A DNA stretch of 64,000 bases from Candidatus Nealsonbacteria bacterium (GTDB lineage Bacteria > Patescibacteriota > Minisyncoccia > Minisyncoccales > JANBVM01): positions 45,944-109,943 of the forward strand of contig CP179887.1 in the NCBI GenBank assembly GCA_047456295.1, in the 5' to 3' direction. A program made the position numbers and the translations under genes. The notes under the pieces were generated by a model that was not told where the DNA came from, searched no databases, and worked only from the letters and a program-made list of their open reading frames with translations. This document shows positions 1 through 64,000 of this stretch, one piece after another. Positions within the stretch are counted from its first letter, which is position 1; every line of letters starts with the position of its first letter.

Positions 1-12
1 TAGCCAAAATTT

Positions 13-780
13 ATGGAGCTTCAATTTATCTATAGTTTAATAGTGAGTATTTTCATTGGCGGGGTGGCAGGTTTCTTGGGCTCTTTGATGATTACCAAAC
101 GAATGGCTTTAGTTGGCGATGCTTTAGGGCATGTTGCTTTGCCTGGCGTAGCCTTAGCCCTTATTTATGGATTTAATGTTTCCTGGGGAGCTTTAGTTTG
201 TTTATTTTTTGGAATTTTACTGATTTGGCTCTTTGAAATTCACACCAAGCTGCCAATGGAAGCCTTAACTGGAATTGTTTTTACTGCTTCAGTAGCCATT
301 GCCTTTTTGTTTTTACCTGAAACAAAAGTTTCAACTGCGCTAATCGGCGATATTTCTCAAATAGGGCTTTGGGATACTTTAGTTTCAGTAATATTTTGCA
401 TTGTTACCTTTTTGGTTTTAAAAAAGATTTTTTCAAAAATGATTTTATCTAATCTCTCAGAGAATTTAGCTAAGGTAGAAGGAGTAGATGTTGAAAAATA
501 TAATCTTATTTATCTGGTTTGTGTTGCAATTGTCGTTGCTTTAGGAATTAAGGTAACAGGTTCTCTTTTAATGGGTGCTTTAGTAATTACTCCAGCTGCA
601 GCCGCTCGCAATATTGCTCGTAATTTATCTCAATATTCCTACGGAGCACTCTTGATAGGTAGTTTTTCTTGTTCTCTAGGCGTTTTAATCTTCAAGGTCT
701 TTGGTTTACCTGCAGGTCCATTAATTATTTTAGTTGCTTTCCTAATATTTCTAATTTCATTAGTATTTAAACAAAAATGA
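13..780 (+). CDS. ABC-3 family metal (Zn/Mn-type) ABC transporter permease
   Basis: 255-aa polytopic membrane protein, ZnuB/MntB-like hydrophobic profile; no partner ATPase or SBP adjacent. Confidence 0.6.
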   Translation: MELQFIYSLIVSIFIGGVAGFLGSLMITKRMALVGDALGHVALPGVALALIYGFNVSWGALVCLFFGILLIWLFEIHTKLPMEALTGIVFTASVAIAFLFLPETKVSTALIGDISQIGLWDTLVSVIFCIVTFLVLKKIFSKMILSNLSENLAKVEGVDVEKYNLIYLVCVAIVVALGIKVTGSLLMGALVITPAAAARNIARNLSQYSYGALLIGSFSCSLGVLIFKVFGLPAGPLIILVAFLIFLISLVFKQK

Positions 781-1703
781 AGCTCGTAATTGCAAGTGGA
801 AAAGGGGGAGTAGGAAAATCAATGTTAGCTTCAAGTCTGGCAATACTTTTTGCTAAATCCAAAAAAATAGCAGCTGTAGATTGTGATGTTGATGCTCCCA
901 ATTTAGCTATTTGGTTAAATGAAATTAAAAATTCAGGGAAGAAAACCCCAATAGTTACTTCAGCTAAACCAGTAATTGATTATAAAAAATGTAATGGTTG
1001 TGGTTTATGTGTTGAGAAATGTCGTTTTGGAGCAATAAAAATGATAAATGGAAAACCCCGTACCAGAACAAGTTCGGTACGGGGCAGGCCTCAACTAAAT
1101 CCATTTTTATGTGAGGGGTGCGGTGTTTGTGAAATTGTCTGTCCTCAAGGGGCCATTAAATTAAAACCTGTTCAAAACGGGGAGATTATAATAAAGAATA
1201 CAAAATACGGTTTTCCTTTAATCATTGGAAATCTTTTACCTGGAGAAACAGGTTCGGGAAAAATAATAACAGAACTTAAAAAACAGGCAGACAAATCTGG
1301 CTGTAAGCTTCAAATCTTAGATTCTTCTCCAGGAACAGGTTGTCCGGTTATAGCTGCCTTACAGGATTCAAATTTTGCTATTTTGATTACAGAGCCTACT
1401 CCTTCAGCTTTTTCTGATTTAAAAAGGATTTTGAAAGTGATAAATCATTTCAATCTTCCTTACGAGATAGTAATTAATAAGTGGGATATTAATTCTGAAA
1501 TGGCTGATAAAATTGAAAAATGGGCCCTTGGGCATGGCTCAGGACAGACAGGTAAAAGAATTTTAGGTAAAATTTCTTACGATAAAAAGATATTTAAAGC
1601 AGTTTCTAACTTAAAGCCAATTGTAGAAACTAAACTTAAAGCCAAAACCGAAATTAAAAGAATTTTTAAAAAATTAGAGACTATTCTATGGCAAGACCAA
1701 TAA
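777..1703 (+). CDS. MinD-superfamily P-loop ATPase with inserted 2x[4Fe-4S] ferredoxin domain (COG1149-like)
   Basis: N-terminal KGGVGKS Walker A; two CxxCxxCxxxCP motifs; start overlaps upstream stop (ATGA). Confidence 0.75.
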   Translation: MKLVIASGKGGVGKSMLASSLAILFAKSKKIAAVDCDVDAPNLAIWLNEIKNSGKKTPIVTSAKPVIDYKKCNGCGLCVEKCRFGAIKMINGKPRTRTSSVRGRPQLNPFLCEGCGVCEIVCPQGAIKLKPVQNGEIIIKNTKYGFPLIIGNLLPGETGSGKIITELKKQADKSGCKLQILDSSPGTGCPVIAALQDSNFAILITEPTPSAFSDLKRILKVINHFNLPYEIVINKWDINSEMADKIEKWALGHGSGQTGKRILGKISYDKKIFKAVSNLKPIVETKLKAKTEIKRIFKKLETILWQDQ

Positions 1704-1966
1704 AACCAAGAAAAATTTTATTTAATCCAAATGTCACTTATTTTAAACCAAGAGCTATACCTCTTTCTGTGTTAGAAGAAGTGGATTTAAAAGTAGATGA
1801 GTTGGAAGCAATTAGACTTTGTGATTTAAGAGGATTAAGTCAAACCGAGGCTGCAAAGAGAATGAGAATTTCTCAAAGTACTTTAGGTCGAATTTTATCC
1901 TCGGCTCGCAGAAAAGTAGCTGAAGCTCTTGTTAAAGGAAAAGCAATTACAATAAGGAAGAAATAG
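1688..1966 (+). CDS. DUF134/UPF0251 predicted DNA-binding protein
   Basis: 92 aa, sigma70-region4-like HTH (LSQTEAAKRMRISQSTLGRIL); overlaps upstream Fe-S ATPase gene by 16 nt, a typical pairing. Confidence 0.65.
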   Translation: MARPIKPRKILFNPNVTYFKPRAIPLSVLEEVDLKVDELEAIRLCDLRGLSQTEAAKRMRISQSTLGRILSSARRKVAEALVKGKAITIRKK

Positions 1967-2063
1967 CAAGTATCAAGGTTGCCATATCCGAAATATTGGA
2001 TAGTGAACAATCTATCAAAAAAGAGATTTAACCTGTTTTAACAGGATTTTTATTTAAAGAAAC

Positions 2064-3341
2064 TTAGGGAATTAAGTTCTTGGAAGCCCATAGATTTTCT
2101 CCCTCCAGCACATACAGCTTTTTATCAACAGGATTCCAGAATATTTCAGAATTTTCAAATTCAGCTAAATCAATAATGTTTATTCTGTCTCGGTTGTCAA
2201 TCTCAGCAATCTTTATTTTGTTTTCAGTGTTGAATATTAAATATCTTGACATTAACCAGAAGACATCCTTGATTTTTTCTGAGAGTCTGACCAAAAAGAT
2301 GCTCTCTCCCATTTTTCTTGTTGGCCGGGTTGTTTTTTCTTTGAGAAACAGAACCCGGATTTCAGAATCTGAACAATAGACTAATTTCTTGCTGTCAGAT
2401 GAAATCTTCAAGGAATTGATTCCTTCAAAAAACCTTTCAAATATTTTTGTTTCTTGATTCAATAAATAGAGGATTTCTCCTCCTTCTTCTAAAAAGATAA
2501 AGTCAGGAAAAACATATAATTCATATCCTGTTTCTTTTTTTAGTGGAAAGGATGCTGTTGTAACCTTTTCTTTTAGAGAAAAAGAAGCATCTGTTTTATA
2601 AAGATAACCCAGGTTATCCAGATAATAGATGTCATTATTAAATTCTTCATAGGTTATGATATTTTCAGGGAGGAGTGAGGATTCTTTGGTTTCTTTTAAA
2701 ACAGGAGGAATCTTGTCGATTTCCAGGGCAAAGCTCTTTAATTGTTCTGCTGTAATTACCTTAAAATATATTTCCTTTCCATCCTTGGAAAACTCCAAAT
2801 CAAAAAATTCAGCTCCTTTTTTCGAAACATCGCTTTCTTTCAAGAGGTGACTTTTTAGGTTTTTATTCAAATCATAGAGTTTCAGGGTCCAAAGATTTCC
2901 TTCTTTTTCTTCCCACACCATTCTTTTTCCGTCAGGAGAAAACCAGAGATTCTTTATTCCATTGGATAATAAACTGAAATCAGCATCTTTTGGAAAAAGG
3001 ATAATTTCTTTTGCTTCCACCACCTCTTTCTCTTTTACTTCTAAATTCTTTTCCCACTCAAAGTATCCCTCTTTCTTTACCTTGATATTGTATTTTTTGG
3101 GCAATAGCTCCTCAATAAGGATTGAGCCAAAGAAGAAATCTGTTTTTCTGGAGAACCCTCCATCTATATATATCTCTGCTTGCCTGGGTACAGCTTTTAA
3201 GAAGATACCGCCTGTCTGGGTTAGTTTCTTGTTTTCAAAATCAAATCTATATCCCTGAAAGTAAAGCACCACCAGAGGGGCTGACAAAAGGAATATGAAG
3301 ACAAAGATGAAAAATATGATTCTGCGGGTTTTTTTCTCCAT
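2064..3341 (-). CDS. membrane-anchored PEGA-domain / beta-propeller-like protein
   Basis: N-terminal TM helix; PEGA-like segment (AEIYIDGGFSRKTDFFFGSILIEELLPKKYNIKVKKEGYFEWEKNLEV); TolB-like SPDGKRMVWEE repeats. Confidence 0.5.
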   Translation of the reverse strand: MEKKTRRIIFFIFVFIFLLSAPLVVLYFQGYRFDFENKKLTQTGGIFLKAVPRQAEIYIDGGFSRKTDFFFGSILIEELLPKKYNIKVKKEGYFEWEKNLEVKEKEVVEAKEIILFPKDADFSLLSNGIKNLWFSPDGKRMVWEEKEGNLWTLKLYDLNKNLKSHLLKESDVSKKGAEFFDLEFSKDGKEIYFKVITAEQLKSFALEIDKIPPVLKETKESSLLPENIITYEEFNNDIYYLDNLGYLYKTDASFSLKEKVTTASFPLKKETGYELYVFPDFIFLEEGGEILYLLNQETKIFERFFEGINSLKISSDSKKLVYCSDSEIRVLFLKEKTTRPTRKMGESIFLVRLSEKIKDVFWLMSRYLIFNTENKIKIAEIDNRDRINIIDLAEFENSEIFWNPVDKKLYVLEGENLWASKNLIP

Positions 3342-3470
3342 TCTTAATATTATATTTATTTAATAGCTTGTCTGCAAGTTTTTGGGGTTTAACCTCATAC
3401 AAAGATTTGCAAACTTTAAGACTTTAAATTATACTTAAATTGGATTTCCATAATTTTTAAGCCCAAAGAT

Positions 3471-4469
3471 ATGAAAATTGGCGTTGATTTAGGAACCTGT
3501 AATTCGGTTGTTTTTATTCCCAAGAAAGGAGTGGTTTTACAAGAGCCATCAGTGGTAGCTGTAGCTTTGGCAGAGAATGAGATTTTAGCTGTGGGAAGAG
3601 AAGCCAAAGAAATGATGGGCAGGACCCCTGATACCATCAAGATATACCGTCCACTTAGAGACGGGGTGATTGCTGATTTCAGGGTTACCCAGGCCATGCT
3701 TAAATATTTTATTGATAAAGCCCTGGGTAGATTTCGACCTTTTAAGCCTGATTTAATGATTGGTATTCCAGCTGGCATTACCTCTACTGAGAGGAGAGCA
3801 GTAATTGAAGCTGGCATGAATGCCGGAGCCAGGGCAGTTTATTTGGCAAAAGAACCAATCCTGGCAGCTGTGGGAGCCAATGTTCCTATCAATAGCTGCT
3901 CGGGCAATATGATTCTTGATATTGGAGGAGGAACATCTGAAGCTGCAGTAATTTCTCTGGGAGGAATTGTCAATTTTCATTCCATAAGGGTAGCTGGAGA
4001 TAAAATGGACCTGGCTATCTCTGATTACATTAAGAAAAAATACAATTTAGCCATCGGACAACAAACAGCCGAAGAAATAAAAAAAAGAATTGGTACAGCC
4101 TTACCTGATAAAGAAGAGAAAAGGATGGATATCAAGGGAAGGGATATGGCTCTGGGTTTGCCAAAGAACATTAAGATTTCATCAAACGATGTCTGTATGG
4201 CCTTATCTGATATTCTTTCAGAGATTATTCAGATGATTAAAATAGTGCTTCGGGATACTCCTCCTGAGCTCTCAGCTGACATACTGAACAAGGGTATGGT
4301 AATGACAGGGGGAGCTTCTTTGCTGAATAAGTTTCCAGCATTAATTGCCAGATCAATCGGTGTTCCAGCTATCTTAGCTGATGATTCCATTTTATGCGTA
4401 GCAAAAGGAACAGGAATAATGCTGGAAAATCTTGATCTCTACAAGAAAACCATAATGAGTAAGAAATAA
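3471..4469 (+). CDS. mreB: MreB-like actin homolog (divergent paralog)
   Basis: IGVDLGTCNS phosphate-1 motif; DIGGGTSE; collinear with second mreB at 8267. Confidence 0.8.
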   Translation: MKIGVDLGTCNSVVFIPKKGVVLQEPSVVAVALAENEILAVGREAKEMMGRTPDTIKIYRPLRDGVIADFRVTQAMLKYFIDKALGRFRPFKPDLMIGIPAGITSTERRAVIEAGMNAGARAVYLAKEPILAAVGANVPINSCSGNMILDIGGGTSEAAVISLGGIVNFHSIRVAGDKMDLAISDYIKKKYNLAIGQQTAEEIKKRIGTALPDKEEKRMDIKGRDMALGLPKNIKISSNDVCMALSDILSEIIQMIKIVLRDTPPELSADILNKGMVMTGGASLLNKFPALIARSIGVPAILADDSILCVAKGTGIMLENLDLYKKTIMSKK

Positions 4470-4470
4470 G

Positions 4471-5331
4471 GTGGTGGCTTTCATGATTATCGGTCATAAA
4501 AAACAACAACAATTTTTAAAAAAAATAATTAGCTCAAGAGAAATTCCCCATGCTTTATTGTTTACAGGTCCGGAAGGATTGGGAAAAAAGACAATAGCTT
4601 TACAATTCCTTTCTTCTCTTTTTGGAGAAAAACTCTTTCAACATCCTGATTTCAGTTTAATTACCCCTATAACAAAGCAGATTCAAATTAACCAGATCAG
4701 AGACCTCAGATGGAGATTATCTTTAAAACCAATTAAGGCCCCTCTTTTGGGAGCTGTTGTTGATAAAGCCCATTTAATGACCAGGGAAGCCCAAAACTGT
4801 TTTTTAAAGACCCTGGAGGAGCCCAAAAGCAGAAGCCTTTTAATTTTAATTAGTGAATATCCAAATTACCTTTTATCTACCATTGTTTCCAGGTGCGAAA
4901 AGATTAAGTTTTATCAGGTGGAAAATAGAGAAATAACCAGTTACCTGGAGAAAAAAAAGGTTTCCAAAGAAAAGATTGAGGAGATTGTTGAAATTTCTCT
5001 GGGAAGACCGGGAAGGGCTGTTAATATATTGCAAAACCCGGAGAAGTTGGAAGAAAGGAAAAAAAAGATAAGAGAGTTAATTAAGATTTCAGGTTCTCCT
5101 CTGTCTTTACGCTTTAAATATGTCAAGGAATTAGCCCAGCAGCAGGACTTGAAAGAAACCCTGGGCATTTGGTTGTTCTACTTCAGGAAGGGTTTAATTT
5201 CCTGTAGAAACCGCACAGAATTAATAAAGATAAAAAATATTCTTAAGGCCGTACAAGAAACAATGTTTTTACTTTCAACCACAAACGTCAATCCCAGGTT
5301 AGCCTTGGAAATATTAACAATGAAACTATAG
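4471..5331 (+). CDS. holB: DNA polymerase III delta-prime subunit
   Basis: HALLFTGPEGLGKKT P-loop-like clamp-loader motif, 286 aa. Confidence 0.75.
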   Translation: MVAFMIIGHKKQQQFLKKIISSREIPHALLFTGPEGLGKKTIALQFLSSLFGEKLFQHPDFSLITPITKQIQINQIRDLRWRLSLKPIKAPLLGAVVDKAHLMTREAQNCFLKTLEEPKSRSLLILISEYPNYLLSTIVSRCEKIKFYQVENREITSYLEKKKVSKEKIEEIVEISLGRPGRAVNILQNPEKLEERKKKIRELIKISGSPLSLRFKYVKELAQQQDLKETLGIWLFYFRKGLISCRNRTELIKIKNILKAVQETMFLLSTTNVNPRLALEILTMKL

Positions 5332-5339
5332 ATATTATT

Positions 5340-5912
5340 ATGGGTGAGGATAAGGTATCATATAAAGAAATTATTGAGAAGATTAAGCCTGAACTGGAAA
5401 AGGTCATCAATTTTTTGAGCAGGGAGTTGCAAAAGATTAGGACCGAGAGAGCTTCACCTTCTCTGGTGGAGGATATTAAGGTTGATTATTTTGGACAGAC
5501 ATTTTCTTTAAAACAATTAGCTGCAATATCCATTCCTTTTCCCAGAGAGATTCTCATTCAACCATGGGATAAATCATATATTGAAGAGATTGTAAAAGCC
5601 CTGGAAAAGAGCAGTATTGGAGCAAATCCTGTAGTTGATAGACACGTAATCAGAATCACCATGCCTTCCCTGAGCGAGGAATTCAGAAAGGATTTGATTA
5701 ATCTTACATCTGAAAAACAGGAACAGGCAAAAAGAACAATCAGGAAATGGAGGGATGAGGCCTGGGGGGAGATACAGGAAAGCTTTAGACAGGGAAAGAT
5801 GAGCGAGGATGATAAGTTTAAAGGAAAAGACGAATTGCAGGATTTGATTGATGATTTTCAGGAGAAGATTAAGGAAATGGTGGAGAAAAAGAAAAAAGAA
5901 ATAGAGAGTTAA
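5340..5912 (+). CDS. frr: ribosome recycling factor
   Basis: 190 aa; characteristic RRF sequence (VEDIKVDYFGQ...IRITMPSLSEE). Confidence 0.9.
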   Translation: MGEDKVSYKEIIEKIKPELEKVINFLSRELQKIRTERASPSLVEDIKVDYFGQTFSLKQLAAISIPFPREILIQPWDKSYIEEIVKALEKSSIGANPVVDRHVIRITMPSLSEEFRKDLINLTSEKQEQAKRTIRKWRDEAWGEIQESFRQGKMSEDDKFKGKDELQDLIDDFQEKIKEMVEKKKKEIES

Positions 5913-5922
5913 ACATTAAAAC

Positions 5923-7005
5923 ATGACGATTTTAACCCTTGCCATTGCTTTTTTTAGTCTTATTAGCTTGATAATTATCCACGAGTTGGGTCATTTTTTA
6001 TTGGCTAAGAAATTCGGTGTCAGGGTTGAAGAATTCGGCATAGGTTATCCTCCCCGTTTGATTGGGAAAAAAATAGGAGAAACCATTTATTCTTTAAATC
6101 TTCTGCCTTTTGGTGCTTTTGTACGCTTTCCCGGAGAGATTAAAAGGAAAGATGATCCTGGCAGTTTTTCTCAACAACCAGTGGAAAAAAGGTTTTTAAT
6201 TTCTTTGGGAGGAGTGCTTTCTTTTTGGATAATAGCAATTCTTCTTTTTGGTATTGTCTTTAGTATTGGTGCTCCGGTCATGGTTGAAGATGAAGATGTT
6301 TCTGGTTTAACTGAATCTGAGATCAGGATTGCTGGCATAGCTTTAAATTCACCTGCTGACAGGGCAGGTATTAAGATAGGAGATACAATAAAAGAATTAT
6401 TAGCTGGCAATGACAGATTAATCCCTGTAAAGATAAAAGAGGTGCAGGATTTTACAAATTCTCATTTAGGACAAGAGATTAAACTGACAATTGAGAGGGA
6501 ACAGGATTTTTTTGAAATATCCTTGATTGCCAGGTCCTCGCCTCCAGCTGGAGAAGGATCCATGGGTGTGATGTTGGTCAGGACAGCAATTCAAAAATAT
6601 CCCTGGTATCTGTCTCCCTGGCAGGGAATTTTAGCTACTGTAAGAACCACCTTTCTTATTATTAAAGGCTATATGACAGCCATTGGAAATATTTTTCAGG
6701 GGTCAGCTTCAGGGGTTCAATTAGCAGGACCTGTGGGTGTTTTTCAGATGTTAATCCAGAGCCAGCAGTTAGGATTAGCTTATTTCTTAAACTTTCTGGC
6801 TTTAATTTCTCTTCATTTAGCCATATTTAATCTTCTGCCTATTCCAGCAGTAGACGGAGGTAAGATGCTTTTTTTAGGCATTGAAGCTGTAAGGAAAAAA
6901 CCTGTTTCTGAAAATATCGAACAGAACATTACTGCTTTTTCCTTCATCATATTGCTTGTTTTAATGGTTTGGGTAACAATAAATGATATAACTAGGTTGT
7001 TTTAA
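5923..7005 (+). CDS. rseP: RIP site-2 zinc metalloprotease (M50) with PDZ domain
   Basis: HELGHF HExxH motif in first TM; central PDZ; C-terminal LLPIPAVDGG motif. Confidence 0.85.
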   Translation: MTILTLAIAFFSLISLIIIHELGHFLLAKKFGVRVEEFGIGYPPRLIGKKIGETIYSLNLLPFGAFVRFPGEIKRKDDPGSFSQQPVEKRFLISLGGVLSFWIIAILLFGIVFSIGAPVMVEDEDVSGLTESEIRIAGIALNSPADRAGIKIGDTIKELLAGNDRLIPVKIKEVQDFTNSHLGQEIKLTIEREQDFFEISLIARSSPPAGEGSMGVMLVRTAIQKYPWYLSPWQGILATVRTTFLIIKGYMTAIGNIFQGSASGVQLAGPVGVFQMLIQSQQLGLAYFLNFLALISLHLAIFNLLPIPAVDGGKMLFLGIEAVRKKPVSENIEQNITAFSFIILLVLMVWVTINDITRLF

Positions 7006-7008
7006 TAT

Positions 7009-8259
7009 ATGAGGCAATCTCAACTTTTTACAAAAACAATCAGAAAGGCACCCAGAGATGAAAAAAGCATAAATTCACGGCTTTTAATAAAAGCTGGTTT
7101 TATTGATAAATTAATGGCAGGGGTTTATTCTTATCTGCCCCTGGGGTTTCGGGTTTTAAAAAGAATTGAGAATATTATTCGGGAAGAAATGAATGGAATC
7201 TTAGGACAGGAGATTCTTTTGCCTGCTCTTCATCCCAGGAGCAGGTGGGAGACAACAAGAAGATGGAAGGAACAGATTATGTTTAAATTAAAGACTCGGG
7301 GGAAAAAAGATTATGGTTTGGGTTGGACCCACGAAGAGATTATCACTCCTCTGGTTAAAACCTTTGTTCAGTCATATAAGGACCTGCCTGTTTATGTTTA
7401 TCAGATCCAGGATAAATTCAGGGATGAGCTGCGGGCCAAGTCAGGGTTGTTAAGAGGGATAGAGTTTATAATGAAAGATCTTTATTCTTTTCACCAGGAT
7501 GAGAAGGATTTAGACAGATATTATGAGAAGGTAAAAGGAGCTTATTCCAGGATTTTTAAGAGATGTAAGATAGGCAGACAAACCTTTTTGACTTTAGCTT
7601 CAGGTGGGACTTTCAGCAAGTATTCTCATGAATTTCAAACCATAACCCCTTATGGCGAAGACTTGATATATCTTTGTAAGAAATGTAAGTTAGCTGTCAA
7701 TAAAGAGATTATAAAGGAGCAGAAATATAAATGTCCCAAATGTAAAAGCAAGAAGTTAGAGACTAAAAAAACCGTTGAAGTAGGAAATATTTTTAAACTA
7801 AAAGACAGGTTCAGTAAGGCATTTAATTTGAAATTTAAAGACAGGAATGGAAAAGAAAAAATGGTATTGATGGGTTCTTATGGTATTGGGCTGAGTCGAT
7901 TATTGGGTGCCATTGTGGAGGTCAACCACGATAAAAAAGGAATTATCTGGTCAGAAGAGACAACCCCTTTTCAGACTCATTTAATTTGTCTTAAAGACAC
8001 TTTAAAAACAAGGAAAACAGCTGAAAAACTATATCAGGATTTAAGCAAAAAAGGATTTGACCTGTTGTATGACGATAGAAAAGACAAGTCTCCAGGGAAG
8101 AAATTTGCAGATTGTGATTTAATAGGCATTCCCATCAGGCTTGTTATTTCTGAAAAAACCTTGAAAAAGAATTCCATTGAGGTTAAAAAAAGAAGAGAAG
8201 ATAAAATAAAATTAATAAAAATAACTGATTTAAGTAAGTTTTTAAAAAAGATAGTTTAA
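7009..8259 (+). CDS. proS: prolyl-tRNA synthetase, short form without editing domain, with Cys4 zinc-ribbon insertion
   Basis: N-terminus MRQSQLF...; class II motifs 2 (FRDELRAKSGLLRGIEF) and 3 (GSYGIGLSRLLGAIVE); CKKCK...CPKCKSKK insertion; 416 aa. Confidence 0.85.
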   Translation: MRQSQLFTKTIRKAPRDEKSINSRLLIKAGFIDKLMAGVYSYLPLGFRVLKRIENIIREEMNGILGQEILLPALHPRSRWETTRRWKEQIMFKLKTRGKKDYGLGWTHEEIITPLVKTFVQSYKDLPVYVYQIQDKFRDELRAKSGLLRGIEFIMKDLYSFHQDEKDLDRYYEKVKGAYSRIFKRCKIGRQTFLTLASGGTFSKYSHEFQTITPYGEDLIYLCKKCKLAVNKEIIKEQKYKCPKCKSKKLETKKTVEVGNIFKLKDRFSKAFNLKFKDRNGKEKMVLMGSYGIGLSRLLGAIVEVNHDKKGIIWSEETTPFQTHLICLKDTLKTRKTAEKLYQDLSKKGFDLLYDDRKDKSPGKKFADCDLIGIPIRLVISEKTLKKNSIEVKKRREDKIKLIKITDLSKFLKKIV

Positions 8260-8266
8260 TGAAACC

Positions 8267-9310
8267 ATGTTGAAAAAAGCCCTTAAAGCATTATCAGATG
8301 ACATTGCAATTGATCTGGGTACAGCCAACTCCGTGGTTTATGTGCGGGGAAGGGGTATTGTAATGCAAGAACCCTCCATAGTAGCTGTCAATCAAAAAAC
8401 AGGTCAGATATTGGCAATTGGTTCTGAAGCCAAAAGAATGGTAGGCAGAACCCCATCTCACATTGTAGCCACCAGACCATTAAAGGCAGGAGTGATTTCT
8501 GATTTTGAGATTACAGAACAAATGCTCAGGTATTTTATTGAAAAGACCAGAAAGAAAAAATGGATTAGACCAAGGGTTATTATTGGAATACCATCTGGAG
8601 TAACACAGGTGGAAAAAAGAGCGGTTATTGATGCTACCAGGTCAGCTGGAGCAAGGGAGGTTTTTTTGATTGACGAACCCATGGCATCTGCTATTGGAGC
8701 CCGTCTTCCTGTTCAGGAACCAGGTGGCAACTTTGTCATTGATATCGGGGGAGGGACAACAGAGGTGGCAATCATTTCTTTGGGAGGAATAGTTTTATCA
8801 AAGAGCTTGAGGGTAGCTGGAGATAAACTAAACGAAGACATCGTGCTCTTTGCCCAAGAAGAGTACAAATTATTAATTGGTGAAAGGACGGCTGAGTCAA
8901 TTAAGATTGCCATAGGTTCAGCTTACCCTTTAAAAGATAAAAAAGAGATTCCAATGAGGGGTAGAAACCTGGTTACCGGTCTTCCTGAAGAGGTTTTGAT
9001 TTCCAACAAGGACGTGAAAAGAGCAATGGATAAATCAATTAATCGGATTGTAACTGAAATTAAAACAGCCATTGAAGAGACTCCGCCTGAACTGCTGGCT
9101 GATATAATGACAAAAGGAATATATATGGCAGGAGGAGGTTCTCTTTTAAAAGGATTGGATGTGTTGATTCAGAAAGAAACAAGGATTCCGACAAATATCA
9201 TTGAAGACCCCATGACAGCTGTGGTAAGGGGAGCAGGAATGGTATTGGAGAATTTGGATGAGCTGCACGAGGTATTGTTAGAAACATGGGAGTTGGAACC
9301 CCCAAAATAA
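8267..9310 (+). CDS. mreB: rod-shape protein MreB
   Basis: IAIDLGTANS; DIGGGTTEVAI; full-length 347 aa. Confidence 0.9.
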   Translation: MLKKALKALSDDIAIDLGTANSVVYVRGRGIVMQEPSIVAVNQKTGQILAIGSEAKRMVGRTPSHIVATRPLKAGVISDFEITEQMLRYFIEKTRKKKWIRPRVIIGIPSGVTQVEKRAVIDATRSAGAREVFLIDEPMASAIGARLPVQEPGGNFVIDIGGGTTEVAIISLGGIVLSKSLRVAGDKLNEDIVLFAQEEYKLLIGERTAESIKIAIGSAYPLKDKKEIPMRGRNLVTGLPEEVLISNKDVKRAMDKSINRIVTEIKTAIEETPPELLADIMTKGIYMAGGGSLLKGLDVLIQKETRIPTNIIEDPMTAVVRGAGMVLENLDELHEVLLETWELEPPK

Positions 9311-9312
9311 TT

Positions 9313-9600
9313 ATGATTTCCAAAAAAGAAGTTCAACATATAGCTCAACTTGCCAGATTGGGTTTGAGCAAGAAAGAAACAGAGAAAATGCAAAAAGACC
9401 TCTCTTCTGTTTTAGATTACATTGAAAAATTAAAAGAGGTTGATATATCAGGTGTTGATGTTTATTCTCCTTTAGATGGTCTTGGAAACGTGATGAGGGA
9501 AGACAGAATAAAGAAAGAATCAAAGAAGAAGGATAAGAAATTATTAGAACTGGCACCTGAGAAAAAGAACGGATATTTAAAGGTAAAACAGGTACTTTAA
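9313..9600 (+). CDS. gatC: Asp/Glu-tRNA amidotransferase subunit C
   Basis: MISKKEVQHIAQLARLGLSKKE... GatC signature; start chosen at internal ATG just after mreB stop. Confidence 0.8.
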   Translation: MISKKEVQHIAQLARLGLSKKETEKMQKDLSSVLDYIEKLKEVDISGVDVYSPLDGLGNVMREDRIKKESKKKDKKLLELAPEKKNGYLKVKQVL

Positions 9601-9636
9601 TATTTTTGTATTAACACAAAGTCTGTCAATGTTTTA

Positions 9637-11076
9637 ATGGAGTTAACAAGTCTTACAATAAAAAAGATTCACGAGGGTTTGCTGAAAAAAGAATTTTCAG
9701 CCCTGGAATTAACCAGGGCCTATCTAGAAAAGGTTAAAAAAGAAGATGTAAAGATCCATTCTTTTTTATCTGTTTGTGAAGACACAGCTGTTTCTCAAGC
9801 AAAAAAGATTGATGAAATGATTTTTGTTGGGAGAGAGATTCCTTTGTTAGCTGGAGTTCCTGTGGCAGTAAAAGACAATATTCTGGTTGAGGATCTGGGA
9901 TGTAGTGCTGGATCCAGGATTTTAAAAAACTATCTCGCTCCTTATGACGCTACCTGTATTAAAAGATTAAGAGAGCAAGGAGTTATAATCTTAGGAAAGA
10001 CAAATCTGGATGAATTTGCCATGGGTTCTTCTACTGAGAATTCTGCTTTCGGGCCGACGAGAAACCCCAGGGATTTAACCAGGGTACCAGGAGGCTCTTC
10101 TGGAGGGTCAGCTGCTGCTGTAGCTGCAAACCTTTGCCTTTTTGCTTTAGGTTCTGATACCGGAGGTTCAATAAGACAACCAGCATCTTTTTGCGGTGTA
10201 GTGGGTTTAAAACCTAGTTACGGGGCTGTATCAAGATATGGTTTGATTGCTTTTGCTTCTTCTTTAGACCAGATAGGTCCAATAACAAGAACCGTGCAAG
10301 ATTGTAAAATAGTGTTTAATGTTATTAAAGGAAAGGATGTATTGGATTCAACCAGTGTTGAAGCTCAATCACAGAAATCTTCAGTTAACCAATCTGTGAA
10401 GGGACTGGTAATAGGAATTCCAAAAGAATACTTTGTTGAAGGAACCGACCCTGAAGTGATAAGATTAATAAAAAGGGCAATAGACAAATATGAAGAAAAG
10501 GGGGCTAAGATTGAACAAATCAGCCTTCCTCATACAGAATATGCTTTACCCTGCTATTATATCATTGCTCCCTCTGAAGCCAGTGCCAATCTTGCCCGTT
10601 ATGATGGAATTAAATACGGATACAGTAAAGGTTTAAAGTCAAAGTCCCACAGTCTTTTAGATGTTTATTTGCAAAGCAGGGGACAGGGATTTGGTGAGGA
10701 AGTCAGGAGAAGAATAATGCTGGGCACTTATGCTCTGTCATCTGGATATTATGATGCTTATTATTTGAGAGCCCAAAAGGTTAGAACATTAATTAAAAAG
10801 GATTTTGATAAAGTCTTTGAAAAGGTTGATGTTATATTTTCCCCTGTGTCTCCCACTCCTGCATTCAAATTAGGAGAGAGAACCAGAGATCCCTTAAAAA
10901 TGTATTTGTCTGACATTTTTACAGCTTCCGTTAATTTAGCTGGATTACCGGCAATTTCCATACCTTGTGGTACAATAGAAAAAGGTTTACCAGTGGGCTT
11001 ACAAATTATTGGGAAACCTTTTGAGGAGGAAAAGATAATGAATATTGCTGAAGTCTTTGAAAAAGAATATATTTAA
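9637..11076 (+). CDS. gatA: Asp/Glu-tRNA amidotransferase subunit A (amidase)
   Basis: amidase signature [13 protein letters not shown]; 479 aa. Confidence 0.9.
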
Positions 11077-11088
11077 AAAAATACATTT

Positions 11089-11604
11089 ATGGCCTTAGAT
11101 AATATAATTCAATTTATTTTAGACCCTGTTCTTCCTGGTTGGCTTTTGATTGTAAAATTTGTATTTTTGAGCCTGGGTTTATTTTTCATTTTTTTCATTG
11201 TTTGGGCTTTGATTAAGACTACCTGGTTAAAGAGGCTGATTATCTGGGATATAAGGGAAATAATGACTTTCCGGCATTATGGATTGGCCAGAATTGAAAG
11301 GAAATGGATTAAAATCAGAGAGAGATTTGTCATGAATACTGAAGCTGAAGAAAAGTTAGCCATAATAGAAGCTGACAACCTGTTGGATGAGGTTTTAAAG
11401 AAAATGGGTTTTATGGATAAAACCCTGGGTGAAAAACTGGATAAACTAACCATTGATATTCTTTCCAATCTCAATGAGGTTAGAGAGGCCCATAAGATTC
11501 GTTCAAACATTATTCATGATCCAACCTTTCGTTTAGACAGAAACGAAGCAAAAAAAGTTTTTAAAACTTATGAAAAAGCCATGGTTGATTTACAGGTATT
11601 GTAG
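11089..11604 (+). CDS. hypothetical membrane protein
   Basis: one to two N-terminal TM helices, no recognisable domain. Confidence 0.45.
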   Translation: MALDNIIQFILDPVLPGWLLIVKFVFLSLGLFFIFFIVWALIKTTWLKRLIIWDIREIMTFRHYGLARIERKWIKIRERFVMNTEAEEKLAIIEADNLLDEVLKKMGFMDKTLGEKLDKLTIDILSNLNEVREAHKIRSNIIHDPTFRLDRNEAKKVFKTYEKAMVDLQVL

Positions 11605-11648
11605 TTGATGTTGCCTGGTTGCTTTTTTAATTTGCTTTTTAAAAATAT

Positions 11649-11677
11649 TGACTCTCAAGGTTAAAAAAGGTAAAATC
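11649..11677 (+). promoter_or_regulatory. sigma70-like promoter for tRNA cluster (TTGACT-17-TAAAAT)
   Basis: ttgactctcaaggttaaaaaaggtaaaat sits ~12 nt upstream of the first tRNA. Confidence 0.5.
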
Positions 11678-11689
11678 ATGGACATAGAC

Positions 11690-11758
11690 GCGGTGTGGAG
11701 GAGTAGTACCTCGCCAGTCCCATAAGCTGGAGGCCCTGGTGCAATTCCAGGCACCGCA
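11690..11758 (+). tRNA. tRNA with CAT anticodon (Met or Ile2-type), non-canonical T-loop
   Basis: acceptor GCGGTG/CACCGC; anticodon stem CCAGT/GCTGG with loop CCCATAA; T-arm CCTGG-TGCAATT-CCAGG; position 33 is C and T-loop is atypical. Confidence 0.5.
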
Positions 11759-11760
11759 AG

Positions 11761-11833
11761 GCCGGTGTAGCTCAATGGTTAGAGCAATTGCATCATAAGC
11801 AAGAGGTTACAGGTTCGAGTCCCGTCACCGGCA
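11761..11833 (+). tRNA. tRNA-Met (CAT)
   Basis: GCCGGTG acceptor, D-arm GCTC-AATGGTT-GAGC, anticodon loop ATCATAA, T-arm ACAGG-TTCGAGT-CCCGT. Confidence 0.8.
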
Positions 11834-11860
11834 TAAAAATTTACTTTATAATTTTCATAT

Positions 11861-11934
11861 GGGGACGTAGCTCAATTGGTTAGAGCTCGTGATTGTCGAT
11901 CACGAGGTTGCGAGTTCGAGTCTCGTCGTCCCCG
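11861..11934 (+). tRNA. tRNA-Asp (GTC)
   Basis: GGGGACG acceptor; anticodon loop TTGTCGA; T-arm GCGAG-TTCGAGT-CTCGT; discriminator G. Confidence 0.85.
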
Positions 11935-11942
11935 AATTTTCA

Positions 11943-11966
11943 AGCCCCGCCAAGGCGGGGTTTTGA
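11943..11966 (+). terminator. intrinsic terminator after tRNA-Asp
   Basis: ccccgccaaggcgggg hairpin followed by TTTT. Confidence 0.6.
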
Positions 11967-12461
11967 GTTATATTGGGCAGGTAAGCTATTGACAAAATTA
12001 AAATGGTGTGATATAATTTAAATATGATAGGAAATAAGAAAACTGGAATAAGTGCCGATCGGTTCAAAGAGTTACAAGAATTGGCTGGCAAAATCCAGAA
12101 GATAAAGAAAAACCTGATTAGTCGCAGTCCTCAATTATCAACAGAGGAGGCGGCGCAGGTTGAGAGATTTTTCGAGCCGTTGTTAAAATCTCTTGCCAAA
12201 GTGTTAAATGGTGTTAAAAATAACTAAATCCTATTTTTTTTATTTTTTATTTATTGTTCTTTACAATCAATCCTATTTTTCAAGCCCATAACTTACTTGT
12301 GATTTTGAAAAAGCCCGAAACCACCTTTGAGGTGGTTTTTGGTTTAGGCAGGAAAGTAGTCGAGAAAGCTATCTATTTTCTCCATCATTTCTTCAGGATT
12401 CTCTATAGAATCAAGCCATTCCAGAGTTCGAAAATAGTCTCGTCGTCCCCGCCACAATAAG

Positions 12462-12499
12462 AAATCGCCTTTTAGGTGATTTTTTTGTAGAATAGGAAT
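12462..12499 (+). promoter_or_regulatory. repeat module A: hairpin + T-run + extended -10 + leaderless ATG
   Basis: aatcgcc-tttta-ggtgatt stem, ttttttGTAGAAT, aggaatATG. Confidence 0.5.
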
Positions 12500-13471
12500 A
12501 TGAAAATAATTAACCTCAAAAAGATTTTTTCAAGCATTCTGAAGCCGACTCCGCCTTATAATTTTAATGTAACAATCCATAAGCCGTCGCATTTCCCCTC
12601 GTCTGATAATGAATGGTCAAAAGGGAAATACTGGATAACAATGGTTTGGAGAGGCAAGTATCTGGGATTAAAATTGGAAAATAAGGGAACGGTAAAAAGA
12701 CCAAAGATAAGGTTTAGCGTATATTCAAAAAAGCCCCTATTAAAGTCATATAAGGATAGTTTAATGACAGAAATAGAATGGAGGTTTAATCTGAAGTCGG
12801 ATATTTCAGAATTTGCTAGAAAGTTCAAAAAAGATAAAATTTTAAAACCTTTATTAAAAAAATGGCAAGGAATGAAACCAGTAGCTGCTAATTCGTTATA
12901 TGAAACGCTTGTCATATATATTGTTTTACAGAATGCCGTAGTTCGTCGTTCGGTTCAGATGTTGGAGAATCTTTTTAATAAGTTTGGTAAGAAGGTGAGA
13001 TTTGACAACAAAACCCTTTCTACTTTTTGGGAGCCAAAAGCTATAAATAAAGTTTCAGAGCAAACATTAAGAGATTTAAAGTTAGGTTACAGAGCTAAAT
13101 TCTTAAAGAAAATCAGTTTACAGTTCGTCAAAGGAAAGATTGATGAATTTAAAATGAGAAAGATGGAGAGAGAAGAGTTAAAAAAGAAAGCATTAAAACT
13201 TTACGGAATTGGACCTGCTTCTGTAGAGTATCTTTTATTTGAGGATTTTTATCATTACAATGCCTTAGAAACTATTCCTCCCTGGGAACAGAAAATAATG
13301 TCTAAGTTGTTATTTAACAAGAAGTTAGTTTCTACTAAAAAAATCTTAAACTTCTTCAGAAAAAGATATTCAGGATGGGAGAAATTAGCCTTTCACTATA
13401 TCTGGGAAGATATCTTCTGGAAAAGAAAAACCCAGAAAATAGATTGGTTGGAAAAAGAAATCCGACTATAA
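12500..13471 (+). CDS. AlkA-like HhH-GPD DNA glycosylase
   Basis: HhH-GPD motif LYGIGPASVEYLLF near C-terminus; AlkA-N-like N-terminal domain. Confidence 0.65.
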   Translation: MKIINLKKIFSSILKPTPPYNFNVTIHKPSHFPSSDNEWSKGKYWITMVWRGKYLGLKLENKGTVKRPKIRFSVYSKKPLLKSYKDSLMTEIEWRFNLKSDISEFARKFKKDKILKPLLKKWQGMKPVAANSLYETLVIYIVLQNAVVRRSVQMLENLFNKFGKKVRFDNKTLSTFWEPKAINKVSEQTLRDLKLGYRAKFLKKISLQFVKGKIDEFKMRKMEREELKKKALKLYGIGPASVEYLLFEDFYHYNALETIPPWEQKIMSKLLFNKKLVSTKKILNFFRKRYSGWEKLAFHYIWEDIFWKRKTQKIDWLEKEIRL

Positions 13472-13508
13472 AATCGCCAAGCAGGCAGTTTCTTGGTAGG
13501 ATGGAAAT
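13470..13508 (+). promoter_or_regulatory. repeat module B (degenerate)
   Basis: aaatcgccaagcaggcagtttcttgGTAGGATggaaatATG. Confidence 0.4.
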
Positions 13509-13922
13509 ATGAAAAAAATCTTATTTGTCTATTTAGGTAATGTTGCCAGAAGCCAGATGGCTGAGGCATATTATAATCATTTTACAAATTCCAACAATGC
13601 AACAAGTGCTGGCATTTTAGATTTTACTCCAGTAAGATACGGTTATCCTATAAAAGAAGTTGTTCGGGCGATGAAAGAAGAAAGTATAGACGTATCCAAA
13701 AATAAAGTCAAAACCATAACAAGAGAGATGGTAAAAGAAAATGATAAGATTTTTGTTATGTGTAAGAAAGAAGAATGTCCTAACTTTCTATTGAATTCTG
13801 GTAAAGTTACTTTTTGGAATGTTGGTGACCCTTTTGATACAGATTTAGAAAATTTCAGAAGAATTAGGGATAAAATTAGGGGGAAAGTAGAACAACTGAT
13901 TACAGAAAAAAGAATTAATTAA
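13509..13922 (+). CDS. LMW-PTP/ArsC-fold protein with catalytic Cys replaced (predicted inactive)
   Basis: P-loop region ILFVYLGNVARSQMAEA aligns with CTGNICRS; both Cys replaced (Y, A), Arg retained. Confidence 0.6.
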   Translation: MKKILFVYLGNVARSQMAEAYYNHFTNSNNATSAGILDFTPVRYGYPIKEVVRAMKEESIDVSKNKVKTITREMVKENDKIFVMCKKEECPNFLLNSGKVTFWNVGDPFDTDLENFRRIRDKIRGKVEQLITEKRIN

Positions 13923-14191
13923 TATTTAATCATTCAATTATTGCGATACGCGGAAAATTATTCCAAAACCAAGTTTTAATTATATCCAACCATCCCCGCC
14001 AAATTGTAATTCAAAGAATCAAGGTTCTGAGGAGCGGTAGCGACGAATGGTTCTTATAAAATTGGATGTAATTAGATATAATTCGAGCTTTTTGTTCGGA
14101 TTTTTTTCACAAAATTACACAAAATTAGTTTGATATTTTTTTAAAATTTGTTACACTAAATTTAGGCCTCCTCGAATTTAGTGAAAATTTT

Positions 14192-14764
14192 ATGAAACAA
14201 AAAGAAGTATTATTTATTACGGGCAATAAAAGTAAATTAGCTGAGACAACTAAGATGGCTGAAAGATTCTCAGTAAAGATAGTAGGGCAAAAAGCTAATT
14301 TATTTGAGCCAATGGTATCCGATTCTACTAAAATCTTAATTGACAAAGCAAAGGATGCATATAAAAAGTTTGGTAAGCCTTTAATCGTTGATGATGCTGG
14401 TATTTACTTTGGAGCTTATCCTAATTTTCCTGGTGTATTCACGAAATTTATTATTAAGTTGCTTGGTTTTAATGGAATCATTAAGTTATTAGAAGGAAAA
14501 AGCAAAGACGCTTACTTCAAGTGCACAATTGGTTTTATTGACGAAAAGTTAGACCAGCCTCTTTTATTTGAAGGTATATCTAAGGGGAAAATAACCGAGA
14601 AAATTTCGATAAACTTCAATGGAAATTTCGAATTTAATAGTATTTTTATTCCTGAGGGAGAAAGTAAAACTTTTTCAGAAATGTCAATTGAGGAACGTAG
14701 TAAACACTGTCATAGAGATAGAGCGTTAGAGAAATTTTTAAGTTGGTATGTTAAAGAATATTAG
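14192..14764 (+). CDS. Ham1/RdgB-family non-canonical purine NTP pyrophosphatase
   Basis: FITGNKSKLAE N-terminal motif and C-terminal SKHCHRDRAL motif. Confidence 0.75.
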   Translation: MKQKEVLFITGNKSKLAETTKMAERFSVKIVGQKANLFEPMVSDSTKILIDKAKDAYKKFGKPLIVDDAGIYFGAYPNFPGVFTKFIIKLLGFNGIIKLLEGKSKDAYFKCTIGFIDEKLDQPLLFEGISKGKITEKISINFNGNFEFNSIFIPEGESKTFSEMSIEERSKHCHRDRALEKFLSWYVKEY

Positions 14765-14769
14765 TAAAA

Positions 14770-15396
14770 ATGAAATATATTAAAAAGGAAACAATTGGGG
14801 CGAGTTGGTTAAAAGCAGTAGAGGTGGTTATGGAAGAAGGAAACGATTTTTATGATCGCGATGTTAAGATAAAGGAGTTACTTGATCTTTTCATTGAGAT
14901 AAAAGATGCTCTTCTAATTGACGACGTGATAAAGAAACATGGAGATAAGTATATGATAGAACAACTAAAAATAGTTTTATTGGATACAAAACCAGGTGAG
15001 TGGGGGTGGAGTTATGGACAAAGGTTGTTTGGAGATAGTAACTATTTTAACCAAATAGAATTTATTGTAAATAAATTAAAGAGGAAACCGGAAACAAAAT
15101 CAGCTACCGTAACTTGTTTATTTCCTAAGGAGGATTTTCAGAAGGGAGCTCACATTCCATGTATTTGTCTTTTGGATTTTAAAATTAGAGATAATAGGTT
15201 GAACATGAGTGTTTGTTTAAGAAGCCAAGATATTGCTAAAAAGATGTATGGGGATGCGCTTGCTTTAGGTAAACTCATGGAAAAAGTAGCTAACGAATTA
15301 GATGTCTTGACGGGTAATCTTAAACTGTACATTATGTCGGCTCATATTTATGAAAACGAGTTTGAGAAAATGAGAAAAATAATAGGAAACTCTTAA
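14770..15396 (+). CDS. thymidylate-synthase-fold enzyme, short methanogen-type (paralog A)
   Basis: AHIPCICLLDF...LNMSVCLRSQD...SAHIYENEF: catalytic Cys and RSQD / HIYxN TS motifs; 208 aa. Confidence 0.7.
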   Translation: MKYIKKETIGASWLKAVEVVMEEGNDFYDRDVKIKELLDLFIEIKDALLIDDVIKKHGDKYMIEQLKIVLLDTKPGEWGWSYGQRLFGDSNYFNQIEFIVNKLKRKPETKSATVTCLFPKEDFQKGAHIPCICLLDFKIRDNRLNMSVCLRSQDIAKKMYGDALALGKLMEKVANELDVLTGNLKLYIMSAHIYENEFEKMRKIIGNS

Positions 15397-15582
15397 AATA
15401 AATAAATTCACCATAAACATTCTGATAGTGATAAGCTTACTATAATAAGTTTATTTTTTTTATTGTTGAGCAATCCTGAAATAATATGGGTCTTGATAAT
15501 TCAAAGAAATACTGTATTATATGAATAGCTATAAGATATATTTCCAATAGCAAAGTTCTTTATAACTTAAAAGAGGTGAAAT

Positions 15583-16152
15583 GAGATAAAAGTTATATAT
15601 GTAGGAGGAGTTAAGGGTGTTGGTAAAACCTTTGTCCTTCGTGAGGTCTTTAGGCAACTATCTTTAGAAAAAGTGCCTTTTAAGAAGGCAAAAGTTGCAA
15701 AAGTTATGTTTGATCTATTAAAAAGATACGGTATGGTTGAGAAGTATGATGAGTTAGAAAATATTAGTGTCGAAATAAAAGATTGTATTCGCAAAGAATC
15801 TTTCAAAAAAATACTGAAAGATAAAAATGAAAATTTGATTTTCGATGGCCATTATTCAATATCGTCACAGTTTGGTTATGAGTATGGAATTCCATTGAAT
15901 TTTATAAAAGAAATTGATCACTTAGTATTATTATATAACAATGAAGATGTTGTTCGCAGGAGAAGGTTAGAAGATAAATCTAAAAAAAGAGAGACAAGTT
16001 TAGAGAAAGTAATAATAGACTTAATAATAGAGGAAGCGTTTGCTGAGTTTTATGCGAGATTACGGGGTAGAAAGTTAAAGAAGATAGAAACTAATAATAA
16101 AGCCAGTGTCAGTTTAAAAGATTTTATAAAGGAGGTGTTTGAAAGTGGTTAG
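15583..16152 (+). CDS. P-loop nucleotide/nucleoside kinase-like protein (start uncertain)
   Basis: in-frame upstream extension encodes Walker A VIYVGGVKGVGKTF but has no ATG/GTG/TTG before it; ORF-track start 15673 is a GTG. Confidence 0.5.
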   Translation, partial: EIKVIYVGGVKGVGKTFVLREVFRQLSLEKVPFKKAKVAKVMFDLLKRYGMVEKYDELENISVEIKDCIRKESFKKILKDKNENLIFDGHYSISSQFGYEYGIPLNFIKEIDHLVLLYNNEDVVRRRRLEDKSKKRETSLEKVIIDLIIEEAFAEFYARLRGRKLKKIETNNKASVSLKDFIKEVFESG

Positions 16153-16789
16153 ATTAATAGAAGCAGATAATATTTCAGAAGCATGGTTAAAGGGATGTGA
16201 ATGTATTATAAATTACGGCTTTAGAACGAAAAGAAAAATCAAACTCCATAATTTGATTGCTGAGATTAAAAATATAACTCTAGATAAATACATAGATGAG
16301 CAATTTAGAAATTATATGAATCTAAGAATATTCAAGCGAACATTGGATATCGTTTCTTCAGATCAAAACCTCAATTCACATCCTAATTATTGGAGACGCT
16401 TGAAAGGAAAGGAAGAATTTAAGATAGACCAAGTGGCCCGCGTTATTTCCAGACTTAGAAAGCAGCCTCATTCAACCAAGCTTACCTTATGTATTTACAG
16501 CCCTAACGATTTCAAAAAGATGTATACACCTTGTATTTTATGTGCTGAATTAAGAGTGAATAAGAGGCGTCTTAATATGACCGCTTTTATCAGAAGTCAA
16601 GATTTCGCAAATAAAAGTTATGCTGATTATATAGGTTTATCATCTATTCTTAAACGAATTGGAGAGAATAGTAACATAAAACCAGGAGCAATTCTTACTC
16701 ATACTATAACCGCATTTATTGCCTATAAAGACCTAAGCCGAATGAAATCCTTTTTAAATATCATAAGGGAAAAGAAAATATCAAATTAG
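16139..16789 (+). CDS. thymidylate-synthase-fold enzyme (paralog B, divergent C-terminal motif)
   Basis: YTPCILCAELRVNKRRLNMTAFIRSQD; C-terminal THTITAFIAY replaces HIYEN. Confidence 0.65.
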   Translation: MKVVRLIEADNISEAWLKGCECIINYGFRTKRKIKLHNLIAEIKNITLDKYIDEQFRNYMNLRIFKRTLDIVSSDQNLNSHPNYWRRLKGKEEFKIDQVARVISRLRKQPHSTKLTLCIYSPNDFKKMYTPCILCAELRVNKRRLNMTAFIRSQDFANKSYADYIGLSSILKRIGENSNIKPGAILTHTITAFIAYKDLSRMKSFLNIIREKKISN

Positions 16790-16892
16790 TTATATGCACC
16801 AGCACCAGTTTATAATGTAAACTTATAAACTGGATTTTTTATATAAGCTAAGAAATACAATAGTACTTATATGAAGGAGAAAAAGACAATAA

Positions 16893-17105
16893 ATTCATCC
16901 AGGTTTTAGTTAAAGATTCAGACATAGGTTTGGACAGGAAAGACAAAAACAATCTTTTTAAGCTCTTCCATAGGGGAGAAAAAGCCACTTCTTTGTATCT
17001 TAACGGCTTAGGTTTAGGGCTCTTTATTGTTAAAAACCTGATCGAATTCCACAAGGGCGCGGTTAAAACTAAAAGCGAGGAGGGGAGAGAAGTACCTTTA
17101 TCATA
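16893..17105 (+). pseudogene. histidine kinase HATPase_c C-terminal fragment
   Basis: translation DSDIGLDRKDKNNLFKLFHRGEKATSLYLNGLGLGLFIVKNLIEFHKGAVKTKSEEG (G2 box GLGLGL) with no upstream HisKA in frame. Confidence 0.6.
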
Positions 17106-17189
17106 AAAATACCTTTCATGGTAGAGGTTTAAGAGGATAATCCTTCCAGAATTCATTTCTAACCATGCTTAACCATTCTCGTCACACTA

Positions 17190-17228
17190 AGTCGCATTTG
17201 AAGTGATTTTTTGATAGAATCGAAATAT
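17190..17228 (+). promoter_or_regulatory. repeat module C
   Basis: gtcgcatttgaagtgatttttTGATAGAATcgaaatATG; this ATG opens only a 15-codon ORF overlapping the rlmN start. Confidence 0.45.
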
Positions 17229-17254
17229 GAAAAAAGATTTAAGATTATCAAGAT

Positions 17255-18250
17255 ATGGATTTAGCTCTTCTTAAAAAAATTCTTGTAAAAGAACCATCTT
17301 TTCGTTTAAGGCAAGCGAAAAGAGCTATATTTAGAGACTTGATTGAAGATTGGTCAGGAGTTACAACCTTCCCTTTGTCTTTACGAGAAAAATTGAAAGA
17401 AAAATATCCTTTAAAAATTCAAGCTAAAACTTTTACCTCTAGAGACAAAAGAACAGTCAAAGCTGTTATTAATTTAAAAGACAATTTGAAAATTGAAACA
17501 GTTTTAATGCGCCATAAGAATAAGAGAAATACTGTTTGTGTTTCATCTCAGGTTGGCTGTGCTTTAGGTTGTATCTTTTGTGCTACTGGAAAGGCTGGTT
17601 TCAAAAGAAATCTTGAGGCTTTTGAAATTGTAGAACAGGTTTTATTTTTTGCTCGTTATTTAAAAAAAGAGAAACAAAAGATTACCAATATTGTCTTTAT
17701 GGGAATGGGAGAACCTTTTTTAAATTATGATAGTGTTTTGAACGCTATTAAAGTCCTAAACGATAAAGAAGGATTTAATTTGGGAGCAAGACGATTTTCA
17801 ATCTCTACTGTAGGAATTATAGAGGGTATTAAAAAATTGGCTGAAGAAAAACTTGAAGTGAATTTGGCAATTTCTCTTCATGCACCTGATGATACCCTGC
17901 GTTCAAAAATTATACCAATTAATAGAAAATATCCTCTTTCAAAAGTTTTAAAAGCAGTTGATGAGTATATTAAAAAGACTCGGCGTAGAGTAATGTTTGA
18001 ATACATAATGATAAAAGGATTAAATGATTCAGATGAGTATGCGAAAAAATTAGCAGAATTAATGAAGAAAAGAGAGCTTTCTTTTGTGAACCTTATTTCT
18101 TACAATCCCACAGGAATTTTTAAACCCTCTCTGAGTACAAGAATAAAAAAATTCAAAGATATTTTAGAAAAAGCAGGAATAGCCGTTACTCAGAGATATC
18201 GTTTTGGACAAGATATTAAGGGGGCTTGTGGTCAGCTAGCAGCTAAATAA
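17255..18250 (+). CDS. rlmN: 23S rRNA/tRNA m2A radical-SAM methyltransferase
   Basis: CVSSQVGCALGCIFCATG radical SAM motif, 331 aa. Confidence 0.85.
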   Translation: MDLALLKKILVKEPSFRLRQAKRAIFRDLIEDWSGVTTFPLSLREKLKEKYPLKIQAKTFTSRDKRTVKAVINLKDNLKIETVLMRHKNKRNTVCVSSQVGCALGCIFCATGKAGFKRNLEAFEIVEQVLFFARYLKKEKQKITNIVFMGMGEPFLNYDSVLNAIKVLNDKEGFNLGARRFSISTVGIIEGIKKLAEEKLEVNLAISLHAPDDTLRSKIIPINRKYPLSKVLKAVDEYIKKTRRRVMFEYIMIKGLNDSDEYAKKLAELMKKRELSFVNLISYNPTGIFKPSLSTRIKKFKDILEKAGIAVTQRYRFGQDIKGACGQLAAK

Positions 18251-18715
18251 GTTTATTAATTAAAGATCAGATTAACCAATAAAAAAATCAAAAATCTGAC
18301 CAAGAGATATAGAGATAACTAATACTGCTAATTTTAGTCTTTCTGAAGAGTTTTTTTCTTAAGACCATAAGACAGTTTTTGTTTAGGTGGCTGACTTCAT
18401 CGTCCATCCGTTATTATAAGTAATTTATCAGGTTTTTTTCAAAATCCACCTAACTAAAATTCTAAAATCGTTTCGTAGTCCCCGAATACCACTGCCCAGC
18501 GGGGACATTTTTGTTTTAAGTTGTTGAATAATTCTCCCAAAACCAATTTCCAATACATTTAATTCTCTCTCTTTTCGTAAGTTAAAGTTGGTTTTGGTAG
18601 GTGGGGACCTTAAAAATACCAAATAATGGGTATTTTTCATCTTAATTTATTATTTTTTATTCACACCCTTGAGCTTGATTTTACCTTAATTTTAAGCTAA
18701 AATGAATATGAGATT

Positions 18716-19768
18716 ATGGCAAAAATTGACCTGAAAACCATCAAGAATAAGGCTGGAAAAGAGATTAAAAAGAGCCAGACCTTAAAGGAATTGGATAGGG
18801 TTTTTAAGAGATATCTGGGAAAAAAAGGGGATCTTTCCTGGATTTTGCGTTCTTTAAACAAGATGCCAAAAACAAAAAGGATAAAGATGGGGAAAAAGGC
18901 AAATCAGCTTAAAGAGTTTTTAGAAGAAGCGATTGCCAAAAAGAGTGGGGAAATCAGAAAAAAAACAAAGAAATCATTAGAGGGGACAGAATGGTTTGAC
19001 ATTACCATTCCTGGAAAGAAACCTGTTTCCGGTCACTTACATCCTTTAACCCAGGCAAAGAAAAAAGCCGAAGAGATTTTTCAATCAATGGGTTTTTCAA
19101 TAGCTGAAGGTCCAGAACTTGAAAGTGAATGGTATAACTTTGATGCCTTAAACTTTCCCTCAGAACATCCAGCTAGAGAGATGCAGGATACCTTGTTTAT
19201 AAAACAAAAGAATAGAGAAAGATTACCTAGTACAGCTAAGCTTTTAATGAGAACTCACACTTCTCCGGTTCAGATTCGTTATATCAAAGAAAATCAGCCT
19301 CCTCTAAGAATTATTATTCCAGGCAGGGTCTTTAGACATGAAGCCACCGATGTTTCCCATGAGATTAATTTCTATCACGTGGAAGGGTTGATGGTTGATA
19401 AGAAAATCTCGGTAGCAAATTTTAAAGCCATAATAAAGGAGTTTTTAAAAAGATTCTTTGAAAAAGAGCTTAAGATTCGTCTCCGTCCCAGTTATTTTCC
19501 TTTTACCGAACCTTCTTTTGAGATTGACTTTTCCTGCCCCATGTGTGGAGGAAAAGGATGTTCTATTTGTAAAAAAAGAGGGTGGTTGGAGATTATGGGA
19601 GCAGGAATGGTTCATCCTAATGTGTTTAAGAATGCTGGTTTGAACCCTAAAAACTGGCAGGGTTTTGCCTTTGGAATGGGATTAGACAGATTAACAATGA
19701 TGAAATACAAAATAAGCGATATTAGATTATTTTACGGAGGGGACTTGAGATTTTTAATCCAATTCTAA
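18716..19768 (+). CDS. pheS: phenylalanyl-tRNA synthetase alpha subunit
   Basis: FRHEATDVSHEINFYHVEG class II core. Confidence 0.9.
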   Translation: MAKIDLKTIKNKAGKEIKKSQTLKELDRVFKRYLGKKGDLSWILRSLNKMPKTKRIKMGKKANQLKEFLEEAIAKKSGEIRKKTKKSLEGTEWFDITIPGKKPVSGHLHPLTQAKKKAEEIFQSMGFSIAEGPELESEWYNFDALNFPSEHPAREMQDTLFIKQKNRERLPSTAKLLMRTHTSPVQIRYIKENQPPLRIIIPGRVFRHEATDVSHEINFYHVEGLMVDKKISVANFKAIIKEFLKRFFEKELKIRLRPSYFPFTEPSFEIDFSCPMCGGKGCSICKKRGWLEIMGAGMVHPNVFKNAGLNPKNWQGFAFGMGLDRLTMMKYKISDIRLFYGGDLRFLIQF

Positions 19769-19777
19769 TTCATTAAC

Positions 19778-21808
19778 ATGTTATTTTCTTATAACTGGTT
19801 ACAATCATTTTTTAAAGAAAAACTACCCAGACCCCAAAAACTAGGGGAGGTTTTAACAATGCATAGTTTTGAAGTTGAAGAAATAGAAAAAGAGAAGAAT
19901 GATTGGTTATTGGACATTGATATATTGCCAAACAGGGGTCCTGATTGTTTTTCTCATTTAGGTGTGGCCAGGGAGATTGCTGCTGTCTTAAATCTTAAAT
20001 TACGATTTGAAGATTACAAATTAAAGGAACAAGGAAACAAAACAAAAGATTACATAAAAGTAATGGTTAAAAACAAAGAGGAGTGCCTGAGATATACAGC
20101 CAGGGTTATTACAGATATTAAGGTTGCTCCTTCTCCTAAATGGATTCAAGATAGATTAAAGGCTTTGGGTTTAAAACCCATTAATAACGTGGTTGATATT
20201 TCAAATTACGTTATGCTGGAAACCGGACAACCATTGCATGCTTTTGATTTGGACAAGATATCTGATTGTAAGATAATTGTGAGAAGAGCCAAAAAAGGAG
20301 AGAAAATAATTACCTTAGACAATGAAAGGTATGAACTGGATAAGGATGTCTTGGTGATTGCTGATTCTAAAAATCCTTTGGCAATAGCTGGAATCAAAGG
20401 CGGAAAAAGAGCTGAGATAGACAAGAAGACAAAAACCATTGTTTTGGAGTCTGCTAATTTTAATCAGAGGGTTGTCCGCCGGGGTTCTAAGAAGATTGAT
20501 TTAAAAACAGATGCTTCCTGGCGATTTGAACATGGTTTGGATTTGAACTTAACTGAAACAGCAATAAACAGAGTAGCTTATTTAATGGAAGATATTGCAG
20601 ACGGAAAGATATGTCAGGGATTGGTTGATTTTTATCCTCAAAAGGTTTCTCCAAAGAAAATTAAATTGGATTTAGATTACCTTGAAGATTTGCTGGGAGT
20701 GAAAATTCCACCAAGGAAGATAAAGAATATATTAAAGAACCTGGGTTTTAGTGTCTCTCAAGATTCTTCATCTTCTCAGCTCTTAGTCTGGGTTCCAACC
20801 TTTAGATTGGATATTGCCATTCCCGAAGATCTAATCGAGGAAATTGGCAGGGTTTATGGTTATCACAGGATTCCTTCAGTTTTTCCCACAGCAGCTTTAG
20901 TTCCGCCAGAAAGAAACCTCAATATCTTCTGGGAGGATATGACAAAGAAGGTATTGAAGGAAGCTGGATTTAGCGAGATTTACAGCAATTCTTTTGTAAA
21001 TAAAAAAGAAGCAGAACTCTTTAACTACAAAGACTCTCGGTTGATAGAAACAGATAATCCCATCAGTGCTGATTACCAATATTTAAGGCCAAGTCTGATT
21101 CCAAACCTTCTGAAGAGTGTTAAGAAAAATCAAAGATTTTTTGGCAACATTAGAATTTTTGAGCTGGGAAAAATCTTTAAAAACTCAAAGGTTAAAGAAA
21201 AAAGAGCCCTTACCGGATTAATGACAGGAGATGTATTCTATGGGGCAAAAGGGATTGTAGATATGCTTTTGAATAAGCTGGGTATCAGTGATATCTGGTA
21301 TGACCAGTATCAACCCACACCAGAAGAATCAAAGATATCTATCTGGCATCCTAAAAAATGTGCTGAAATCAAGGTTGGTGGAAAAGAAATAGGATTTTTA
21401 GGAGAAATATCTGGTAAGGTGATGGAAGATTTAAAATTAAAGTCCAGGATAGTGGTTTTTGATTTTGATTTTGAAAAATTACAGAAGATTGCTTCTGAAG
21501 AACAGGAGTTCAAACCCATTTCCTCTTATCCATCAGCTGTCAGAGACATAGCAGTATTGGTTCCCAGAGATGTCTTGGTGGTAGATGTGTTGAATAAGAT
21601 TGAAGCAGCTGGAGGTAGATTGATTAGGGATATCGACCTCTTTGATATCTATGAAGGTGAAGAGATATCAGAGGGAAAAAAGAATTTAGCTTTTCATATC
21701 ATTTATCAGGCAGAAGATAGAACCCTGTCTTCAAAAGAAATAGACGGAGTTCAAAATAGGATAATTAAGGTTTTAGAAAAAGAATCAGGATGGGAGGCGA
21801 GGAGATAG
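19778..21808 (+). CDS. pheT: phenylalanyl-tRNA synthetase beta subunit (short form)
   Basis: MLFSYNWLQSF N-terminus; B3/4 and FDX-ACB-like regions; 676 aa. Confidence 0.85.
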   Translation: MLFSYNWLQSFFKEKLPRPQKLGEVLTMHSFEVEEIEKEKNDWLLDIDILPNRGPDCFSHLGVAREIAAVLNLKLRFEDYKLKEQGNKTKDYIKVMVKNKEECLRYTARVITDIKVAPSPKWIQDRLKALGLKPINNVVDISNYVMLETGQPLHAFDLDKISDCKIIVRRAKKGEKIITLDNERYELDKDVLVIADSKNPLAIAGIKGGKRAEIDKKTKTIVLESANFNQRVVRRGSKKIDLKTDASWRFEHGLDLNLTETAINRVAYLMEDIADGKICQGLVDFYPQKVSPKKIKLDLDYLEDLLGVKIPPRKIKNILKNLGFSVSQDSSSSQLLVWVPTFRLDIAIPEDLIEEIGRVYGYHRIPSVFPTAALVPPERNLNIFWEDMTKKVLKEAGFSEIYSNSFVNKKEAELFNYKDSRLIETDNPISADYQYLRPSLIPNLLKSVKKNQRFFGNIRIFELGKIFKNSKVKEKRALTGLMTGDVFYGAKGIVDMLLNKLGISDIWYDQYQPTPEESKISIWHPKKCAEIKVGGKEIGFLGEISGKVMEDLKLKSRIVVFDFDFEKLQKIASEEQEFKPISSYPSAVRDIAVLVPRDVLVVDVLNKIEAAGGRLIRDIDLFDIYEGEEISEGKKNLAFHIIYQAEDRTLSSKEIDGVQNRIIKVLEKESGWEARR

Positions 21809-21859
21809 GTTTTAATTTTAATAAAGGCAGGCTTTTTTATTTCAACCAATAGTAAAAAA

Positions 21860-24800
21860 ATGAAGAAGAAAAAAATTAAAAAGAGAAAAAAAACTAAATT
21901 AACATATACGGCAAAGGACATTTATGTGCTGCACGGTTTGGAACCCATCAGAAAAAGACCGGGAATGTATATTGGTTCAACCGGACCTGAAGGATTGCAT
22001 CATTTAATCAGGGAGTGCGTGGGAAACAGTATTGACGAAGCCATCATGGGTTATTGTAACGATATTAAGGTTTTTCTTTTGCCTGGAGACAGGATTAAGA
22101 TTGAAGACAATGGAAGGGGTATTCCTGTAGACAAGCATCCTCAGACCAAAAAATCAGCTTTGGAGACCGTAATGACCACCTTACATGCCGGAGCTAAGTT
22201 CGGAGGAAAGGTGTATGTTTCTACAGGTGGCTTGCACGGAATTGGTGTTTCCGTGGTTTGTGCCCTGTCAAGATATATGAAAGCCGAGGTTTGTCGGGAA
22301 GGCTTCAGGTATTCCCAGGAATATTCAAAGGGAAAAGTAAAAACAAAATTGAAGAAAATCGGAAGATGTAAGGACAGGGGAACGATTATTACTTTTGAAC
22401 CTGATCCTGAAATCTTTAAAGACATAAAGTTTAATAAAAAGAAGATCATAAATTATCTCCGTCAGCAGGCTTACCTGACCAAGGGCTTGAGGATTACCTT
22501 AATAGACAAAACAGTAAAGCCCAATACCACTTATAGTTTTTATTTTGAAGGAGGGATAGTTTCTTACGTTAAGTATTTAACTCAAGGCCGTAGTCTCCTT
22601 CACCGGAATACTTTTTATTGTTTTGAGGAAAAAGATGGAATCTTGGTTGAGACTGCTTTTGTTTATACCGATGAATATGAATGTTATGAAGATGCCTTTG
22701 CCAATAATATTCACACTGCTGAAGGAGGGACCCATTTGACAGGTTTCAGGAGCGCTTTAACCAGGACATTCAATGATTATGCCAGGAGGAATGAATTTTT
22801 AAAAGAAAACAGCACTAATTTCAGCGGTCAGGATACCAGAGAGGGTTTGACAGCAGTGGTTTCCATTAAAATAAGAGATCCCCAGTTTGAGGGTCAGACC
22901 AAGTCAAAGTTAGGGAATTCTGAAGCCAAGACAGTGGTTGAACACGTGGTGGGCAAGACCCTGACAGATTTCTTGGAGAGAAACCCTACTGATGCCAAGG
23001 AAATAATCCAGAGATTCATTTTAGCCCAGAAAGCAAGGAAGGCTGCTAAAGCTGCCAAAGATATTATTTTGCGAAAGAGGCTTTTAGATGGTTTAGCCCT
23101 GCCTGGAAAACTGGCTGATTGTTCTTCTAAAAACGCAGAAGAATCAGAATTATATATAGTTGAAGGCGAGTCTGCTGGAGGAAGTAGCAGGCAGGCCAGG
23201 GACCGTCACTTCCAAGCCATTCTGCCTCTTCGGGGTAAAATCCTGAATGTGGAAAGAGCCCGTCTCGATAAAATCCTTTCTTCAAAAGAAATAAAATCCT
23301 TAGTCATAGCTTTAGGTACTGCTATTGCTGAAGATTTTAATATTGAAAAAGTCAGGTATCATCGAATTATCATAATGTGTGATGCAGATAGCATAACAGG
23401 TGATACTCCTATTTTTCTTTATAACAAAGAAAAGCAAGAATTTTTCTTAAGTAAAGTAGGGGAATTTATTGAAAACTGTGATGATACCAGTGAATATATG
23501 GTCTTGACCTACAATCAAAAAAATGGGAAGCGAGAATTAAAAGAAATTCGTCAGACAATAAAGCATCCCTTAAGGACTCCACTTTACGAGATAAAAACCT
23601 ATTGCGGTTATCCTATCAAGGTAACCTCTTGTCATAGTGTTTATGTTTTTGAAAATGGAAAGGTGATAACTAAAAAGGGTGATGAGGTTAAAAAAGGAGA
23701 TTTACTCGTTTTTCCCAAAACCTTTCCTCGTCAGAACAAAGAATATATTATGTCTCTGAAAGATGTAATTTTGAATTCGGATTTTAGAAATATCTCTGTG
23801 AAGGTTCCCCAGGATTATGTAAAAGAAATACCATTAAGGGCCTGGTGTGAATTGGATTCCCCTTTATGGAATAGACTTCAGAAAAAAAGAGAATTAGCCA
23901 GGGTTTCTCGGCGAGTAATGGGAGAATCAATTGGGATTTATGATAGGGTTATTCAGCAATGGGAACAAAAGATTGATAACGTAATGCCCAGATTCTGTCA
24001 ATTTCAAAAGTATCTGAATCAACTTGAAATAGATAATAAGAATTTAAATTACAATATTTATATTCCCTTAAAAGATTGGAAAGATAAGAATATTTCAAGA
24101 GAAACTCCATTGTATTATGGAAATCATTCTCGGATTTTAAGAACAAGGTTTGAATTAAATGATGATCTCGCTTATTTACTTGGTTTTTATTTAGGAGATG
24201 GTTGTGCTTGTCCAGAGAAAAATAGTCCAAATAGATTTTCGATTTCTTTAAACAAAGACAAGTCAGAAAAATATCTTGAGAGACTTTCTCGAATAATAAA
24301 AGAGAAATTCAATGCAAAAGCTATTTTAAACCACCGTAAAACCAATGATATCCAACTTTATTTCCATTCGTTTGAGTTTAAATTACTCTTAATAAAACTG
24401 GGTCTCTTAGGAAAGAAATGTAATGAAAAGTTTATTCCTGATATTTTCTTTAATGTTAAAAGAGAAATTCAGGAGGATTTACTTGAAGGGTTGCTCCATA
24501 GTGACGGGTTTATTACGGTCTGGCCAAAAGGTAAAGCAAAGAAAGCAATTTATGGGTGGAGATTGTCTTCCCAAAGACTGATTCAGGGAATTCTTACCAT
24601 TTTTAGGCAGTGGGGAATATTTCCAGCATACACTGTCTGTCAGACCAAGGATCATTTCAGAAGAGATGGAAAGATTATTCGTTCTAATTTTAAATCTTAC
24701 GATTTATCAATTTCTACTGTTGAATATTTACTTAAAACTGAGAAGGTTTGGACTGGACATAAAGATGCTCAAAAATTAAAGAATTATCTAAAGAAAGTGG

Positions 24801-25378
24801 ATTACAAAAAAGTCATTGGCAAGTACATAAAACCCATTTCTCAAGACTTCGTTGGGTTAAAGGTAAAAAAAATTAAAAAGTTAAAAAATACAGATGAATT
24901 TGTTTATGATTTTTCAGTTCAGGGAGACCAAAATTTTATAGCCGGGACAGGTGGAGTATTATTGCATAATTCTGATGGTAATCACATTAAAGCCCTGCTC
25001 TTGACTTTATTTTACCGTTACTTTAAACCTTTAATTGAGAAGGGTTATCTGTATATTGCCCAGCCTCCTCTTTATAAAATTCAAGCCGGGAAAGAGATTC
25101 AATTCGCTTATACCGAGAATCAGAAATTAAATATCTTAAAGTCAATGAAAAAAAGAGTTGGTATTTCTATTCAAAGATACAAGGGTTTAGGAGAGATGAA
25201 TGCAGGAGAGTTATGGGAAACAACCATGGATCCTGAAAATAGGATTTTACTTCAGGTCACTATTGAAGATGCCAGGGAGGCAGATAAGATTTTTGACACC
25301 TTGATGGGAAAGGAAGTTTCATCAAGAAAGAAGTTTATTCAAACCTATGCAAAAAAGGTGAAGAATCTTGATATTTAA
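21860..25378 (+). CDS. gyrB: DNA gyrase subunit B, interrupted by intein
   Basis: GHKL ATPase N-terminus; Toprim ELYIVEGESAGGS...QAILPLRGKILNV; extein RIIIMCDAD|...|SDGNHIKALLLTLFYRY around a 527-aa insert. Confidence 0.9.
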   Translation: MKKKKIKKRKKTKLTYTAKDIYVLHGLEPIRKRPGMYIGSTGPEGLHHLIRECVGNSIDEAIMGYCNDIKVFLLPGDRIKIEDNGRGIPVDKHPQTKKSALETVMTTLHAGAKFGGKVYVSTGGLHGIGVSVVCALSRYMKAEVCREGFRYSQEYSKGKVKTKLKKIGRCKDRGTIITFEPDPEIFKDIKFNKKKIINYLRQQAYLTKGLRITLIDKTVKPNTTYSFYFEGGIVSYVKYLTQGRSLLHRNTFYCFEEKDGILVETAFVYTDEYECYEDAFANNIHTAEGGTHLTGFRSALTRTFNDYARRNEFLKENSTNFSGQDTREGLTAVVSIKIRDPQFEGQTKSKLGNSEAKTVVEHVVGKTLTDFLERNPTDAKEIIQRFILAQKARKAAKAAKDIILRKRLLDGLALPGKLADCSSKNAEESELYIVEGESAGGSSRQARDRHFQAILPLRGKILNVERARLDKILSSKEIKSLVIALGTAIAEDFNIEKVRYHRIIIMCDADSITGDTPIFLYNKEKQEFFLSKVGEFIENCDDTSEYMVLTYNQKNGKRELKEIRQTIKHPLRTPLYEIKTYCGYPIKVTSCHSVYVFENGKVITKKGDEVKKGDLLVFPKTFPRQNKEYIMSLKDVILNSDFRNISVKVPQDYVKEIPLRAWCELDSPLWNRLQKKRELARVSRRVMGESIGIYDRVIQQWEQKIDNVMPRFCQFQKYLNQLEIDNKNLNYNIYIPLKDWKDKNISRETPLYYGNHSRILRTRFELNDDLAYLLGFYLGDGCACPEKNSPNRFSISLNKDKSEKYLERLSRIIKEKFNAKAILNHRKTNDIQLYFHSFEFKLLLIKLGLLGKKCNEKFIPDIFFNVKREIQEDLLEGLLHSDGFITVWPKGKAKKAIYGWRLSSQRLIQGILTIFRQWGIFPAYTVCQTKDHFRRDGKIIRSNFKSYDLSISTVEYLLKTEKVWTGHKDAQKLKNYLKKVDYKKVIGKYIKPISQDFVGLKVKKIKKLKNTDEFVYDFSVQGDQNFIAGTGGVLLHNSDGNHIKALLLTLFYRYFKPLIEKGYLYIAQPPLYKIQAGKEIQFAYTENQKLNILKSMKKRVGISIQRYKGLGEMNAGELWETTMDPENRILLQVTIEDAREADKIFDTLMGKEVSSRKKFIQTYAKKVKNLDI
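23390..24970 (+). mobile_element. GyrB intein (Ser1...His-Asn, +1 Ser) with LAGLIDADG homing endonuclease domain
   Basis: block A SITGDTPIF; LAGLIDADG-like LLGFYLGDGCA and LLEGLLHSDGF; terminal VLLHN followed by S; 1581 nt in frame. Confidence 0.8.
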
Positions 25379-25393
25379 CATTGAAAAAATAAT

Positions 25394-25594
25394 ATGAATT
25401 TTAAAAATATTCCCATAAAAATTAATACCTTTTTTAAAGAAATCAAGGTAGAGATTAGGAAGGTTAATTGGCCAACAAGAAAGGAAACCATAAGAGATAC
25501 CTTGATTGTCATCGGGGTTTCAATAGTAGTTGCCATATTTTTAGGTGGAATAGATTTTCTCTTTACCACCTTATTAAATAGATTTATACTTTAG
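25394..25594 (+). CDS. secE: preprotein translocase subunit SecE
   Basis: 66 aa, KVNWPTRKE motif and C-terminal TM. Confidence 0.8.
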   Translation: MNFKNIPIKINTFFKEIKVEIRKVNWPTRKETIRDTLIVIGVSIVVAIFLGGIDFLFTTLLNRFIL

Positions 25595-25598
25595 AAAT

Positions 25599-26144
25599 AT
25601 GCCAAAGCAAAAAATAATCCAAAAGAGAAGCTGGTATGTGCTCCATACCTATTCAGGGTATGAAGAATCTGTGGCCAAGAATTTAAGACAAAGGATTGAG
25701 TCTTTGGGTATGGAAGATAAAATCTTTAATGTTATTGTTCCCAAGGAAAAAAAGATAAAGATTAAAGCAGGCAAGAGAAAGGTGATTGAAGAAAAGATTT
25801 ATCCAGGTTATGTGCTGGTGGAAATGATTGTTACAGATGATTCCTGGTATGTTGTCAGGAATACCCCTAACGTTACTGGTTTTATCGGGGCTGGTACCAT
25901 TCCTATTCCGGTTTCAGAAAAAGAGATTAATGACCTGAAAAAGAGGATGGAGGTGAAAGAGCCCCAGTACAAGATTAAGGTTAAAATTGGTGATTTGGTA
26001 AAGATTACAGATGGTCCTTTTAAGGATTTTGAAGGCAAGGTTTCTGAGATTGATGAAGAAAAGGGGAAGATAAAGGTCTTGGTAAATATATTTGGAAGAG
26101 ACACGCCTGTTGAGTTAGATTCCCTCCAGGCCAAGAAGCTTTAA
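25599..26144 (+). CDS. nusG: transcription antitermination factor NusG
   Basis: [14 protein letters not shown] domain and KOW motif [15 protein letters not shown]. Confidence 0.9.
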
Positions 26145-26170
26145 TATTAAACCTATCTAATGACAAGATT

Positions 26171-26593
26171 ATGGCAAAAAAAATAAAAGCCGTCATAAAA
26201 TTACAGATTCCAGGAGGTAAAGCTACTCCTGCACCTCCTGTAGGGCCTTCTTTGGCCCAGCATGGATTAAATATTGCTGAATTCTGCAAGAAGTTTAATG
26301 ATGCAACCCAGAATCAGCAGGGAGCTAAGATTCCTGTAGTGGTTACCATATATGAGGACAAGAGTTATACCTTTAAGACAAAGCAACCCTTGATCTCTGA
26401 TTTATTGAAAAAAGCAGCTGGTATTGAGAAGGGTTCAGGAGAGCCTAACAGAAAAAAGGTGGGCAAGATTACAAAAGAACAGCTAAGAAAGATAGCTGAA
26501 CAAAAGATAGCTGATTTAAATACCGAAGACATAGAAAAAGCAATGAAGATTATACAGGCTACAGCTAAAAACATGGGAATAGAAGTTCAATAA
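26171..26593 (+). CDS. rplK: 50S ribosomal protein L11
   Basis: [24 protein letters not shown] signature. Confidence 0.9.
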
Positions 26594-26602
26594 ACAATCT
26601 CT

Positions 26603-27082
26603 ATGTTAAATTCAAGAATCAATTTGAAAATAGCAGTAATTATCCTTGGCATTGCCATAATAGGAGCATTAATTTTAATTCAGAATGAGTATTCTTTAAC
26701 CAAAAAAGAGATAGATGATTTGATTGAAAATCAGTTTGTTGATTTCCAGTATCAGAAAAGAAAAGCTGTTCAGGAAGAAACAGTATATATCATTAATAAG
26801 GGAAATGAGGACGTGCTCTACTATGAAATAGTGCCTTCTGAAGACTCAACTGTCTTTTCCTTGCTGGAGGAGTTAAGCCAGAGAGAGAATTTTGAGCTAG
26901 AATCAACCTTATATGAGGGAATGGGCGTATTTGTTGAAAGTATTGATGGTCTCAGGAATGGAACCCAAGATAAATATTGGCAATACTGGGTTAATAATGA
27001 ATTGCCCCAGGTTGCTGCAGATAAAATGCAGATTAAGAAAAATGATGTTATTGAGTGGAGATTTGAGGCTTCTACTTTTTAG
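26603..27082 (+). CDS. membrane-anchored DUF4430-like protein (family linked to cobalamin-binding/uptake loci)
   Basis: N-terminal TM; C-terminal YWQYWVNNELPQVAADKMQIKKNDVIEWRF resembles DUF4430 signature (from memory). Confidence 0.5.
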   Translation: MLNSRINLKIAVIILGIAIIGALILIQNEYSLTKKEIDDLIENQFVDFQYQKRKAVQEETVYIINKGNEDVLYYEIVPSEDSTVFSLLEELSQRENFELESTLYEGMGVFVESIDGLRNGTQDKYWQYWVNNELPQVAADKMQIKKNDVIEWRFEASTF

Positions 27083-27108
27083 TACGTATTTAACAATCCA
27101 TAAATTAA

Positions 27109-27678
27109 ATGGACTATAAAAAGCTTTTTTTTACTATTTTAATTATCATCTTCGGAGTTATTTTTCGCATTTTTTTGAATGAAACAATAGGTATTCCTAA
27201 TTTTGAAGCAGTAACTGCTTTATCTTTGCTTTCAGGGGTGTTTGTGGGAGGTGTTTACAGTATTTTAATTCCCCTTTCCATCATGTTTTTTTCTGACCTT
27301 TATTTTGGCAATACCTTTATTTATCTTTTTACCTGGTCAGCCTTTGTCTTGATTGGAATTTCTGGTAATATATTCAAGAGGGATTCTAAACATTATTTGC
27401 TTAAAATTACAGGTTCAGGAGTTTTGTCTGTTTTATTTTTTTATTTGTGGACGAATCTTGGCTGGTGGCTGATTTCTGGGATGTATCCCATGAGTTTTTC
27501 AGGTTTGATTCAATGTTATATTGCTGCCCTTGCTTTTTTAAAGAATCAACTTATTTCCGTGATTCTTTTTGTTCCTGGTTTCAATGTTATTTTTTCTTTT
27601 CTTATTGATAAGGTTTTTTCTTCTTCTCAAAAGGTAAAAAAGCATGGAACCTTTATTTTACCCGAAATTAATCATTAA
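27109..27678 (+). CDS. polytopic membrane protein (possible S-component-like transporter)
   Basis: ~6 predicted TM helices, 189 aa. Confidence 0.45.
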   Translation: MDYKKLFFTILIIIFGVIFRIFLNETIGIPNFEAVTALSLLSGVFVGGVYSILIPLSIMFFSDLYFGNTFIYLFTWSAFVLIGISGNIFKRDSKHYLLKITGSGVLSVLFFYLWTNLGWWLISGMYPMSFSGLIQCYIAALAFLKNQLISVILFVPGFNVIFSFLIDKVFSSSQKVKKHGTFILPEINH

Positions 27679-27699
27679 GATTATATTATTTTAATTTAT

Positions 27700-28266
27700 A
27701 TGATTCTTTCTGACAGAGACATCAAAAAATATATTAAAATGGGTAAGATTAAAATAAATCCCGAACCTGATTTTAAAAAACAGTTAGGTTCAGCTTCTTT
27801 AGATTTAAGACTGGGAAATGAATTCAGGGTTTTTAACCACGTAAAAAAACCGTTTATTGATACCAAAGATCCAAAGACTTTTAAGAATATAACCCATTTG
27901 ATAAAGATAAAAGATAAAGAACCTTTTGTTTTCCAGCCAGGCCAATTTATTTTAGGGGTGACCTTAGAGGAGATTTCTCTGCCCGATGGCGTGGCAGCCA
28001 GGGTTGATGGAAGGAGCAGCATTGGAAGACTGGGAATTGTTGTTCATTCCACTGCCGGACATGTTGATGCCGGATTTAGGGGAAGAATTAATCTTGAGAT
28101 GGAGAATATTGGAATGATGCCCGTTCTTTTGTATCCTGGAACAAGGATCTGCCAGTTGGTTTTTGAATTGCTTTCTTCACCAGCTGAGATTCCTTATTAC
28201 AAAAAGAAAGGGGCAAAATATTTAGGAACAAAATCCCCGGAAGAAAGCAAGCTTGAAAAAATATGA
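27700..28266 (+). CDS. dcd: dCTP deaminase (dUTPase superfamily)
   Basis: MILSDRDIKKYI...SASLDLRLG...GRSSIGRLG motifs. Confidence 0.85.
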   Translation: MILSDRDIKKYIKMGKIKINPEPDFKKQLGSASLDLRLGNEFRVFNHVKKPFIDTKDPKTFKNITHLIKIKDKEPFVFQPGQFILGVTLEEISLPDGVAARVDGRSSIGRLGIVVHSTAGHVDAGFRGRINLEMENIGMMPVLLYPGTRICQLVFELLSSPAEIPYYKKKGAKYLGTKSPEESKLEKI

Positions 28267-29093
28267 ATGATTGGCCCAAGGTAGAAGGAAGATATAAAGT
28301 GGGAAACAAGACCTCTCCCATTGCTGTTTGTACCAATGCCAGTATTGATGACATAGAGATTGACCTTAAAAAAATAGCAATTATTGGAAAGTGTGTTACA
28401 GAGAACATTGGCATTGAAAAGATAATCCAGAATATAGTTTCCAATCCTAATATAAGGTATTTGATTCTTTGCGGAAAGAAATCAAAGGGTCATTTTATCT
28501 CCCAGGCAATTGAATCTTTAAAGAAAAATGGCATTGACCAAGATAAGAGAATCATTGGAGCTGCAGGCAACATGCCTTATTTAAGAAATATTGATGAAGA
28601 ATTAATTGAAAGGTTCAGGAAACAGGTAGAAATAATCAATATGGCAGGGGAGACCAACAGCCAAAAAATTGAAACAATGGTAGATAAATTATTAGAAGGA
28701 AAAACAGAGGAGTTTAAAGGTGAAGCTGTTCAAATTAAAAAAACAGAGGAGATTGAAGCTAAACCAGCAAAATGGATTGCTGACCCTAAAGGTTATTTTG
28801 TAATATCCCTTAACAATGAAAGAACTAAGATTATGGTTGATCATTATATAAAAGGGGAGATCAACAAAAGAATTATTGGCAAGAATGCCAAGGAAATCTG
28901 TGATACCATTGCCAGATTAAAACTCATAGGAGAGTTTGAACAGTCTTTGGAGCATTCCATGTATTTGGGAAGAGAACTTGAAAAAGCAGAAATAGCCTTA
29001 AGGGAAAACCTTGATTTTGAACAGGACAAGGAATTAAAAATTAAAAAGCTTAAAAAACAAGAGCCAACCAATGAATACGGTTGGTTTGATTAA
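28263..29093 (+). CDS. MtrA-like (cobamide-binding methyltransferase subunit A homolog) protein
   Basis: SPIAVCTNAS...TENIGIEKIIQNIVSNPNIRYLILCGKKSKGHFISQA...NGIDQDKRIIGAAGNMPYL...RFRKQVEI recalled as MtrA-family signature; start overlaps dcd stop by 4 nt. Confidence 0.5.
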   Translation: MNDWPKVEGRYKVGNKTSPIAVCTNASIDDIEIDLKKIAIIGKCVTENIGIEKIIQNIVSNPNIRYLILCGKKSKGHFISQAIESLKKNGIDQDKRIIGAAGNMPYLRNIDEELIERFRKQVEIINMAGETNSQKIETMVDKLLEGKTEEFKGEAVQIKKTEEIEAKPAKWIADPKGYFVISLNNERTKIMVDHYIKGEINKRIIGKNAKEICDTIARLKLIGEFEQSLEHSMYLGRELEKAEIALRENLDFEQDKELKIKKLKKQEPTNEYGWFD

Positions 29094-29871
29094 AAATATG
29101 TATCAAACAAGAATAATTGCAGCTAAAAATTTAGGTCAGGCATGGGAAAGAGCCTGTATCTTAATAATGAAAGAAGGACATAATCGTTATGTTCAGGCCC
29201 CTGAATATAAAATTGAAACAAGGGATTTGCCTTTGATGATAAAGGTGTCAGAACCTTTTTCAGAGCCAAGACTTTCTTTGAAATCCAATGTTAAAAAAGA
29301 ACAGGCTGATGACTATTCCAAAAAACTGCTTTTTGGGAGCGGAAAAGAAAAAGAAAACAGTTTTGATTATACCTATTTTTCTCGGCTTCGTTGTTATCCT
29401 GATTGCCGGGTGAGGGCTTTTTTGCCCAGTATTACAGAATCAAAAGAAGAACTGGAACAGGAGGTAAGAAAGGTTTCTCCTGACGGTAAATGTCTGGTTG
29501 AGAGAATTGACCAGGTGGAAAAAGCAATTAAGATTTTAAAGAAAGATCCAACCCGTCGGACAGTTGTTCTTCATACCTGGATTCCTTACAGGGATTTGAT
29601 GAAATTTGGACCTAAGAGAGAAGACACCTCTTCTCCCTGCGTGGTTTTGGTTTATCCTCAACTGGTTGATGGGAAATTGCACATGTTTATTGTAATGAAA
29701 ACCAATGATTTATATAATGCCTGGCCTGAGAATGCCTATGCCCTTACCAATCTCCAGAAACATATAGCTGATGAATTGGGGGTTGAAACTGGAACCTATA
29801 CCCATTTTTCTGTGAGTATGCATATTTATAAAGACATGTTTGAGGAAGTAAAAAGGAAATTTAATCTTTAA
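29071..29871 (+). CDS. thymidylate-synthase-fold enzyme (paralog C, N-terminally extended)
   Basis: SSPCVVLVYP...FIVMKTNDLYNAWPEN...SVSMHIYKD; overlaps upstream ORF by 23 nt. Confidence 0.7.
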   Translation: MNTVGLIKNMYQTRIIAAKNLGQAWERACILIMKEGHNRYVQAPEYKIETRDLPLMIKVSEPFSEPRLSLKSNVKKEQADDYSKKLLFGSGKEKENSFDYTYFSRLRCYPDCRVRAFLPSITESKEELEQEVRKVSPDGKCLVERIDQVEKAIKILKKDPTRRTVVLHTWIPYRDLMKFGPKREDTSSPCVVLVYPQLVDGKLHMFIVMKTNDLYNAWPENAYALTNLQKHIADELGVETGTYTHFSVSMHIYKDMFEEVKRKFNL

Positions 29872-29917
29872 GAATAAAAAACTTAATATTAGGGAATTAA
29901 GTTTTAGGAGTTCGAAT

Positions 29918-29940
29918 CTCGTCGTCCCCACCATTTCGGG
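29918..29940 (+). repeat. tRNA-Asp 3'-end copy (T-arm + acceptor + CCA)
   Basis: ggagttcgaatctcgtcgtccccacca vs tRNA-Asp gcgagttcgagtctcgtcgtccccg. Confidence 0.7.
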
Positions 29941-29942
29941 CC

Positions 29943-29972
29943 CGAGCATTTGGCTCGGGTTTTAGGTTTGAC
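29943..29972 (+). terminator. intrinsic terminator
   Basis: cccgagc-attt-gctcggg hairpin followed by TTTT. Confidence 0.6.
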
Positions 29973-30022
29973 AAAAACTAAAAGATGGGGTAAAAGTAGA
30001 TAGATTAAAATTACAATTAAAA

Positions 30023-30370
30023 GTGTGGAGGTTAAGGATAAAAATGTTTAGGAAAAAAAGGAAAAAAACAGAAATTAAAGAAAGAAAGGAAATTAAAGAG
30101 ACTAGAAAAATTGAGAAGGTAGCTATAAAAACAAATGAATTTACCAAGGGCACCTCAATCAAAATCTTCTTTCCCAATAGAGAAGAAGATAACATATGGC
30201 TTACTTCTGTAGATAAGCGCTTGAAACCTTATTCTGAATCTCAGATTAGAAGAATCTGGTCCGATTGTCAGAATCAGATAAAAGCAATGGATTCTGAGAT
30301 TCCTGTGGTATTTCATGAAATAGTTCGAAAACTTAACGAAGCTATTAAAAAGAGAGGAATAGATATCTGA
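30023..30370 (+). CDS. hypothetical protein with K/E-rich N-terminus
   Basis: ORF only; start may be internal Met at 30044. Confidence 0.4.
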   Translation: MWRLRIKMFRKKRKKTEIKERKEIKETRKIEKVAIKTNEFTKGTSIKIFFPNREEDNIWLTSVDKRLKPYSESQIRRIWSDCQNQIKAMDSEIPVVFHEIVRKLNEAIKKRGIDI

Positions 30371-30573
30371 ATAGCTAAATGTTGGTGGTTTCTAGATTTA
30401 TTTTATATAGGGAAAAAAGAACTATATCGAGAAAATAATTATTTTTTCTTTCTTTTTTCCGCTTTTTTTCAAGCCCATAATCATAGATTGTGGTTTTGAA
30501 AAAGAAAATTAAAGGAAAAGAAGATTAGAACAAAAACTGTCTATTAGTATAGGCAGTTTTTGTGTTATAATAT

Positions 30574-31206
30574 GTGTATAATAAAACAATGGAGAAGAAT
30601 ACTTTTCCTGGAAAATTTATTGTTTTTGAAGGATTGGATGGTTCAGGGCAATCAACCCAGTCAGGACTTTTAAAGGATTTTTTATTGAAAAAAGGATATA
30701 ATATTCTTCTTGCAAAGGAACCTACCTTAGATTCTGAAGCTGGGAGAAAGATCAGAAAAGTTTTGAGGAAAGAATTAAAAATACCTCCCCAGGAACTACA
30801 AGAATTGTTTGTTCAAGATAGAAAGGAACATCTGGAAAAAACCATTATTCCTGCTTTAAAACAAGGGAAAACAGTTATTTCTGACCGTTATTTTCTCTCT
30901 TCCCTTGCTTATGGAACATCTGAAGGCCTTGATTTGGAATGGTTAATTGAGATTAACAGCCAATTTCTTTTTCCTGATATAATTTTCCTTTTAAAGGTGA
31001 ATCCTGAAACTTGTATTAAAAGGGCTAAAAAGAGAAATATCAAAATTACCCTTTTTGAAGAAAAAGAAAAGTTAGCTATGGTTTGGCAAACTTATGAAAT
31101 CTTGCCAGCTCGATTTGAGAATATTTATGTTATCGATGGAGAAAAATCCATTGAAAAAGTTTTTGAACAAATAAAGAATATATTAAATAAAAAGCTAAAT
31201 TTATGA
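30574..31206 (+). CDS. tmk: thymidylate (dTMP) kinase
   Basis: FIVFEGLDGSGQSTQ P-loop and DRYFLSSLAY motif; start may be 30589. Confidence 0.85.
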   Translation: MYNKTMEKNTFPGKFIVFEGLDGSGQSTQSGLLKDFLLKKGYNILLAKEPTLDSEAGRKIRKVLRKELKIPPQELQELFVQDRKEHLEKTIIPALKQGKTVISDRYFLSSLAYGTSEGLDLEWLIEINSQFLFPDIIFLLKVNPETCIKRAKKRNIKITLFEEKEKLAMVWQTYEILPARFENIYVIDGEKSIEKVFEQIKNILNKKLNL

Positions 31207-31877
31207 AAAAGATAAACAAAAAAAATATTGCCAGAATCATTGACCACACCAATATCAAGCTTGAAGCAAAAGCCAAAGACATTAAAAAGACCTGTCAGGA
31301 GGCAAAACAGTATGGTTTCAGGTCGGTATGTGTCAATCCTAAATGGGTGAGATTAGCCAAGAAACAACTAGAGGGAACCAAGGTTAAAATAGTTGTTTTA
31401 ATTGATGCTCCCATGGGTTTAAGCTCTCATCAAAAAAGAATGAGAATATGTAAAAAAACAAAGAAACATGGGGCAGATGAACTGGATGTAGTAATGAATA
31501 TTGTTGATTTAAAATATGGAAGATATGATAAGGTTTTAAAAGATTTGAAAGGAATTTGTAGTATTTTACCCACAAAAGTAATCATTGGTTCAGGTTATCT
31601 GACAGATGACGAGATTAAGAAAGCTTCTAAGATTGTTAAGAAAGCTGGAGCTTTTTGTGTTAAAACAGCAACCTCAAAAGACCCTTTGGAAAATCGAGAA
31701 ATAAAAGAAAAAGTCTATCATCTGAAAATAATGAAAAAATCAGCTCCTGGTCTTTCAATTAAAGCCTCAGGAAAAATCAGAACCTTAAGCGATGTTAAGG
31801 CAGCTGTGAAAGCTGGAGCTGACATTATTGGTACCAGTTCCGGGATAAAGATAATAAAACAAATCTCTAAAAGATAA
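31203..31877 (+). CDS. deoC: deoxyribose-phosphate aldolase
   Basis: IDHTNIKLEA...SVCVNP...GADELDVV...CVKTATSK (Schiff-base Lys)...SGKIRT. Confidence 0.8.
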   Translation: MKKINKKNIARIIDHTNIKLEAKAKDIKKTCQEAKQYGFRSVCVNPKWVRLAKKQLEGTKVKIVVLIDAPMGLSSHQKRMRICKKTKKHGADELDVVMNIVDLKYGRYDKVLKDLKGICSILPTKVIIGSGYLTDDEIKKASKIVKKAGAFCVKTATSKDPLENREIKEKVYHLKIMKKSAPGLSIKASGKIRTLSDVKAAVKAGADIIGTSSGIKIIKQISKR

Positions 31878-31883
31878 TCCTTT

Positions 31884-33356
31884 ATGGAAAAATCTCGATT
31901 CCAGCCCGTGATAGGATTGGAAATACATGTTGAGTTAAAAACAAAAACCAAGATGTTTTGTTCTTGTTTGAATAACCCTGATGAAAGGCATCCCAATGTT
32001 AATGTATGTCCCATATGCCTGTCGCATCCAGGAACACTTCCAGTAATAAATAAGGAAGCTGTGAAAAAGGTTATAAAAACAGGCTTGGCATTGAATTGTG
32101 AAGCATCAACAGCTTCAAAATTTGATAGAAAGAATTATTTTTATCCAGATCTGCCAAAGGGATATCAAATATCTCAGTATGACATGCCTCTTTGTAAAAA
32201 GGGATTTTTGCAGATAGGGAAGAGGAAGATTAAAATAACTAGGGTTCATTTAGAAGAAGATACAGGGAGACTTATTCATCCTCAAGGTAAAGATTACAGC
32301 CTGGTGGATTTTAATCGGGCAGGCATTCCTTTAATGGAATTGGTTACTGAACCTGACCTCACTTCTGCTTTGGAAGCGAGAAGGTTTGCCCAAGAGCTTC
32401 AACTGATTTTTCGATATCTTGGTGTGTCTGATGCTGATATGGAAAAAGGACAAATGAGGGTAGAAGCTAACATCTCACTCTCTCCTAAAGATGCAAAATC
32501 CAGGACTCAACCTTTAGGTAACAAGGTAGAGGTTAAAAACCTTAATTCTTTTAAAGCAGTAGAGAGAGCAATTGATTACGAGATTGAAAGACAGGCAAAA
32601 ATTTTACAAGGAGGAAAGAAAGTTTTACTAGAAACAAGAGGCTGGAATGCTGTAAAGGAGATAACATTTTCTCAAAGAAAAAAAGAGGAAGCTCATGATT
32701 ACCGTTATTTCCCTGAACCTGATTTACCTTCACTTCATTTCACAAAAGAAGATATTAAAGGAATCAAGAGCGGGATTCCTGAGCTACCTCAAGCCAGAAG
32801 AGAAAGGTTGGCCAAAGAATATAAACTGGGTAAAGAAGCAGTTGAATTTTTCGTTCAAAATAAAGATTTGGGAGAGTATTTTGAAAAGGTGGTTAGCGAA
32901 TTTGAATCAAGGATATCCAGGGAAAAACTCTCTGCTTTAATAACTTTGGCAACCAATTATATGATTAGTGATTTACAGGGGTTATTAAAAGAAGCCGGTA
33001 TTTCTGATGAAGATTTTTTGATTACTCCGGAAAACTTTGCCGAATTCATTTCTTTATTAGAGGGTAAAAAAATATCAAGCAAAATTGCCAAGACCGTTCT
33101 TTCAGAGATGTTTGAAACCGGAGCTGATCCTTCTCAAATTATTGAAGAAAAAGGATTGTCTAAGATAACCGATGGGGTTGTGATTACAGATACTGCCAGT
33201 GAAGTAATTTCAGAGAATCCAGAAGCAGTTAAAGATTATAGAAAAGGAAAGAAAAATGCCCTTGAGTTTTTAATAGGGCAGATGATGGTAAAAGAAAAAG
33301 GAAGAATAGATCCTGAGACTGCTCGAAAAGAAATAGAGAAAAAGCTCAAAACTTAA
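31884..33356 (+). CDS. gatB: Asp/Glu-tRNA amidotransferase subunit B
   Basis: PVIGLEIHVELKTKTKMFCSC N-terminus and GatB/YqeY C-terminal domain. Confidence 0.9.
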   Translation: MEKSRFQPVIGLEIHVELKTKTKMFCSCLNNPDERHPNVNVCPICLSHPGTLPVINKEAVKKVIKTGLALNCEASTASKFDRKNYFYPDLPKGYQISQYDMPLCKKGFLQIGKRKIKITRVHLEEDTGRLIHPQGKDYSLVDFNRAGIPLMELVTEPDLTSALEARRFAQELQLIFRYLGVSDADMEKGQMRVEANISLSPKDAKSRTQPLGNKVEVKNLNSFKAVERAIDYEIERQAKILQGGKKVLLETRGWNAVKEITFSQRKKEEAHDYRYFPEPDLPSLHFTKEDIKGIKSGIPELPQARRERLAKEYKLGKEAVEFFVQNKDLGEYFEKVVSEFESRISREKLSALITLATNYMISDLQGLLKEAGISDEDFLITPENFAEFISLLEGKKISSKIAKTVLSEMFETGADPSQIIEEKGLSKITDGVVITDTASEVISENPEAVKDYRKGKKNALEFLIGQMMVKEKGRIDPETARKEIEKKLKT

Positions 33357-34252
33357 TTTTTTAAAAATTCTTTTACTAAGTTTTCAGCCTCCGGGTATTT
33401 TTTTATCCAATGAATTCTTTTATCTCTTTTAAACCAGGTCATTTGTCTCTTGGCAAATTGTAGGGTGTGATATTTAATAGTGTTTTTTACTTCTTTGTTT
33501 TCCTTTGTTGTAAGAGGAAAAGAAGGCCATTCTAGATAGCCAATTGTTTGGAGTAAAAGAAGTTTACCGTATTTTTTCCTTAAATCTTCAACCTCTTTTT
33601 CCAATCCTGATTTAAACATACTCTTTGTTCTTGTTGAGATTCTTTTTTTTAATTCCTCTTTCGATAACTTTATTCCAATCTGGAGAATATTGAAAAGAGG
33701 TTTTCCTTTCTTTCTCTGTCCCCAAAATGGTTTTTTTGTTACCTTACAAACCTCAATTGCCCTGATTAATCTTCTTTTGTTTTCTTTGTCAATGAATTCT
33801 GCTCCTCTGGGGTCTAATTTCTTATAAATCTTAAACAATTCTTCCTTGGTTTTTTCCATTAACTCTTTCCTTATCTTTTTTTGGGGTGAAACCTCTGGGA
33901 AGATGACATTATCAATGATTGACTGAATGTAGAGGCCTGTTCCTCCAACTAAAAAAGGAACCTTTTTCTTTTTTTGAATATCTTTAATGGTCTGAATAGC
34001 CATTTTTTTATACAGGGCCACATTAAATTTTTCGTTTGGATAAATAATATCAATTAAGTGGTGGGGGATAGCTTTCATTTCTTTTTTGGTTGGTTTTGCT
34101 GTTCCAACAGTCATTTCTTTATAAATCTGTCTTGAATCAGCTGAAACAATTTCTCCTTTAAATTCCTTGGCTAATTTTATTGCCAAGCCTGTTTTTCCGG
34201 TAGCTGTAGGTCCCAATATGACGATTAATTTTGGTAATTTGTTGTTTTTCAT
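33353..34252 (-). CDS. miaA: tRNA dimethylallyltransferase
   Basis: LIVILGPTATGKTGLAIKLA P-loop and SADSRQIYKEMTVGTAKPT. Confidence 0.9.
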   Translation of the reverse strand: MKNNKLPKLIVILGPTATGKTGLAIKLAKEFKGEIVSADSRQIYKEMTVGTAKPTKKEMKAIPHHLIDIIYPNEKFNVALYKKMAIQTIKDIQKKKKVPFLVGGTGLYIQSIIDNVIFPEVSPQKKIRKELMEKTKEELFKIYKKLDPRGAEFIDKENKRRLIRAIEVCKVTKKPFWGQRKKGKPLFNILQIGIKLSKEELKKRISTRTKSMFKSGLEKEVEDLRKKYGKLLLLQTIGYLEWPSFPLTTKENKEVKNTIKYHTLQFAKRQMTWFKRDKRIHWIKKYPEAENLVKEFLKN

Positions 34253-34262
34253 CTTCCAGGAA

Positions 34263-35588
34263 TTAAACTTTACTCTTTAAGATTCCCTTTAGTCCCCAGG
34301 GCAGGACATCAATAATTTTCACTTTCAAGAAGCGACCAATTAAACTGCTGGTTAATGTTTTGTCTGGTATTTTGATTTTTACTGTTTTATGGGTTCTGGT
34401 TTTACCGTATAAAAAGCCCTTTTTGTGTTCATTCACTAAAACCTCCACTTGTTTTTTAAGATATTTTCTATTGTTTTTTAAAGCAGTTTTGCTTAATACT
34501 ACTGTCAGGGTTTTCCATCTTCGCTCCTTTTCTTTTTTAGGAACGTTATCTTCCATTAAAGCTGCTTTGGTTGCAGGTCTTAGAGAATACTGGGAGATAT
34601 ATGCCATATCAAACTTAATCTCTTTGAAGAGTTTCATTGTATTTTTAAATTGTTTTTTAGTTTCTCCTGGAAAACCGACAATAACATCGGTTGATAAGCT
34701 AATATCTGGTATTTTTTGACGAATCTTTTTTACCAAACTTTTGTATTCTTTAATGTTATATTGCCGATTCATCATTTTTAAAATCTTATCGTCTCCTGAT
34801 TGAACAGGAAGGTTTAGATATTCTGTTATCTTTTTACATCTTGATATTTTTTCAATTAATTCCCCAGAGAAATCTTTAGGATTGGAGCTTGTAAACCTGA
34901 CCCAGAAATTACCTGGTATATTATTTATCATTTCCAATATCTCAGGGAAATTTATTGAAGAATTACTTGGGGATTGATAATCATTAATATTTTGGCCCAA
35001 AAGCCAGACTTCTTTGACACCTTTTTTAATTGAGTTTTCAGCTTCCTTTAATATGTCTTTATGGCATCGGCAGACCAGAGGACCGCGGGTAAAAGGAACA
35101 ACACAATAACTGCATAAATTATTGCAACCTGTTGAAATAGGGATAAGGGTGGAAAAATCTTTGGAGTATTGCGGAGAGATATTAAGATAATTTGCGTCAA
35201 ATTTTTCATTGAATTGAGAGTCTCTTTGGTTTAAATAAAGGAAATGACTTTTTCTTTTTAATATCTCTGGCCAGTACTTTAAGGTTTTAACAGGGAGAAT
35301 AAAGTCAAAGAAATCTTTAAATTTTCTAAAGTCTTTTTTTAAAAAACATCCTGTTAAGATAGTTTTAATAGCCTGTTTGTTTTTTCTTAAACCCTTAAAC
35401 TTTTGGGAAAGACCGTAAATCCTATCGACAGCTGATTGTCTTACCGAACACATATTGACAATAATCAAATCAGCCTCATTTATTGTTGAAGCTGATTTAT
35501 ATCCCATTTTTTCTATCACAGAGGCAAGTCTTTCAGAGTCAGATTTATTCATCTGACATCCGTAAGTAACAATAAGGTATTTTTTCAT
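34263..35588 (-). CDS. miaB: radical-SAM methylthiotransferase (MiaB-like)
   Basis: MKKYLIVTYGCQMNKSDSE UPF0004 domain; CxxxCxxC radical SAM (CNNLCSYC); TRAM domain; start taken at internal MKKYLIV. Confidence 0.8.
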   Translation of the reverse strand: MKKYLIVTYGCQMNKSDSERLASVIEKMGYKSASTINEADLIIVNMCSVRQSAVDRIYGLSQKFKGLRKNKQAIKTILTGCFLKKDFRKFKDFFDFILPVKTLKYWPEILKRKSHFLYLNQRDSQFNEKFDANYLNISPQYSKDFSTLIPISTGCNNLCSYCVVPFTRGPLVCRCHKDILKEAENSIKKGVKEVWLLGQNINDYQSPSNSSINFPEILEMINNIPGNFWVRFTSSNPKDFSGELIEKISRCKKITEYLNLPVQSGDDKILKMMNRQYNIKEYKSLVKKIRQKIPDISLSTDVIVGFPGETKKQFKNTMKLFKEIKFDMAYISQYSLRPATKAALMEDNVPKKEKERRWKTLTVVLSKTALKNNRKYLKKQVEVLVNEHKKGFLYGKTRTHKTVKIKIPDKTLTSSLIGRFLKVKIIDVLPWGLKGILKSKV

Positions 35589-35658
35589 ATCATTTTCTTT
35601 ATAACAGAAAAACAGCCCCTGACAAGGCTGTTTTCTATTATTTTTCAAAACTTTCCCT

Positions 35659-37413
35659 TTATTCTTTGGCCCCTTCTTGTGTCTGTAAAGATGATTTTAG
35701 CTTTAACTGTAATTGAGGACAGCTATTGACTCTTGTCCATGATTTTGGAACATCACAGGGGGTTGGGAATTCCTTACATTCATTTGTTATAGGGTCTTTA
35801 GCTGGAGTAATAACCTGAATACAGACTTGAGGTTCTTTACAAAGAGGCACTATGCATTTGCCTTCAACACATTTTGAGGTTTCTCCTATACAGCGGGAAA
35901 GGGGACAATCTTCATCTGTCTGGCACTGAAAAGAAACCCCTGGTTTTTTACAGATGCTGTAAGTCCTGGCTACCCTGATTTCTTCCAGACCCTCACAGCA
36001 TAACTGAGAAATTGCGCCAAGAAGAGGGTTCCGGTTCACTCTTTGTCCTTCTATGGCACAGCGTATTTCAGCTCTACATACTTCCCGATAGGCAATTGCA
36101 ACTCCTTGTTTTTTTGCTTCACAGATATTGAGATAGGTGTTTCCGTCTGTTCCACAAACAGGAGCTTCAATATCTGTACAGATTATAGCCTGAGATTCTG
36201 CAGTCTCTTCAAAGCCTGCTCTTACTGCCATAATTCTAATGGCATTTTTAGACAAAGATTCAAATGTTGTTGTTTGACCGAAAGCAGCTCCGTAATTTCC
36301 CTCCTCATAGTATTTTTTAGCAGCCTCTAAATTTTCCTGGGCTTCTTCTACCAGTCGATAGACAGCAGGCATTTCTTCTTTTGTAATCTCTTTTTCAAGG
36401 ATTAAGGACTTGGCTTTTTCTAATATTTGTTCAGCTCGATTAATCTGTTCTTGGGTCTTTTCTGGTGTTATCATTTCTTTATACTTGTTTTCTATTCTCT
36501 CAACGTTTATTTCTCTTGCTTGTTTAATAATTACCCTTAATTTTTCTGAAAGTTCTTTTCCTTCAAGATAACCCAATATATCCAATTGGTTTAATTTATC
36601 TCCGCTTATCCTCTCTATGTATTGTTTAAATTGTTCTTGCTCTTCTGGAGGAAGCGCTTCTAAACTCTGGCGTAATCTTTCTATTATCTCTTCTTTCTTT
36701 TGTTCAATTTTCTCTTGTATATCTTCTGGAAGCCTTTTTTTAAATTCATTAAGAACCTCCAGGTTTTTGAAGTCTTTAAATTTACTGCCTTTTAATTTTT
36801 CTAAATTGTTTACCAATCTATCAGGGATTTTAGCTTTATCTTCAAGTTTTAACATTACATTGTTAAATCTTTCTAAGTGTTCTTCCCTGGCTTGTTTTAT
36901 CTTTTCAAAGGCTTCAACAGGTACCTGCTCTTGTAGTTTTAAAAGCAGTTTTTCGTGAAGAAACTGATGTTGGGTAAATTTATCTAAAAAGGTTCCTATT
37001 CTTTCATTTTCCTGGGCTGTTTCCCTTATTCTTTCTGTATATCTTTCAACTTTTTCCATTTCATTTCTATACTTTTCAGTAGCCTTTTTTAAGCTTTCTG
37101 GATTTCTTTTTATCTCAACCATTTTCTTTAATTCCATCAATCTTTCATTTGCAAATCTTTCTCTCAGTTCTGCTTTTGCCACTGAGTTGAAAGTAAAGAA
37201 AGCCCTGATTTCTCTTCCCCAGTCTCTCAAAAAATAAAAGGGGCTGTCGGGTAATATTGCAGGTTCACCAACTTCCAGGTCAGCTGGCTGAACATCCTCG
37301 TCAAGATTAACTTGTTCAATGACTTGTGATGTATCTTGAGCTGAAACAAAGCTCCCCACAAGGAGAAGAGTTAAGGCTGTTAAAGCCAAAAGGTATTTGG
37401 TTGTTTTTCGCAT
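35659..37413 (-). CDS. secreted coiled-coil protein with Kazal-type and Cys-rich C-terminal domains
   Basis: signal peptide; long E/K-rich coiled coil; CTDIEAPVCGTDGNTYLNICEAKKQG Kazal signature; about 20 further Cys. Confidence 0.6.
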   Translation of the reverse strand: MRKTTKYLLALTALTLLLVGSFVSAQDTSQVIEQVNLDEDVQPADLEVGEPAILPDSPFYFLRDWGREIRAFFTFNSVAKAELRERFANERLMELKKMVEIKRNPESLKKATEKYRNEMEKVERYTERIRETAQENERIGTFLDKFTQHQFLHEKLLLKLQEQVPVEAFEKIKQAREEHLERFNNVMLKLEDKAKIPDRLVNNLEKLKGSKFKDFKNLEVLNEFKKRLPEDIQEKIEQKKEEIIERLRQSLEALPPEEQEQFKQYIERISGDKLNQLDILGYLEGKELSEKLRVIIKQAREINVERIENKYKEMITPEKTQEQINRAEQILEKAKSLILEKEITKEEMPAVYRLVEEAQENLEAAKKYYEEGNYGAAFGQTTTFESLSKNAIRIMAVRAGFEETAESQAIICTDIEAPVCGTDGNTYLNICEAKKQGVAIAYREVCRAEIRCAIEGQRVNRNPLLGAISQLCCEGLEEIRVARTYSICKKPGVSFQCQTDEDCPLSRCIGETSKCVEGKCIVPLCKEPQVCIQVITPAKDPITNECKEFPTPCDVPKSWTRVNSCPQLQLKLKSSLQTQEGAKE

Positions 37414-37425
37414 AGTATTATTATG

Positions 37426-39144
37426 TTATTTTTTCTTATCAATTTCTATTTTCGCCTTTTTGATAAAACCTGTCAACTTTATTTTCCCCAAGTCTTTTCC
37501 TTTATATCTTGGTCTTACTGATTTTGTTTTCATTTCTTTGTCGCCCACTACCAAAAGGTAAGGTATTTTTTTGAGTTCTCCGTTTCTGATTTTCTTGGAT
37601 ACGGTTTCATTCTCATCTTTAAGTTTACATCGGAAGCTATCTGATAGAAGTTTTTTTGCAACCTCTTTTGAGTATTTTCTATGTTGGGAGCCTACTGGTA
37701 TTACCCATATCTGTTCAGGAGCCAACCACAAAGGCAAATTACCTGCCCAATTTTCCAATAAGACCCCGATAAATCTTTCAAAAGATCCAAGCAGAGCCCG
37801 ATGGATCATATAGGGTCTTTTTTTCTTTCCTTTTTTATTAATATATGACATGTCAAATCTTTCAGGCAGATTGAAATCAACCTGGATTGTTGTACACTGC
37901 CATTCTCTTCCCAAAGAGTCCTTTATCTTAATATCTATCTTGGGTCCATAAAATGATCCTCCTCCTTTGTCAAGGTAGTGTTTTAACCCCTCTTTTTTTA
38001 ATACGTATTTTAAAGCATTCGTTGCTTTTTCCCAGCCCTTTTTTGTTCCGACATATTTTATAGGACGGGTGGAAAGATAAATATCAAACTCTTTAAAACC
38101 AAAAGCCCTTAAGATTTTTAGACTGTGTTTCAAGAGTTTTATAACCTCTTCAGCTAACTGATCTTGGGTGCACCAGACATGGGCGTCATCCTGGGTAAAA
38201 CCCCTTACCCTTGTCAAACCATGCAAGACTCCAGATTTCTCATAACGGTAAACCGTACCAAATTCTGCGTATTTAATGGGTAGTTCTTTATAGCTTCTGA
38301 TTTCAGATTGATAGATTTTTATATGAAAAGGACAATTCATGGGTTTTAATATGTATTGTTCTTTCTCAACCTTCATTGGGGAGTACATATTTTCTCTATA
38401 AAAGTCCCAGTGACCAGATTTTTTCCAGAGCTCTAATTTTCCGATATGGGGCGAGACCAGCCATTGATATCCTTGAGAGGTTAATTCTTTGTACATATAG
38501 TCTTGAATAATCTTTATCAAGATAGCTCCATTGGGATACCATATATGGAGTCCAGCCCCAACCTCCTCGTCAGAGTAAAACAGCTTTAATTTCTGACCCA
38601 AAATCCGGTGGTCTCTTTTTTCAGCTTCCTTTAATTTGAAAACATGATTGTCTAATTCTTTCTTTGTTTTGAAAGCGATTCCGTAAATCCGGGTCAGCAT
38701 GGGATTCTTTTCATTTCCTTTCCAGTAAGCCCCTGCAATCTTTGTTATCTTGAAAGCATTGGGATTGATTTCTTTTGTTGATTTAACATGGGGACCCTGG
38801 CATAAATCTATGAAATTACCACTTTCATAAAAGGTTAACTTACCTTTTGCTAATTTTTTCATCAACTCTCGTTTATATGGTTGTTTCTTGAAGATTTTAT
38901 TGATTTCTTGTTTTGACAATCTTCTCTTCTTAAAGGAGATATTTTTTTTAATGAGTTCTTTCATCTTTTTTTCAATCTTTGGTAAATCATCTGGGGTTAA
39001 AGCTTCTCTGGGGAAACCAAAATCATAATAAAATCCATTTTCAATTGCAGGTCCTATGCCAAATCTCACCCCAGGGAATAATTCCTGGACAGCATGAGCC
39101 ATTACATGGGAGAGTGAATGACGGATTGTTTCAATTTTAGCCAT
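37426..39144 (-). CDS. thrS: threonyl-tRNA synthetase (lacks N-terminal TGS domain)
   Basis: MAKIETIRHSLSHVMAHAV second-additional domain and class II core HRALLGSFERFIG. Confidence 0.85.
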   Translation of the reverse strand: MAKIETIRHSLSHVMAHAVQELFPGVRFGIGPAIENGFYYDFGFPREALTPDDLPKIEKKMKELIKKNISFKKRRLSKQEINKIFKKQPYKRELMKKLAKGKLTFYESGNFIDLCQGPHVKSTKEINPNAFKITKIAGAYWKGNEKNPMLTRIYGIAFKTKKELDNHVFKLKEAEKRDHRILGQKLKLFYSDEEVGAGLHIWYPNGAILIKIIQDYMYKELTSQGYQWLVSPHIGKLELWKKSGHWDFYRENMYSPMKVEKEQYILKPMNCPFHIKIYQSEIRSYKELPIKYAEFGTVYRYEKSGVLHGLTRVRGFTQDDAHVWCTQDQLAEEVIKLLKHSLKILRAFGFKEFDIYLSTRPIKYVGTKKGWEKATNALKYVLKKEGLKHYLDKGGGSFYGPKIDIKIKDSLGREWQCTTIQVDFNLPERFDMSYINKKGKKKRPYMIHRALLGSFERFIGVLLENWAGNLPLWLAPEQIWVIPVGSQHRKYSKEVAKKLLSDSFRCKLKDENETVSKKIRNGELKKIPYLLVVGDKEMKTKSVRPRYKGKDLGKIKLTGFIKKAKIEIDKKK

Positions 39145-39343
39145 GATTTTATTAGTTTATTTTACTATAAAAATTGACCTTTTAAAAATAAAAACCTCTT
39201 TTTTTCAAGAGTCTAGCTTAAAGAATTGTTTAAAATTCCCAAACCAGACCTTTAAGAGGTTGTAGTGGTAGTTGTAATTCTATTGCTTAGATTCTTTGAC
39301 ATCCTGATTTTAATTTTAGAGGGAATAAAAATCTTGTCAAGCA

Positions 39344-42300
39344 TCAGGCTTCCATAATCTCTTCAATGTTTTCACAGATGAGCTTTGGGGTTTCGCTTCG
39401 TCTATCAACCCTTCCTGAAACCAGAACGATTTTATTTTCCTTGAAAGCAGTAGGATTCTTTTCAATTATTGTTGGAAATACCACAACCTCAATTCTATCG
39501 GATAAATCCTCCAAAGTCATAAAAAACATGAGTCTTCCGGTTTTGGTAATAATCTTTTTTATCCTTGAAATAATTCCTCCAATCCTAACGTGACGGTTTG
39601 TTAAAGCAGGGACCAGGCTGGAAATTTTAGTTGCCTTTTTTTCTAAGATATCCTGGAAATCTTCCAAAGGATGGGAACTGACAAAAAGTCCTAACAGTTC
39701 TTTTTCCCAGGCCAGTTTTTGTCTTTTGGTAGCAGCCTCAATAGGTTGAAGATGAAGCTTATTGTTAAACTTCATTCCCTCAAAAAGCCCTTTTTGACCT
39801 GTGGTTAATATTTTTTGATTTTCCCGGCTGCAATCTAGAATCTTTTCTATGTTGAATAAAAGCAGGTTTCTTTCAACCAGTTTGTCAAAGGCACCGGCTT
39901 TAATAAGGCTTTGCAGGGATTTTTTGTTTAAATCAGTTGAACTTATCCTTAAGATAAAGTCATCTATTGACTGGAAGAGACCTTTATTTTTTCTCTCCTG
40001 GACTATGGATTCCACAATATTTGAACCAACATTTTTAATGGCCAATAATCCGAAACGAATTTGTTTTTTATTAGGAATAACCGTGAAGTTTCTCCAGCTC
40101 TGGTTTATATCAGGAGCCAGGATTTCAATGTCCATTCTTTTGCATTCCTGCATTAAAAATCCAATCCTTTCCACATCAGCCTTGCTTGAGGTTAAAAGAG
40201 CAGCCATAAATTCTACTGGAAAATGGGCTTTAAGATAAGCTGTTTGATAAGCAATAGTGGAATAGGCGCAGGAGTGGCTTCTGTTAAATCCGTAGCTGGC
40301 AAAGGGTAAAATCCATTGCCATATCTTCTGGGCAATCCTTTGTTCTATTCCGTTTTTCATCATTCCCTGGATTAGTTTTTCTTTTTGAGCCATAAGCAGG
40401 GATTTAATCTTTTTTCCAACAGCCTTTCTCAAGATGTCTGCTTCAGAAAGAGTGAAGCCTGCCAATTTTTGGGCAATGAGCATTAGGTCTTCCTGGTATA
40501 TGAGAAGGCCATAGGTTTTTCCCAGGATCTCTTTTAAGCTAGGATGTAAATATTCCACCTGTTTTTTTCCTTTTTTTCTGGCAATATATTCAGGAATAAG
40601 AGACATGGGACCTGGTCTATAAAGAGCAACCATGGTTATGATGTCTTCAAATTCAGTTGGTTTTAATTGTTTTAAGTATCGTTGAAAACCAGCTGATTCT
40701 AATTGAAAAACTCCGACTGTTTTTCCTTTTTGCAATAATTGATAGGTTTTTTTGTCGTTGAGAGGGATATTCTCAATGTCAATCTTCTTTTTCTTTCTAA
40801 CAACATAGATTCTTGTTAAGGTATCTTCAATAATGGTTAGATTCTTCAGTCCCAGGAAATCCATTTTCAGGAAACCCAGATCCTCTATTGAATGCATTTC
40901 ATATTGGGTAACAATAGTTGAATCATTCTGAGTGGGATGCTGTAAGGGAATGTCATTATCTAAGGATTCTTTTGAAATTACCACTCCGCAGGCATGGGTT
41001 GAGGCATGTCTGGCTACACCCTCCATTTTTTTTGCAAAATCAATAAGTTTTGTTGCTTTAGGATCTGTTTCATAAAGTTGTCTGAATTCAGGAATCTTTG
41101 CCAGGGTTTCATCCAGGGTAGAACCAAAAGGAATCATTTTTGCAACCCTGTCACAATAGCTATAAGCATAGTTAAGGGCTCTTCCAACATCTCTTACAGC
41201 TGCCCTGGCAGCCATTGTTCCAAAAGTAATGATTTGGGCTACCCGGTCTCTTCCGTATTTTTCAGCCACATATTCAATTACTTCATCCCTTCTTCTGTCG
41301 GTAAAATCCAAATCAATATCAGGCATTGATATGCGGGCAGGATTAAGAAATCTTTCAAATAAGAGATTATATTTCAAAGGGTCAATAGTTGTAATGCCTA
41401 AAACATAAGATACCAATGATCCCCCGACAGAACCCCTGCCTGGACCCACCACAATTCTTTTTTCTTTTGCCCAATTAACAAAATCCTGGACAATCAAAAA
41501 ATAAGAAGAAAAACCCATTTTATCAATCATGTCTAATTCATAGTTTAATCTGTCTAGGACCTCTTTTTTTGCCAGAGGCCCAAACTTTTTCTTTACTCCC
41601 TGAAGACATAAGTGCTTAATATATTCACCAGGCGTTTGGTTGTTTGGCGTTTCAAAATGAGGCAGTTTTGTTTTTCCGAGAACAAAATCAAAATTGCAGC
41701 TTTGCGCTATCCTTTGCGTATTTTCAATAGCTTGGGGTACATCCTTGAAATCTTCAATCATTTTTTCAGGAAGCCTTAAAGAAAAATCATCTGCTTTCAT
41801 GGTCAGTCTTTCCGGGTCATTGGGGTCAGATCCAGTATTAATAAGCATTAAGATGTCCTGGGCCTCTGCATCCTCTGGTCTTAAATAATGAGAGTCGTTT
41901 GTAGCTACCAGGGGAATGTTTAATTCTTTTGATATTAAGATAAGACCCTGATTGACAATTCCTTGCTCTCTTAGATTGGGATGGTGTTGTAGTTCTAAAT
42001 AAAAATTTCCTTTGCCTAAAATCTCCTGATATTTTAAAGCAGCTTTTTTAGCTGTCTCAGGTTTTTTGGCTAGAATTAACTGGGGGATTTTTCCCTGGAT
42101 ACAGGCTGATAAACCAATAAGTCCTTCTGAATAGCGGGATAATAGTTCTTCATCAATCCTGGGTTTGTAGTAAAAACCTTCCAGATGAGCTTTTGTTAAG
42201 AGTTTTACCAGATTCTTATAACCTGTTTTGTCTTTAACCAATAAAACCAAATGATATCTTCTATTATCAATGTTTGGCCTTTTTTGATGCATGCTTTCCA

Positions 42301-42517
42301 GGGCCATATATACTTCACAACCAATTATGGGCTTTATTCCTTTTTTCTTTGCCTTTTTGTAAAATTCAACTGCCCCGTAAAGAACCCCATGATCGGTTAT
42401 GGCAACAGAATCCATTCCCTGTTCTTTTACGTAATCCAAAAGTTCATCGATTTTTGGAAGGCCATCGAGCAGGGAATAATGACTATGAACGTGGAGATGG
42501 GTAAATTTTTTATCCAT
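39344..42517 (-). CDS. dnaE: DNA polymerase III alpha subunit
   Basis: PHP domain FTHLHVHSHYSLLDG; 1057 aa. Confidence 0.9.
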   Translation of the reverse strand: MDKKFTHLHVHSHYSLLDGLPKIDELLDYVKEQGMDSVAITDHGVLYGAVEFYKKAKKKGIKPIIGCEVYMALESMHQKRPNIDNRRYHLVLLVKDKTGYKNLVKLLTKAHLEGFYYKPRIDEELLSRYSEGLIGLSACIQGKIPQLILAKKPETAKKAALKYQEILGKGNFYLELQHHPNLREQGIVNQGLILISKELNIPLVATNDSHYLRPEDAEAQDILMLINTGSDPNDPERLTMKADDFSLRLPEKMIEDFKDVPQAIENTQRIAQSCNFDFVLGKTKLPHFETPNNQTPGEYIKHLCLQGVKKKFGPLAKKEVLDRLNYELDMIDKMGFSSYFLIVQDFVNWAKEKRIVVGPGRGSVGGSLVSYVLGITTIDPLKYNLLFERFLNPARISMPDIDLDFTDRRRDEVIEYVAEKYGRDRVAQIITFGTMAARAAVRDVGRALNYAYSYCDRVAKMIPFGSTLDETLAKIPEFRQLYETDPKATKLIDFAKKMEGVARHASTHACGVVISKESLDNDIPLQHPTQNDSTIVTQYEMHSIEDLGFLKMDFLGLKNLTIIEDTLTRIYVVRKKKKIDIENIPLNDKKTYQLLQKGKTVGVFQLESAGFQRYLKQLKPTEFEDIITMVALYRPGPMSLIPEYIARKKGKKQVEYLHPSLKEILGKTYGLLIYQEDLMLIAQKLAGFTLSEADILRKAVGKKIKSLLMAQKEKLIQGMMKNGIEQRIAQKIWQWILPFASYGFNRSHSCAYSTIAYQTAYLKAHFPVEFMAALLTSSKADVERIGFLMQECKRMDIEILAPDINQSWRNFTVIPNKKQIRFGLLAIKNVGSNIVESIVQERKNKGLFQSIDDFILRISSTDLNKKSLQSLIKAGAFDKLVERNLLLFNIEKILDCSRENQKILTTGQKGLFEGMKFNNKLHLQPIEAATKRQKLAWEKELLGLFVSSHPLEDFQDILEKKATKISSLVPALTNRHVRIGGIISRIKKIITKTGRLMFFMTLEDLSDRIEVVVFPTIIEKNPTAFKENKIVLVSGRVDRRSETPKLICENIEEIMEA

Positions 42518-42713
42518 GTCATTATATAAAGTTTAGCTCGCTCAGGGCGAGCATTGTATCATTTTACTTTTTTGGGTCTTCCAAGTCAAATTTTAAAAAT
42601 TATCAGATATCTTTTATAAAATTTGGACAGGCTAAGCCTGTCCAAAGAAGATAAAGTCTTAAGGCCTTATATGTAGACCTTAAGACCGCCCTATTTTTTA
42701 TTTTGAGTTTGAA

Positions 42714-42774
42714 ATATAATTAAGAAATGAAATACCCAAATTTTTCTGAAGAAAAAAAGTTATGGAAAAAGGGA
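42714..42774 (+). repeat. 61-bp direct repeat copy 1 (duplicate of rnhB promoter and first 12 codons)
   Basis: atataattaagaaatgaaatacccaaatttttctgaagaaaaaaagttatgGaaaaaggga; 60/61 identity with 46251..46311. Confidence 0.85.
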
Positions 42775-42848
42775 AAATCCAAACCAACATTCAGTAAATA
42801 AAATATGCCCCATCATTATTTGGTGGGGCTTTTCTTTCAAGGATTTTC

Positions 42849-44177
42849 TTATTCTAAAAGTTCGACTTGCTCCTCTTGGGCTTCAAACTCTACTTTGCTT
42901 TCTTCATTGAAGGATGGTATGAAAAAATCTGGAGGGATTAGTTCGACCTCTGAAATGCTTAAAATTCTAATCTTTGAAGGAATAAACGAACCTGCTTCCG
43001 TCCGCCTGCCTTTAGCTTCAATGATATCTCCTCGTTGAAAATCTTTTAACTTTATCTCTTTTTTGTCCTTGTTTAAGAGCATCGTTTTCTCGGTGAGTGC
43101 CACGCTTATCTCCTTTCCTTGCTGTTCTTGTATTGTAATGACTTTGGCACTTAATGCTACATCGGTAATCCTTCCTGTCACGGTATCCAAGAGGTATTGT
43201 TCTATGTTTGTTTGATGTTCCTCGTAGGTTTTGGCAGGGTGAATCTGTCCTTCGCTGTCGTGCAGGTAGTAAAGGTATTCGCTGTCCTCTGAATTAATCA
43301 CTGCATCAATCGCTGCCAGTCCTGGATTGCAGATTGGTGCTGGCGGGCGTCCTGTGTGCAGATAGGTGTTATAAGGGGAATCGGTTTTGTATTCCTCTGG
43401 CTTCACCTTCTTCCACCAGTTGCCTGGCTCTCCCAGTGCGTATTGAACGGTGGCGTCTATTTCAAACCTCATGTCCTGCAGCCATCTGTTCCAGATGATT
43501 CCCGCAACCAGAGGCATCTGTTTTTCATTGCCTGCTTCTCTCTGAATCAGCGAGGCGAGGACAATTAAAGTGTCGTTTCTGATGTTGTTTTTTTCTGCTT
43601 CTTTAAAAAGGTCTGCCACTTCCTCATTAAACTTGTCCTTCATTCTCTCGGCTACTTCTTGGCCAGTGTAATCTACGTTGAGCAGATAGGTGTCTGGAAA
43701 CAAGTAGCCCTCTTTAGTCCAGCTGAGAAACCTTCTTTCTTCCACTTCTGGCCAACCGATTTTCTCCTGAACCATTTCTGCTATTTCTTCTTTTCTCAGC
43801 CCCTCTGGGATCACTATCCATTTCTGGTAAGGATGATTGACCAGCGTGTCGGCCAAAAACCAAGCGTCCATTCCTTTTGAGACTATGTATCCGCCTGGTT
43901 CAATTTTGCCCTGCCACCCCTTTCTTTTTAATACGAAGTTAAACGCCCACTCGCTTCTGATGTAGCCCTGCTCTTTCAGCTTAGGAATGAATTCTTCTTC
44001 TGTTGTGGCCAGGTTGATTACGATTCGTTCTTCCTCTGCTGTTCTCTGCGGTGCTGAAAACTGATAAAAAAATACAGCAATAACGATTGCTGTCGCCAGG
44101 ACTATCCCGCTTCCGATTGCTATTTTTTTATTTCTGGTTATCACTGTCATTATCTTTTTATCATAAAATAAAGTCAA
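42849..44177 (-). CDS. MltG/YceG-like endolytic transglycosylase paralog with ~130-aa C-terminal extension
   Basis: N-terminal TM; SPYNTYLHTGRPPAPICNPG YceG motif; GC-richer than surroundings. Confidence 0.7.
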   Translation of the reverse strand: MTLFYDKKIMTVITRNKKIAIGSGIVLATAIVIAVFFYQFSAPQRTAEEERIVINLATTEEEFIPKLKEQGYIRSEWAFNFVLKRKGWQGKIEPGGYIVSKGMDAWFLADTLVNHPYQKWIVIPEGLRKEEIAEMVQEKIGWPEVEERRFLSWTKEGYLFPDTYLLNVDYTGQEVAERMKDKFNEEVADLFKEAEKNNIRNDTLIVLASLIQREAGNEKQMPLVAGIIWNRWLQDMRFEIDATVQYALGEPGNWWKKVKPEEYKTDSPYNTYLHTGRPPAPICNPGLAAIDAVINSEDSEYLYYLHDSEGQIHPAKTYEEHQTNIEQYLLDTVTGRITDVALSAKVITIQEQQGKEISVALTEKTMLLNKDKKEIKLKDFQRGDIIEAKGRRTEAGSFIPSKIRILSISEVELIPPDFFIPSFNEESKVEFEAQEEQVELLE

Positions 44178-44247
44178 GGGCTTTAGTTCTAAACCAAAAA
44201 ACCTCTTTGGATTGGCAGAGATTTTTTGGTTTTAAAATTCCTAAGTT

Positions 44248-44799
44248 TTACCAATAAATTCTTGAGGCATCGGCGTAAATCCTCTTATCAGCAGGAGATC
44301 CACAATCTGTAACTATCAATCTGTCTTTCTCGGAACTCCAATAGGAGGCGAATCCGTAACAACTATATTTTCCGACGCAAGGACATGTGTGAGCGTTTGT
44401 CCATCCGTAGGTGTTGTAGTGGTCTATTTTTCCTATGCAGTAGGTCGGAATATAATCCTTGTTGTAAAAATGATAATCTGCGTATGTGACTGGATTTGTT
44501 TCATACCAGGGGATGTAAAAATACGAGTCACTATCTCCTACCCACTGGTTATTCGTGGTGAATCTCCAAGAAGCATAGTCAGCCCACCCGTAAGGCAACC
44601 ACCCTGCATCGCAATTATAACTCAGTGCACTGAAGGTGTAATAATCCGTTGAGCAAACTCTGTTTGCTGGATTGTGAATTGCCCAATAACCCGCTAAATA
44701 ACGGTCGCAGGATGTCTCGTAGCCCGCTAATACCACCCCTATTATTACTGCCACTAATGCCACTCCAAGAATTGTCGCAATAATTGTTTTCTTTCCCAT
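44248..44799 (-). CDS. membrane-anchored Tyr/Trp/Cys-rich protein
   Basis: N-terminal TM; about 14% Tyr, many W and 8 Cys; no known domain. Confidence 0.5.
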   Translation of the reverse strand: MGKKTIIATILGVALVAVIIGVVLAGYETSCDRYLAGYWAIHNPANRVCSTDYYTFSALSYNCDAGWLPYGWADYASWRFTTNNQWVGDSDSYFYIPWYETNPVTYADYHFYNKDYIPTYCIGKIDHYNTYGWTNAHTCPCVGKYSCYGFASYWSSEKDRLIVTDCGSPADKRIYADASRIYW

Positions 44800-44803
44800 A
44801 GTT

Positions 44804-45679
44804 TTATGGAAGCCAATTTTGGTAATTAATAATTTCTCCTTTTACTGGTTCAACCGCTACTAAAATCTGGTAATCTTTGGGTGTTTTCTCGCCTGTGGCA
44901 GGATAAATAAAAATGAAGGTGTTTCCTTTTTCTGTTGCCCGTTGAACTTCACAATTTTCTATTACCTCTTTTGCTTTTGCTTCTCCTATTGTTTTAGTCA
45001 GAAGGGTTAAAACATTTTCCCTCGCTTCTTTTTCGGTTATCTTTCCTTCTTTGTAACGGCAATTTTCGTCGAGAATGTCTTGACGGGTTTTGCACCAATT
45101 TTCTCCCCCTATTTGCAAACTGAGAATTTTGTTTTTGTCTACATCAAAATAGAAAATTCGCCCTTGCTCGTCTGTGTATTCTTCCATTACATTCTCTTTG
45201 GTGTAGGGATTTCCGCTAACTTTCTGATAGACCACATTGCTTTCTCCAAATAAATCTTTAATTTGTTTGATTGTTTCTGCTCTTTCCTCTATTGGTCTCT
45301 CTAAATTTTCTTTAATTAAATTTTCTCTGTGAATCTGTATTTCAAGGAAATCAATTTCTTTGCCTACCTCTTCTTTTAAACGAGGGGAGAAAACTATCAC
45401 ATAGGTTTCTTTATTGCTGGCGAGATACTCCATTGTCTCCAATTCTTCTCCTATTGTTTGTTTGATTCTTTGAATTTTTTCTTCTACTCCTTCTTCTCCC
45501 TTTCGGAATATTTGGATTATTCCATCTTTTTTAAAACCCAAATCTTTTTTGCCTTCTTCATAATACTGAAGGTTAGGGTCTTTTTGGTATTTCTCTGATA
45601 CTCCTATTACTATTCCTGCTGCTACTCCCACTACTAATGTTGATAAGCCAACGCCAAGTAGTATTTTTTTAATTTCCAT
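44804..45679 (-). CDS. membrane-anchored hypothetical protein
   Basis: N-terminal TM helix, 291 aa, no known domain. Confidence 0.5.
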   Translation of the reverse strand: MEIKKILLGVGLSTLVVGVAAGIVIGVSEKYQKDPNLQYYEEGKKDLGFKKDGIIQIFRKGEEGVEEKIQRIKQTIGEELETMEYLASNKETYVIVFSPRLKEEVGKEIDFLEIQIHRENLIKENLERPIEERAETIKQIKDLFGESNVVYQKVSGNPYTKENVMEEYTDEQGRIFYFDVDKNKILSLQIGGENWCKTRQDILDENCRYKEGKITEKEARENVLTLLTKTIGEAKAKEVIENCEVQRATEKGNTFIFIYPATGEKTPKDYQILVAVEPVKGEIINYQNWLP

Positions 45680-45965
45680 GAGTTTGTTTCTTTTAATCTT
45701 TCTTCGACCTTTGTGGTTTCCCCCTATCGCTTCGAGCCAATCCTCGCTTCGATAGTTTGTTGGGGATTCCTATCTTTTATTTTCACTTTTCCTTGAAATC
45801 AAGTCAAGGGGGTTTCTTTTTTCCCCGTGTTCGATTCTGTTGTCTCTATTCTGAATGCGTAGCCATCTTGGATGAAAATTGTAATCCTGCCAAATTTCAA
45901 TTTTCGGGCATCTTGGTATGCCTTCTTAATGATTCGCCTTGCTCTTTTTTCTCTGTTTTCTTTTT

Positions 45966-46244
45966 TTATCGGTTTGGTTCATACTTTAGCCGTTTTTTTA
46001 ATGCGATGTGCCAGTAAATAAGTGCAGTCCAGAAGTGGTCTGCTCCCGAGTTCGCCCATTCTCTTTTTTCCTGCCCGTATTTGTCGGTGACGGTTCTGGC
46101 GTAAATGGTCTGGGCATGTTTGATTAATAATTGAAAGGTTGGTGCTTCTTTTGGCATTGCGAAGGTAATGTCCCCTCTCATTAAGGCAGAGATGGTATCG
46201 TCGTAGATTCTGTTTCTTGAGGTGAACACTTTCATTAGTTTCAA
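45966..46244 (-). CDS. 92-aa hypothetical; possible C-terminal nuclease-fold fragment (terminase-like GxDH..[DT]AL.Y motif)
   Basis: GADHFWTALIYWHIAL; abuts DR2. Confidence 0.3.
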   Translation of the reverse strand: MKLMKVFTSRNRIYDDTISALMRGDITFAMPKEAPTFQLLIKHAQTIYARTVTDKYGQEKREWANSGADHFWTALIYWHIALKKRLKYEPNR

Positions 46245-46250
46245 ATTTTA

Positions 46251-46311
46251 ATATAATTAAGAAATGAAATACCCAAATTTTTCTGAAGAAAAAAAGTTAT
46301 GCAAAAAGGGA
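46251..46311 (+). repeat. 61-bp direct repeat copy 2 (native rnhB promoter/start)
   Basis: see copy 1. Confidence 0.85.
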
Positions 46312-46923
46312 TTTAAAAGAGTGGTTGGATTAGACGAGGCAGGAAGAGGACCCTTGGCAGGACCTGTGCTGGCTGGAGCAGTTATGGTCAATTCAAAATT
46401 CAGAATTAAAAATTCAAAATTAAAAGTAAACGATTCAAAAAAGCTTTCAGAGAAAAAAAGAAGAGAACTGTATAAAATTTTAGTGAATCATTCCCAGATA
46501 GAGTGGGGAATAGGCAGGGTTTCAGAAAAAGTCATTGATAGAATCAATATCCTGGAAGCCACCAAATTGGCAATGAAAAGAGCTATTAAGAATCTGGGAA
46601 AGAAATTAAAAAAGAAACAACAGAAAAAATCAGATTCAGTTGGTTTTTTAATTTTAGACGGGAGAATAAAGCTTGATTTGGATATTCCTCAGAAATCAAT
46701 CATTAAAGCTGATAACAAGGTTTTTTCCTGTGCCGCGGCATCCATTATAGCTAAGGTAAGCAGGGACAGGATAATGCAAAGGTGGGATAAAAAATACGTT
46801 AGATATGGATTCTTAAAACATAAGGGATATGCTACCAAGCTTCACCTTAAGATGTTAAAGAAATACAAACCCTGTAAGATTCACAGAAAGAGTTTCAAAC
46901 CAGTGCAGAGATTGCTTCATTAA
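46264..46923 (+). CDS. rnhB: ribonuclease HII
   Basis: VGLDEAGRGPLAGPVLAGAV active-site motif. Confidence 0.85.
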   Translation: MKYPNFSEEKKLCKKGFKRVVGLDEAGRGPLAGPVLAGAVMVNSKFRIKNSKLKVNDSKKLSEKKRRELYKILVNHSQIEWGIGRVSEKVIDRINILEATKLAMKRAIKNLGKKLKKKQQKKSDSVGFLILDGRIKLDLDIPQKSIIKADNKVFSCAAASIIAKVSRDRIMQRWDKKYVRYGFLKHKGYATKLHLKMLKKYKPCKIHRKSFKPVQRLLH

Positions 46924-46983
46924 ATTGAGAAGCTTGATTTTTATAAAAAATAATGTAAGAATATAAAATTAACTTTTAATTTA

Positions 46984-47268
46984 ATGGCTGTACCCAAGAA
47001 GAGAACGACAAAGTCAAAACGGGATAAAAGAAGGCTCCATATTTTTTTAAAGAAACCTGTTTTAGCCAGATGTCCAAAATGTGGTAAGTTATTATTACCC
47101 CATACCCTTTGTTCTTATTGCGGGTATTATAAAGGGAGGGAGATTGTAAACATTCTTGGTAAAATGACCAAAAAAGAAAGGAAGAAAAGAGAAAAAGAAA
47201 TGAAGGAAAAAGACAAAGAAACCCAAAAGAAGAAACCCTTGGACTGGAAGCAGTTATCTAAAAGATAA
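46984..47268 (+). CDS. rpmF: 50S ribosomal protein L32 with K/E-rich C-terminal extension
   Basis: [17 protein letters not shown]...CPKCG...CSYCGYY. Confidence 0.85.
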
Positions 47269-47275
47269 ATCACAT

Positions 47276-47722
47276 ATGGCTTCAAGACACTTATCACGAA
47301 GTATCGCTATGCAATCCCTTTATGAATGGGATTTTAGCAATAAAGAACTGGATTTGGACAAAATCGTTGAAAAGAATTTAAAGGAGTTTGGTCCAGGATT
47401 AGAGGATCAAGGATTTGTCTGGGAGCTGGTAACAGGAGTGGTTGAACATTTAAAAGAGATTAATGAGATTATTACAAAGGCTGCTCCTCAATGGCCTCTG
47501 CAGCAGATTTCCATTGTTGATAGAAATATCCTGAGAATCGGGATTTACGAGTTGTTATACGAAGATAGAAAAGCTGTTCCTCCCAAGGTAGCCATTAATG
47601 AGGCAATTGAATTGGCAAAATCCTTTGGAGGTGAAAATTCAGGAAAATTTATAAACGGGGTCCTGGGAACGGTCTTTGAACTTATTTCTTCTTCTGAAAA
47701 AGAACAAAAACCCAAGAAATAA
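47276..47722 (+). CDS. nusB: transcription antitermination factor NusB
   Basis: [18 protein letters not shown]; 148 aa. Confidence 0.8.
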
Positions 47723-47724
47723 CA

Positions 47725-48426
47725 ATGAACAACAAGATGAAAGATTTCTCCCTTTTTGAAAAAAAATTAAAGATTAAATTTAAAAACAAGGATCTCTTGA
47801 CTCAGGCTTTTGTCCACCGTTCTTATTTAAACGAAAATCCAGATTTTCCTTTGTTTCACAATGAAAGACTGGAGTTTTTAGGAGATGCTGTATTGGAGTT
47901 GGTTGTGACCGAAGAGCTTTACAAAGAATATCCTAAAAAATCAGAAGGAGAACTAACCAATTGGCGGGCAGCCCTGGTCAATTCAAAGATACTTTCAGAG
48001 ATTGCCGACGAATTGGGTTTGAATGATTTTTTACTGTTATCCAGGGGGGAGACAAAAGAACTTGGTAAGTCCAGGAAATATATTTTAGCCAATACCTTTG
48101 AAGCCATGATTGGAGCCATTTATCTTGACCAGGGATATGGAGTCTGTCGGGATTTAATTAAAAAACATTTAATAAAGGAATTACCTTTAATTATTGAAAA
48201 AGGTCTTTATAAAGATGCCAAATCCCTTTTTCAGGAGGAAGCACAGGAAAAGGTGGAAATTACCCCTACTTACAAAGTATTGAAAGAGTGGGGACCTGAC
48301 CATGCCAAACATTTCATTATCGGGGTTTTTCTGGAAAAAGAATTAATAGCAGAAGGTGAGGGTTCTTCAAAGCAGGAAGCAGAGGATGAGGCAGCTAAAA
48401 AAGCTTTAGAAGTTAAAAAATGGTAA
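47725..48426 (+). CDS. rnc: ribonuclease III
   Basis: ERLEFLGDAVLELVVTEELY signature and C-terminal dsRBD. Confidence 0.9.
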   Translation: MNNKMKDFSLFEKKLKIKFKNKDLLTQAFVHRSYLNENPDFPLFHNERLEFLGDAVLELVVTEELYKEYPKKSEGELTNWRAALVNSKILSEIADELGLNDFLLLSRGETKELGKSRKYILANTFEAMIGAIYLDQGYGVCRDLIKKHLIKELPLIIEKGLYKDAKSLFQEEAQEKVEITPTYKVLKEWGPDHAKHFIIGVFLEKELIAEGEGSSKQEAEDEAAKKALEVKKW

Positions 48427-48427
48427 T

Positions 48428-48931
48428 ATGCTTGTTATTCGTTTGTTTCGTGTCGGTAAAAAAAATCAGCCTTCTTTCAAGATTGTGGTAATTGACAAAA
48501 GGAAACCTCCCAGACGAGGCCGCTTTATAGAAGAGGTTGGTTTTTTAAATCCTTTAACTAAAGAAAAGGTGTTGAGAAAGGAAAGGATTGATTACTGGAT
48601 GTCGGTGGGAGCCAAACCCTCAGATACGGTTCATAATTTATTGGTTGAAGAAAAGATTATTGAAGGAAAGAAAATTGTAAAACATAAGAAAGCAAAAAAG
48701 AAAGAGAAAAAAGAGGAAGGGAAGATTCCATCTCAAGAAGAGAAACCCAAAGAACAAAAGAAGGAAGAGAAAAAAGAAATTCAAGTCCCAGAGGAAAAAG
48801 TAAAAGAAGTTTCAATCTCAAAGAAACCAGAGGAGGTTTCAGCTCCAGGAGAAAAAAAAGAGAGGCAAAAACAGACTAAAGAAGCATCTAATACAAAGAA
48901 AGAAGAAGATAAAAAGGAAAAAACAGAATAA
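48428..48931 (+). CDS. rpsP: 30S ribosomal protein S16 with K/E-rich C-terminal extension
   Basis: MLVIRLFRVGKKNQPSFKIVV N-terminus. Confidence 0.85.
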   Translation: MLVIRLFRVGKKNQPSFKIVVIDKRKPPRRGRFIEEVGFLNPLTKEKVLRKERIDYWMSVGAKPSDTVHNLLVEEKIIEGKKIVKHKKAKKKEKKEEGKIPSQEEKPKEQKKEEKKEIQVPEEKVKEVSISKKPEEVSAPGEKKERQKQTKEASNTKKEEDKKEKTE

Positions 48932-49115
48932 TTTTTGGAGAGGAGAAGAATCAGACAGTTCTTTATAAAAAAAGAGAAGGAAATCCTTGGATGATGGAAT
49001 TTGTCAGCTATAAATTAGTAGATAGATTCCACTATCCAAGGAGCTGATTAAAATTAAAATAAAAATTAAAGTATTTCCAGAACAAGAAATTTTTAAAAAA
49101 CCTGGAATAGAAGAT

Positions 49116-49355
49116 ATGGCAGAGAGAATAAAGGATGTATATATAGATTTGGACGTACATACAGCAGGGATCTTTCAAAAAGCATCACCAGAATTAAAAA
49201 GGAGGATAAAAAATGAATTTGAAAATCTTTTCCGCCATTTTGGAAAATTAGGATTTACATCTTTTTTAGTAACGGCTGAAACAGACGATTGGAGTATGGT
49301 GAATAAGATGAAAGAAGCTCTAGATAATTTACATGAAGAATTAACTTTATATTAA
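49116..49355 (+). CDS. hypothetical protein
   Basis: ORF only. Confidence 0.35.
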   Translation: MAERIKDVYIDLDVHTAGIFQKASPELKRRIKNEFENLFRHFGKLGFTSFLVTAETDDWSMVNKMKEALDNLHEELTLY

Positions 49356-49428
49356 AAAACCAAACCCTTCTCTTTTTTTTAATTTTTAGAAGTTATTAAA
49401 AGAAGGGATTTATTTTAGAATTAATCCT

Positions 49429-49457
49429 TGACATATTTTAAATAATAAATATAATAT
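49429..49457 (+). promoter_or_regulatory. consensus sigma70 promoter (TTGACA-N17-TATAAT)
   Basis: cttgacatattttaaataataaatataat sits ~105 nt upstream of the KH-protein gene. Confidence 0.55.
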
Positions 49458-49562
49458 CAGTATTGGTAGCTTTTTCAGTTTAGCCGATTCTCCGAATGAT
49501 TGGAGGAGGGTAGGCTGCAAAGGTCGGGCTACTCAAAAATCACTTAATTGTTGTAGGAATTT

Positions 49563-49880
49563 ATGGCAAAAGGAACAGCTGATAAAGATTTCCTTGAATT
49601 CATTATCAAGGCCTTGGTTGACAACCCAGATGATGTCAAAGTTGACCGTAGGGTTGATGAGATGGGAGTTTTACTTTCTTTAAAGGTAAACCCTGAAGAC
49701 ATGGGTCAGATCATTGGAAAGGCTGGATCTACTGCTCGGGCTATCAGAAACCTGGTTCGTATCGTCGGTCTTAAAAATCACGCTAGGGTGAATTTAAAGA
49801 TTGAGGAACCAGAAGGAGCCAGAGCTTCTCAGGGAAAGAAATCTAAAGTTGAAGAAGGACTAGAAGACTTAAAAATATAA
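49563..49880 (+). CDS. KH-domain RNA-binding protein (UPF0109/YlqC-like)
   Basis: IIGKAGSTARAIRNLV GxxG KH motif; located between rpsP and trmD as usual. Confidence 0.75.
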   Translation: MAKGTADKDFLEFIIKALVDNPDDVKVDRRVDEMGVLLSLKVNPEDMGQIIGKAGSTARAIRNLVRIVGLKNHARVNLKIEEPEGARASQGKKSKVEEGLEDLKI

Positions 49881-49971
49881 GTCTTTCCTAGATTTACTCT
49901 TAAAGGAAACAGTGCTATTATATTAATTAGTAGCGCTGTTTTCTTTTTAACTGATAATTTTTTCAGGATAT

Positions 49972-50655
49972 ATGTTGAGATTCGATATCATCACAATTTT
50001 TCCAGAGATATTTGACTCCTATTTAGGAGCCAGTTTAATTAACAGAGCTCAAAAAAAGAAATTAATCAAGGTTAAGCTTCATGATTTAAGGAAATGGACC
50101 CTTGACCGTCATAAAACAGTTGATGATAGACCTTATGGAGGGGGTATAGGCATGGTTTTAAAGGTTGAACCGATTTATAAGGCAGTCAGAGACATTAAAA
50201 AATTAAAAAGAGTAGACAAGAGAAAAAGGAAGATTATTTTATTCACTCCAAGAGGAAAACAGTTTGACCAAAAAACAGCTTATTTTTTAAGTAAACTCAG
50301 TCATGTTATTATGATTTGCGGTAGATACGAAGGAGTGGATGAAAGGGTAGCAAGACATATAGCTGATATGAAGTTATCAATAGGGAATTATGTTTTAATG
50401 GGGGGAGAGTTACCATCTATGGTAGTAATTGAAACCGTAGCTAGGCTTATTCCAAGAGTGTTGGGCAAACCTAAACTTTTAAAAGAAAGGATAACAAAAG
50501 AAAAAGGGTTTATTGAATATTCTCAATATACCCGACCTGAGACCTTTAGCCCCAAAAAAGGGGTAAACTGGAAGGTACCGAAGGTTTTACTCTCAGGTCA
50601 TCATAAGAAAATTAAAGAGTGGCGCAAAAAACACGAAAAAGTTATTAAAAAATAG
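49972..50655 (+). CDS. trmD: tRNA (guanine37-N1)-methyltransferase
   Basis: MLRFDIITIFPEIF...DDRPYGGG...ICGRYEGVDERV. Confidence 0.9.
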   Translation: MLRFDIITIFPEIFDSYLGASLINRAQKKKLIKVKLHDLRKWTLDRHKTVDDRPYGGGIGMVLKVEPIYKAVRDIKKLKRVDKRKRKIILFTPRGKQFDQKTAYFLSKLSHVIMICGRYEGVDERVARHIADMKLSIGNYVLMGGELPSMVVIETVARLIPRVLGKPKLLKERITKEKGFIEYSQYTRPETFSPKKGVNWKVPKVLLSGHHKKIKEWRKKHEKVIKK

Positions 50656-50720
50656 CATTTATCGCTATTGATAAATTAAGAAAGACAAGGTAAACTGTTA
50701 AAGTATTCAATATTACTCTT

Positions 50721-50804
50721 GGGTGGTTGGCGGAGCAGACAAACGCATCAGACTGTAAATCTGACGGCCACTGGCCTACGGGGGTGCAAATCCCTCACCA
50801 CCCA
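50721..50804 (+). tRNA. tRNA-Tyr (GTA)
   Basis: GGGTGGT/ACCACCC acceptor; anticodon loop CTGTAAA; long variable arm. Confidence 0.75.
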
Positions 50805-50892
50805 TAAATAACTTTTACAAAACACTGTTACCAAAGAAAAAATTAGAAAAATTGTATAAGAGTGGTTTGTCAATGCAAGAAATTTCTAATAA

Positions 50893-50965
50893 GCCGAGAT
50901 AGCTCAGATGGTAGAGCATTTCCGTGGTAAGGAAAAGGTCACGAGTTCGATCCTCGTTCTCGGCT
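50893..50965 (+). tRNA. tRNA-Thr (GGT)
   Basis: GCCGAGA acceptor; D-arm GCTC-AGATGGT-GAGC; anticodon loop GTGGTAA; T-arm ACGAG-TTCGATC-CTCGT. Confidence 0.8.
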
Positions 50966-50982
50966 TAAAGTATTAAAAATAT

Positions 50983-51147
50983 ATGGCAAAAAGAAGAAAA
51001 CCTTTTGTAAAAATGATGTGTACTGATTGTAAAAGAATTAATTATTACACTCACAAATCAAAGAAGATGGTGGGGGAGAAGTTAGAATTGAAGAAATTCT
51101 GTAAGTGGTGCAAGAAACACACTTTACATAAAGAAACAAAGAAGTAA
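50983..51147 (+). CDS. rpmG: 50S ribosomal protein L33
   Basis: MAKRRKPFVKMMCTDCKRINYYTHKSKK...CKWCKKHTLHKETKK; 54 aa, below the ORF-track length cutoff. Confidence 0.85.
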   Translation: MAKRRKPFVKMMCTDCKRINYYTHKSKKMVGEKLELKKFCKWCKKHTLHKETKK

Positions 51148-51227
51148 GATAAGAATATATGGGGGCGTTGGTTAATAGACGAACTGCTTCTGATTTTTGC
51201 AAAGGCATTACAAAAAATATTTGTATT

Positions 51228-51301
51228 GGGGGTGTAGTGAAGTGGTATCATTGGAATCTCCAAAATTCCAGTCGGGGGTTCGATTCCCTCCGCCCCTGCC
51301 A
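51228..51301 (+). tRNA. tRNA-Trp (CCA), 3' CCA encoded
   Basis: anticodon stem GGAAT/ATTCC with loop CTCCAAA; T-arm GGGGG-TTCGATT-CCCTC. Confidence 0.75.
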
Positions 51302-51307
51302 AAGATT

Positions 51308-51634
51308 ATGAAAAAAATAAAGATAAATAAATCAAAGCTTCTTTTAGGAATTCCCTTGGCCTTAATATCTTTAAGAATTTATTTGGGAGTTTTGTTTGGT
51401 TATTTTTTCGCAAGGTTTCTATCAACAAGGATTAATTCCATTATTCTTAGTATCGGCAGCCATAAACTCCACTTTCATCATTGGATAATGGGTTTTATTG
51501 CCTTGATTTTTATTCTTTGGTACAGTTTTTCTCCATTGATAGATCAGCTTGTCTTTGGATTCTTAGGAGGTTTAATCTTTGAAGGAATCTCTTCTTATCC
51601 GGATTGGTATAAAGTTATAATCAGAAAAGAATAA
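51308..51634 (+). CDS. small membrane protein
   Basis: start trimmed to first ATG after tRNA-Trp; 3 TM helices. Confidence 0.45.
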   Translation: MKKIKINKSKLLLGIPLALISLRIYLGVLFGYFFARFLSTRINSIILSIGSHKLHFHHWIMGFIALIFILWYSFSPLIDQLVFGFLGGLIFEGISSYPDWYKVIIRKE

Positions 51635-51690
51635 AGGCTCCTCAATATCAAACGTGTATGTAAAATACACGTTTTTTTATTTTAATAAAT

Positions 51691-53313
51691 ATGATATTAT
51701 TATCATATATGAAAAAGGTTATAGTAATTGTAGTTATTGTTTCTATTGTTTCTATTTTTGTCTATCAGAATTATTTCAAAAAAACAGAGTTAGATTTTAC
51801 TTTGGTAAAGGTGGTAAAGGGAGAGGTGGTACAGGAAATATCTGAAACAGGTCAGGTTAAAAAAGGAGAAGAAGTAAATCTTGGCTTTAAATTGGCAGGC
51901 GTACTTGAAAACATTTATGTTGAGGTTGCCGAAGAGGTTAAAGAAGGAGAGATATTGGCAAAATTAGAAAACAGTCAATTAAGGATTAAATTAGAAGAAG
52001 CTGAAGCCAATCTGGATTTAGCCCAGGCTCAATTTAATAAATTGTTAGCTGGAGCAACCCAGGAGGAAATTCAAATTACCCAGACTGCTGTGGATAATGC
52101 AAGGATTTCTTTTGAATCTGCAAAACAAAACCTCCAAGACATTAAAGTCCAGGGAGAAGAAAATCTAAAAGCAGCTTATGACGATGCTTTAAATGCTCTG
52201 GATGATTCTCATTTAAAAATCACTAATGCTCTTAACAATGTAGATTTGATACAGACAACATATTTCACAAGTAATGATCAGGAAAAGATCATTGTTAGAG
52301 AAAATAAAGACAAGATAGAAAATGCTTTAAATAAGGTAAAGTCTTATTTAGATACTGCCAAGAACACTCAAGGATATGAGGATATTGATCTTGCTATTTC
52401 TGAAATGAAAGAAGCCTTGGATAGTGTTTTTAATGCCTTAAAGATTATCAGAGATACCTGTGAAGAAACAGGTTATAAAAACCTGGTTTCCTCGACCGAC
52501 AAGACATCTTTAGATAATCACCAGGGATACATTAATACTGCCTTAACAAACATTACCAACTCCCAGCAAACCATTTCTTCAACCAAATTAACAAACAGCA
52601 GCAATATCAACACCTATCAGGCCAGCATTGATTCAGCCCAGGGCAAGCTAACAGCAGCAGAGAATGAATTAACCAAGATTACAGCTGATCCCAGAAAGGA
52701 AGATGTTGATTTATACCAGGCTCAGGTAAGACAGGCCAGGGCCCAGTTTCAGCTTTTGGGAAAACAGATTGAAGACACCATACTCAAGAGTCCTGTTGAA
52801 GGCCAGGTGGTTAAGATAAATAAGAGAGTAGGGGAACTGGTTCAGGCAGCCATTCAGGATCCAGTCATTATTCTTCTTCCTGCCAGTCCTTTTAAAATAG
52901 AGGTAGATATTTATGAGGAAGATGTAGCTAGAATGGATATTGGCAATCCGGTAGATATTACTTTGGTTGCTTTTCCTGATGAAACTTTAACAGGAAAAGT
53001 GATTTCAATTGATCCTGTTGAAAAAATGATAGAAGGAGTAGTCTATTATGAGGTTTCTATTTCTTTTGATAATGTACCTAAAGACGTTAAACCTGGGATG
53101 ACAGCTGATTTGGTTATTACAACAGAGAAAAAGGAAAACGTACTCACTGTTGCAAAAAAAGCTATTAAGACCAAGAATGGAAAAACAATAGTTCAGGTTT
53201 TAGAAAATAACATTATTACAGAGCGTGAAATAAAAATTGGTCTTAAAGGCACCAATGATCTCATAGAAGTTATTTCTGGGCTCAAAGAAGGTGAACAAGT
53301 TATTTTACCTTAA
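51691..53313 (+). CDS. HlyD-family periplasmic adaptor (MacA-like membrane fusion protein)
   Basis: N-terminal TM, long coiled coil, C-terminal beta-barrel segments. Confidence 0.7.
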   Translation: MILLSYMKKVIVIVVIVSIVSIFVYQNYFKKTELDFTLVKVVKGEVVQEISETGQVKKGEEVNLGFKLAGVLENIYVEVAEEVKEGEILAKLENSQLRIKLEEAEANLDLAQAQFNKLLAGATQEEIQITQTAVDNARISFESAKQNLQDIKVQGEENLKAAYDDALNALDDSHLKITNALNNVDLIQTTYFTSNDQEKIIVRENKDKIENALNKVKSYLDTAKNTQGYEDIDLAISEMKEALDSVFNALKIIRDTCEETGYKNLVSSTDKTSLDNHQGYINTALTNITNSQQTISSTKLTNSSNINTYQASIDSAQGKLTAAENELTKITADPRKEDVDLYQAQVRQARAQFQLLGKQIEDTILKSPVEGQVVKINKRVGELVQAAIQDPVIILLPASPFKIEVDIYEEDVARMDIGNPVDITLVAFPDETLTGKVISIDPVEKMIEGVVYYEVSISFDNVPKDVKPGMTADLVITTEKKENVLTVAKKAIKTKNGKTIVQVLENNIITEREIKIGLKGTNDLIEVISGLKEGEQVILP

Positions 53314-54027
53314 ATGTCAAACCCAATAGTTAAATTAGAAAATGTTTGGAAAGTTTATCAGTTAGGCAAGGTTGAATTAACAGCTTTAAAAGGAGTAAGC
53401 CTCGATGTGAGTCGAGGTGCTTTTGTAAGTATTATGGGTACTTCAGGTTCTGGTAAATCAACTCTTTTAAACATGATAGGATGTTTAGATACTCCAACTA
53501 AAGGTAAAGTTTTTTTAAAGGGAAAAGATGTTTCAAAACTAACAGAAGATCAATTGTCTCAATTAAGGGGGAAAATCATTGGCTTTGTATTTCAGGAATT
53601 TAATTTAATGCCTCATTTAACAGCTCTTGAGAATGTAATGCTGCCCATGGTTTTTCAAGGTATATCACTAAAACAAAGAAAAGAAAAAGCAAAAGCACTT
53701 TTAGTGTCTGTAGGTTTAGAAAAAAGAATTTCCCATCAGCCAGCTGAACTTTCAGGTGGTGAAAGACAGAGAGTAGCTATAGCCAGAGCTTTTGCTAATG
53801 ATCCAGAACTTGTTATTGCTGATGAGCCAACAGGTAATTTAGATTCAATTACTGGTAAAAAGATAATGGATCTTTTAAAGAAATTCCATCAAAAACAAGA
53901 AAAAACCATTATTGTTGTGACCCATGATCCTAATATTGCTGGTTACAGTAAGAATATTTTTAATATTAAAGATGGTGAAATTATTGTTAATCATCAAAAA
54001 GCATCTAAAGTATTATGGGAGAAATAA
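53314..54027 (+). CDS. ABC transporter ATP-binding protein (MacB/LolD type)
   Basis: [12 protein letters not shown] Walker [16 protein letters not shown] signature, Walker [11 protein letters not shown]. Confidence 0.9.
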
Positions 54028-55238
54028 AAGAATATATTTATATTGGTATTAGAAATCTTAAGACCAGATCTTTAAGAAGTTGGTTAACTATTTTTGGTAT
54101 TGTTATCGGAGTTTTTTTAATCATTAGTTTGCTTTCTTTGTCTGAAGGCATTAAAAATAGTATTACTCAACAATTAAGATCTTTGGGAGGAGAAATGGTT
54201 TTTGTTATACCTGGTGATGTTTCCAATCCTTTTATGGCTATGATGGGAAGTGAAAAATTAGAAAAAGAAGATATAGATATTATTAAAAAAACAAAAGGAG
54301 TAGATCGAGTGCTTACTACCTCATACACAAGCACTATTATGAGGCATGAAGATGAAAGCAAGCAAATTCTTTTAATGGGTGTTGCCTGGGAAGATAGAGA
54401 TGTTTTAGAAAACTATCAGGGTTGGAATTTAGCTGAAGGACAATGGCCTGTTGCTGGCAAAAGAGAAGTTGTAATTGGTCAACAAGTAGCTCATGAAATA
54501 TTTGAAAGAGAGATTGAAGTTGATTCAGAGGCAGTAATTAAAGGCAGAACTTTCAAAATAGTTGGTGTTTTAAATTCTTTAGGAAGCAGAATGGATGATA
54601 GCGGTGTTTATATAGACATACCAATTTATCAGGGTTTAACTGGAGAAAAAAGAGGAAGTGCTCAAATGGCAATGGTTAAAATTGAAGAAGGTGCTCCTCT
54701 AGATGAAACAGCTGATAATATTAGGGAGAATTTACAAAAAACAAGAAAAAGAAGAGCTGGAACTGATGAAGCTGACTTTAGCGTTATTACTTCAGATACC
54801 ATCGGTGATATTGCAGGTAACATATTAGCTGTTATTCAATTAGCCATCATGGCTTTCGCTAGTATTGCTATTATTGTTGGAGGTATTGGAATAATGAATA
54901 CAATGTTTACTTCAGTTAGAGAAAGAACTAAAGAAATAGGGGTTATGAAAGCTGTAGGCGCTAAAAATTCAGCAGTATTATCTATTTTCCTAACTGAAGC
55001 TGCAGTTATTGGTTTGATTGGTGGAATAGGAGGAACATTTTTAGGTGCTATTTTTGCAAAGTTTATTGAGCTTTATGGGCAGCTTCACCCCATGTTTTAT
55101 TTTAAAGCCTCTGTAAGTCCTGAATTAGTTATTTTTGGCTTGTTTTTTTCTTTTTTAGTTGGTTGTTTGTCAGGATTTTTTCCAGCTAGAAAAGCAGCTA
55201 GCTTGAAACCAGTTGAGGCCCTGAGAAGACTTGAATAA
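54015..55238 (+). CDS. ABC transporter permease, FtsX/MacB-like
   Basis: N-terminal TM, large periplasmic domain, C-terminal 3-TM FtsX fold. Confidence 0.8.
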   Translation: MGEIKEYIYIGIRNLKTRSLRSWLTIFGIVIGVFLIISLLSLSEGIKNSITQQLRSLGGEMVFVIPGDVSNPFMAMMGSEKLEKEDIDIIKKTKGVDRVLTTSYTSTIMRHEDESKQILLMGVAWEDRDVLENYQGWNLAEGQWPVAGKREVVIGQQVAHEIFEREIEVDSEAVIKGRTFKIVGVLNSLGSRMDDSGVYIDIPIYQGLTGEKRGSAQMAMVKIEEGAPLDETADNIRENLQKTRKRRAGTDEADFSVITSDTIGDIAGNILAVIQLAIMAFASIAIIVGGIGIMNTMFTSVRERTKEIGVMKAVGAKNSAVLSIFLTEAAVIGLIGGIGGTFLGAIFAKFIELYGQLHPMFYFKASVSPELVIFGLFFSFLVGCLSGFFPARKAASLKPVEALRRLE

Positions 55239-55291
55239 AGTGTTTAATGTATTATAAAATAAAAAAAGGATTAATTTAAATCTTTAAAATT

Positions 55292-55594
55292 ATGACTTAT
55301 TTAATATTAGGTGCAGGTTTTTTAGGAGGAGTAGTGAGGGGATTAATGGGATTCGTAAAACACCAGTTTTCATATAAAAACGTGCCTTTTAAATTAGGGT
55401 ATTTTTTAACAATGGTTTTTCTGTCTGGCGTGATCGGGTTTTTATCAGTTTGTGCAGTTAAAAATACTGGTTTTACCTTAGAGGGAGTGTTTAGTCCAGC
55501 TTTAAGTTTTATTGTAGGTTATGCAGGAGGTGATTTTATAGAGAATATTTATAAAATCATTATTAAAAAATCATCATTGTATTCTGAAAAATAA
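55292..55594 (+). CDS. small membrane protein
   Basis: 3 predicted TM helices. Confidence 0.4.
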   Translation: MTYLILGAGFLGGVVRGLMGFVKHQFSYKNVPFKLGYFLTMVFLSGVIGFLSVCAVKNTGFTLEGVFSPALSFIVGYAGGDFIENIYKIIIKKSSLYSEK

Positions 55595-55610
55595 TTGCTT
55601 TTTAGCTTTA

Positions 55611-56048
55611 TTATTTTTCCTCTGTCCACTTTTTTGCCTTTTCCACAGTAGGAAATAATTCTACTTCTATTGATGGTTTGTTTAACTTTAAGAAAAACGA
55701 ACCAATTATTCTTGCCATTGGATTTTTATAAACTAACGCAACTTTTTTTCTAACATGTTTCGCAATCTCTGGACTTTCATTAACAAATCTTCTTGCTTCC
55801 AGACTTACTTTTTCTATCTCTGAAATATCTACAATTATTCCTCGTCTTTGGAGATTCTTCGTTATTTTAATTCCTGCTTCAGTTATTCGTTCTACTTCTT
55901 CTTTGTCTATTTTCCCCCACATTCTTATCATCATTATATTGTCTTCAATCCAAGTTTCGCTACTCCTTGTTTTAATTGATTCTTTTTTCATATTTTTATA
56001 AATCCGTTTGACTGTTTTCATTTCGACATCTTTAATAACGACAAACAA
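55611..56048 (-). CDS. hypothetical protein (possibly STAS-like)
   Basis: ORF only; weak alpha/beta pattern. Confidence 0.35.
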   Translation of the reverse strand: MFVVIKDVEMKTVKRIYKNMKKESIKTRSSETWIEDNIMMIRMWGKIDKEEVERITEAGIKITKNLQRRGIIVDISEIEKVSLEARRFVNESPEIAKHVRKKVALVYKNPMARIIGSFFLKLNKPSIEVELFPTVEKAKKWTEEK

Positions 56049-56118
56049 TTAATTTTAAAAAATCTTCCTTTTAAAGAAAGGAAAAGTTCGAGTCCTACTA
56101 CCGGAGCAAATTAAGTTC

Positions 56119-56160
56119 AAAAATCGCCAATCAGGCGGTTTTTTGATAAAATGAACTATA
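56119..56160 (+). promoter_or_regulatory. repeat module D
   Basis: aatcgcc-aatca-ggcggtt hairpin, ttttTGATAAAAT, gaactataATG. Confidence 0.5.
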
Positions 56161-56577
56161 ATGACAAGAAGAATTGCTATTTTTGCCCCTTCTGGAGTTG
56201 GTAAATCAACACTAATTAAGATTGCCTTAAAACAAGGGATAAAGGCTTATGATTTTGAAGATTTCTCTTCTCAAGAAAGAATAAAAAAAGCTCAAGAAAT
56301 TCTCAAGAAGGATTTTAATGACATTGTATTGTTTAATGCGGGAGATTTACAAACTAAAGATTTCCCGTTTGATGTTGAACTGGTATTGCTTTTACCTCCT
56401 AAAGATATTTATTTGAAGCGTTTAAAAAAGCGCGACAAATTAAATCCAGAGAAAAAAGGCCAACAAGGGAATATGAAGTATGAGATATTTTTTTAAAAAA
56501 AGAACATTTTTCATAGAATTATTAAAGATACAGGAACAGCGGATGAAATTTTAGATAAGATATTAAAAAGTTTATGA
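56161..56577 (+). pseudogene. P-loop kinase paralog interrupted by in-frame TAA at codon 112
   Basis: collinear with 57269..57685 over 138 codons; TAA at 56494..56496 aligns with the Ser of TST in the paralog; downstream in-frame RIIKDTGTADEILDKILKSL matches the paralog C-terminus. Confidence 0.7.
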
Positions 56578-57044
56578 ACATAAAAGTTTTTATTGAGAAT
56601 AAAGCAGGGTCTAATCAAAAAAATATCTATGATGAAAAAACCTTGCAATATAAGAAAACTGTAATAATCTCAAGGAAATATCCATATCCCTATGGTTTCG
56701 TTTTGAATACCACAAGTGGGGATGGTGATAATGTAGATTGTTTTGTGTTAACAAACAAAAAACTTAAAACTGGTGAAATCGTTGAGTGTAAACCTATTGC
56801 CATGATGGAGCAAATAGAGTCTTATTCTGCAGAGCCAGGAATAGAGGAAGAAGACCACAATGTCTTAGCTGTTTTAGAGGGTGAAAGTTTTGAAATAGAC
56901 GATATATTAAAGAATAAACTGTCTGAATTTGTTTCACATGCCTTTGACCATTTACCAGATAAAAAAGTTAAAGTAGGAAATTTCTTAGATGAAAAAAAGA
57001 CTATAGAGTATATAGAAAAATGTAGAGATGCTATTAATCTTTAA
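56574..57044 (+). CDS. family I inorganic pyrophosphatase-like protein
   Basis: KYPYPYGFVLNTTSGDGDNVDCFVL resembles the PPase DGDPLDVLV core. Confidence 0.65.
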   Translation: MNIKVFIENKAGSNQKNIYDEKTLQYKKTVIISRKYPYPYGFVLNTTSGDGDNVDCFVLTNKKLKTGEIVECKPIAMMEQIESYSAEPGIEEEDHNVLAVLEGESFEIDDILKNKLSEFVSHAFDHLPDKKVKVGNFLDEKKTIEYIEKCRDAINL

Positions 57045-57232
57045 ATTCAGGTTCGAACATTATCCTATTAAATTAGGTTAATCCTTGAAATAGTCTTTAA
57101 ATCTCTAAGCTTTTTCTCAATTTCTATCCAATCAATAGTTCTAAATTGGTAAATTTTCCCAAAACCAAGTTCTAATATTGTACCACCCCCGGAGCAGGCT
57201 AGTGCTCGGTTCAAGTGACCGAGACGCATCAA

Positions 57233-57268
57233 ATCGCCTTATAGGCGGTTTTTTGGTAAAATCGAAAT
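57233..57268 (+). promoter_or_regulatory. repeat module E
   Basis: aatcgcc-ttata-ggcggtt hairpin, tttttTGGTAAAAT, cgaaatATG. Confidence 0.5.
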
Positions 57269-57685
57269 ATGAAAAGAAGAATTGCCATCTTTGGTCCTCC
57301 TGGTGTTGGTAAGTCAACCCTAATTAAGCTCGCTATAAAAAGAGGAATAAAGGCCTTTGATTTCGAAGATTTTCCTGAGGAAGAAACATTAAGGCGAGTC
57401 AAAGAAATCTTCAAAAAAGTTCCTGATGACATTGTATTGTATGGTGCGGCTGGCTTACAGACTTATGATTTCCCACAGGATGTAGAACTGGTGTTGGTTC
57501 TGCCACCTAAAGATATTTATTTAGAGCGTATAAAGGAGCGGGATACAGTAAATCCAGCTAAAGTAGGCCAGAACCATTTGGAATGGTATGATGGCTATAC
57601 AAGTACTAAGAATCGTTATCATAAAGTTATTAGTGAGACAGGAAGTCCCAATGAAGTTTTAGATAAAATATTAGAAGATTTATGA
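57269..57685 (+). CDS. small P-loop kinase-like protein
   Basis: IAIFGPPGVGKSTLIKL Walker A; 138 aa. Confidence 0.65.
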   Translation: MKRRIAIFGPPGVGKSTLIKLAIKRGIKAFDFEDFPEEETLRRVKEIFKKVPDDIVLYGAAGLQTYDFPQDVELVLVLPPKDIYLERIKERDTVNPAKVGQNHLEWYDGYTSTKNRYHKVISETGSPNEVLDKILEDL

Positions 57686-58653
57686 AAAGTGTTACCCCAT
57701 CAAAACTTAGAAAAGGAGATGAGATAAGAGTCATAGCTCCTGCTAAAAGTTTCAAGACCTCCTTCACAGAAGAGAGAATGGCAACCGCAATGAAAAGGTT
57801 TGAAGAAATGGGTCTGAAAGTTAGTTTTGGAAAACATGTCTACGAACGGAATGAATTTGAATCCACAACTATTGAACATCGACTAGAAGATTTACATGAT
57901 GCTTTTTCAGACAACAACGTAAAAGGGATTTTAACTGTTCTTGGAGGTACCCATTCCAATCAGCTTTTGAAGTATATAGATTACGACCTCATCAGTAATA
58001 ATCCTAAAATCTTATGCGGACTATCGGACATCACTTCCTTGGCAAATGCAATACATGCTAAAACAGGACTGGTGACATATTCTGGACCACACTTCACGTT
58101 GTTTGGTGTAAATAAAGCAATTGACTATACTGTCGATTATTTTAAGCAATGTTTTTTTACAAACGAATCAATAGACGTACAAGCTTCGGAGCATTTTTGT
58201 AATGATAGATGGGACAGTGAAGAAATTCCAAACGATGGAATGTGGCTCATCAATCGTGGTGAAGCTCAAGGAAAAGTTCTCGGCGGTAATATGGTCACTT
58301 TCAATCTTCTGCAAGGGAGTGAATACTTTCCTGATATCTCTGATTCAATCATCTTTGTGGAAGACAACGCAAAAGAAAGTATTCGCGCCTTTGAAAATCA
58401 CTTACAATCACTTATCAACCAACCAAATTTTTCCAAAGTGATAGGGTTAGTAATTGGCAGGTTTCAAGAAGGTACTGGAATGACAAAAAAGTTACTTACA
58501 CAAATCGTTCAAACAAAAAAAGAATTTAACAATTTACCTGTTATTGCAAATGTGGATTTTGGACATACAATCCCAATGATTACTTTCCCCATCGGAGGCG
58601 AATGCAAAATTGCAGCAAAGGACGATCCTAGGATTAAGATAACCAAACACTAA
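57682..58653 (+). CDS. S66-family LD-carboxypeptidase (LdcA/MccF-like)
   Basis: GLSDITSL nucleophile-Ser motif; 323 aa. Confidence 0.7.
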   Translation: MKSVTPSKLRKGDEIRVIAPAKSFKTSFTEERMATAMKRFEEMGLKVSFGKHVYERNEFESTTIEHRLEDLHDAFSDNNVKGILTVLGGTHSNQLLKYIDYDLISNNPKILCGLSDITSLANAIHAKTGLVTYSGPHFTLFGVNKAIDYTVDYFKQCFFTNESIDVQASEHFCNDRWDSEEIPNDGMWLINRGEAQGKVLGGNMVTFNLLQGSEYFPDISDSIIFVEDNAKESIRAFENHLQSLINQPNFSKVIGLVIGRFQEGTGMTKKLLTQIVQTKKEFNNLPVIANVDFGHTIPMITFPIGGECKIAAKDDPRIKITKH

Positions 58654-58930
58654 TTATGGACAAAATGAAACAAGAAAGCACGGTCAATTTGATTATATAA
58701 AAAGCATTGGATGCTACCTAGACAGTGTGTGAACCGACATCAATATCCTTGTATAGTTCAAGAACGCGTACCGATGCAGCAAGCGGAAGCGATTGAAATT
58801 TTAAAGACTATTTTATCTAAAGACCATTAAAACAGGTTCTAACCTCGTCCAGCCCCCGGAGTCAGCTTGTGCTCGGTTCGAGGGACCGAGACACTTTCGG
58901 TTCGAATCCTAACCCCACAGATGGTAAAAT

Positions 58931-58961
58931 CAAGCTTGAAAGAAGCTTGCTTTTTTATTAA
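58931..58961 (+). terminator. intrinsic terminator
   Basis: caagctt-gaaag-aagcttg followed by CTTTTTT. Confidence 0.6.
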
Positions 58962-58989
58962 ATTTAGGGAAAGGTTAAAATAGTGACTT

Positions 58990-59925
58990 ATGGAGATAAA
59001 AAACACAAAACCATCTTTTCGTTGTGTGTTACATGGAAGTTTCCGCAAATACTGGGATTTAATTAAAAGAACACATCGTATCTTTACTGAAGCCGGTATA
59101 GAAGTTTTGGCGCCTCGTGAAACAGAAATAACTTCTTCTACAGAAGGCTTCGCATTTTTAGAAGGTGAAGAAGATAAAGACCCTCGGATGGTTGAGTTGC
59201 TATATCTGCATAATCTTAAACGATTAGGGGAAAACGGTTTTAGTTATTTTGTAGATCCAGAAGGATACATAGGCAAAAGTGCATCTTATGAACTTGGCAT
59301 TGCACAAGTTACAAATATAAGGTGCTTCTTCTTCGATACCCCAAGGGACCACCCAGCTTATATTCATAGAAATGCTATTTGGAAACCTGAAAACCTCACT
59401 ACATTTATACGAGAGAAAGGAAGATTACCTGAGCCTCAAGTAGAGCCGGACAAACAAAAGATTCATAAGCTTTGGGAAGATTTAATGGTACCTGGTTCTG
59501 TAGTAGCTGCGGGAGGCATTATTGAGTATGACTCTGATAAAAAAGAGAAAGAAATTCTTTTAGTAAAGACTCATAAGTGGAAAGGACGATATTCGATTGT
59601 GGGGGGTAAGCTTCGCAGAAATGAAAGACTTGAAGATGCTTTACTTAGAGAAGTTAAAGAAGAAACAGGATTGGTAGGAAGGGTTGGAGAACATCTTTGC
59701 ACTTTTGACCAGATAAAAAACTCTGGTTATTACTTGCCTGGAATACAACATATTTTTGTTGATAATGTAGTTCATGTTAGAAGTAAACACGTTCGTTTGA
59801 ATGAAGAAGCAGAAGATTATATTTGGATACCAGCACGAATTGCGCTTCGTGAACTTTCAATAGAACCAAATGCTCGTCATACACTTCAATTATATGCTGA
59901 CAGCTTTTCTGTGTTAAGTAACTGA
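58990..59925 (+). CDS. fusion: nucleoside 2-deoxyribosyltransferase-like N-domain + Nudix hydrolase C-domain
   Basis: Nudix box GGKLRRNERLEDALLREVKEETGL; N-terminal flavodoxin-like NDT-type region (VLAP...SYELGIA). Confidence 0.6.
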   Translation: MEIKNTKPSFRCVLHGSFRKYWDLIKRTHRIFTEAGIEVLAPRETEITSSTEGFAFLEGEEDKDPRMVELLYLHNLKRLGENGFSYFVDPEGYIGKSASYELGIAQVTNIRCFFFDTPRDHPAYIHRNAIWKPENLTTFIREKGRLPEPQVEPDKQKIHKLWEDLMVPGSVVAAGGIIEYDSDKKEKEILLVKTHKWKGRYSIVGGKLRRNERLEDALLREVKEETGLVGRVGEHLCTFDQIKNSGYYLPGIQHIFVDNVVHVRSKHVRLNEEAEDYIWIPARIALRELSIEPNARHTLQLYADSFSVLSN

Positions 59926-59962
59926 TTTATAAGACAGGTTCTAAAATCGTTCGTCCTTCGGA

Positions 59963-60026
59963 GCTAAAAAATCGCTAAATAGGCGATTTTTTGATAAAAT
60001 AAACAATATAAGTAAAAAATATTAAT
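59963..60026 (+). promoter_or_regulatory. repeat module F
   Basis: aaatcgc-taaatag-gcgattt perfect 7-bp stem, tttTGATAAAAT, then 26 nt to ATG. Confidence 0.5.
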
Positions 60027-60653
60027 ATGGCTTTAATCAATAACCTAATCCAACAAGGTTGGTTAAAAACACCTAAAATTATTAAGGCTTTTAAAGAAAT
60101 CAAAAGAATTGATTTTTTGCCTGAAGATTCAAAAAATCTGGCTGAATTAAATGAACCCCTACCAATAGGATATGGACAGACAATATCTCAACCATTGGTT
60201 GTAGCTTTTATGATAGAACACCTCCAACCTAAACAAGGCCATAAGATTTTAGATATTGGTTCAGGTTCAGGCTGGACAACAGCCTTGTTGTCTTACATTG
60301 TAGGACCCAAAGGAAAGGTAATAGCCATTGAAGTTATTCCAGAATTAAAGGAGTTTGGAAAGAAAAACGTATCAAAATACAACTTTATACAAAAAGGAAT
60401 AGCAGAATTTATATGTGCAGATGGTTCAAAAGGGTATGAAATAAAAGCCCCTTTCGACAACATCTTAGCCTCAGCTTCAGCCCAGGAAATTCCTCAATCC
60501 TGGAAAGAACAATTGAGGATAGGTGGCAGTATTGTAACCCCTATTAAGTCTTCCATCTGGGTTTTCACCAAAAAATCAGAAAAAGACTTTGAGGAACGGG
60601 AATATCCTGGTTTTGCTTTTGTACCACTTATAACAAAGAATGAAAACACATGA
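60027..60653 (+). CDS. pcm: protein-L-isoaspartate O-methyltransferase
   Basis: GYGQTISQP...ILDIGSGSGWTTALL SAM motif. Confidence 0.85.
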   Translation: MALINNLIQQGWLKTPKIIKAFKEIKRIDFLPEDSKNLAELNEPLPIGYGQTISQPLVVAFMIEHLQPKQGHKILDIGSGSGWTTALLSYIVGPKGKVIAIEVIPELKEFGKKNVSKYNFIQKGIAEFICADGSKGYEIKAPFDNILASASAQEIPQSWKEQLRIGGSIVTPIKSSIWVFTKKSEKDFEEREYPGFAFVPLITKNENT

Positions 60654-61690
60654 AAGAGACTAATAAATCAACAATCTTTGTTTTTTGTTTTCTTGTTTTT
60701 TTTATATTTATCTGGCAACAGATTTATCTGCCTTTAAATTCTTCTGATACTGAAGATAGATTATTTTTAATTGAAAGAGGTCAGAATCTTTTTCAAATTT
60801 CTGGAAATCTGGAAAAACAAGTGATAAAGGACAGGTTTTCGTTTAATCTTTATGTGTTTTTAAAAGGCGGTGCAGGAAGGCTTCAGGCAGGGGAATATGT
60901 TTTTAATCCTTCAATGAGCATTGCAAGGATTGCTGATAAAATAATTTCTGGTGATGTTGCAAAAGAAACCATATTGATTCCCGAAGGATGGAATTTAAAA
61001 GACATTGCCTGGTATCTGGAAAACAAAGGAATGTTTCAGGCAGAAGAACTTTTTGAATTAGTGGGTTTTCGCTTGATTGATTACTCCCACAATAGTGATT
61101 TGCCAGAACTCAAGGATTTTAGTTCAGATCATGATTTTTTAACTGATAAACCCAAGAATATAGGATTGGAGGGTTATCTTTTTCCTGACACCTATGAAAT
61201 AAAAAGGAATAGCAGTTTGGAAGAGATTGTTAGGAAAATACTGGATAATTTTGGCAAGAAATTAAGTGGAGAATTAAGGGAAGAAATAAAAAGACAGGAA
61301 AAAACAATCTTTGAAATAATAACAATAGCTTCTTTAATAGAAAAAGAAGTTAAAACACCTGAAGAGAAAAAAATAGTTTCTGGAATCTTATGGAAAAGAT
61401 TGAAAAACAAAATACCTTTGCAGGTTGACGCTACCATAAACTATATTACTGGTAAAAAAACAACAAAGGTTTTAATACAAGAAACCAAGATTGATTCTCC
61501 TTATAACACCTATAAATATGGAGGATTACCTTTGGGTCCCATCTGCAACCCTGGAATTGAAAGCATTATATCAGCCCTCTATCCTGAAAGCAGTGAATAT
61601 TCTTATTATCTGTCTACTTCTGAAGGAGAAACCCTTTTTAGTAAAACCCTGGAAGAACATAATTTAAAAAAAGCTCAGTATCTTAAATAA
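60650..61690 (+). CDS. mltG: endolytic murein transglycosylase MltG/YceG
   Basis: N-terminal TM; SPYNTYKYGGLPLGPICNPG motif. Confidence 0.85.
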   Translation: MKETNKSTIFVFCFLVFFIFIWQQIYLPLNSSDTEDRLFLIERGQNLFQISGNLEKQVIKDRFSFNLYVFLKGGAGRLQAGEYVFNPSMSIARIADKIISGDVAKETILIPEGWNLKDIAWYLENKGMFQAEELFELVGFRLIDYSHNSDLPELKDFSSDHDFLTDKPKNIGLEGYLFPDTYEIKRNSSLEEIVRKILDNFGKKLSGELREEIKRQEKTIFEIITIASLIEKEVKTPEEKKIVSGILWKRLKNKIPLQVDATINYITGKKTTKVLIQETKIDSPYNTYKYGGLPLGPICNPGIESIISALYPESSEYSYYLSTSEGETLFSKTLEEHNLKKAQYLK

Positions 61691-61694
61691 AATC

Positions 61695-62327
61695 ATGAAT
61701 AGAGTTTTGGTATTATTTATCATTGCTGCTATAATAATAACAGGATTTTTAGCTTATAATCACTTAATCAAAAAACAAGTTTATATGCCACAGGATAATA
61801 AAAAAGCTGTAATAATTATATCTTTTCGTAATTTTAGAGACGCAGAATATTTCATTCCTAAAGAAATTTTAGAAGAAGCAGGTGTTGAGATAAAGACTGC
61901 TTCAAATAAAATAGGATTAGCTATCGGGTCAGATGGAGGAGAGGTAAACATAGATTTGCTGGTTTCTGACATAAATATAGGTGAATTTGATGCAGTGGTA
62001 TTTATTGGGGGTCCTGGCTGTCTTACCAGTTTGGATAATGAACAATCATATAACATAGCAAGAGAGGCAGTTTCTCAAAACAAACTTCTTGCCTCAATTT
62101 GTATTTCCCCTGTTATCTTAGCTAAGGCTGGTGTGTTGGAAGGGAAAAAGGCTACTGTATGGAGTTCTCCTATGGATAAAAGTGCGGTTAAGACCCTGGA
62201 AGAAAAAGGTGTCCTTTACCAGACAGAGCCTGTGGTTGTTGATGGAAAGATTATTACTGCTAATGGTCCTGCTGCTGCCAAGGGTTTTGGCCAGGCTATA
62301 ATTGAAGGGTTGACAAAAAGTTATTAA
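61695..62327 (+). CDS. DJ-1/PfpI-family protein
   Basis: nucleophile-elbow ASICISPVIL; FIGGPG motif. Confidence 0.75.
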   Translation: MNRVLVLFIIAAIIITGFLAYNHLIKKQVYMPQDNKKAVIIISFRNFRDAEYFIPKEILEEAGVEIKTASNKIGLAIGSDGGEVNIDLLVSDINIGEFDAVVFIGGPGCLTSLDNEQSYNIAREAVSQNKLLASICISPVILAKAGVLEGKKATVWSSPMDKSAVKTLEEKGVLYQTEPVVVDGKIITANGPAAAKGFGQAIIEGLTKSY

Positions 62328-62503
62328 AAATATATATTGAAATATCCACAGACAGCAGGTTTATCCTCTTAGATAGGAGAGGATATCTAATGAGTAAAGT
62401 AAATCCTGCCGAGGATACCAGATATCTCTGGTAGAGTAGGTAATAGGTAAGAGATAAAATCCTTAAGTCTGTGATATGCACAGATTTTTGTTTTTTTAAT
62501 ATC

Positions 62504-63016
62504 ATGGCAAAATCTAAAGAACAAAAGAAAAAAATATTAGAGGAATTAAAAGAAAATATATCTAAACAAAAAACACTGGTTTTTATTGATTTTACGGGTT
62601 TGAAAATGGAAGATATGTTTGGCTTAAGAAAGAAATTAAAGAAAGCTGATGCTCAATTAAAGGTTGCTAAAAAAACCTTAATTCAGTTAGCTTTAAAACA
62701 AAGCGGTTTAAAAACAGATGTAAAAAAAATAAAGGGAGAATTGGGTTTGGTGTTTGGATATAAAGATGAGATATCTCCTGTAAAGGTGGTTCATGAGTTT
62801 TCCAGAGAAAATCCTTGTTTGAAGATTTTAGGAGGATTCTTTGAAAATGAATTCAAAGAAGCTGAAGATTTTATAGCTTTAGCTCAGCTTCCTTCAAAAC
62901 AAGAGCTTTTAGCAAGATTATCTGGGAGTTTGGCAGCTCCAGTAGTAAATTTTGTTAGGGCTTTACAATACAATTTAAAAGGTCTAGTTTATATATTATC
63001 AACAATTAAAGAGTAA
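62504..63016 (+). CDS. rplJ: 50S ribosomal protein L10
   Basis: MAKSKEQKKKILEELKENISKQKTLVFIDFTGLKMEDM; start moved to internal Met. Confidence 0.85.
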   Translation: MAKSKEQKKKILEELKENISKQKTLVFIDFTGLKMEDMFGLRKKLKKADAQLKVAKKTLIQLALKQSGLKTDVKKIKGELGLVFGYKDEISPVKVVHEFSRENPCLKILGGFFENEFKEAEDFIALAQLPSKQELLARLSGSLAAPVVNFVRALQYNLKGLVYILSTIKE

Positions 63017-63026
63017 TAATTAAAAT

Positions 63027-63548
63027 ATGGCTGAAGAAACAAAAAAAGAAGAAATAAAAGAGGAAATAAAGAAAGAAGAAAAAAAGGAAGAGGTAAAGAA
63101 AGAAGAAATAAAAGAAAAAGCTAAAGAAGAAAAGAAAGAAAAAAAAGAAACTCCTGTTAAGGTTCCTGCAAAATTTAAAAAGCTCATAGAAGAGATTGAA
63201 AAAATGAGTGTTTTAGATTTAGCAGAACTGGTCAAAATTTTAGAAAAGAAATTCGGCGTTTCAGCTGCTCCTCAGGTAGTGGCTGTAGCTGCCCCTGCTG
63301 GAGCTAAAGCTGCCCCTGTGGAAGAAAAGAGTGTTGTCAATATTGTTCTTACTGCTGTAGGAGCCAAGAAGATTGAAGTTATTAAAGCTGTAAGAGACGC
63401 AACTCAAAAAGGATTGAAAGATTCAAAAGATTTGGTTGATGCCGTGGCTTCAGGTCCCCAGACAGTTAAAGAGAATGTAAAGAAAGAAGAGGCTGAAGAG
63501 ATTAAAAAGAAATTTGAGGCAGCTGGTGCAAAAGTTGAGTTGAAATAA
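63027..63548 (+). CDS. rplL: 50S ribosomal protein L7/L12 with ~50-aa K/E-rich N-terminal extension
   Basis: C-terminal domain [24 protein letters not shown]...AAGAKVELK. Confidence 0.9.
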
Positions 63549-63623
63549 ATCCTTATAAAATCTCCTAGAAAAGAACTCTTTTTGAAGGGTTCTTTTTCAG
63601 TTTAAATGTGTTAAGCTAAAAGA

Positions 63624-64000
63624 ATGAGAAAAATGTCTTTGCGTGAGCTTTTCGAAAAGGAAAGAGAGGTTTTTGAGGGTTATAAAAAGACAAATCCTGA
63701 GTTGTTTGTATCTCCAGAGACCCAAGAAACGGAACTCCTCTTTCATATTGGAATTGGAATAGATTTTAAATCACGTCTGAAAGGGTATTTACGTCTCTAT
63801 TTCCATGATTTCATTGTTGAAGAATTATCAGTTAATAGAGAGATTTCTGAGATAGAACCAAGGGAGAGGAGGATAAAGGTTCCTTCAGACCCTTTTACCC
63901 TTTATTGTGGTTTGATTAAGGTAGGAATTTCCACTAAAGCTGCTATTTCAAGCTTGGCTAACGAGCTTGGAATTGGAGCTAATAAGATAGGGTATGCTGG
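63624..64000 (+). CDS. probable tRNA pseudouridine synthase TruD-like (5' partial, runs off window)
   Basis: DFIVEE N-terminal motif and GIGANKIGYAG approaching the GxKD catalytic motif. Confidence 0.4.
   Translation, partial: MRKMSLRELFEKEREVFEGYKKTNPELFVSPETQETELLFHIGIGIDFKSRLKGYLRLYFHDFIVEELSVNREISEIEPRERRIKVPSDPFTLYCGLIKVGISTKAAISSLANELGIGANKIGYA

Follow-up and report, generated by a model that had tools for sequence, protein, structure and literature searches.

The 3′ fragments of tRNA-Asp in this stretch of DNA from Candidatus Nealsonbacteria, a lineage of CPR bacteria, are most likely displaced tRNA ends. We consider it reasonably probable that they are displaced tRNA-Asp 3′ ends and that the tRNA-Asp 3′ end upstream of pheST serves as a preferred landing site in the lineage. 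The analysed window, 64,000 nucleotides in length, contains six tRNAs in all, and the intact tRNA-Asp (GTC) lies at 11861..11934 on the forward strand according to Rfam, with ARAGORN bounds of 11860-11935. Its CCA is not encoded, its 3′ flank is GAATTTTCAAGCCCC, and a terminator stem (11945-11960) follows directly. The gene belongs to a backbone that is kept in more than 30 relatives and that reads GatA-orf171-tRNAMet-tRNAMet-tRNAAsp-(variable)-PheS-PheT-GyrB-SecE-NusG-L11-(variable)-Tmk.

Displaced tRNA fragments are a standard marker of integrative elements, and two clear ones are found in the window. Copy 1 (12424..12454, forward strand) extends from the T stem to G73 and CCA; positions 12424-12451 are followed by CCA at 12452-12454, giving GAGTTCGA(aaata)GTCTCGTCGTCCCCG-CCA, in which the last 15 nt are exact and the T loop carries a 5-nt insertion. 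Copy 3 (29908..29933, forward strand) extends from the T stem to position 73, which is A and not G, and CCA (29908-29930, then CCA at 29931-29933; GAGTTCGAaTCTCGTCGTCCCCa-CCA), with a 10-bp hairpin and then a T run on its 3′ side; in L036, a 98.6% identical strain, copy 3 is GAGTTCGAGTCTCGTCGTCCCCACCA and agrees with the intact gene at 22/22 positions. Both copies are 3′ fragments only, and they lie on the same strand and the same replicon as the intact tRNA-Asp. Over 23 nt they match it with 0-2 differences, T loop included; a 15-mer with ≤2 mismatches gave 0 matches in 100 shuffles, and when 16-mers of all six window tRNAs were slid over the window, off-target match runs came only from the tRNA-Asp 3′ end. 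Copies 1 and 3 are real, far beyond chance. In copy 1, copy 3 and a copy in another species (L143, see below), the similarity begins in the T arm at the 5′ strand of the T stem, all three starts lying within two bases of a common position and having unrelated left flanks; in copies 1 and 3 it extends from this canonical Islander sublocation to the 3′ end. A tRNA-like fragment at 56086 starts at the T loop, too, and the fragments of L152, L023 (a tRNA-Met2 fragment) and L021/22 start in or adjoining the T loop. An assembly artefact as the source of the copies is ruled out by independent assemblies, as the L038 sequence agrees at 100% identity over 11730-19675 and copy 3 is spanned by L035, L036 and L037. 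We also found two short remnants that are absent from the earlier, sequence-only reading of this DNA, both on the forward strand. The first (13988..14001, aaccATCCCCGCCA) is followed by a AATTGNAT array (14058-14083) and a hairpin (14082-14100), and this whole unit is also present in L044, L045, L142 and L153. The second, which is degenerate (17178..17191, CTCGTCacactaag / CTCGTCACACTAAG), lies directly before the third copy of module A (see below) and is identical to copy 1 and its flank in strain L039 except for 9 missing nt.

The synteny comparison with relatives that the sequence-only reading had called for bears out variable gene content: the DNA after tRNA-Asp differs among more than 30 relatives, with different genes in almost every genome, and the distance from tRNA-Asp to PheS ranges from about 0.1 kb (L007, L150, L151) to 7.5 kb (L011). 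There are two empty/occupied pairs at tRNA-Asp, L002 vs L044 and L150/L151 vs L152. In the first of them, L002 is the empty site, and in L044 an inserted restriction-modification/HEPN island of 4.7 kb separates the tRNA end from its native flank precisely at their junction, with a TCCCCGC direct repeat at the bounds. Because the interval is variable and such pairs exist in relatives, the tRNA-Asp 3′ end is a hot spot of insertion. A precise empty site for the window's own junctions was not found among the relatives. In L009, a Xer-like tyrosine recombinase gene lies directly 3′ of tRNA-Asp in opposite orientation; the protein scores below the XerD cut-off and, as read from its sequence, has no obvious catalytic tyrosine at the C-terminus, and could be a Xer with a housekeeping role or a decayed one.

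The second pair shows an event of another type, and we had to consider whether the window fragments arose by allele replacement through homologous recombination or homing. In such a scenario, which we regard as unlikely for the window, a LAGLIDADG gene with a spare, differently sequenced tRNA-Asp would overwrite the 5′ two-thirds of the resident gene, leave its 3′ fragment behind and co-convert the flanks, all without att recombination. Replacement can be seen within one species: L150 and L151 have the order tRNAMet-tRNAMet-tRNAAsp-PheS, and L152 has a LAGLIDADG gene, a foreign-type tRNA-Asp (GCGGGTG...), 17 nt and the fragment TGCGAGTTCGAGTCTCGTCGTCCCCGCCA, and its next 2.5 kb (PheS/PheT) are 90% identical, as opposed to 99-99.7% on both sides. 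A 48% identical endonuclease is encoded at the same place in L023, and the hairpin after the L152 fragment is similar to the one after copy 3 of the window. However, the window lacks the cassette of homing endonuclease and spare tRNA-Asp seen in L152 and L023, and no homing endonuclease was found in it; this includes the surroundings of its tRNA, where no homologue of the L152 endonuclease was detected. Moreover, the window's intact tRNA-Asp and its fragments are of the same sequence type (22-23 nt identical), which fits an att-type duplication and not a replacement by an immune allele, and the window cargo lies between the upstream intact gene and the fragments, whereas the L152 cargo lies upstream of the new gene.

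According to the preferred explanation—displaced tRNA-Asp 3′ ends at a landing site—each insertion would cut tRNA-Asp in or near the T arm and supply a replacement 3′ end, with a complete tRNA-Asp surviving, and the old piece from T arm to CCA would be displaced downstream together with module A and the formerly adjacent gene. The catalyst would most likely be a tyrosine recombinase of the class with att sites in the T-stem region, acting in trans or since lost; we can only infer it, because the window contains no such gene. Such T-stem-region att sites were reportedly described by Williams in 2002. They form the commonest class in Islander, where a 3′ fragment is left by 3760 of 3919 islands and displaced tDNA fragments mark the island ends, and the window copies share this form (PMC4383910). 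In this genome, the interval 3′ of tRNA-Asp now contains module X1, which is small and bears a promoter, copy 1 with module A and the glycosylase gene, further gene blocks headed by module A, and, before pheS, copy 2 as a decayed fragment on this reading. Once formed, a fragment would remain joined to its neighbour gene and relocate with it in later rearrangements, and this would explain why copy 1 occurs in a species without a tRNA gene in the 10 kb upstream, and why copy 3 with its X-type module lies 18 kb away, between a ThyA-like gene and tmk.

The modules next to the fragments are informative in this respect. Module X1 (11935..12423, forward strand) is collinear with module X2 (29934..30573, forward strand), an insert flanked by the ThyA-like gene and tmk, and both share the order tRNA 3′ end, terminator, TTGACA promoter, small ORF, 38-40-nt motif, terminator. 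In X1, the first terminator is followed by a perfect TTGACA-17-TATAAT promoter (11989-12017), orf67 (12024-12227), a 38-nt motif TTTTTCAAGCCCATAA..TTTTGAAAAAG (12276-12313) and a terminator (12318-12338); in X2, the respective elements are a terminator (about 29937-29963), a TTGACA promoter (29968), orf115/108 aa (30044-30370), a motif of 40 nt (30465-30504) and, at the end, a terminator (30532-30561). The window contains the exact 11-mer TTTTCAAGCCC only three times, always within X1 or X2. In L003, an orf115 homologue follows the intact tRNA-Asp, and in L153 an X-type motif and terminator lie between a tRNA-Asp remnant and pheS. Copy 3 belongs to X2, a small module that is paralogous to X1 after the intact gene; a partner fragment for copy 3 was not found at the opposite end of X2.

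Module A, a unit of terminator and promoter, occurs throughout the lineage and all over these genomes, and its normal place is after a tRNA gene. Its first copy (12462..12506, forward strand) consists of a hairpin AAATCGCC-N4-GGTGATTT, a T run, a -10-like TGTAGAAT and the ATG of the glycosylase gene, and is homologous to the sequence 3′ of the intact tRNA-Asp in relatives, where a AATTGNAT array, a hairpin AATCGCC..GGCGGT(6-7) and a -10 box are found. As the hairpin and -10 box directly after copy 1 match those after the intact tRNA-Asp of relatives, copy 1 resembles a former gene end that has kept its native flank. The second copy of module A (13471..13515, forward strand) heads the LMW phosphatase gene (13509-13922), and the third (17189..17233, forward strand) is positioned ahead of RlmN (17255-18250); they are the left and right borders of a 3.7-kb strain-variable segment that is missing in L039, a strain-level turnover within the interval. 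This only strain-level indel is bounded by module A and not by tRNA fragments.

The copy 1 fragment also occurs in another species, L143, where it lies upstream of the glycosylase gene, odd T-loop insertion included, and no tRNA gene was found in the 10 kb fetched upstream. The shared T-loop insertion shows that the fragment predates the species split; copy 1 is not a private local scar. The two fragments are identical at 26/27 positions, as opposed to 56% identity at four-fold degenerate sites in the adjacent gene, and divergence is also seen in the spacer and in the hairpin loop beside copy 1; for this one species pair and these 27 nt, our own calculation gives P about 3e-4 for conservation versus the neutral rate. 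A neutral scar should not stay conserved at 26/27 positions. It is conceivable, though we think it quite unlikely, that copy 1 at least is also a functional cis element—whether as a recombination site that is maintained, as an element for protein binding or upstream promoter function, or as a signal for RNA 3′ ends—that heads a gene unit together with module A. Besides the conservation and the shared insertion, this would agree with further tRNA-3′-like pieces before module A copies, at 56086, 57205 and 59937 in the window and also in L142, L148 and L153. However, most module A copies of L146 have no such piece, and as for the glycosylase gene itself, the fragment is missing in L146, and an intact tRNA-Trp takes its place in L145. 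The minimum-free-energy folds contain only the flanking terminators and no tRNA-like helices in the fragments, which have no 5′ acceptor partner for a T arm stacked on an acceptor helix, and no Rfam family matched them; the same conservation could arise if the intact tRNA gene had acted as donor in gene conversion.

Copy 2 (18470..18487, forward strand; GTtTCGTaGTCCCCGAAT, 16/18 including the AAT flank) is statistically weak. It reads GTTTCGTAGTCCCCGAAT, and within it GTCCCCG makes up the 5′ arm of a hairpin (18478-18506) that is followed by a T run, 210 nt upstream of PheS. As a 16-mer it has 3 mismatches, at which about 0.5 chance matches are expected by our own calculation; in a local-alignment ranking copy 2 reaches 14, compared with 12 for genuine tRNA T arms and 11 for the top background score, and the 0.00 expected matches of an 18-mer test refer to an 18-mer picked after the match was seen. 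Chance or convergence, by which G+C-rich terminator arms of an A+T-rich genome come to resemble the acceptor strand, would thus fit copy 2 alone, but as an origin of the fragments it is extremely improbable, being already refuted for copies 1 and 3 by the shuffles and by the six-tRNA comparison, in which no other tRNA gives this pattern. The three tRNA-Asp 3′-end copies claimed in the sequence-only reading, for which a formal check against chance had been proposed, therefore do not stand equally: the similarity is far above chance at 12424-12454 and 29908-33, and weak at 18470-18487.

The same reading had proposed serial integration at a tRNA att site, and this holds in part, as the 3′ fragments, the variable downstream DNA and the empty/occupied sites in relatives speak for it, and the missing integrase and the housekeeping cargo against it. 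Its statement that no integrase lies inside the window was correct, since no Pfam scan of the window's large ORFs found a recombinase or transposase domain, and tblastn with the Xer-like recombinase of L009 gave no match in the window; there is no tyrosine integrase inside the interval, and likewise no integrase, transposase or homing endonuclease in the L044 island and no integrase in L152. What we had to abandon is the description of 12.4-17.3 kb as an accessory array, including module A as an element of it: the genes are of housekeeping type (glycosylase, RlmN, Ham1, LMW phosphatase), the glycosylase and phosphatase genes are at other loci in relatives, and module A is the widespread unit described above. 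The HhH-GPD DNA glycosylase (3-methyladenine glycosylase; 12500..13471, forward strand) is conserved in Nealsonbacteria, with 3346 homologues at 70-86% identity spread over many Nealsonbacteria. ThyA-like genes are also among the cargo that was scored as not foreign or mobile, and no foreign or mobile cargo in the sense of Islander was found in the window. The GC content in 1-kb windows is 0.30-0.41, with no sharp break across the intervals. Copies 2 and 3 bracket PheS, PheT, GyrB, SecE, NusG and L11, which are syntenic in all relatives; this rules out copy 3 as the distal end of islands arrayed in tandem. We rejected such an array at one tDNA: fragments are present, but there is no integrase, and copy 3 is found on the far side of essential genes that are syntenic.

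The basic reading is textbook, and what we see is a scar of a known kind in an unusual setting. To our knowledge, mobile elements and integration sites are little documented in such CPR lineages, and here an insertion hot spot at tRNA-Asp/pheS is documented across a CPR lineage, with clean empty/occupied pairs. The hot spot gathers largely the lineage's own housekeeping genes, which bears on the scrambling of gene order in very small symbiont genomes, and one fragment, copy 1, is better conserved than at the neutral rate and moves together with its gene. Should this be general, the fragments could be used as markers, or even be sites, of cassette-like gene movement. A far-reaching and, in our view, improbable extension would be that in Nealsonbacteria, and conceivably in further CPR bacteria whose genomes are very small, gene order is reshuffled by tRNA-targeted site-specific recombination, in which the cell's own housekeeping genes move as units headed by a tRNA 3′ fragment and a terminator/promoter module; the heads would be maintained sites and not decaying scars, and an integrase would act in trans, loosely as in integrons, with tRNA T arms as sites.

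Integrase-less integrative elements that are cis-mobilisable or decayed (CIME-type remnants) are a known kind, and X1, X2, the L023 insert and the 180-bp units of L021/22 (0.14-0.7 kb) resemble them as short stretches without recombinase that are bounded by tRNA 3′ repeats, although X2 has only one tRNA-like end and, unlike in CIME-type systems, no helper element or integrase was identified here. Free-standing homing endonuclease genes also occur beside tRNA genes, an example being SegB of phage T4. The LAGLIDADG genes of L152 and L023 are similar in their location in a tRNA cluster, the co-conversion of flanks and the leftover tRNA fragment, but such genes are absent from the window, and the one of L152/L023 travels with a complete spare tRNA-Asp of another sequence type. 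The locus resembles integron cassette arrays in that single genes stand in a row, with a repeated unit containing a hairpin at the head of each, and in that L039 has lost a block between two module A units; there is, however, no IntI, attI or attC architecture, and we rejected an integron, as an integrase is missing and module A, found 3′ of tRNA genes in relatives, brings a -10 box of its own. As in the chromosomal hot spots of gene turnover (Oliveira et al. 2017; PMC5635113), a single interval between core genes concentrates gain and loss, but at this locus the lineage's own conserved genes relocate, too, and the genome is only about 0.69 Mb. Islander-type tDNA islands and prophages share with the window the intact tRNA and the same-strand fragments from T arm to 3′ end (PMC4383910), and with this locus the variable downstream genes and the empty and occupied sites in relatives. 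In contrast to such islands, the intervals here are without integrase, and their cargo is of housekeeping type and not made up of genes from phages or for conjugation; one fragment is located past essential syntenic genes, and another is conserved with its neighbour gene at a different locus of another species.

The tRNA-Met, tRNA-Met and tRNA-Asp genes occupy 11689-11934 (ARAGORN, Rfam), and tRNA-Asp (11861-11934) ends at G11934, with CCA not encoded and a terminator following next. In the same window, tRNA-Trp encodes CCA (51299-51301) but tRNA-Asp does not (11934-11937), and among relatives the tRNA-Asp gene ends either in GCCA or in GC with an A-rich tail. The 15-mer GTCTCGTCGTCCCCG of the tRNA-Asp end recurs exactly at 12437-12451; the stretches 18470-18484 and 29916-29930 each differ from it at two positions, and 100 dinucleotide-preserving shuffles produced no match. 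As a control, 16-mers from all six tRNAs of the window were slid along both strands, and runs of off-target matches came from the tRNA-Asp 3' end only; the other tRNAs gave isolated single matches. When local alignments were ranked with a 30-nt query reaching from the T arm to the 3' end plus 4 nt, the gene itself scored 30, copy 3 20, copy 1 17 and copy 2 14, compared with 12 for real tRNA T arms and 11 for the best background. Because of these scores, copies 1 and 3 are judged certain to be real copies of the tRNA-Asp end, whereas for copy 2 (18470-18487) the sequence alone makes such an origin plausible without securing it; of the three downstream copies claimed in the sequence-only reading, two thus stand firmly. 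Copy 1 (12424-12454) reads GAGTTCGA[aaata]GTCTCGTCGTCCCCG-CCA. Copy 3 (29908-29933) reads GAGTTCGAaTCTCGTCGTCCCCa-CCA, leads into a strong hairpin and then a T run, and in a 98.6% identical strain agrees with the intact gene at 22/22 positions before the discriminator. Two further short remnants lie at 13988-14001 and 17178-17191, and copies and remnants were reproduced in independent assemblies. Rfam searches over 11-31 kb and 55-61 kb returned three tRNAs only. Copy 3 was considered as a tmRNA end (A73 and CCA), but a G3:U70 pair would need U at position 70, where copy 3 has C, ARAGORN found no tmRNA, and an Rfam tmRNA match at 29779-29933 (11.7 bits) is due solely to the tRNA-like end. A minus-strand peptide likeness over several fragment regions (LE[IL]GFG, FRT..W), for which no full-length homologue was found anywhere, was treated as nucleotide repeat similarity.

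The locus lies in a variable region of an otherwise conserved gene order. PheT-based locus retrieval placed the organism in Candidatus Nealsonbacteria (Minisyncoccales, CPR), with PheT of the best relatives being ~72% identical, and more than 20 genomes share the backbone GatA-orf171-tRNAMet-tRNAMet-tRNAAsp-[VAR1]-PheS-PheT-GyrB-SecE-NusG-L11-[VAR2]-Tmk-DeoC-GatB. The interval VAR1 measures ~0.1 kb in L007, ~0.2 kb in L150 and L151 (pheS directly follows tRNA-Asp in all three), 6.8 kb in the window, and 7.5 kb in L011. Variable gene content around the copies, on which the sequence-only reading depended, was confirmed, as VAR1 genes differ in almost every genome and include in relatives pyrD/E/F, an ABC transporter, DegV, nitroreductase, ClpP, NDK, RNase T, and DUF2779; VAR2 content is variable too. 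A 98.8% identical strain, L039 (Logan DRR463592), lacks 13518-17206, a 3.7-kb segment with genes for an LMW phosphatase, Ham1, ThyA-like 1, a kinase, and ThyA-like 2. In L039 the junction falls within AAATATGAAAAAA, which is common to two copies of module A, a unit of hairpin, T run and -10-like box, and the contig stops 10 nt short of copy 2. Strain-level turnover in VAR1 is ongoing. The 98.6% identical strain L036 carries between DeoC and GatB (6873-8096) an extra gene for a 407-aa DUF559/MTES_1575 protein with a Vsr-like endonuclease fold, which is absent from the window (31877-31884).

Insertions at the tRNA-Asp end itself were found in several relatives. In L002, ...GTCGTCCCCGC is followed by a AATTGNAT array, a hairpin and a hydrolase gene. 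All these elements recur in L044 with the same tRNA, but there 4.7 kb separate the tRNA from the array. This 4.7-kb restriction-modification/HEPN defence island (4252-8945) sits exactly between tRNA-Asp and the native flank, encodes a TaqI-like endonuclease, a LexA-fused N6/N4 methylase and a HEPN protein, is flanked by the 7-nt direct repeat TCCCCGC, and contains no integrase. L150, L151 and L152 are three complete genomes of one species with identical orf171. VAR1 is empty in the first two, and in L152 tRNA-Met2 is followed by a free-standing LAGLIDADG endonuclease gene (10740-11482), a complete tRNA-Asp that differs in sequence type, 17 nt, and the fragment TGCGAGTTCGAGTCTCGTCGTCCCCGCCA. 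Behind this fragment, 2.5 kb are only 90% identical to L150, as opposed to 99-99.7% on both sides, and this tract was therefore imported. Within one species, a LAGLIDADG gene with a foreign-type tRNA-Asp has supplanted the resident tRNA-Asp, with the 2.5-kb flank co-converted; the pair looks like a homing cassette carrying its own immune tRNA allele. L023 has a homologous LAGLIDADG endonuclease gene at the corresponding place (4597-5323), together with a T-loop-to-end fragment of tRNA-Met2. Directly 3' of tRNA-Asp, L009 encodes a tyrosine recombinase that was considered as a clear island integrase and then downgraded to Xer-like, as it scores below the XerD cut-off and has no obvious catalytic tyrosine at the C-terminus. 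Long copies of the own tRNA-Asp end were found, among 20 relatives searched, only in L021 and L022, where two to three tandem ~180-bp units (L022, 6421-6870; L021, 6616-6830) each end in the last 15 nt of tRNA-Asp and CCA; the units also hold a minus-strand T-arm-like GGTTCGAGCCC. Direct evidence thus argues for the tRNA-Asp end as an insertion site in this lineage.

Copy 3 heads X2 (29934-30573), a module of ~0.65 kb with a terminator, a TTGACA promoter, orf115, a 40-nt motif, and a terminator. The module after the intact gene, X1 (11935-12423), is collinear with it (terminator, consensus promoter, orf67, the same motif, terminator), and the 64 kb contain just three exact sites of the 11-mer TTTTCAAGCCC, one behind the tRNA and the other two in the two motifs. 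Homologue searches with orf115 returned only a 99% identical copy; in L003, the intact tRNA-Asp has an orf115 homologue as its first downstream gene. L153 has an X-type motif and terminator between a tRNA-Asp remnant and pheS, and there, upstream of pheS, promoter and motif are separated by a 33-nt unit repeated four times in tandem (ctgcccacttccttacagaggtgggttaataa; 12900-13060). In L018, no X-type module separates the orthologous ThyA-like gene (80% identical) from the adjoining DeoC. Because of the collinearity and of these three relatives, copy 3 with X2 is best read as a 5'-truncated tRNA-Asp end that was relocated into VAR2 with its native-type downstream module, rather than as the distal end of a tandem array. 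The idea that X1 is a 0.5-kb inserted mini-element is weakened likewise, as X-type modules are ordinary neighbours of the tRNA-Asp end in L003 and L153. An X-module 15-mer had 96 matches in viral contigs, which are due to chance because none has the full motif.

Copy 1 is followed by module A (hairpin AAATCGCC..GGTGATTT, T run, TGTAGAAT, ATG). The hairpin and -10 box follow the intact tRNA-Asp in L002, L040, L041, L043 and L045, and the intact tRNA-Trp in L145, and copy 1 therefore has the appearance of a former gene end that was displaced from the present gene together with its native flank. Module A had been tied to an accessory array at 12.4-17.3 kb, but it is not special there: besides 12462-12506, 13471-13515 and 17189-17233, it lies at 56122-56144, 57232-57254 and 59970-59992, and it occurs in L002, L040-L045 and L142-L146, with six copies within 6 kb in L146. 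Its consensus is a hairpin A(A/G)TCGC(C/T)-N5-(A/G)GCG(G/A)T(6-7) and a -10-like G(A/G)TA(G/A)AAT; the hairpin sequence is kept across species, with compensatory changes, and the module is a stock terminator/promoter unit of the lineage. An ATG often lies within ~8 nt of the -10-like box, and this spacing may reflect leaderless starts. Arrays of three to five AATTGNAT octamers with 10-nt phasing, conserved in several species, are placed behind the tRNA-Asp end, or behind a remnant TCCCCGC, and ahead of the module A hairpin: in L002 (7058-7096), directly after tRNA-Asp in L040, L041, L043, L045 and L150, in L044 (8920-8950, 9640-9670, 11130-11165), and in the window (14058-14083). These arrays may bind protein, curve the DNA or act as an upstream promoter element.

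The glycosylase gene linked with copy 1 has 3346 homologues, is 70-86% identical in many Nealsonbacteria, and has a different neighbourhood in each of five species examined. In the closest other species, L143 (86% amino-acid identity), the gene lies behind those for AspRS and a peptidase; the 10 kb fetched upstream contain no tRNA gene, yet AGTTCGAgAATAGTCTCGTCGTCCCCG and module A still precede it. This fragment is identical to copy 1 at 26/27 positions, including the odd T-loop insertion, whereas four-fold degenerate sites of the glycosylase genes are only 56% identical. Such identity at another locus indicates that the fragment is old, moves with the gene, and is either constrained or kept uniform by gene conversion. 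Its conservation suggests a functional role, for which folding and Rfam gave no support.

The other genes between the copies are of housekeeping type as well: the radical-SAM gene is RlmN (score above the family cut-off), and copies 2 and 3 enclose PheST, GyrB, SecE, NusG and L11. The GyrB of the window (21860-25378) has 1172 aa with a large intein containing a LAGLIDADG domain, and that of L150-L153 has 641-653 aa and no intein. Three paralogous thymidylate-synthase-like genes (14770-15396, 16139-16789, 27700-29871; archaeal-type, TIGR03283-like, below cut-off), one of them in a cluster dCTP deaminase / MtrA-like pterin-binding (DUF4346) / ThyA-like adjoining tmk, suggest an unusual thymidylate or modified-nucleotide pathway. 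Intergenic tRNA-3'-like pieces, without an Rfam match, also occur at 56086-56108, 57186-57231, 58835-58925 and 59937-59964; in three cases a module A copy follows immediately. One of the pieces, GTTCGAGTCCTACTACCGGAGCA, may represent an end of Asn type; another forms a complete T-arm-like hairpin whose loop has gained 2 nt. In addition, a ~42-nt element (CCCCCGGAG..CTCGGTTCRAG.GACCGAGAC) is repeated at 57186 and 58853.

The sequence-only reading, which had proposed serial site-specific integration at tRNA-Asp with no integrase in the window, is supported in part. The hot spot, the variable content and the T-arm fragments agree with this proposal; the housekeeping cargo, the core genes enclosed by copies 2 and 3, and the presence of copy 1 with the glycosylase elsewhere in L143 speak against it, as does the lack of a recombinase, since the window indeed encodes no recombinase, transposase or homing endonuclease gene. 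A search of viral contigs for the tRNA end with CCA returned nothing but att sites of unrelated high-GC prophages and tRNA-Asp genes of phages, all lacking an A discriminator, and the attL-type junction had no match in viral contigs. The hot spot with its empty and occupied sites, the common T-arm breakpoint, the native flanks after the fragments, and the movement of fragments with genes are taken as observations, and the enzyme behind the events is the step that we infer. We favor tyrosine-recombinase events at the T-stem region, by a recombinase that would since have been lost or would act in trans. The intact gene and the fragments share one sequence type, which is what att duplication predicts. 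An alternative proven for this lineage is an endonuclease with a spare tRNA, as in L152 and L023, but this route predicts a different tRNA allele, and the window has none.

In conclusion, the feature is real and of a known kind, namely ends of a tRNA gene that were displaced at a hot spot of insertion. The tRNA similarity of copy 1, copy 3 and the L143 copy starts at the 5' strand of the T-stem, within two bases of one position, and their left flanks beyond it are unrelated; the tRNA-like fragment at 56086 starts in the T loop. These start points correspond to the T-stem-region class of att sites, which is the commonest class in Islander, where 3760 of 3919 islands left a 3' fragment (PMC4383910). 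In this case, both the host and the cargo are unusual.

Follow-up and report, generated by a model that had tools for sequence, protein, structure and literature searches.

Six accessory genes in a 64,000-nucleotide stretch of DNA from Candidatus Nealsonbacteria (hereafter the window) are each preceded by a module of about 40 bases. What does this module do, and how did it come to stand in front of such genes? The earlier note on this DNA had read it as a hairpin terminator fused to a promoter and a start codon. All six copies are present where that note had placed them, on the + strand, and follow the consensus aaAATCGCC-N5-GGCG(A/G)TTTTTTG(A/G)TA(A/G)AAT-N6-ATG. They are composed as follows.

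Module 1, 12460..12502, + strand: A-run; T-run 12480-12486; -10 TAGAAT 12488-12493; ATG 12500 of an HhH-GPD (AlkA-like) gene.
Module 1 stem, + strand: ATCGCC 12464-12469 with GGTGAT 12475-12480; one G·U; -11.2 kcal/mol, z -5.8.
Module 2, degenerate, 13470..13511, + strand: TTTCTT; TGG; -10 TAGGAT 13497-13502; ATG 13509 of a Cys-less LMW-PTP gene.
Module 2 stem, + strand: 13473-13478 with 13484-13489; C-A mismatch; -4.6 kcal/mol.
Module 3, degenerate, 17190..17229, + strand: T-run; TGA; -10 TAGAAT 17215-17220; ATG 17227.
Module 3 stem, + strand: GTCGC 17191-17195 with GTGAT 17203-17207; -4.7 kcal/mol.
Module 4, 56119..56163, + strand: T-run; TGA; -10 TAAAAT 56147-56152; ATG 56161, 8 nt past the -10, of a 111-aa P-loop protein.
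Module 4 stem, + strand: 56123-56128 with 56134-56139; -11.5 kcal/mol.
Module 5, 57230..57271, + strand: T-run; TGG; -10 TAAAAT 57257-57262; ATG 57269 of a 138-aa P-loop paralog.
Module 5 stem, + strand: 57233-57238 with 57244-57249; -10.1 kcal/mol.
Module 6, 59966..60029, + strand: T-run; TGA; -10 TAAAAT 59995-60000; pcm ATG 60027 (26-nt leader).
Module 6 stem, + strand: ATCGCT 59971-59976 with GGCGAT 59982-59987; -10.4 kcal/mol.

An HMM built from the six copies recovered only these six in the window (E 2e-15 to 4e-10); the next match on the + strand (E 0.024) was an unrelated terminator. A strict hairpin pattern matched twice in the window versus never in 100 shuffles, and the exact sequence TTTTTGRTARAAT occurs at four sites, all four of them modules. 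Two copies, those at 13470 and 17190, are degenerate: the former has a mismatched stem, a broken T-run and an altered -10, and in the latter pairing is limited to TCGC/GTGA, with G·U pairs. The gene before Module 2 ends in a stop codon (13469-13471) that directly adjoins the stem.

The genes behind the modules are, in this genome, single accessory genes or short operons. The gene at 12500 gives a weak HhH-GPD match below the Pfam cut-off, and the LMW-PTP encoded at 13509 has its catalytic Cys replaced (VYLGNVARS). A 15-codon ORF begins at ATG 17227 and overlaps a radical-SAM RlmN-like gene at its start (17255), the two P-loop paralogs behind Modules 4 and 5 are 66% identical, and the gene at 60027 is PCMT (pcm). 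That these genes are accessory, as had been proposed, is borne out by their location in two strain-variable islands.

Variable island 1, 11936..18485, no strand assigned: modules 1-3; GC 0.30-0.33; between an intact tRNA-Asp (11860-11935) and pheS (18716).
Variable island 2, 55596..60021, no strand assigned: modules 4-6; low GC; a 4.4-kb insertion, with Module 6 at its right edge.

In a relative, the locus of island 1 accommodates GatA, a 171-aa gene, a LAGLIDADG gene and pheS in about 1.2 kb. The content of island 2 varies as well: it is missing from the 95%-identical relative GCA_030665965.1, in which 78 nt separate the 100-aa gene from pcm. All six modules fall within 11 kb of island DNA in the 64-kb window, and no copy was found in about 91 kb of related core loci. 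In this genome, the module is limited to two horizontally variable islands.

The motif is clearly conserved in relatives, contrary to the lack of conservation that the earlier note had named as refuting. An exact match is seen at least 135 times, spread over 120 genome stretches that are nearly all Patescibacteria MAGs, versus once in 2.9 million viral contigs. A sequence of almost this form is present in more than 100 genomes of the ultra-small Patescibacteria (CPR) and across many CPR classes, where it mostly sits in variable, horizontally acquired regions; it is a building block that many Patescibacteria genomes have in common. None of the Rfam 15 covariance models matched the module, and only tRNAs exceeded the gathering score; the sole non-tRNA match (STnc420, searched with E up to 10) was dismissed as a chance terminator-like resemblance. 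No description of the module was found in the literature searched. For comparison, 174 related modules were used for the upstream tRNA analysis, and sets of 49, 123, 132, 133 or 135 elsewhere. Against these more than 170 copies, the junction reading held up element by element.

We then considered the hairpin. In four of the six window copies the folding energy is about -10 to -11.5 kcal/mol (z -3.9 to -5.8), with 6 to 7 T after the stem, while the hairpins at 13470 and 17190 are weak; the minus strand folds less stably than the plus strand in five of six. The 132 related copies have a GC-rich stem-loop and T-run too, preceded by an A-run (A at position -1 in 80%). At the base following GGCG, 129 of these copies can pair with the fixed T (71 by G and 58 by A), whereas three have T and none has C. 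The free sixth stem base is C in all but seven copies (125), of which six have T and one has A. Among 49 copies that were not chosen by their stem sequence, stem pairs comprised 241 Watson-Crick, 47 G·U, 4 A·C and 2 other. Unrelated but compensated stems occupy the same site in some copies (CCCGAGA/TCTCGGG, ACCTC/GAGGT, ATCCGC/GCGGAT and ATAGCC/GGCTGT). By these substitution patterns, the predicted hairpin is kept paired at the RNA level and on the gene strand only; the G·T tolerance would also fit a hairpin of single-stranded DNA.

The surroundings of the module point in the same direction. In 115 of 123 cases the first ORF on the upstream side runs in the same direction (median gap, 89 nt), and an intact, co-oriented tRNA lies directly upstream in 16 of 135 copies. 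Within the window, only the copies at 13470, 57233 and 59963 are clearly at the 3' end of a co-directional unit; at 12462, 17190 and 56119 the feature closest upstream is a gene fragment or reads the other way, which leaves the hairpin nothing obvious to terminate. The proposal that hairpin and T-run make up an intrinsic terminator is thus supported by gene-strand pairing, by the A-run and by location after co-directional genes and tRNAs, and the element probably behaves as the 3' end of the upstream transcript.

A plain terminator needs no conserved stem sequence. However, ATCGCC or a one-base variant of it is found in 46 of the 49 copies not chosen by stem sequence, the loop measures 5 nt in 132 of 135 copies, and other terminators of the same genomes have different stems. 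The nearly fixed stem and loop must therefore be under some further constraint beyond that on a plain terminator. An alternative reading involves a dimeric transcription factor for which ATCGCC-N5-GGCGAT, at -36 to -20, would be the operator in a stress/repair regulon (glycosylase, pcm, Nudix, Ham1 and others). Such an operator would account for a 17-bp dyad at constant distance from the -10, for conserved half-sites with a spacer fixed at 5 nt, and for the several repair or house-cleaning enzymes encoded in the window. We nevertheless regard it as extremely unlikely: the asymmetry of the dyad is of the RNA-pairing kind (G for A in 71 of 132 copies; 47 G·U versus 4 A·C), unrelated stems can replace it, and it is bordered by A- and T-runs. 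Furthermore, 30 sampled downstream loci had no common theme; their genes are functionally unrelated, which argues against a regulon.

Directly after the hairpin comes the putative promoter. The extended -10 claimed for every copy (TG at -15/-14 and a TAnnnT hexamer, within TGnTAnAAT) is found in five of the six window copies but not at 12462, where TG is displaced by one base and is not a canonical TGn. Since TG and hexamer were fixed by the search patterns in the genome and metagenome scans, copies recovered there are no independent test of the promoter. At 17-bp spacing, TCGCC and the first loop base form a hexamer that matches TTGACA at 4 of 6 positions if that base is A, as in 83 of 132 copies versus a background of 32%; this match is lost in the alternative stems.

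The expected distance of about 6 nt between -10 and ATG is seen in four of the six window copies (12500, 13509, 17227 and 57269), compared to 8 nt at 56161 and 26 nt in pcm; in Module 6 the aligned start codon is ATA and the copy is not leaderless. Among 133 related copies, ATG lies 6, 7, 8 or 9 nt past the -10 in 35, 14, 12 and 4, respectively, versus about 2 per offset elsewhere. Overall, 65 of the 133 related copies and five of the six window copies have an ATG at 6 to 9 nt, and 59 of the 65 phased ATGs begin ORFs of at least 50 aa. The base immediately before ATG is T in 50 of 63 cases; in related copies TTG replaces ATG once and GTG never does. The N termini so defined fit their protein families (Walker A at residues 9-16, PTP loop at 7-15). 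Shine-Dalgarno sequences are nearly absent in this genome (5 of 64 genes), and their absence here is therefore no evidence for leaderless starts. The excess of ATG at 6 to 9 nt, the preceding T and the near absence of GTG and TTG do, however, fit leaderless transcripts that would start at the A of ATG, in agreement with the proposed start at or next to that codon. Transcription start site data exist for Nanosynbacter lyticus (PMC12641261, Table 1).

This phasing also bears on whether the module could be a short interspersed repeat, selfish or neutral and akin to REP, MITE or Correia elements, in which the promoter- and terminator-like sequences are incidental. Like such repeats it is short, intergenic, hairpin-forming, multi-copy and clustered, and its stem sequence is conserved. 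However, the exact start-codon phase and the T/A preference at -1/+1 show selection for expression. The module is always oriented as its downstream gene, with a co-directional gene before it in 115 of 123 cases; apart from the hairpin, neither terminal inverted repeats nor target duplications are present, and the distribution over many CPR classes is not that of lineage-specific repeats. A repeat of this kind is very unlikely.

Taken together, we consider it likely that the module is a junction, combining terminator, extended -10 and leaderless start, that travels with flexible genes. On the gene strand, an RNA hairpin AAAAUCGCC-loop-GGCG(A/G)UUUUUU would end the transcript coming from upstream, which may belong to a gene or to a tRNA. 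Its T-run would also lead straight into an extended -10 promoter, TTTG-N-TA-N-AAT, from which transcription would begin 6 to 9 nt further, at the A of ATG, giving a leaderless mRNA. The near identity of the stem across distant lineages may be due to joint constraints (a stable GC stem, a fixed 5-nt loop, fixed -10 spacing and possibly a weak -35 mimic, TCGCCA) and to spread with a shared flexible gene pool.

Both islands also hold scars of large serine recombinases directed to tRNA-Asp or tRNA-Asn. These lie next to modules, had not been noticed in the earlier note, and are listed here.

12344..12457, - strand: recombinase-tail scar, 37-codon frame (..WRGRRDYFRTLEW..); its first part reads antisense to a copy of the tRNA-Asp 3' end.
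13968..14003, + strand: pseudo-tRNA-Asp-like end (GTTTTAATTATATCCAACCATCCCCGCCA), after the LMW-PTP gene.
18428..18485, - strand: scar on the right of island 1; tail ..NDFRILVRWILKKT*; pseudo-tRNA-Asp end TTCTAAAATCGTTTCGTAGTCCCCG; not followed by a module.
56085..56108, + strand: tRNA-Asn 3' half (GTTCGAGTCCTACTACCGGAGCA) that lacks its 5' counterpart; Module 4 follows after 11 nt.
57071..57232, - strand: recombinase-tail scar, ..FRTIDWIEIEKKL..*, directly upstream of Module 5.
59937..59964, + strand: pseudo-tRNA-Asn 3' end of the recombinase-gene type (GGTTCTAAAATCGTTCGTCCTTCGGAGC; antisense ..NDFRT), directly upstream of Module 6.

The copy of the tRNA-Asp 3' end spans 12426-12454 and stops 7 nt before Module 1; it has 16 nt identical to 11919-11934 and a 5-nt insertion in the T-loop. 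After the scar at 57071..57232, the + strand carries a tRNA-Asn-like acceptor end (ccacccccggagc) and a trailer hairpin, the one found after intact tRNA-Asn genes in relatives. The tRNA-Asn half before Module 4 resembles a related locus with tRNA-Asn and module (L009). Pseudo-tRNA ends correspond to the antisense of the 3' end of serine recombinase genes of about 500 aa, and at L249 such an ORF ends inside tRNA-Asn. A fragment of 97 aa (P0262) is homologous to the C-terminal part (residues about 420-500) of proteins that are 499-519 aa long and carry Resolvase, Recombinase and Zn_ribbon_recom domains, all three. A search of the window with serine recombinases found tail fragments only (57110-57145 and 12416-12454) and no recombinase body, nor was there a recombinase among the 20 window proteins scanned.

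These scars raise the question of whether the modules move. A large serine recombinase acting in trans might have inserted circles of module, cargo gene, recombinase-tail remnant and pseudo-tRNA end serially at genes for tRNA-Asp, Asn or Gln. The recombination site would then include the module, or else about 10 nt just ahead of it. This reading is compatible with the terminator/promoter function, to which it adds a mechanism of mobility. A tRNA or tRNA-derived sequence lies at most 80 nt upstream of 47 of 174 modules, compared to 2% of random 80-mers, although in about 73% none is detectable. Arrays of tRNA, then spacer, module, gene and optional pseudo-tRNA, then again spacer, module and gene, occur at four related loci (L112, L073, L066 and L009). 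Homology to recombinase genes, whose 3' ends supply the pseudo-tRNA ends in antisense, always ends at the tRNA discriminator/CCA, with the module 7 to 11 nt later. Island 1 is flanked by tRNA-Asp and a tail scar, with more scars within. Island 2 is an insertion polymorphism, but no intact tRNA-Asn adjoins it and divergence extends into its left flank (53.3-55.6 kb), suggesting import by homologous recombination. The window also lacks a recombinase body, and there is a simpler account, in which modules normally sit downstream of tRNA genes and are left at the far junction when an element integrates. We therefore see serial insertion in trans as possible but doubtful.

The cassette system suggested by the earlier note stands as an architecture, with arrays of single genes each behind a module, but not as a demonstrated mechanism of mobility; mobility of module and gene as a cassette is plausible. 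Rather unlikely is an integron-like cassette system of Patescibacteria that is built differently, each gene carrying a terminator/leaderless-promoter module and a pseudo-tRNA attachment site and being stacked at tRNA-Asp/Asn/Gln genes by a trans-acting recombinase. If this were true, each attachment site would go back to the 3' terminus of a gene for a large serine recombinase, and the conserved module would ensure that its gene is expressed in every CPR host and might form part of the recombination site.

How does this arrangement compare with known systems? Integrases with attP inside their own gene are known from SSV1-type elements of archaea and from phage Mx8, and integrase-less elements (CIMEs) accrete in tandem at tRNA genes. 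As with SSV1 and Mx8, the recombinase gene crosses the attachment site, and integration swaps the C-terminal tail and leaves the old one at the far junction; as with CIMEs, repeated scars lie downstream of one tRNA. However, the enzyme here is a large serine recombinase and not a tyrosine integrase, and the segments between scars are one to a few genes without recombinase bodies.

Integron cassettes are promoterless, and their attC sites (57-141 bp) have R and L boxes (R''-L''...L'-R') read by the tyrosine integrase IntI. The arrays of single, unrelated accessory genes, the short hairpin-forming separators and the strain-variable content are similar. An attC architecture was nevertheless rejected: the junction consists of a 17-bp dyad, T-run and -10, every unit has its own promoter, the hairpin is a terminator-like stem of 6 to 7 bp, and the sole recombinase trace here is that of a tRNA-directed large serine recombinase. 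With the Correia elements of Neisseria, REP/BIME and ERIC, the module shares the form of a short, repeated intergenic hairpin able to supply promoters or terminators. Unlike them, it has no terminal inverted repeats or target-site duplication, its orientation and start-codon phase are fixed, and it is found in distant lineages instead of one genus.

Extended -10 (TGn) promoters drive leaderless mRNAs in Actinobacteria, Deinococcus-Thermus, Mycoplasma and archaea. The module resembles these in its TG one base before TAnAAT, the apparent lack of a good -35, the ATG 6 to 9 nt on, the pyrimidine at -1 and A at +1, and the strict use of ATG. It differs in that a terminator hairpin is fused to it and fills the -35/spacer region, and in being a repeated, near-identical unit, not a set of independently evolved promoters. 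Finally, the module is similar to intrinsic (Rho-independent, often bidirectional) terminators: a GC-rich stem-loop with 6 to 7 T directly after it and a complementary A-run before it follows co-directional genes and tRNAs, and pairing is kept via G·U. Unlike in such terminators, its stem sequence and 5-nt loop are nearly fixed over a whole superphylum, and its T-run doubles as the upstream part of a promoter.

The six window copies of the module, a ~40-nt unit of hairpin, T-run, extended -10 and ATG, were aligned on the -10 hexamer, and the elements that the earlier note had described were present at all six sites.

Window copies of the module, aligned on the -10 hexamer (position, sequence; all on the + strand)
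12462: AAATCGCC-TTTTA-GGTGATTTTTTTG-TAGAAT-AGGAAT-ATG
13470: AAATCGCC-AAGCA-GGCAGTTTCTTGG-TAGGAT-GGAAAT-ATG
17190: AAGTCGCA-TTTGA-AGTGATTTTTTGA-TAGAAT-CGAAAT-ATG
56119: AAATCGCC-AATCA-GGCGGTTTTTTGA-TAAAAT-GAACTATA-ATG
57233: AAATCGCC-TTATA-GGCGGTTTTTTGG-TAAAAT-CGAAAT-ATG
59963: AAATCGCT-AAATA-GGCGATTTTTTGA-TAAAAT-AAACAATATAAG...

A profile built from these copies matched only the same six sites in a scan of the 64 kb, and the strict hairpin pattern gave 0 matches among 100 shuffles. All four exact TTTTTGRTARAAT sites in the window are modules. Predicted folding energies were -10 to -11.5 kcal/mol for four copies, while 13470 and 17190 fold weakly. The gene assignments behind the modules were borne out as well. 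At 17227-17274, the predicted leaderless ATG of module 3 (17190) opens a 15-codon ORF overlapping, in another frame, the ATG (17255) of the radical-SAM RlmN-like gene, which could reflect a frameshifted start or translational coupling. Just upstream of this module, 16848-17156(-)/16930-17106(+) is probably a gene fragment; its plus-strand frame (LGLGLFIVKNLIEFHKG..) resembles by eye a histidine kinase's C-terminal ATPase region.

A 596-Gb genome collection was then searched with the pattern ATCGC-N5-7-GGCG-N-TTTTTTG-N-TA-N-AAT, for which we estimate ~1 chance match in 596 Gb from its 21 fixed bases. At least 135 matches were found in at least 120 stretches, mostly from Patescibacteria, showing that the module is conserved in relatives rather than confined to the sites of the earlier note. 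Among the matches listed, 117 of the 120 stretches were uncultured MAGs by record title, mostly labeled as Patescibacteria or its groups (Nealson-, Staskawicz-, Portnoy-, Komeili-, Moran-, Doudna-, Buchanan- and Wildermuthbacteria, Paceibacterota, Nanosyncoccus); the remaining three, from Streptococcus and Haemophilus isolates, look like chance matches. The closest relatives of the window proteins were in Nealsonbacteria-type genomes. The viral collection (2.9 million contigs) contained one match, and a phage origin of the module was rejected on this ground. No Rfam family matched, leaving no known RNA family as its identity, and no description was found in the literature searched. A DNA-uptake sequence was ruled out by density, strict intergenic position, and single orientation.

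The free positions of the pattern bear on whether the hairpin acts as RNA, as DNA, or as a protein site. In the listed genome copies, the base after GGCG was G in 71, A in 58, T in 3, and C in none, and either of the two common bases can pair with the fixed T across the stem; at the sixth stem position, which faces a fixed G, there was C in 125 and T in 6. Because these bases pair with their fixed partners, the free positions behave as RNA pairing predicts. Against circularity, we assembled copies selected on the promoter half only, taken from metagenomes scanned for TTTTTTGRTARAAT-N6-ATG and from the secondary copies of the genome loci. The in-register hairpin in 49 such copies comprised 241 Watson-Crick, 47 G·U, 4 A·C, and 2 other pairs. 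An operator bound as a duplex would be expected to show deviations in both directions at equal rates; the module does not, which argues against an operator. Furthermore, some loci carried wholly different yet complementary stems at the same position. The listed copies have an A-run upstream of the stem, their upstream ORF was co-directional in 115 of 123 cases (median gap, 89 nt), and an intact tRNA lay directly upstream in 16 cases. The G·U-tolerant pairing, the A-run, and the position after co-directional ORFs and tRNAs uphold the terminator reading, and we conclude from these comparative data that the hairpin and T-run would serve as the signal at which the upstream transcript has its 3' end.

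The same asymmetry, together with the gene content, argues against an SOS/LexA or other operator, and no SOS/LexA-type motif of Patescibacteria was found in the literature searched. The 30 sampled downstream genes included Nudix, HAD, cupin, TspO, RhuM, M23, transglutaminase-like, LeuRS, and DEAD helicase genes, 10 had no Pfam match, and the GyrB gene in the sample stems from the Haemophilus chance match (L092). Given this diversity, it is unlikely that a regulon explains the module.

Ordinary terminators need no fixed stem. ATCGCC or a one-base variant was present in 46 of 49 copies not selected on the stem, and the loop was 5 nt long in 132 of 135 listed copies. A crude scan of the same loci, which under-counts module stems, returned 255 hairpin-plus-T-run sites without a -10 outside the CGCC/GGCG stem pattern; of the 29 sites without a -10 that fitted this pattern, most were modules read on the reverse strand or copies whose -10 has decayed. 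With a spacer of 17 bp, the -35 position would comprise TCGCC and the loop base next to it, an A in 63% of listed copies. The resulting TCGCCA, which matches TTGACA at 4 of 6 positions, may act as a -35 mimic and so account for the conserved stem, although alternative stems do not keep it.

Among 133 listed copies, an ATG followed TAnAAT at offsets 6, 7, 8, and 9 in 35, 14, 12, and 4 cases, respectively, with about 2 at each other offset, and 59 of the ATGs at offsets 6 to 9 begin ORFs of 50 aa or more. T directly precedes the ATG in 50 of 63 cases, and replacement by GTG or TTG almost never occurs. Initiation at the start codon and leaderless translation are known to be marked by a pyrimidine at -1, A at +1, and strict dependence on AUG. 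If the module ATGs of the window are the true starts, its P-loop and PTP-loop motifs lie at the expected places. The proposed leaderless promoter is thus favored by comparative evidence, namely the offset peak, the T at -1, and the near absence of GTG/TTG. Across the whole window, only 5 of 64 long ORFs had a Shine-Dalgarno-like motif, and promoters outside the modules, for instance a perfect TTGACA-17-TGATATAAT-6-ATG at 11989-12026, also abut starts. Leaderless starts may therefore be common in this organism and not special to the module; what is special to it is the fusion of a leaderless promoter with a hairpin. The remnant of ~400 bp that separates tRNA-Asp from the first recombinase scar holds this TTGACA promoter and the 67-aa ORF behind it (together 11989-12227). 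Several core genes have a TAnnnT hexamer 5 to 9 nt before the ATG, e.g., 46264 and 2064 on the minus strand.

We also compared the surroundings of the modules with related genomes. GCA_030665965.1 is 95% identical to the window over 46.9-51.2 kb and 60.0-64.0 kb, and island 2 (modules 4 to 6) is absent from it. Since its 100-aa gene leads straight to pcm, 55596-60021 is a 4.4-kb insertion, which contains modules 4 to 6, the P-loop paralogs, PPase, LD-carboxypeptidase, and Nudix genes. The adjacent 53314-55575 (ABC-transporter genes and the 100-aa gene) is ~66% identical to this relative between flanks of 92 to 95%, which suggests that it may have been imported together with the island. GatA, the 171-aa gene, and pheS lie ~1.2 kb apart in a complete Nealsonbacteria genome; in the window, 6.8 kb containing modules 1 to 3 (island 1) separates tRNA-Asp from pheS. 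GC is lower in both islands, 91 kb of related core loci held no module, and arrays of modules with one or two genes between them occur elsewhere (L066, L073, L065, L110). Taken as a description, "accessory gene cassettes" is therefore correct. When the loci compared were searched for homologues of the cargo genes that carry the module in different surroundings, few matches were obtained.

Island 1 also holds, at 14192-16789, a row of genes for a Ham1-type NTP pyrophosphatase, two diverged thymidylate-synthase-like paralogs, and an AAA_17 kinase, resembling phage nucleotide-modification gene sets. In the complete Nealsonbacteria CP179891.1, a LAGLIDADG endonuclease gene (L245:9058-9738) lies between the 171-aa gene and pheS, a site corresponding to the tRNA cluster and island 1 of the window. 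Group I introns in Patescibacteria tRNA-Asp/Asn have been reported (PMC13011429); an intron-containing tRNA-Asn of this type was dismissed after no group I intron match was obtained in 55.9-60.1 kb.

A tRNA-related sequence lay within 80 nt upstream of 47 of 174 modules, versus 2% of controls. Part of these are real tRNAs; the others resemble tRNA 3' ends with a 5-nt T-loop insertion, and their opposite strand encodes a conserved tail, ..LPLLDAFRTIDWxxIKEEL..*. Differences between loci in this frame are synonymous, and such third-position differences between L029 and L108 indicate that the pseudo-tRNA ends are coding. A reading of them as decayed tRNAs was thus revised: read in antisense, they correspond to the 3' ends of recombinase genes. 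"LE(L/I)GFG" frames, once taken as methyltransferase remnants, belong to the same scar family. A 97-aa fragment (P0262) matches the last ~90 residues of 499- to 519-aa proteins with Resolvase, Recombinase, and Zn-ribbon domains, and an intact 504-aa recombinase gene (L249:6001-7548; tail WLPGLDSNQRPSG) ends antisense within tRNA-Asn. The tail homology and this gene end place the attachment site in the 3' end of the recombinase gene. Judged by sequence, the short frames ending in ..FRT(I/L)(D/E)W..* are C-terminal tails left behind by large serine recombinases that target tRNA genes. On integration, the recombinase would acquire a tRNA-encoded tail, and the old tail with its pseudo-tRNA end would be stranded at the far junction.

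Putative recombinase scars in the window (strand where assigned)
12344-12457, minus strand, tRNA-Asp type, 16 nt identical to the tRNA-Asp end
13968-14003, tRNA-Asp type
about 17165-17189, tRNA-Asp type
18428-18485, minus strand, tRNA-Asp type
56085-56108, tRNA-Asn type
about 57071-57197, minus strand, tRNA-Asn type
58834-58862, tRNA-Asn type
59937-59964, tRNA-Asn type

A search with serine recombinases found no recombinase body in the window. That modules are the usual downstream neighbors of tRNA genes, left beside the far junction after integration, fits these data. They also fit a model in which cassettes without a recombinase, each made up of a module, its cargo, and a pseudo-tRNA site, are added one upon another at tRNAs by an enzyme acting in trans. 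This model would explain why recombinase homology always stops at the discriminator/CCA, 7 to 11 nt ahead of the module, and why no recombinase bodies are seen in arrays; however, a scar is absent from most modules, and we consider such cassettes rather improbable.

In many CPR genomes, tRNA-Asn and the module are separated by a conserved hairpin (AGGCTAGTGCTCGGTTCGAGTGACCGAGACGCAT) whose loop is T-arm-like (window 57195-57230 and 58860-58897; L116:7611-7647, L094, L010, L110, L119, L212), with compensatory stem changes CTTTCG/CGAAAG in L119. The 337 nt without ORFs ahead of the Nudix gene (58653-58990) contain a pseudo-tRNA-Asn end, the trailer hairpin, and a further tRNA-like 3' end (GGTTCGAATCCTAACCCCACA), followed by TGGTAAAAT and a CAAGCTT/AAGCTTG terminator. 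ARAGORN and Rfam found no tmRNA or odd tRNA there or in 57044-57233.

Overall, the finding of the earlier note is real, and comparative evidence supports its functional reading of the module as a dual terminator/extended -10/leaderless-start junction, a unit that appears to be shared across the Patescibacteria and associated with flexible DNA. A large part of bacterial diversity belongs to the CPR; nearly all of these bacteria are uncultured, and to our knowledge the regulation of their genes is essentially unmapped. With a 40-nt unit recognizable by eye, the boundaries of transcripts and the true leaderless starts could be located in thousands of MAGs, improving annotation, and the unit would serve as a portable promoter/terminator for emerging CPR genetics. 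Its confinement to strain-variable islands beside tRNA serine-recombinase scars would offer a concrete handle on accessory-gene exchange in tiny genomes. Because the terminator T-run is also the upstream half of the promoter, one may ask whether polymerase released there is re-used at the overlapping promoter. Bidirectional terminators likewise have an A-run ahead of the stem, a feature that the module shares. What appears to be undescribed is the fixed, portable combination and its distribution; the parts themselves are known kinds of signal.

What the first reader, a model, noticed from the sequence alone, without database searches (positions are those of the whole stretch)
42714..46311. 3.5-kb GC-richer insertion bounded by 61-bp direct repeats that duplicate the rnhB promoter and first 12 codons
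Copies at 42714..42774 and 46251..46311 are 60/61 identical and both encode MKYPNFSEEKKL. The upstream copy starts a 24-codon dead ORF and the downstream copy starts the real RNase HII. Between them, on the minus strand, are a second MltG paralog with a C-terminal extension, a Tyr/Trp/Cys-rich membrane-anchored protein, a membrane protein and a 92-aa ORF. Sampled windows inside reach about 45% GC against about 33% outside. This is consistent with a horizontally acquired element inserted at the 5' end of rnhB.
Basis: seen in the sequence. Interest (0 to 1): 0.7.

Follow-up and report, generated by a model that had tools for sequence, protein, structure and literature searches.

The report
Captured phage fragment beside rnhB
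A 3.5-kb internal piece of a phage genome (the end of its DNA-packaging gene plus three cell-envelope genes) was spliced in by non-specific recombination just in front of the RNase HII gene of an ultra-small Nealsonbacteria bacterium, and sister strains still show the uninterrupted site.

Summary
Copies at 42713-42774 and 46250-46311 match at 61/62 bases. They flank 3,475 bp that is absent from every relative examined.

The insert is not a self-mobile element. It is an internal segment of a ~33-kb tailed phage genome and keeps the phage gene order: the last 89 codons of the terminase large subunit (93% identical to an IMG/VR phage), a YpeB-like tandem-PepSY membrane protein, a Cys/Tyr/Trp-rich membrane protein, and a phage-type MltG.

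It carries no integrase. The complete related phage has no attP-like core. Both insert ends lie inside the phage map. Phage homology stops in an 8-nt stretch (CTTTCATT) shared with host DNA.

Strain-level relatives show two empty alleles. E2 is an exact single-copy site. E1 lacks a 95-bp hairpin spacer and has the same 21/22 nt that precede the window's right copy.

A 100%-identical 3,545-bp contig from independent read assemblies reproduces both junctions, so this is not a chimera.

Best reading: illegitimate, microhomology-mediated capture of phage DNA, still polymorphic in the population. Whether this happened in one step or via two strains is unresolved. It is a new member of a known kind and of moderate interest.

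The parts
42518..42617 (.). 'A' part of the dnaE-rnhB spacer, present in all alleles. It ends with CTTTTAT (42611-42617), the left member of the 7/8-nt direct repeat that brackets everything absent from allele E1.
   Evidence: Identical to L018 through 42617, where the L018 alignment jumps to 46229. A dnaE promoter-like site lies at 42589-42561 on the minus strand.
42618..42712 (.). 95-nt spacer segment found in the window (F) and in allele E2 (L020) but not in E1. It contains two hairpins (42622-42646 and 42655-42687) that read as terminator-like on the minus strand, followed by the E2-type sequence just upstream of the repeat.
   Evidence: The window and L020 differ by paired stem changes (TT..AA versus CC..GG). 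There is no other copy in the window.
42713..42774 (+). Left copy of the 62-nt direct repeat: TATAAT box, ATG at 42727, first 16 codons of rnhB.
   Evidence: 61/62 identical to 46250-46311. L020 aligns continuously through 42774 and then resumes at 46250.
42727..42801 (+). Dead 24-codon ORF (MKYPNFSEEKKLWKKGKSKPTFSK*), made of the rnhB start fused to insert DNA.
   Evidence: The tail loosely resembles an RNase HII C-terminus (E 0.19), which I judge to be not significant.
42775..42848 (.). Left end of the insert: 74 nt downstream of MltG2 with a bidirectional terminator-like hairpin (42807-42829). The left junction is 42774|42775. Origin unproven; presumed to come from the donor phage.
   Evidence: There is no homologue in any fetched locus, and the hairpin 23-mer is absent from JGI metagenomes and IMG/VR.
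42849..44150 (-). MltG2: a phage-type YceG/MltG endolytic transglycosylase (433 aa) with an N-terminal membrane anchor, a ~75-aa C-terminal domain common in this subfamily, and an unusual extra ~37-aa tail.
   Evidence: Pfam YceG 6e-71. 69% identical to phage L002 MltG versus 30% to the host MltG. Matches PDB 4iiw at 3.7e-29 and 2r1f at 3e-17. Tail comparison.
44144..44180 (-). Promoter-like repeat (CCCTTGACTT...), copy 1, at the start of MltG2.
   Evidence: Direct-repeat family D4. TTGACT-17-GATAAT scores 10/12. This is a consensus match only.
44248..44799 (-). YWC183: a membrane-anchored 183-aa protein rich in Cys, Tyr and Trp, from an orphan family. It is the positional homologue of the phage gene between p29x and MltG.
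   Evidence: 26-30% identical to L003 7043-7585 and L002 5606-6223. Only 3 representative clusters among 1.84 billion proteins. No Pfam or PHROG match. The structure model was unusable.
44804..45679 (-). p291: a membrane-anchored protein whose ordered part (residues ~53-291) folds like the tandem PepSY domains of the spore protein YpeB. It is the positional homologue of phage p297.
45774..45810 (-). Promoter-like repeat, copy 2, upstream of p291-YWC183. The surrounding non-coding stretch is still homologous to phage DNA downstream of TerL.
   Evidence: blastn places window 45793/45821-46236 on phages L001, L002 and L004.
45966..46236 (-). TerL': the last 89 codons plus stop of a phage terminase large subunit, cut off at its 5' side. 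The mechanical ORF runs to 46244.
   Evidence: phrog_675 positions 473-550 of 576, E 3e-7. 93/88/83/81/72/66% amino-acid identity to TerL residues ~430-519 of six IMG/VR phages. 21 synonymous and 6 non-synonymous codon differences from L001, with no stop codon.
46229..46236 (.). Right junction: CTTTCATT. It is the last stretch of phage homology (phages have C[T/C]TTTATT) and also the first stretch of homology to host allele E1 (CTTTTATT), giving an 8-nt microhomology.
46237..46249 (.). 13 nt (AGTTTCAAATTTT) between the junction and the right repeat. It is identical to the sequence at the same place in the empty allele E1 (L018, L019, L024, L025) and unlike the sequence upstream of the left copy.
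   Evidence: Its similarity to the E2-type sequence or to phage DNA is not above shuffled controls.
46250..46311 (+). Right copy of the 62-nt repeat: the working start of rnhB.
46264..46923 (+). rnhB (RNase HII, 219 aa), intact. It is 100% identical to XOB40501.1 of a Candidatus Nealsonbacteria MAG.

Best explanation
**What it is.** The 3,475 bp between the repeats is a contiguous internal fragment of the genome of a ~33-kb tailed phage that infects Nealsonbacteria-like CPR bacteria. It runs from the 3' end of the terminase large-subunit gene through a three-gene envelope cassette: a YpeB-like PepSY protein, a Cys/aromatic-rich protein, and MltG.

**How it got there (inferred).** It entered the dnaE-rnhB spacer by illegitimate recombination, not by an integrase.
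- The right end joined host DNA at an 8-nt microhomology (CTTTyATT), 35 nt upstream of the rnhB ATG.
- The left end joined inside rnhB at codon 16.
- Because the two joins were offset, the stretch between them (TATAAT box plus 16 codons) is now present twice. This left rnhB whole, with a start region identical in type to the one that drives rnhB in E1 strains.

**Unresolved step.** The offset joins could have arisen in either of two ways, and I cannot separate them.
- (a) One event in an E2-type genome. The E1 allele would then arise later, by a CTTTyAT-mediated deletion that removed the island and left a 13-nt scar.
- (b) Two steps through a phage-host hybrid DNA molecule that passed between E1-type and E2-type strains (homology-facilitated illegitimate recombination).

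**What it does now (inferred).** The fragment cannot move on its own. It could be lost by recombination between the 62-nt repeats. Its three complete genes carry their own promoter-like sites. They probably give the cell an extra membrane-tethered glycan-strand cleaving enzyme, with a PepSY partner that may restrain or position it, as YpeB does for SleB.
For: **Shown**
- **Phage origin and colinearity.** TerL' is 93% identical at the amino-acid level and 86% at the nucleotide level to L001. MltG2 is 69% identical at the amino-acid level and 75% at the nucleotide level to L002. p291 and YWC183 match the phage genes in the same positions, E 3e-13 and 6e-6.
- **The relatives are genuine phages.** They carry TerS, TerL, portal/adaptor, major head protein, tail fibre and amidases.
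- **The GC mosaic of the insert mirrors the phage's own.** p29x is AT-rich in the phage too.
- **Both ends are internal to the phage map.** Phage genes continue after MltG, and TerL is cut at about residue 430.
- **No recombinase in the insert**. **No inverted repeats at its ends**.
- **No attP-like sequence** in the complete 33,323-bp related phage (best hits 12-13 nt, E 0.04-0.3) or anywhere in IMG/VR.
- **Right-junction microhomology**.
- **Empty sites.** E2 (L020) aligns to 42774 and resumes at 46250. E1 (L018, L019, L024, L025) aligns to 42617 and resumes at 46229. More distant genomes also have dnaE directly next to rnhB.
- **Independent assemblies reproduce both junctions.** L021 is 3,545/3,545 identical to 42735-46279, which is exactly the span expected from k=31 contig breaks inside the repeat.
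- **Recent capture.** TerL' differs from L001 by 21 synonymous and 6 non-synonymous codons with no stop codon, and the repeat copies differ at 1 of 62 positions.
- **The HFIR mechanism** is described in PMC3240628.
Against: - The exact donor phage was not found. The left 224 nt of the insert (the MltG2 tail plus 74 nt) has no homologue, so left-junction microhomology could not be tested.
- Neither sub-model fits all polymorphisms.
  - Under (a), the 13 nt at 46237-46249 need an ad hoc origin, and the E1 cores carry G13, G20 and G55, which are not seen in the window's right copy.
  - Under (b), the right core should look E1-like, but it is nearly identical to the left copy, which would require gene conversion.
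  - Flank SNPs group the window with L018 on the left but are star-like for the first 1.5 kb on the right.
- The phage family does encode a tyrosine integrase, so lysogeny as such is possible.
- The cargo functions are inferred from folds and family names only. The PepSY-MltG partnership is an analogy, and the p29x-p18x pair also occurs without MltG in L026.
Confidence: 0.75

Rival explanations
1. Remnant of a site-specifically integrated prophage. A temperate phage used its tyrosine integrase to integrate at an attB formed by the conserved 5' end of rnhB, so the 62-nt repeats would be attL and attR. Two later deletions removed about 30 kb and left only TerL'-to-MltG.
For: - The closest complete phage encodes a tyrosine integrase (L028 18359-19267, PF00589 3.6e-24), and L006 has an ImmA/IrrE peptidase.
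- Direct repeats at the conserved end of a housekeeping gene that keep the gene intact are the classic att signature.
- The first ~35 nt of rnhB are conserved at the nucleotide level across relatives.
Against: - There is no core-like sequence in the whole related phage or in IMG/VR.
- Both insert ends are internal phage positions, so two separate deletions would each have to end within 0-13 nt of an att core.
- The right boundary sits in a phage/host microhomology instead.
- The 13-21 nt upstream of the right copy is a host allele found in strains with no phage DNA (E1).
- The integrase region is absent.
Confidence: 0.1
2. The island was carried in as part of a larger composite segment inserted into an E1-type genome. 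Relative to E1 the extra DNA is 42618-46228 (3,611 bp), bracketed by a 7/8-nt CTTTyAT direct repeat, which resembles a transposition-style target duplication.
For: The L018 alignment breaks at 42617 and resumes at 46229 with a 7-nt overlap. E1 is the most frequently sampled allele (4 datasets).
Against: - There is no transposase.
- There are no terminal inverted repeats.
- The left 157 nt of that segment is ordinary host spacer plus the rnhB start, identical in type to E2.
- The same pattern is what a microhomology-mediated deletion of the island would leave behind.
Confidence: 0.05
3. Assembly chimera. The MAG assembler joined host and phage contigs through a shared repeat, and no such molecule exists.
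For: The window comes from a metagenome-assembled genome, and phage relatives co-occur with this species in related samples (L002 is from JGI sample 3300029813 and L020 from 3300029812).
Against: - The phages lack the repeat, so there is no shared sequence to mis-join through.
- The two copies differ at one base.
- Independent Logan assemblies of runs DRR463593 and DRR463592 give contigs 100% identical across both junctions. Run DRR310880 gives a contig 1,018/1,019 identical to an internal part of the insert (43980-44998).
Confidence: 0.02
4. The arrangement is ancestral and the 'empty' sites are all secondary losses, so there was no insertion in this lineage.
For: E1 could well be a deletion product, and the 62-nt repeats would allow clean loss to give E2.
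Against: - Four more distant genomes lack the cassette at this site (L007, L008, L009, L029).
- The truncated terminase, the phage-like GC3 and the synonymous-dominated divergence from living phages indicate a recent arrival.
Confidence: 0.05

Closest known systems
Cryptic prophage remnants / phage-derived genomic islets in bacterial chromosomes
   Same: - Phage genes in phage order.
- A truncated phage structural or packaging gene (TerL').
- Atypical composition.
- Absent from sister strains.
- The retained 'moron-like' cargo is intact while the phage machinery is gone.
   Different: - It is only 3.5 kb.
- Neither end coincides with a prophage end or att site.
- It lies next to no integrase or tRNA.
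- It appears to have entered as a fragment rather than decayed from a full prophage.
Homology-facilitated / microhomology-mediated illegitimate recombination (HFIR; PMC3240628)
   Same: - Foreign DNA with no homology was integrated with a short microhomology at a junction (8 nt here).
- No dedicated recombinase is involved.
- Host sequence at the site is duplicated as a by-product.
- The flanks show a mosaic of two population alleles, as expected if a homologous anchor came from another strain.
   Different: - HFIR has been shown experimentally in naturally transformable bacteria and in E. coli conjugation.
- Here it is inferred from sequence only, in an uncultured CPR bacterium.
- The anchor side and the delivery route (transformation versus phage particle) are unknown, and the left junction could not be examined.
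Integrase-mediated insertion at the end of a conserved gene (attL/attR direct repeats that rebuild the target gene)
   Same: Direct repeats flank the insert, the target gene is kept whole by the duplicated end, and the empty site has a single copy.
   Different: The defining features were tested and not met: there is no integrase in the insert, no attP core in the phage, and the insert ends are internal phage sequence.
SleB-YpeB pair of Bacillus spores (a lytic transglycosylase with a membrane-anchored tandem-PepSY partner that holds it inactive)
   Different: - The enzyme is an MltG/YceG fold, not SleB.
- There is no detectable sequence similarity (no Pfam PepSY hit).
- A third gene lies between the two.
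- The p29x-p18x pair can occur without MltG.
- No interaction has been shown.

Membership tests
Site-specific integrative element (prophage or island with att repeats) | Integrase/recombinase gene inside the element | tested here: not met
   The four insert ORFs are MltG, two proteins with no family match, and a TerL fragment (Pfam and PHROGs).
Site-specific integrative element (prophage or island with att repeats) | The repeat core is also present in the free element (attP) | tested here: not met
   The whole related phage genome (33,323 bp) gives only 12-13-nt chance matches. The exact core is absent from IMG/VR. The true donor phage is unknown, so this test is indirect.
Site-specific integrative element (prophage or island with att repeats) | The element ends correspond to the ends of the integrated phage genome | tested here: not met
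   One end is at about residue 430 of TerL. At the other end, the phages follow MltG with a methyltransferase, a 482-aa protein and the portal.
Site-specific integrative element (prophage or island with att repeats) | The empty site carries one copy of the core | tested here: met
   L020 aligns to 42774 and resumes at 46250, with a single 62-nt copy.
Phage-derived remnant / islet | Genes homologous to phage genes and in phage order | tested here: met
   The order TerL / p29x / p18x-20x / MltG is colinear with L001-L005.
Phage-derived remnant / islet | Absent from close relatives and compositionally atypical | tested here: met
   Five same-species contigs and four more distant genomes lack it. 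Its GC is the highest of 606 windows, and the GC3 of three genes exceeds every host gene.
Illegitimate / microhomology-mediated recombination product | Short microhomology between donor and recipient exactly at the junction | tested here: met
   At the right junction, CTTTCATT (46229-46236) corresponds to phage C[T/C]TTTATT and to host E1 CTTTTATT.
Illegitimate / microhomology-mediated recombination product | The same at the second junction | not testable with these tools
   The donor sequence beyond 42775 was not found in any collection.
Homology-facilitated illegitimate recombination (HFIR) | One side joined by homologous recombination with DNA from another strain (allele mosaic) | tested here: inconclusive
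   Upstream of the repeats the left copy is E2-type and the right copy is E1-type. However, the right core is not E1-like, and the flank SNPs conflict.
Transposon / insertion sequence | Transposase, terminal inverted repeats and a short target duplication | tested here: not met
   There is no transposase and no inverted repeats at the ends. The duplication is 62 nt. The 7/8-nt CTTTyAT repeat relative to E1 is equally what a microhomology deletion would leave.
MltG / YceG endolytic transglycosylase | YceG domain over its full length, with an N-terminal membrane anchor | tested here: met
   PF02618 at 6e-71, profile positions 4-274 of 275. Aligns to 4iiw and 2r1f. The hydrophobic N-terminus is visible in the sequence.
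MltG / YceG endolytic transglycosylase | Catalytic glutamate retained | tested here: inconclusive
   The conserved I-E-K-E motif of the solved proteins reads I-Q-R-E here, so one Glu is kept. I could not verify from the tools which Glu is catalytic.
YpeB-like tandem PepSY proteins | Membrane anchor plus repeated PepSY fold | tested here: met
YpeB-like tandem PepSY proteins | Sequence-level membership (Pfam PepSY) | tested here: not met
   No Pfam hit at E <= 0.1.
YpeB-like tandem PepSY proteins | Binds or regulates a partner muralytic enzyme | not testable with these tools
   Supported by gene neighbourhood only.
Terminase large subunit | Complete ATPase and nuclease domains | tested here: not met
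   Only profile positions 473-550 of 576 are present, so it is a dead fragment.

The most novel reading that the evidence does not exclude
Two linked readings remain open.

(1) The commonest 'empty' allele (E1) may not be pristine. It could be the scar of a gain-and-loss cycle. The island inserted, and a CTTTyAT microhomology deletion later removed it together with 95 nt of native spacer. That left 13-21 nt of junction DNA, which now forms the promoter-proximal sequence of rnhB in much of the population. Transient capture of a phage fragment would then have permanently rewritten the control region of a housekeeping gene.

(2) The cargo may be a previously unrecognised phage/CPR muralytic module. 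In it, a YpeB-like PepSY protein and a Cys/aromatic-rich partner would control a membrane-tethered MltG. The module would shuttle between phages and CPR chromosomes.
Probability: 0.3. Interest if true: 0.5.

Novelty: new member of a known kind. Interest (0 to 1): 0.35.

Why it matters
CPR/Patescibacteria have tiny genomes, are almost all uncultured, and very little is known about their phages or how they acquire genes.

This locus is a clean natural example of phage-to-host gene flow. The donor family is identified, one junction is resolved to the base, and filled and empty alleles are sampled from several datasets of one species. It shows that even a ~0.69-Mb genome picks up phage DNA by non-specific recombination. 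It also shows that the products are polymorphic, and so visible to selection.

It flags a three-gene envelope cassette: a PepSY/YpeB-like protein, an orphan Cys-rich protein, and MltG. Its parts recur in phages and in CPR chromosomes, and it may regulate cell-wall cleavage.

None of this overturns current understanding. It is a well-documented case rather than a new principle.

Tried and rejected
**Searches that found nothing**
- The exact core is absent from IMG/VR and from JGI metagenomes.
- The tail hairpin 23-mer is absent from both collections.
- Viral relatives of YWC183, of the MltG2 C-terminal 113 aa, and of the p291 alignment were not found by pattern scans.
- Exact-protein look-ups of RnhB and of the 442-aa MltG ORF were not on record.

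**Ideas tested and dropped**
- *The left dead ORF is an internally deleted rnhB.* Its tail KSKPTFSK* plus hairpin resembles the L008 RnhB end KSFKPVKSFIK* plus hairpin. This rests on a 20/23-nt hit with E 0.19 in AT-rich stop/terminator context. I rejected it as not significant, and the E2 allele explains the left copy without it.
- *The 13-14 nt upstream of the right copy is a diverged copy of the E2-type sequence, or is phage-derived.* Alignment scores were reached by 423/2000 and 170/2000 shuffles respectively, so neither is supported.
- *The H hairpins are a repeated mobile element.* There are no other copies in the window.

**Uninformative results**
- Outgroup polarisation of E1 versus E2 with L007 and L029. 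Those spacers are unrelated.
- The YWC183 single-sequence structure (pLDDT 39).
- The BFVD fold search of p291, which gave no significant match.

**Unavailable**
- The afdb50 structure library could not be searched.

Full report
**1.

The repeat finder returns one long direct-repeat family in 41000-48000: 42698-42774 versus 46235-46311, 77 nt at 91%. Its inner 61 nt (42714-42774 and 46251-46311) match at 60/61. Against an empty-site allele the duplicated unit is 62 nt (42713-42774 and 46250-46311), 61/62 identical, with the mismatch at repeat position 53.

The repeat holds a TATAAT box, the ATG and the first 16 codons of rnhB. The left copy opens a 24-codon ORF that stops at 42799-42801. The right copy starts a 219-aa RNase HII (Pfam 1.5e-37).

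Between the copies, all on the minus strand, lie:
- a YceG/MltG gene (Pfam 6e-71);
- a 183-aa gene for a protein with 8 Cys, 9 Trp and 23 Tyr;
- a 291-aa gene;
- a 92-aa ORF.

Composition is distinct but not uniform.
- Insert GC is 0.404, the top of 606 sliding windows (mean 0.3505, sd 0.020).
- The GC3 values of MltG2, YWC183 and the 92-aa ORF exceed all 55 host genes measured.
- p291 is host-like.

**2. The organism and the empty sites.**

RNase HII is 100% identical to XOB40501.1 of a Candidatus Nealsonbacteria MAG, on a 689,429-bp contig.

In three more distant Patescibacteria (L007, L008, L009) dnaE and rnhB are divergent direct neighbours, about 40-310 bp apart. L007 also keeps the whole flanking order: thrS-like, dnaE, rnhB, rpmF, nusB, rnc, rpsP.

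Members of the same 90% RnhB cluster gave strain-level contigs that are 97-99% identical to the window's flanks. All of them lack the insert: L018, L019, L020, L024 and L025.

**3. What the insert is.**

The 92-aa ORF matches profile positions 473-550 of 576 of a terminase large-subunit family. It is 93, 88, 83, 81, 72 and 66% identical to the last ~89 residues of TerL in six IMG/VR contigs of 33-34.6 kb. DNA similarity also covers the non-coding stretch after the TerL stop, and the MltG gene at 75% over 986 nt to L002.

In those phages the order is TerS, TerL, a ~297-aa gene, a ~201-aa gene, MltG, and then a methyltransferase, a 482-aa gene and the portal/adaptor.
- p291 matches the phage gene in the same position (31%, E 3e-13).
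- YWC183 matches its positional counterpart (26-30%, E 6e-6 and 1.6e-4).
- MltG2 is 69% identical to the phage MltG but only 30% to the host's own MltG at 60650-61690.

I reconstructed one phage in full (33,323 bp). It also has a major head protein, a tail fibre, two amidase-domain proteins, a 1,813-aa polyvalent protein and a tyrosine integrase.

The insert is therefore a contiguous internal slice of such a genome. Its uneven GC copies the phage's own pattern: in L002, p297 is 0.356 between TerL at 0.442 and MltG at 0.427.

No other part of the window is related to these phages, apart from a KhpA-type KH protein that phage L003 shares with the host.

**4. How it got there.**

An integrase/att mechanism was tested and does not fit.
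- The insert has no recombinase.
- Both of its ends are internal phage positions.
- The complete related phage has nothing like the core or its flanks (best 12-13-nt matches, E 0.04-0.3).
- The core is absent from IMG/VR.

At the right end, phage homology stops at 46236, inside CTTTCATT. The phages read C[T/C]TTTATT there.

The strain contigs reveal two empty alleles.
- **E2 (L020)** has the same 95-nt hairpin-bearing spacer segment as the window's left side and a single core. It aligns to 42774 and resumes at 46250, so it is an exact empty site for the 62-nt repeat.
- **E1 (L018, L019, L024, L025)** lacks that 95 nt. It reads ...GATAT-CTTTTATT-AGTTTCAAATTTT-core. Its 22 nt before the core match the 22 nt before the window's right copy at 21 positions. 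It aligns to 42617 and resumes at 46229.

Two points follow.
- The right junction is an 8-nt microhomology between the phage terminase gene and host spacer of the E1 type.
- The window is a mosaic: E2-type upstream of the left copy and E1-type upstream of the right copy.

This is the footprint of illegitimate recombination. The 62-nt duplication is a by-product of two offset joins, at rnhB codon 16 on the left and at -35 on the right. The outcome left rnhB whole, preceded by the same 21 nt that precede it in E1 strains.

**5. Which route?**

Two routes fit, and I could not separate them.
- **(a) One event, then a deletion.** An insertion occurs in an E2-type genome. E1 arises later by a deletion between CTTTTAT (42611-42617) and CTTTCAT (46229-46235), which leaves a 13-nt scar.
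- **(b) Two steps between strains.** A phage-host hybrid DNA forms in one strain and recombines into another, homologously on one side and illegitimately on the other. This is HFIR as described in PMC3240628.

Evidence bearing on the choice:
- Left-flank SNPs group the window with L018 (L020-unique sites 139, against 34 L018-unique and 26 window-unique). This suits (a).
- The first 1.5 kb of the right flank is star-like.
- All E1 cores carry G13 and G20, which the window's right copy lacks. Position 55 is A in both window copies and in the outgroup L029, but G in both E1 and E2.
- The 13 nt at 46237-46249 are not significantly similar to the E2-type sequence or to phage DNA.

Either route needs an extra conversion or recombination step. 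That is unsurprising in a recombining population.

**6. It is not an artefact, and it is recent.**

A Logan contig from run DRR463593 (L021, 3,545 bp) is 100% identical to 42735-46279. That is exactly 40 nt of the left core (unique from position 23 because of the G at position 53), plus 3,475 nt, plus 30 nt of the right core. A k=31 assembler breaking inside the repeat would produce precisely this span.
- L022 (run DRR463592) is 100% identical to 43312-46279 and agrees with it.
- L023 (run DRR310880) is 1,018/1,019 identical to 43980-44998 and agrees with it.

TerL' differs from L001 by 21 synonymous and 6 non-synonymous codons, with no stop or frameshift. The repeat copies differ at 1 of 62 positions.

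**7. The cargo.**

- **MltG2** aligns over the catalytic domain with solved MltG proteins (4iiw at 3.7e-29, 2r1f at 3e-17) and has an N-terminal anchor. Its subfamily is abundant: 7,615 hits, many at 70-88% identity. It also sits alone in unrelated spots of CPR chromosomes, often among restriction or defence genes, with homology limited to the gene itself. Most members are 392-399 aa; MltG2 has about 37 extra C-terminal residues.
- **p291** has only four homologues among 5.8 billion proteins.
- **YWC183** has only three representative clusters among 1.84 billion proteins.
- **The two as a pair** also occur between recR and rplU in another CPR MAG, without TerL or MltG (L026).

YpeB is the membrane-anchored partner that holds the spore lytic transglycosylase SleB inactive (bioRxiv 10.64898/2026.06.01.729290; PMC6660665). 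By analogy, p291 may restrain or position MltG2. This is inference only.

Two similar promoter-like motifs (CCCTTGACTT...; 44180-44144 and 45810-45774, minus strand) precede MltG2 and p291. A bidirectional hairpin at 42807-42829 separates MltG2 from the dead ORF.

GenBank phages hold only distant MltG relatives, at 32% identity or less.

**8. Verdict.**

The finding is real and its interpretation is supported, with two corrections. The insert is a captured phage fragment, not a self-mobile element. The repeats are a recombination by-product, not att sites.

It is a new member of a known kind: a phage-derived islet acquired by illegitimate recombination. Its interest lies in how well the case is resolved in a CPR bacterium, and in the PepSY-MltG cassette.

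Noticed in passing
window 42618-42697, and L020 7915-7995: Two adjacent hairpins in the dnaE-rnhB spacer read as terminator-like on the minus strand, although in the empty E2 allele no minus-strand gene lies upstream of them. The window and L020 differ by paired, structure-preserving changes in the first stem (TT..AA versus CC..GG). The block is absent from allele E1 and is not repeated elsewhere in the window.
   Followed up: partly
L029 5141-6000 (complete Nealsonbacteria chromosome CP179891.1): At the same dnaE-rnhB site this genome has an 860-bp spacer. It holds a 125-aa minus-strand ORF (no significant Pfam hit) and several copies of an AAGAACCTTG(ATTCTCGCTTCGCTCGAATT)-type repeat. The spacer is 41 bp in L008, about 80 bp in L007 and 313 bp in L009. 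The site looks like a hotspot for small insertions.
   Followed up: partly
L008 5400-11030: In this Saccharibacteria-labelled MAG, 5.6 kb is inserted between rnhB and rpmF. It carries a 669-aa minus-strand ORF and ORFs of 138, 151 and 817 aa. Only a weak PKD-domain hit was found, and nothing phage-like.
   Followed up: partly
L012 4372-5568; L013 10001-11188; L015 10001-10963: Close relatives (72-82% identical) of the phage-type MltG occur as single genes in unrelated places in CPR chromosomes. They are often next to restriction-modification, AbiEi, SLFN/AlbA or methyltransferase genes. DNA homology starts at the start codon and ends at the gene end, which suggests this gene is exchanged widely on its own.
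   Followed up: partly
L026 3759-5204 (MAG GCA_017973895.1): Homologues of p291 (50% identical) and YWC183 form a two-gene cassette between recR and rplU, with no terminase or MltG nearby.
   Followed up: partly
window 49563-49880, and L003 363-698: The host KhpA-type KH-domain protein has a 45%-identical homologue encoded near the end of phage contig L003. This looks like a host-like RNA-binding gene carried by the phage.
   Followed up: partly
window 48428-48931, versus L020 10191-10541: Ribosomal protein S16 is 167 aa here and in L018, with a long Lys/Glu-rich C-terminal tail, but 116 aa in L020. The region 48311-49862 holds most of the L020-specific differences on the right flank (107 sites).
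   Followed up: no
L002 328-2333 and 7518-8471; L006 5019-6116: These ~33-kb phages carry several DNA methyltransferases, including a ParB-methyltransferase fusion just before the terminase genes. The closest complete genome also carries a tyrosine integrase (L028 18359-19267) and two amidase-domain proteins. L006 has an ImmA/IrrE peptidase. Together these suggest a temperate lifestyle whose true attachment site is unknown.
   Followed up: partly
window 42727-42774 and 46264-46311; L007, L008, L009, L011, L029 rnhB starts: The first ~35 nt of rnhB (ATGAAATACCCAAATTTTTCTGAAGAAAAAAAGTT) are nearly invariant at the nucleotide level across genomes whose RNase HII proteins are only 59-74% identical. 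A TATAAT sits 7-9 nt before the ATG in the window, L007 and L029, which suggests a very short or absent leader.
   Followed up: no
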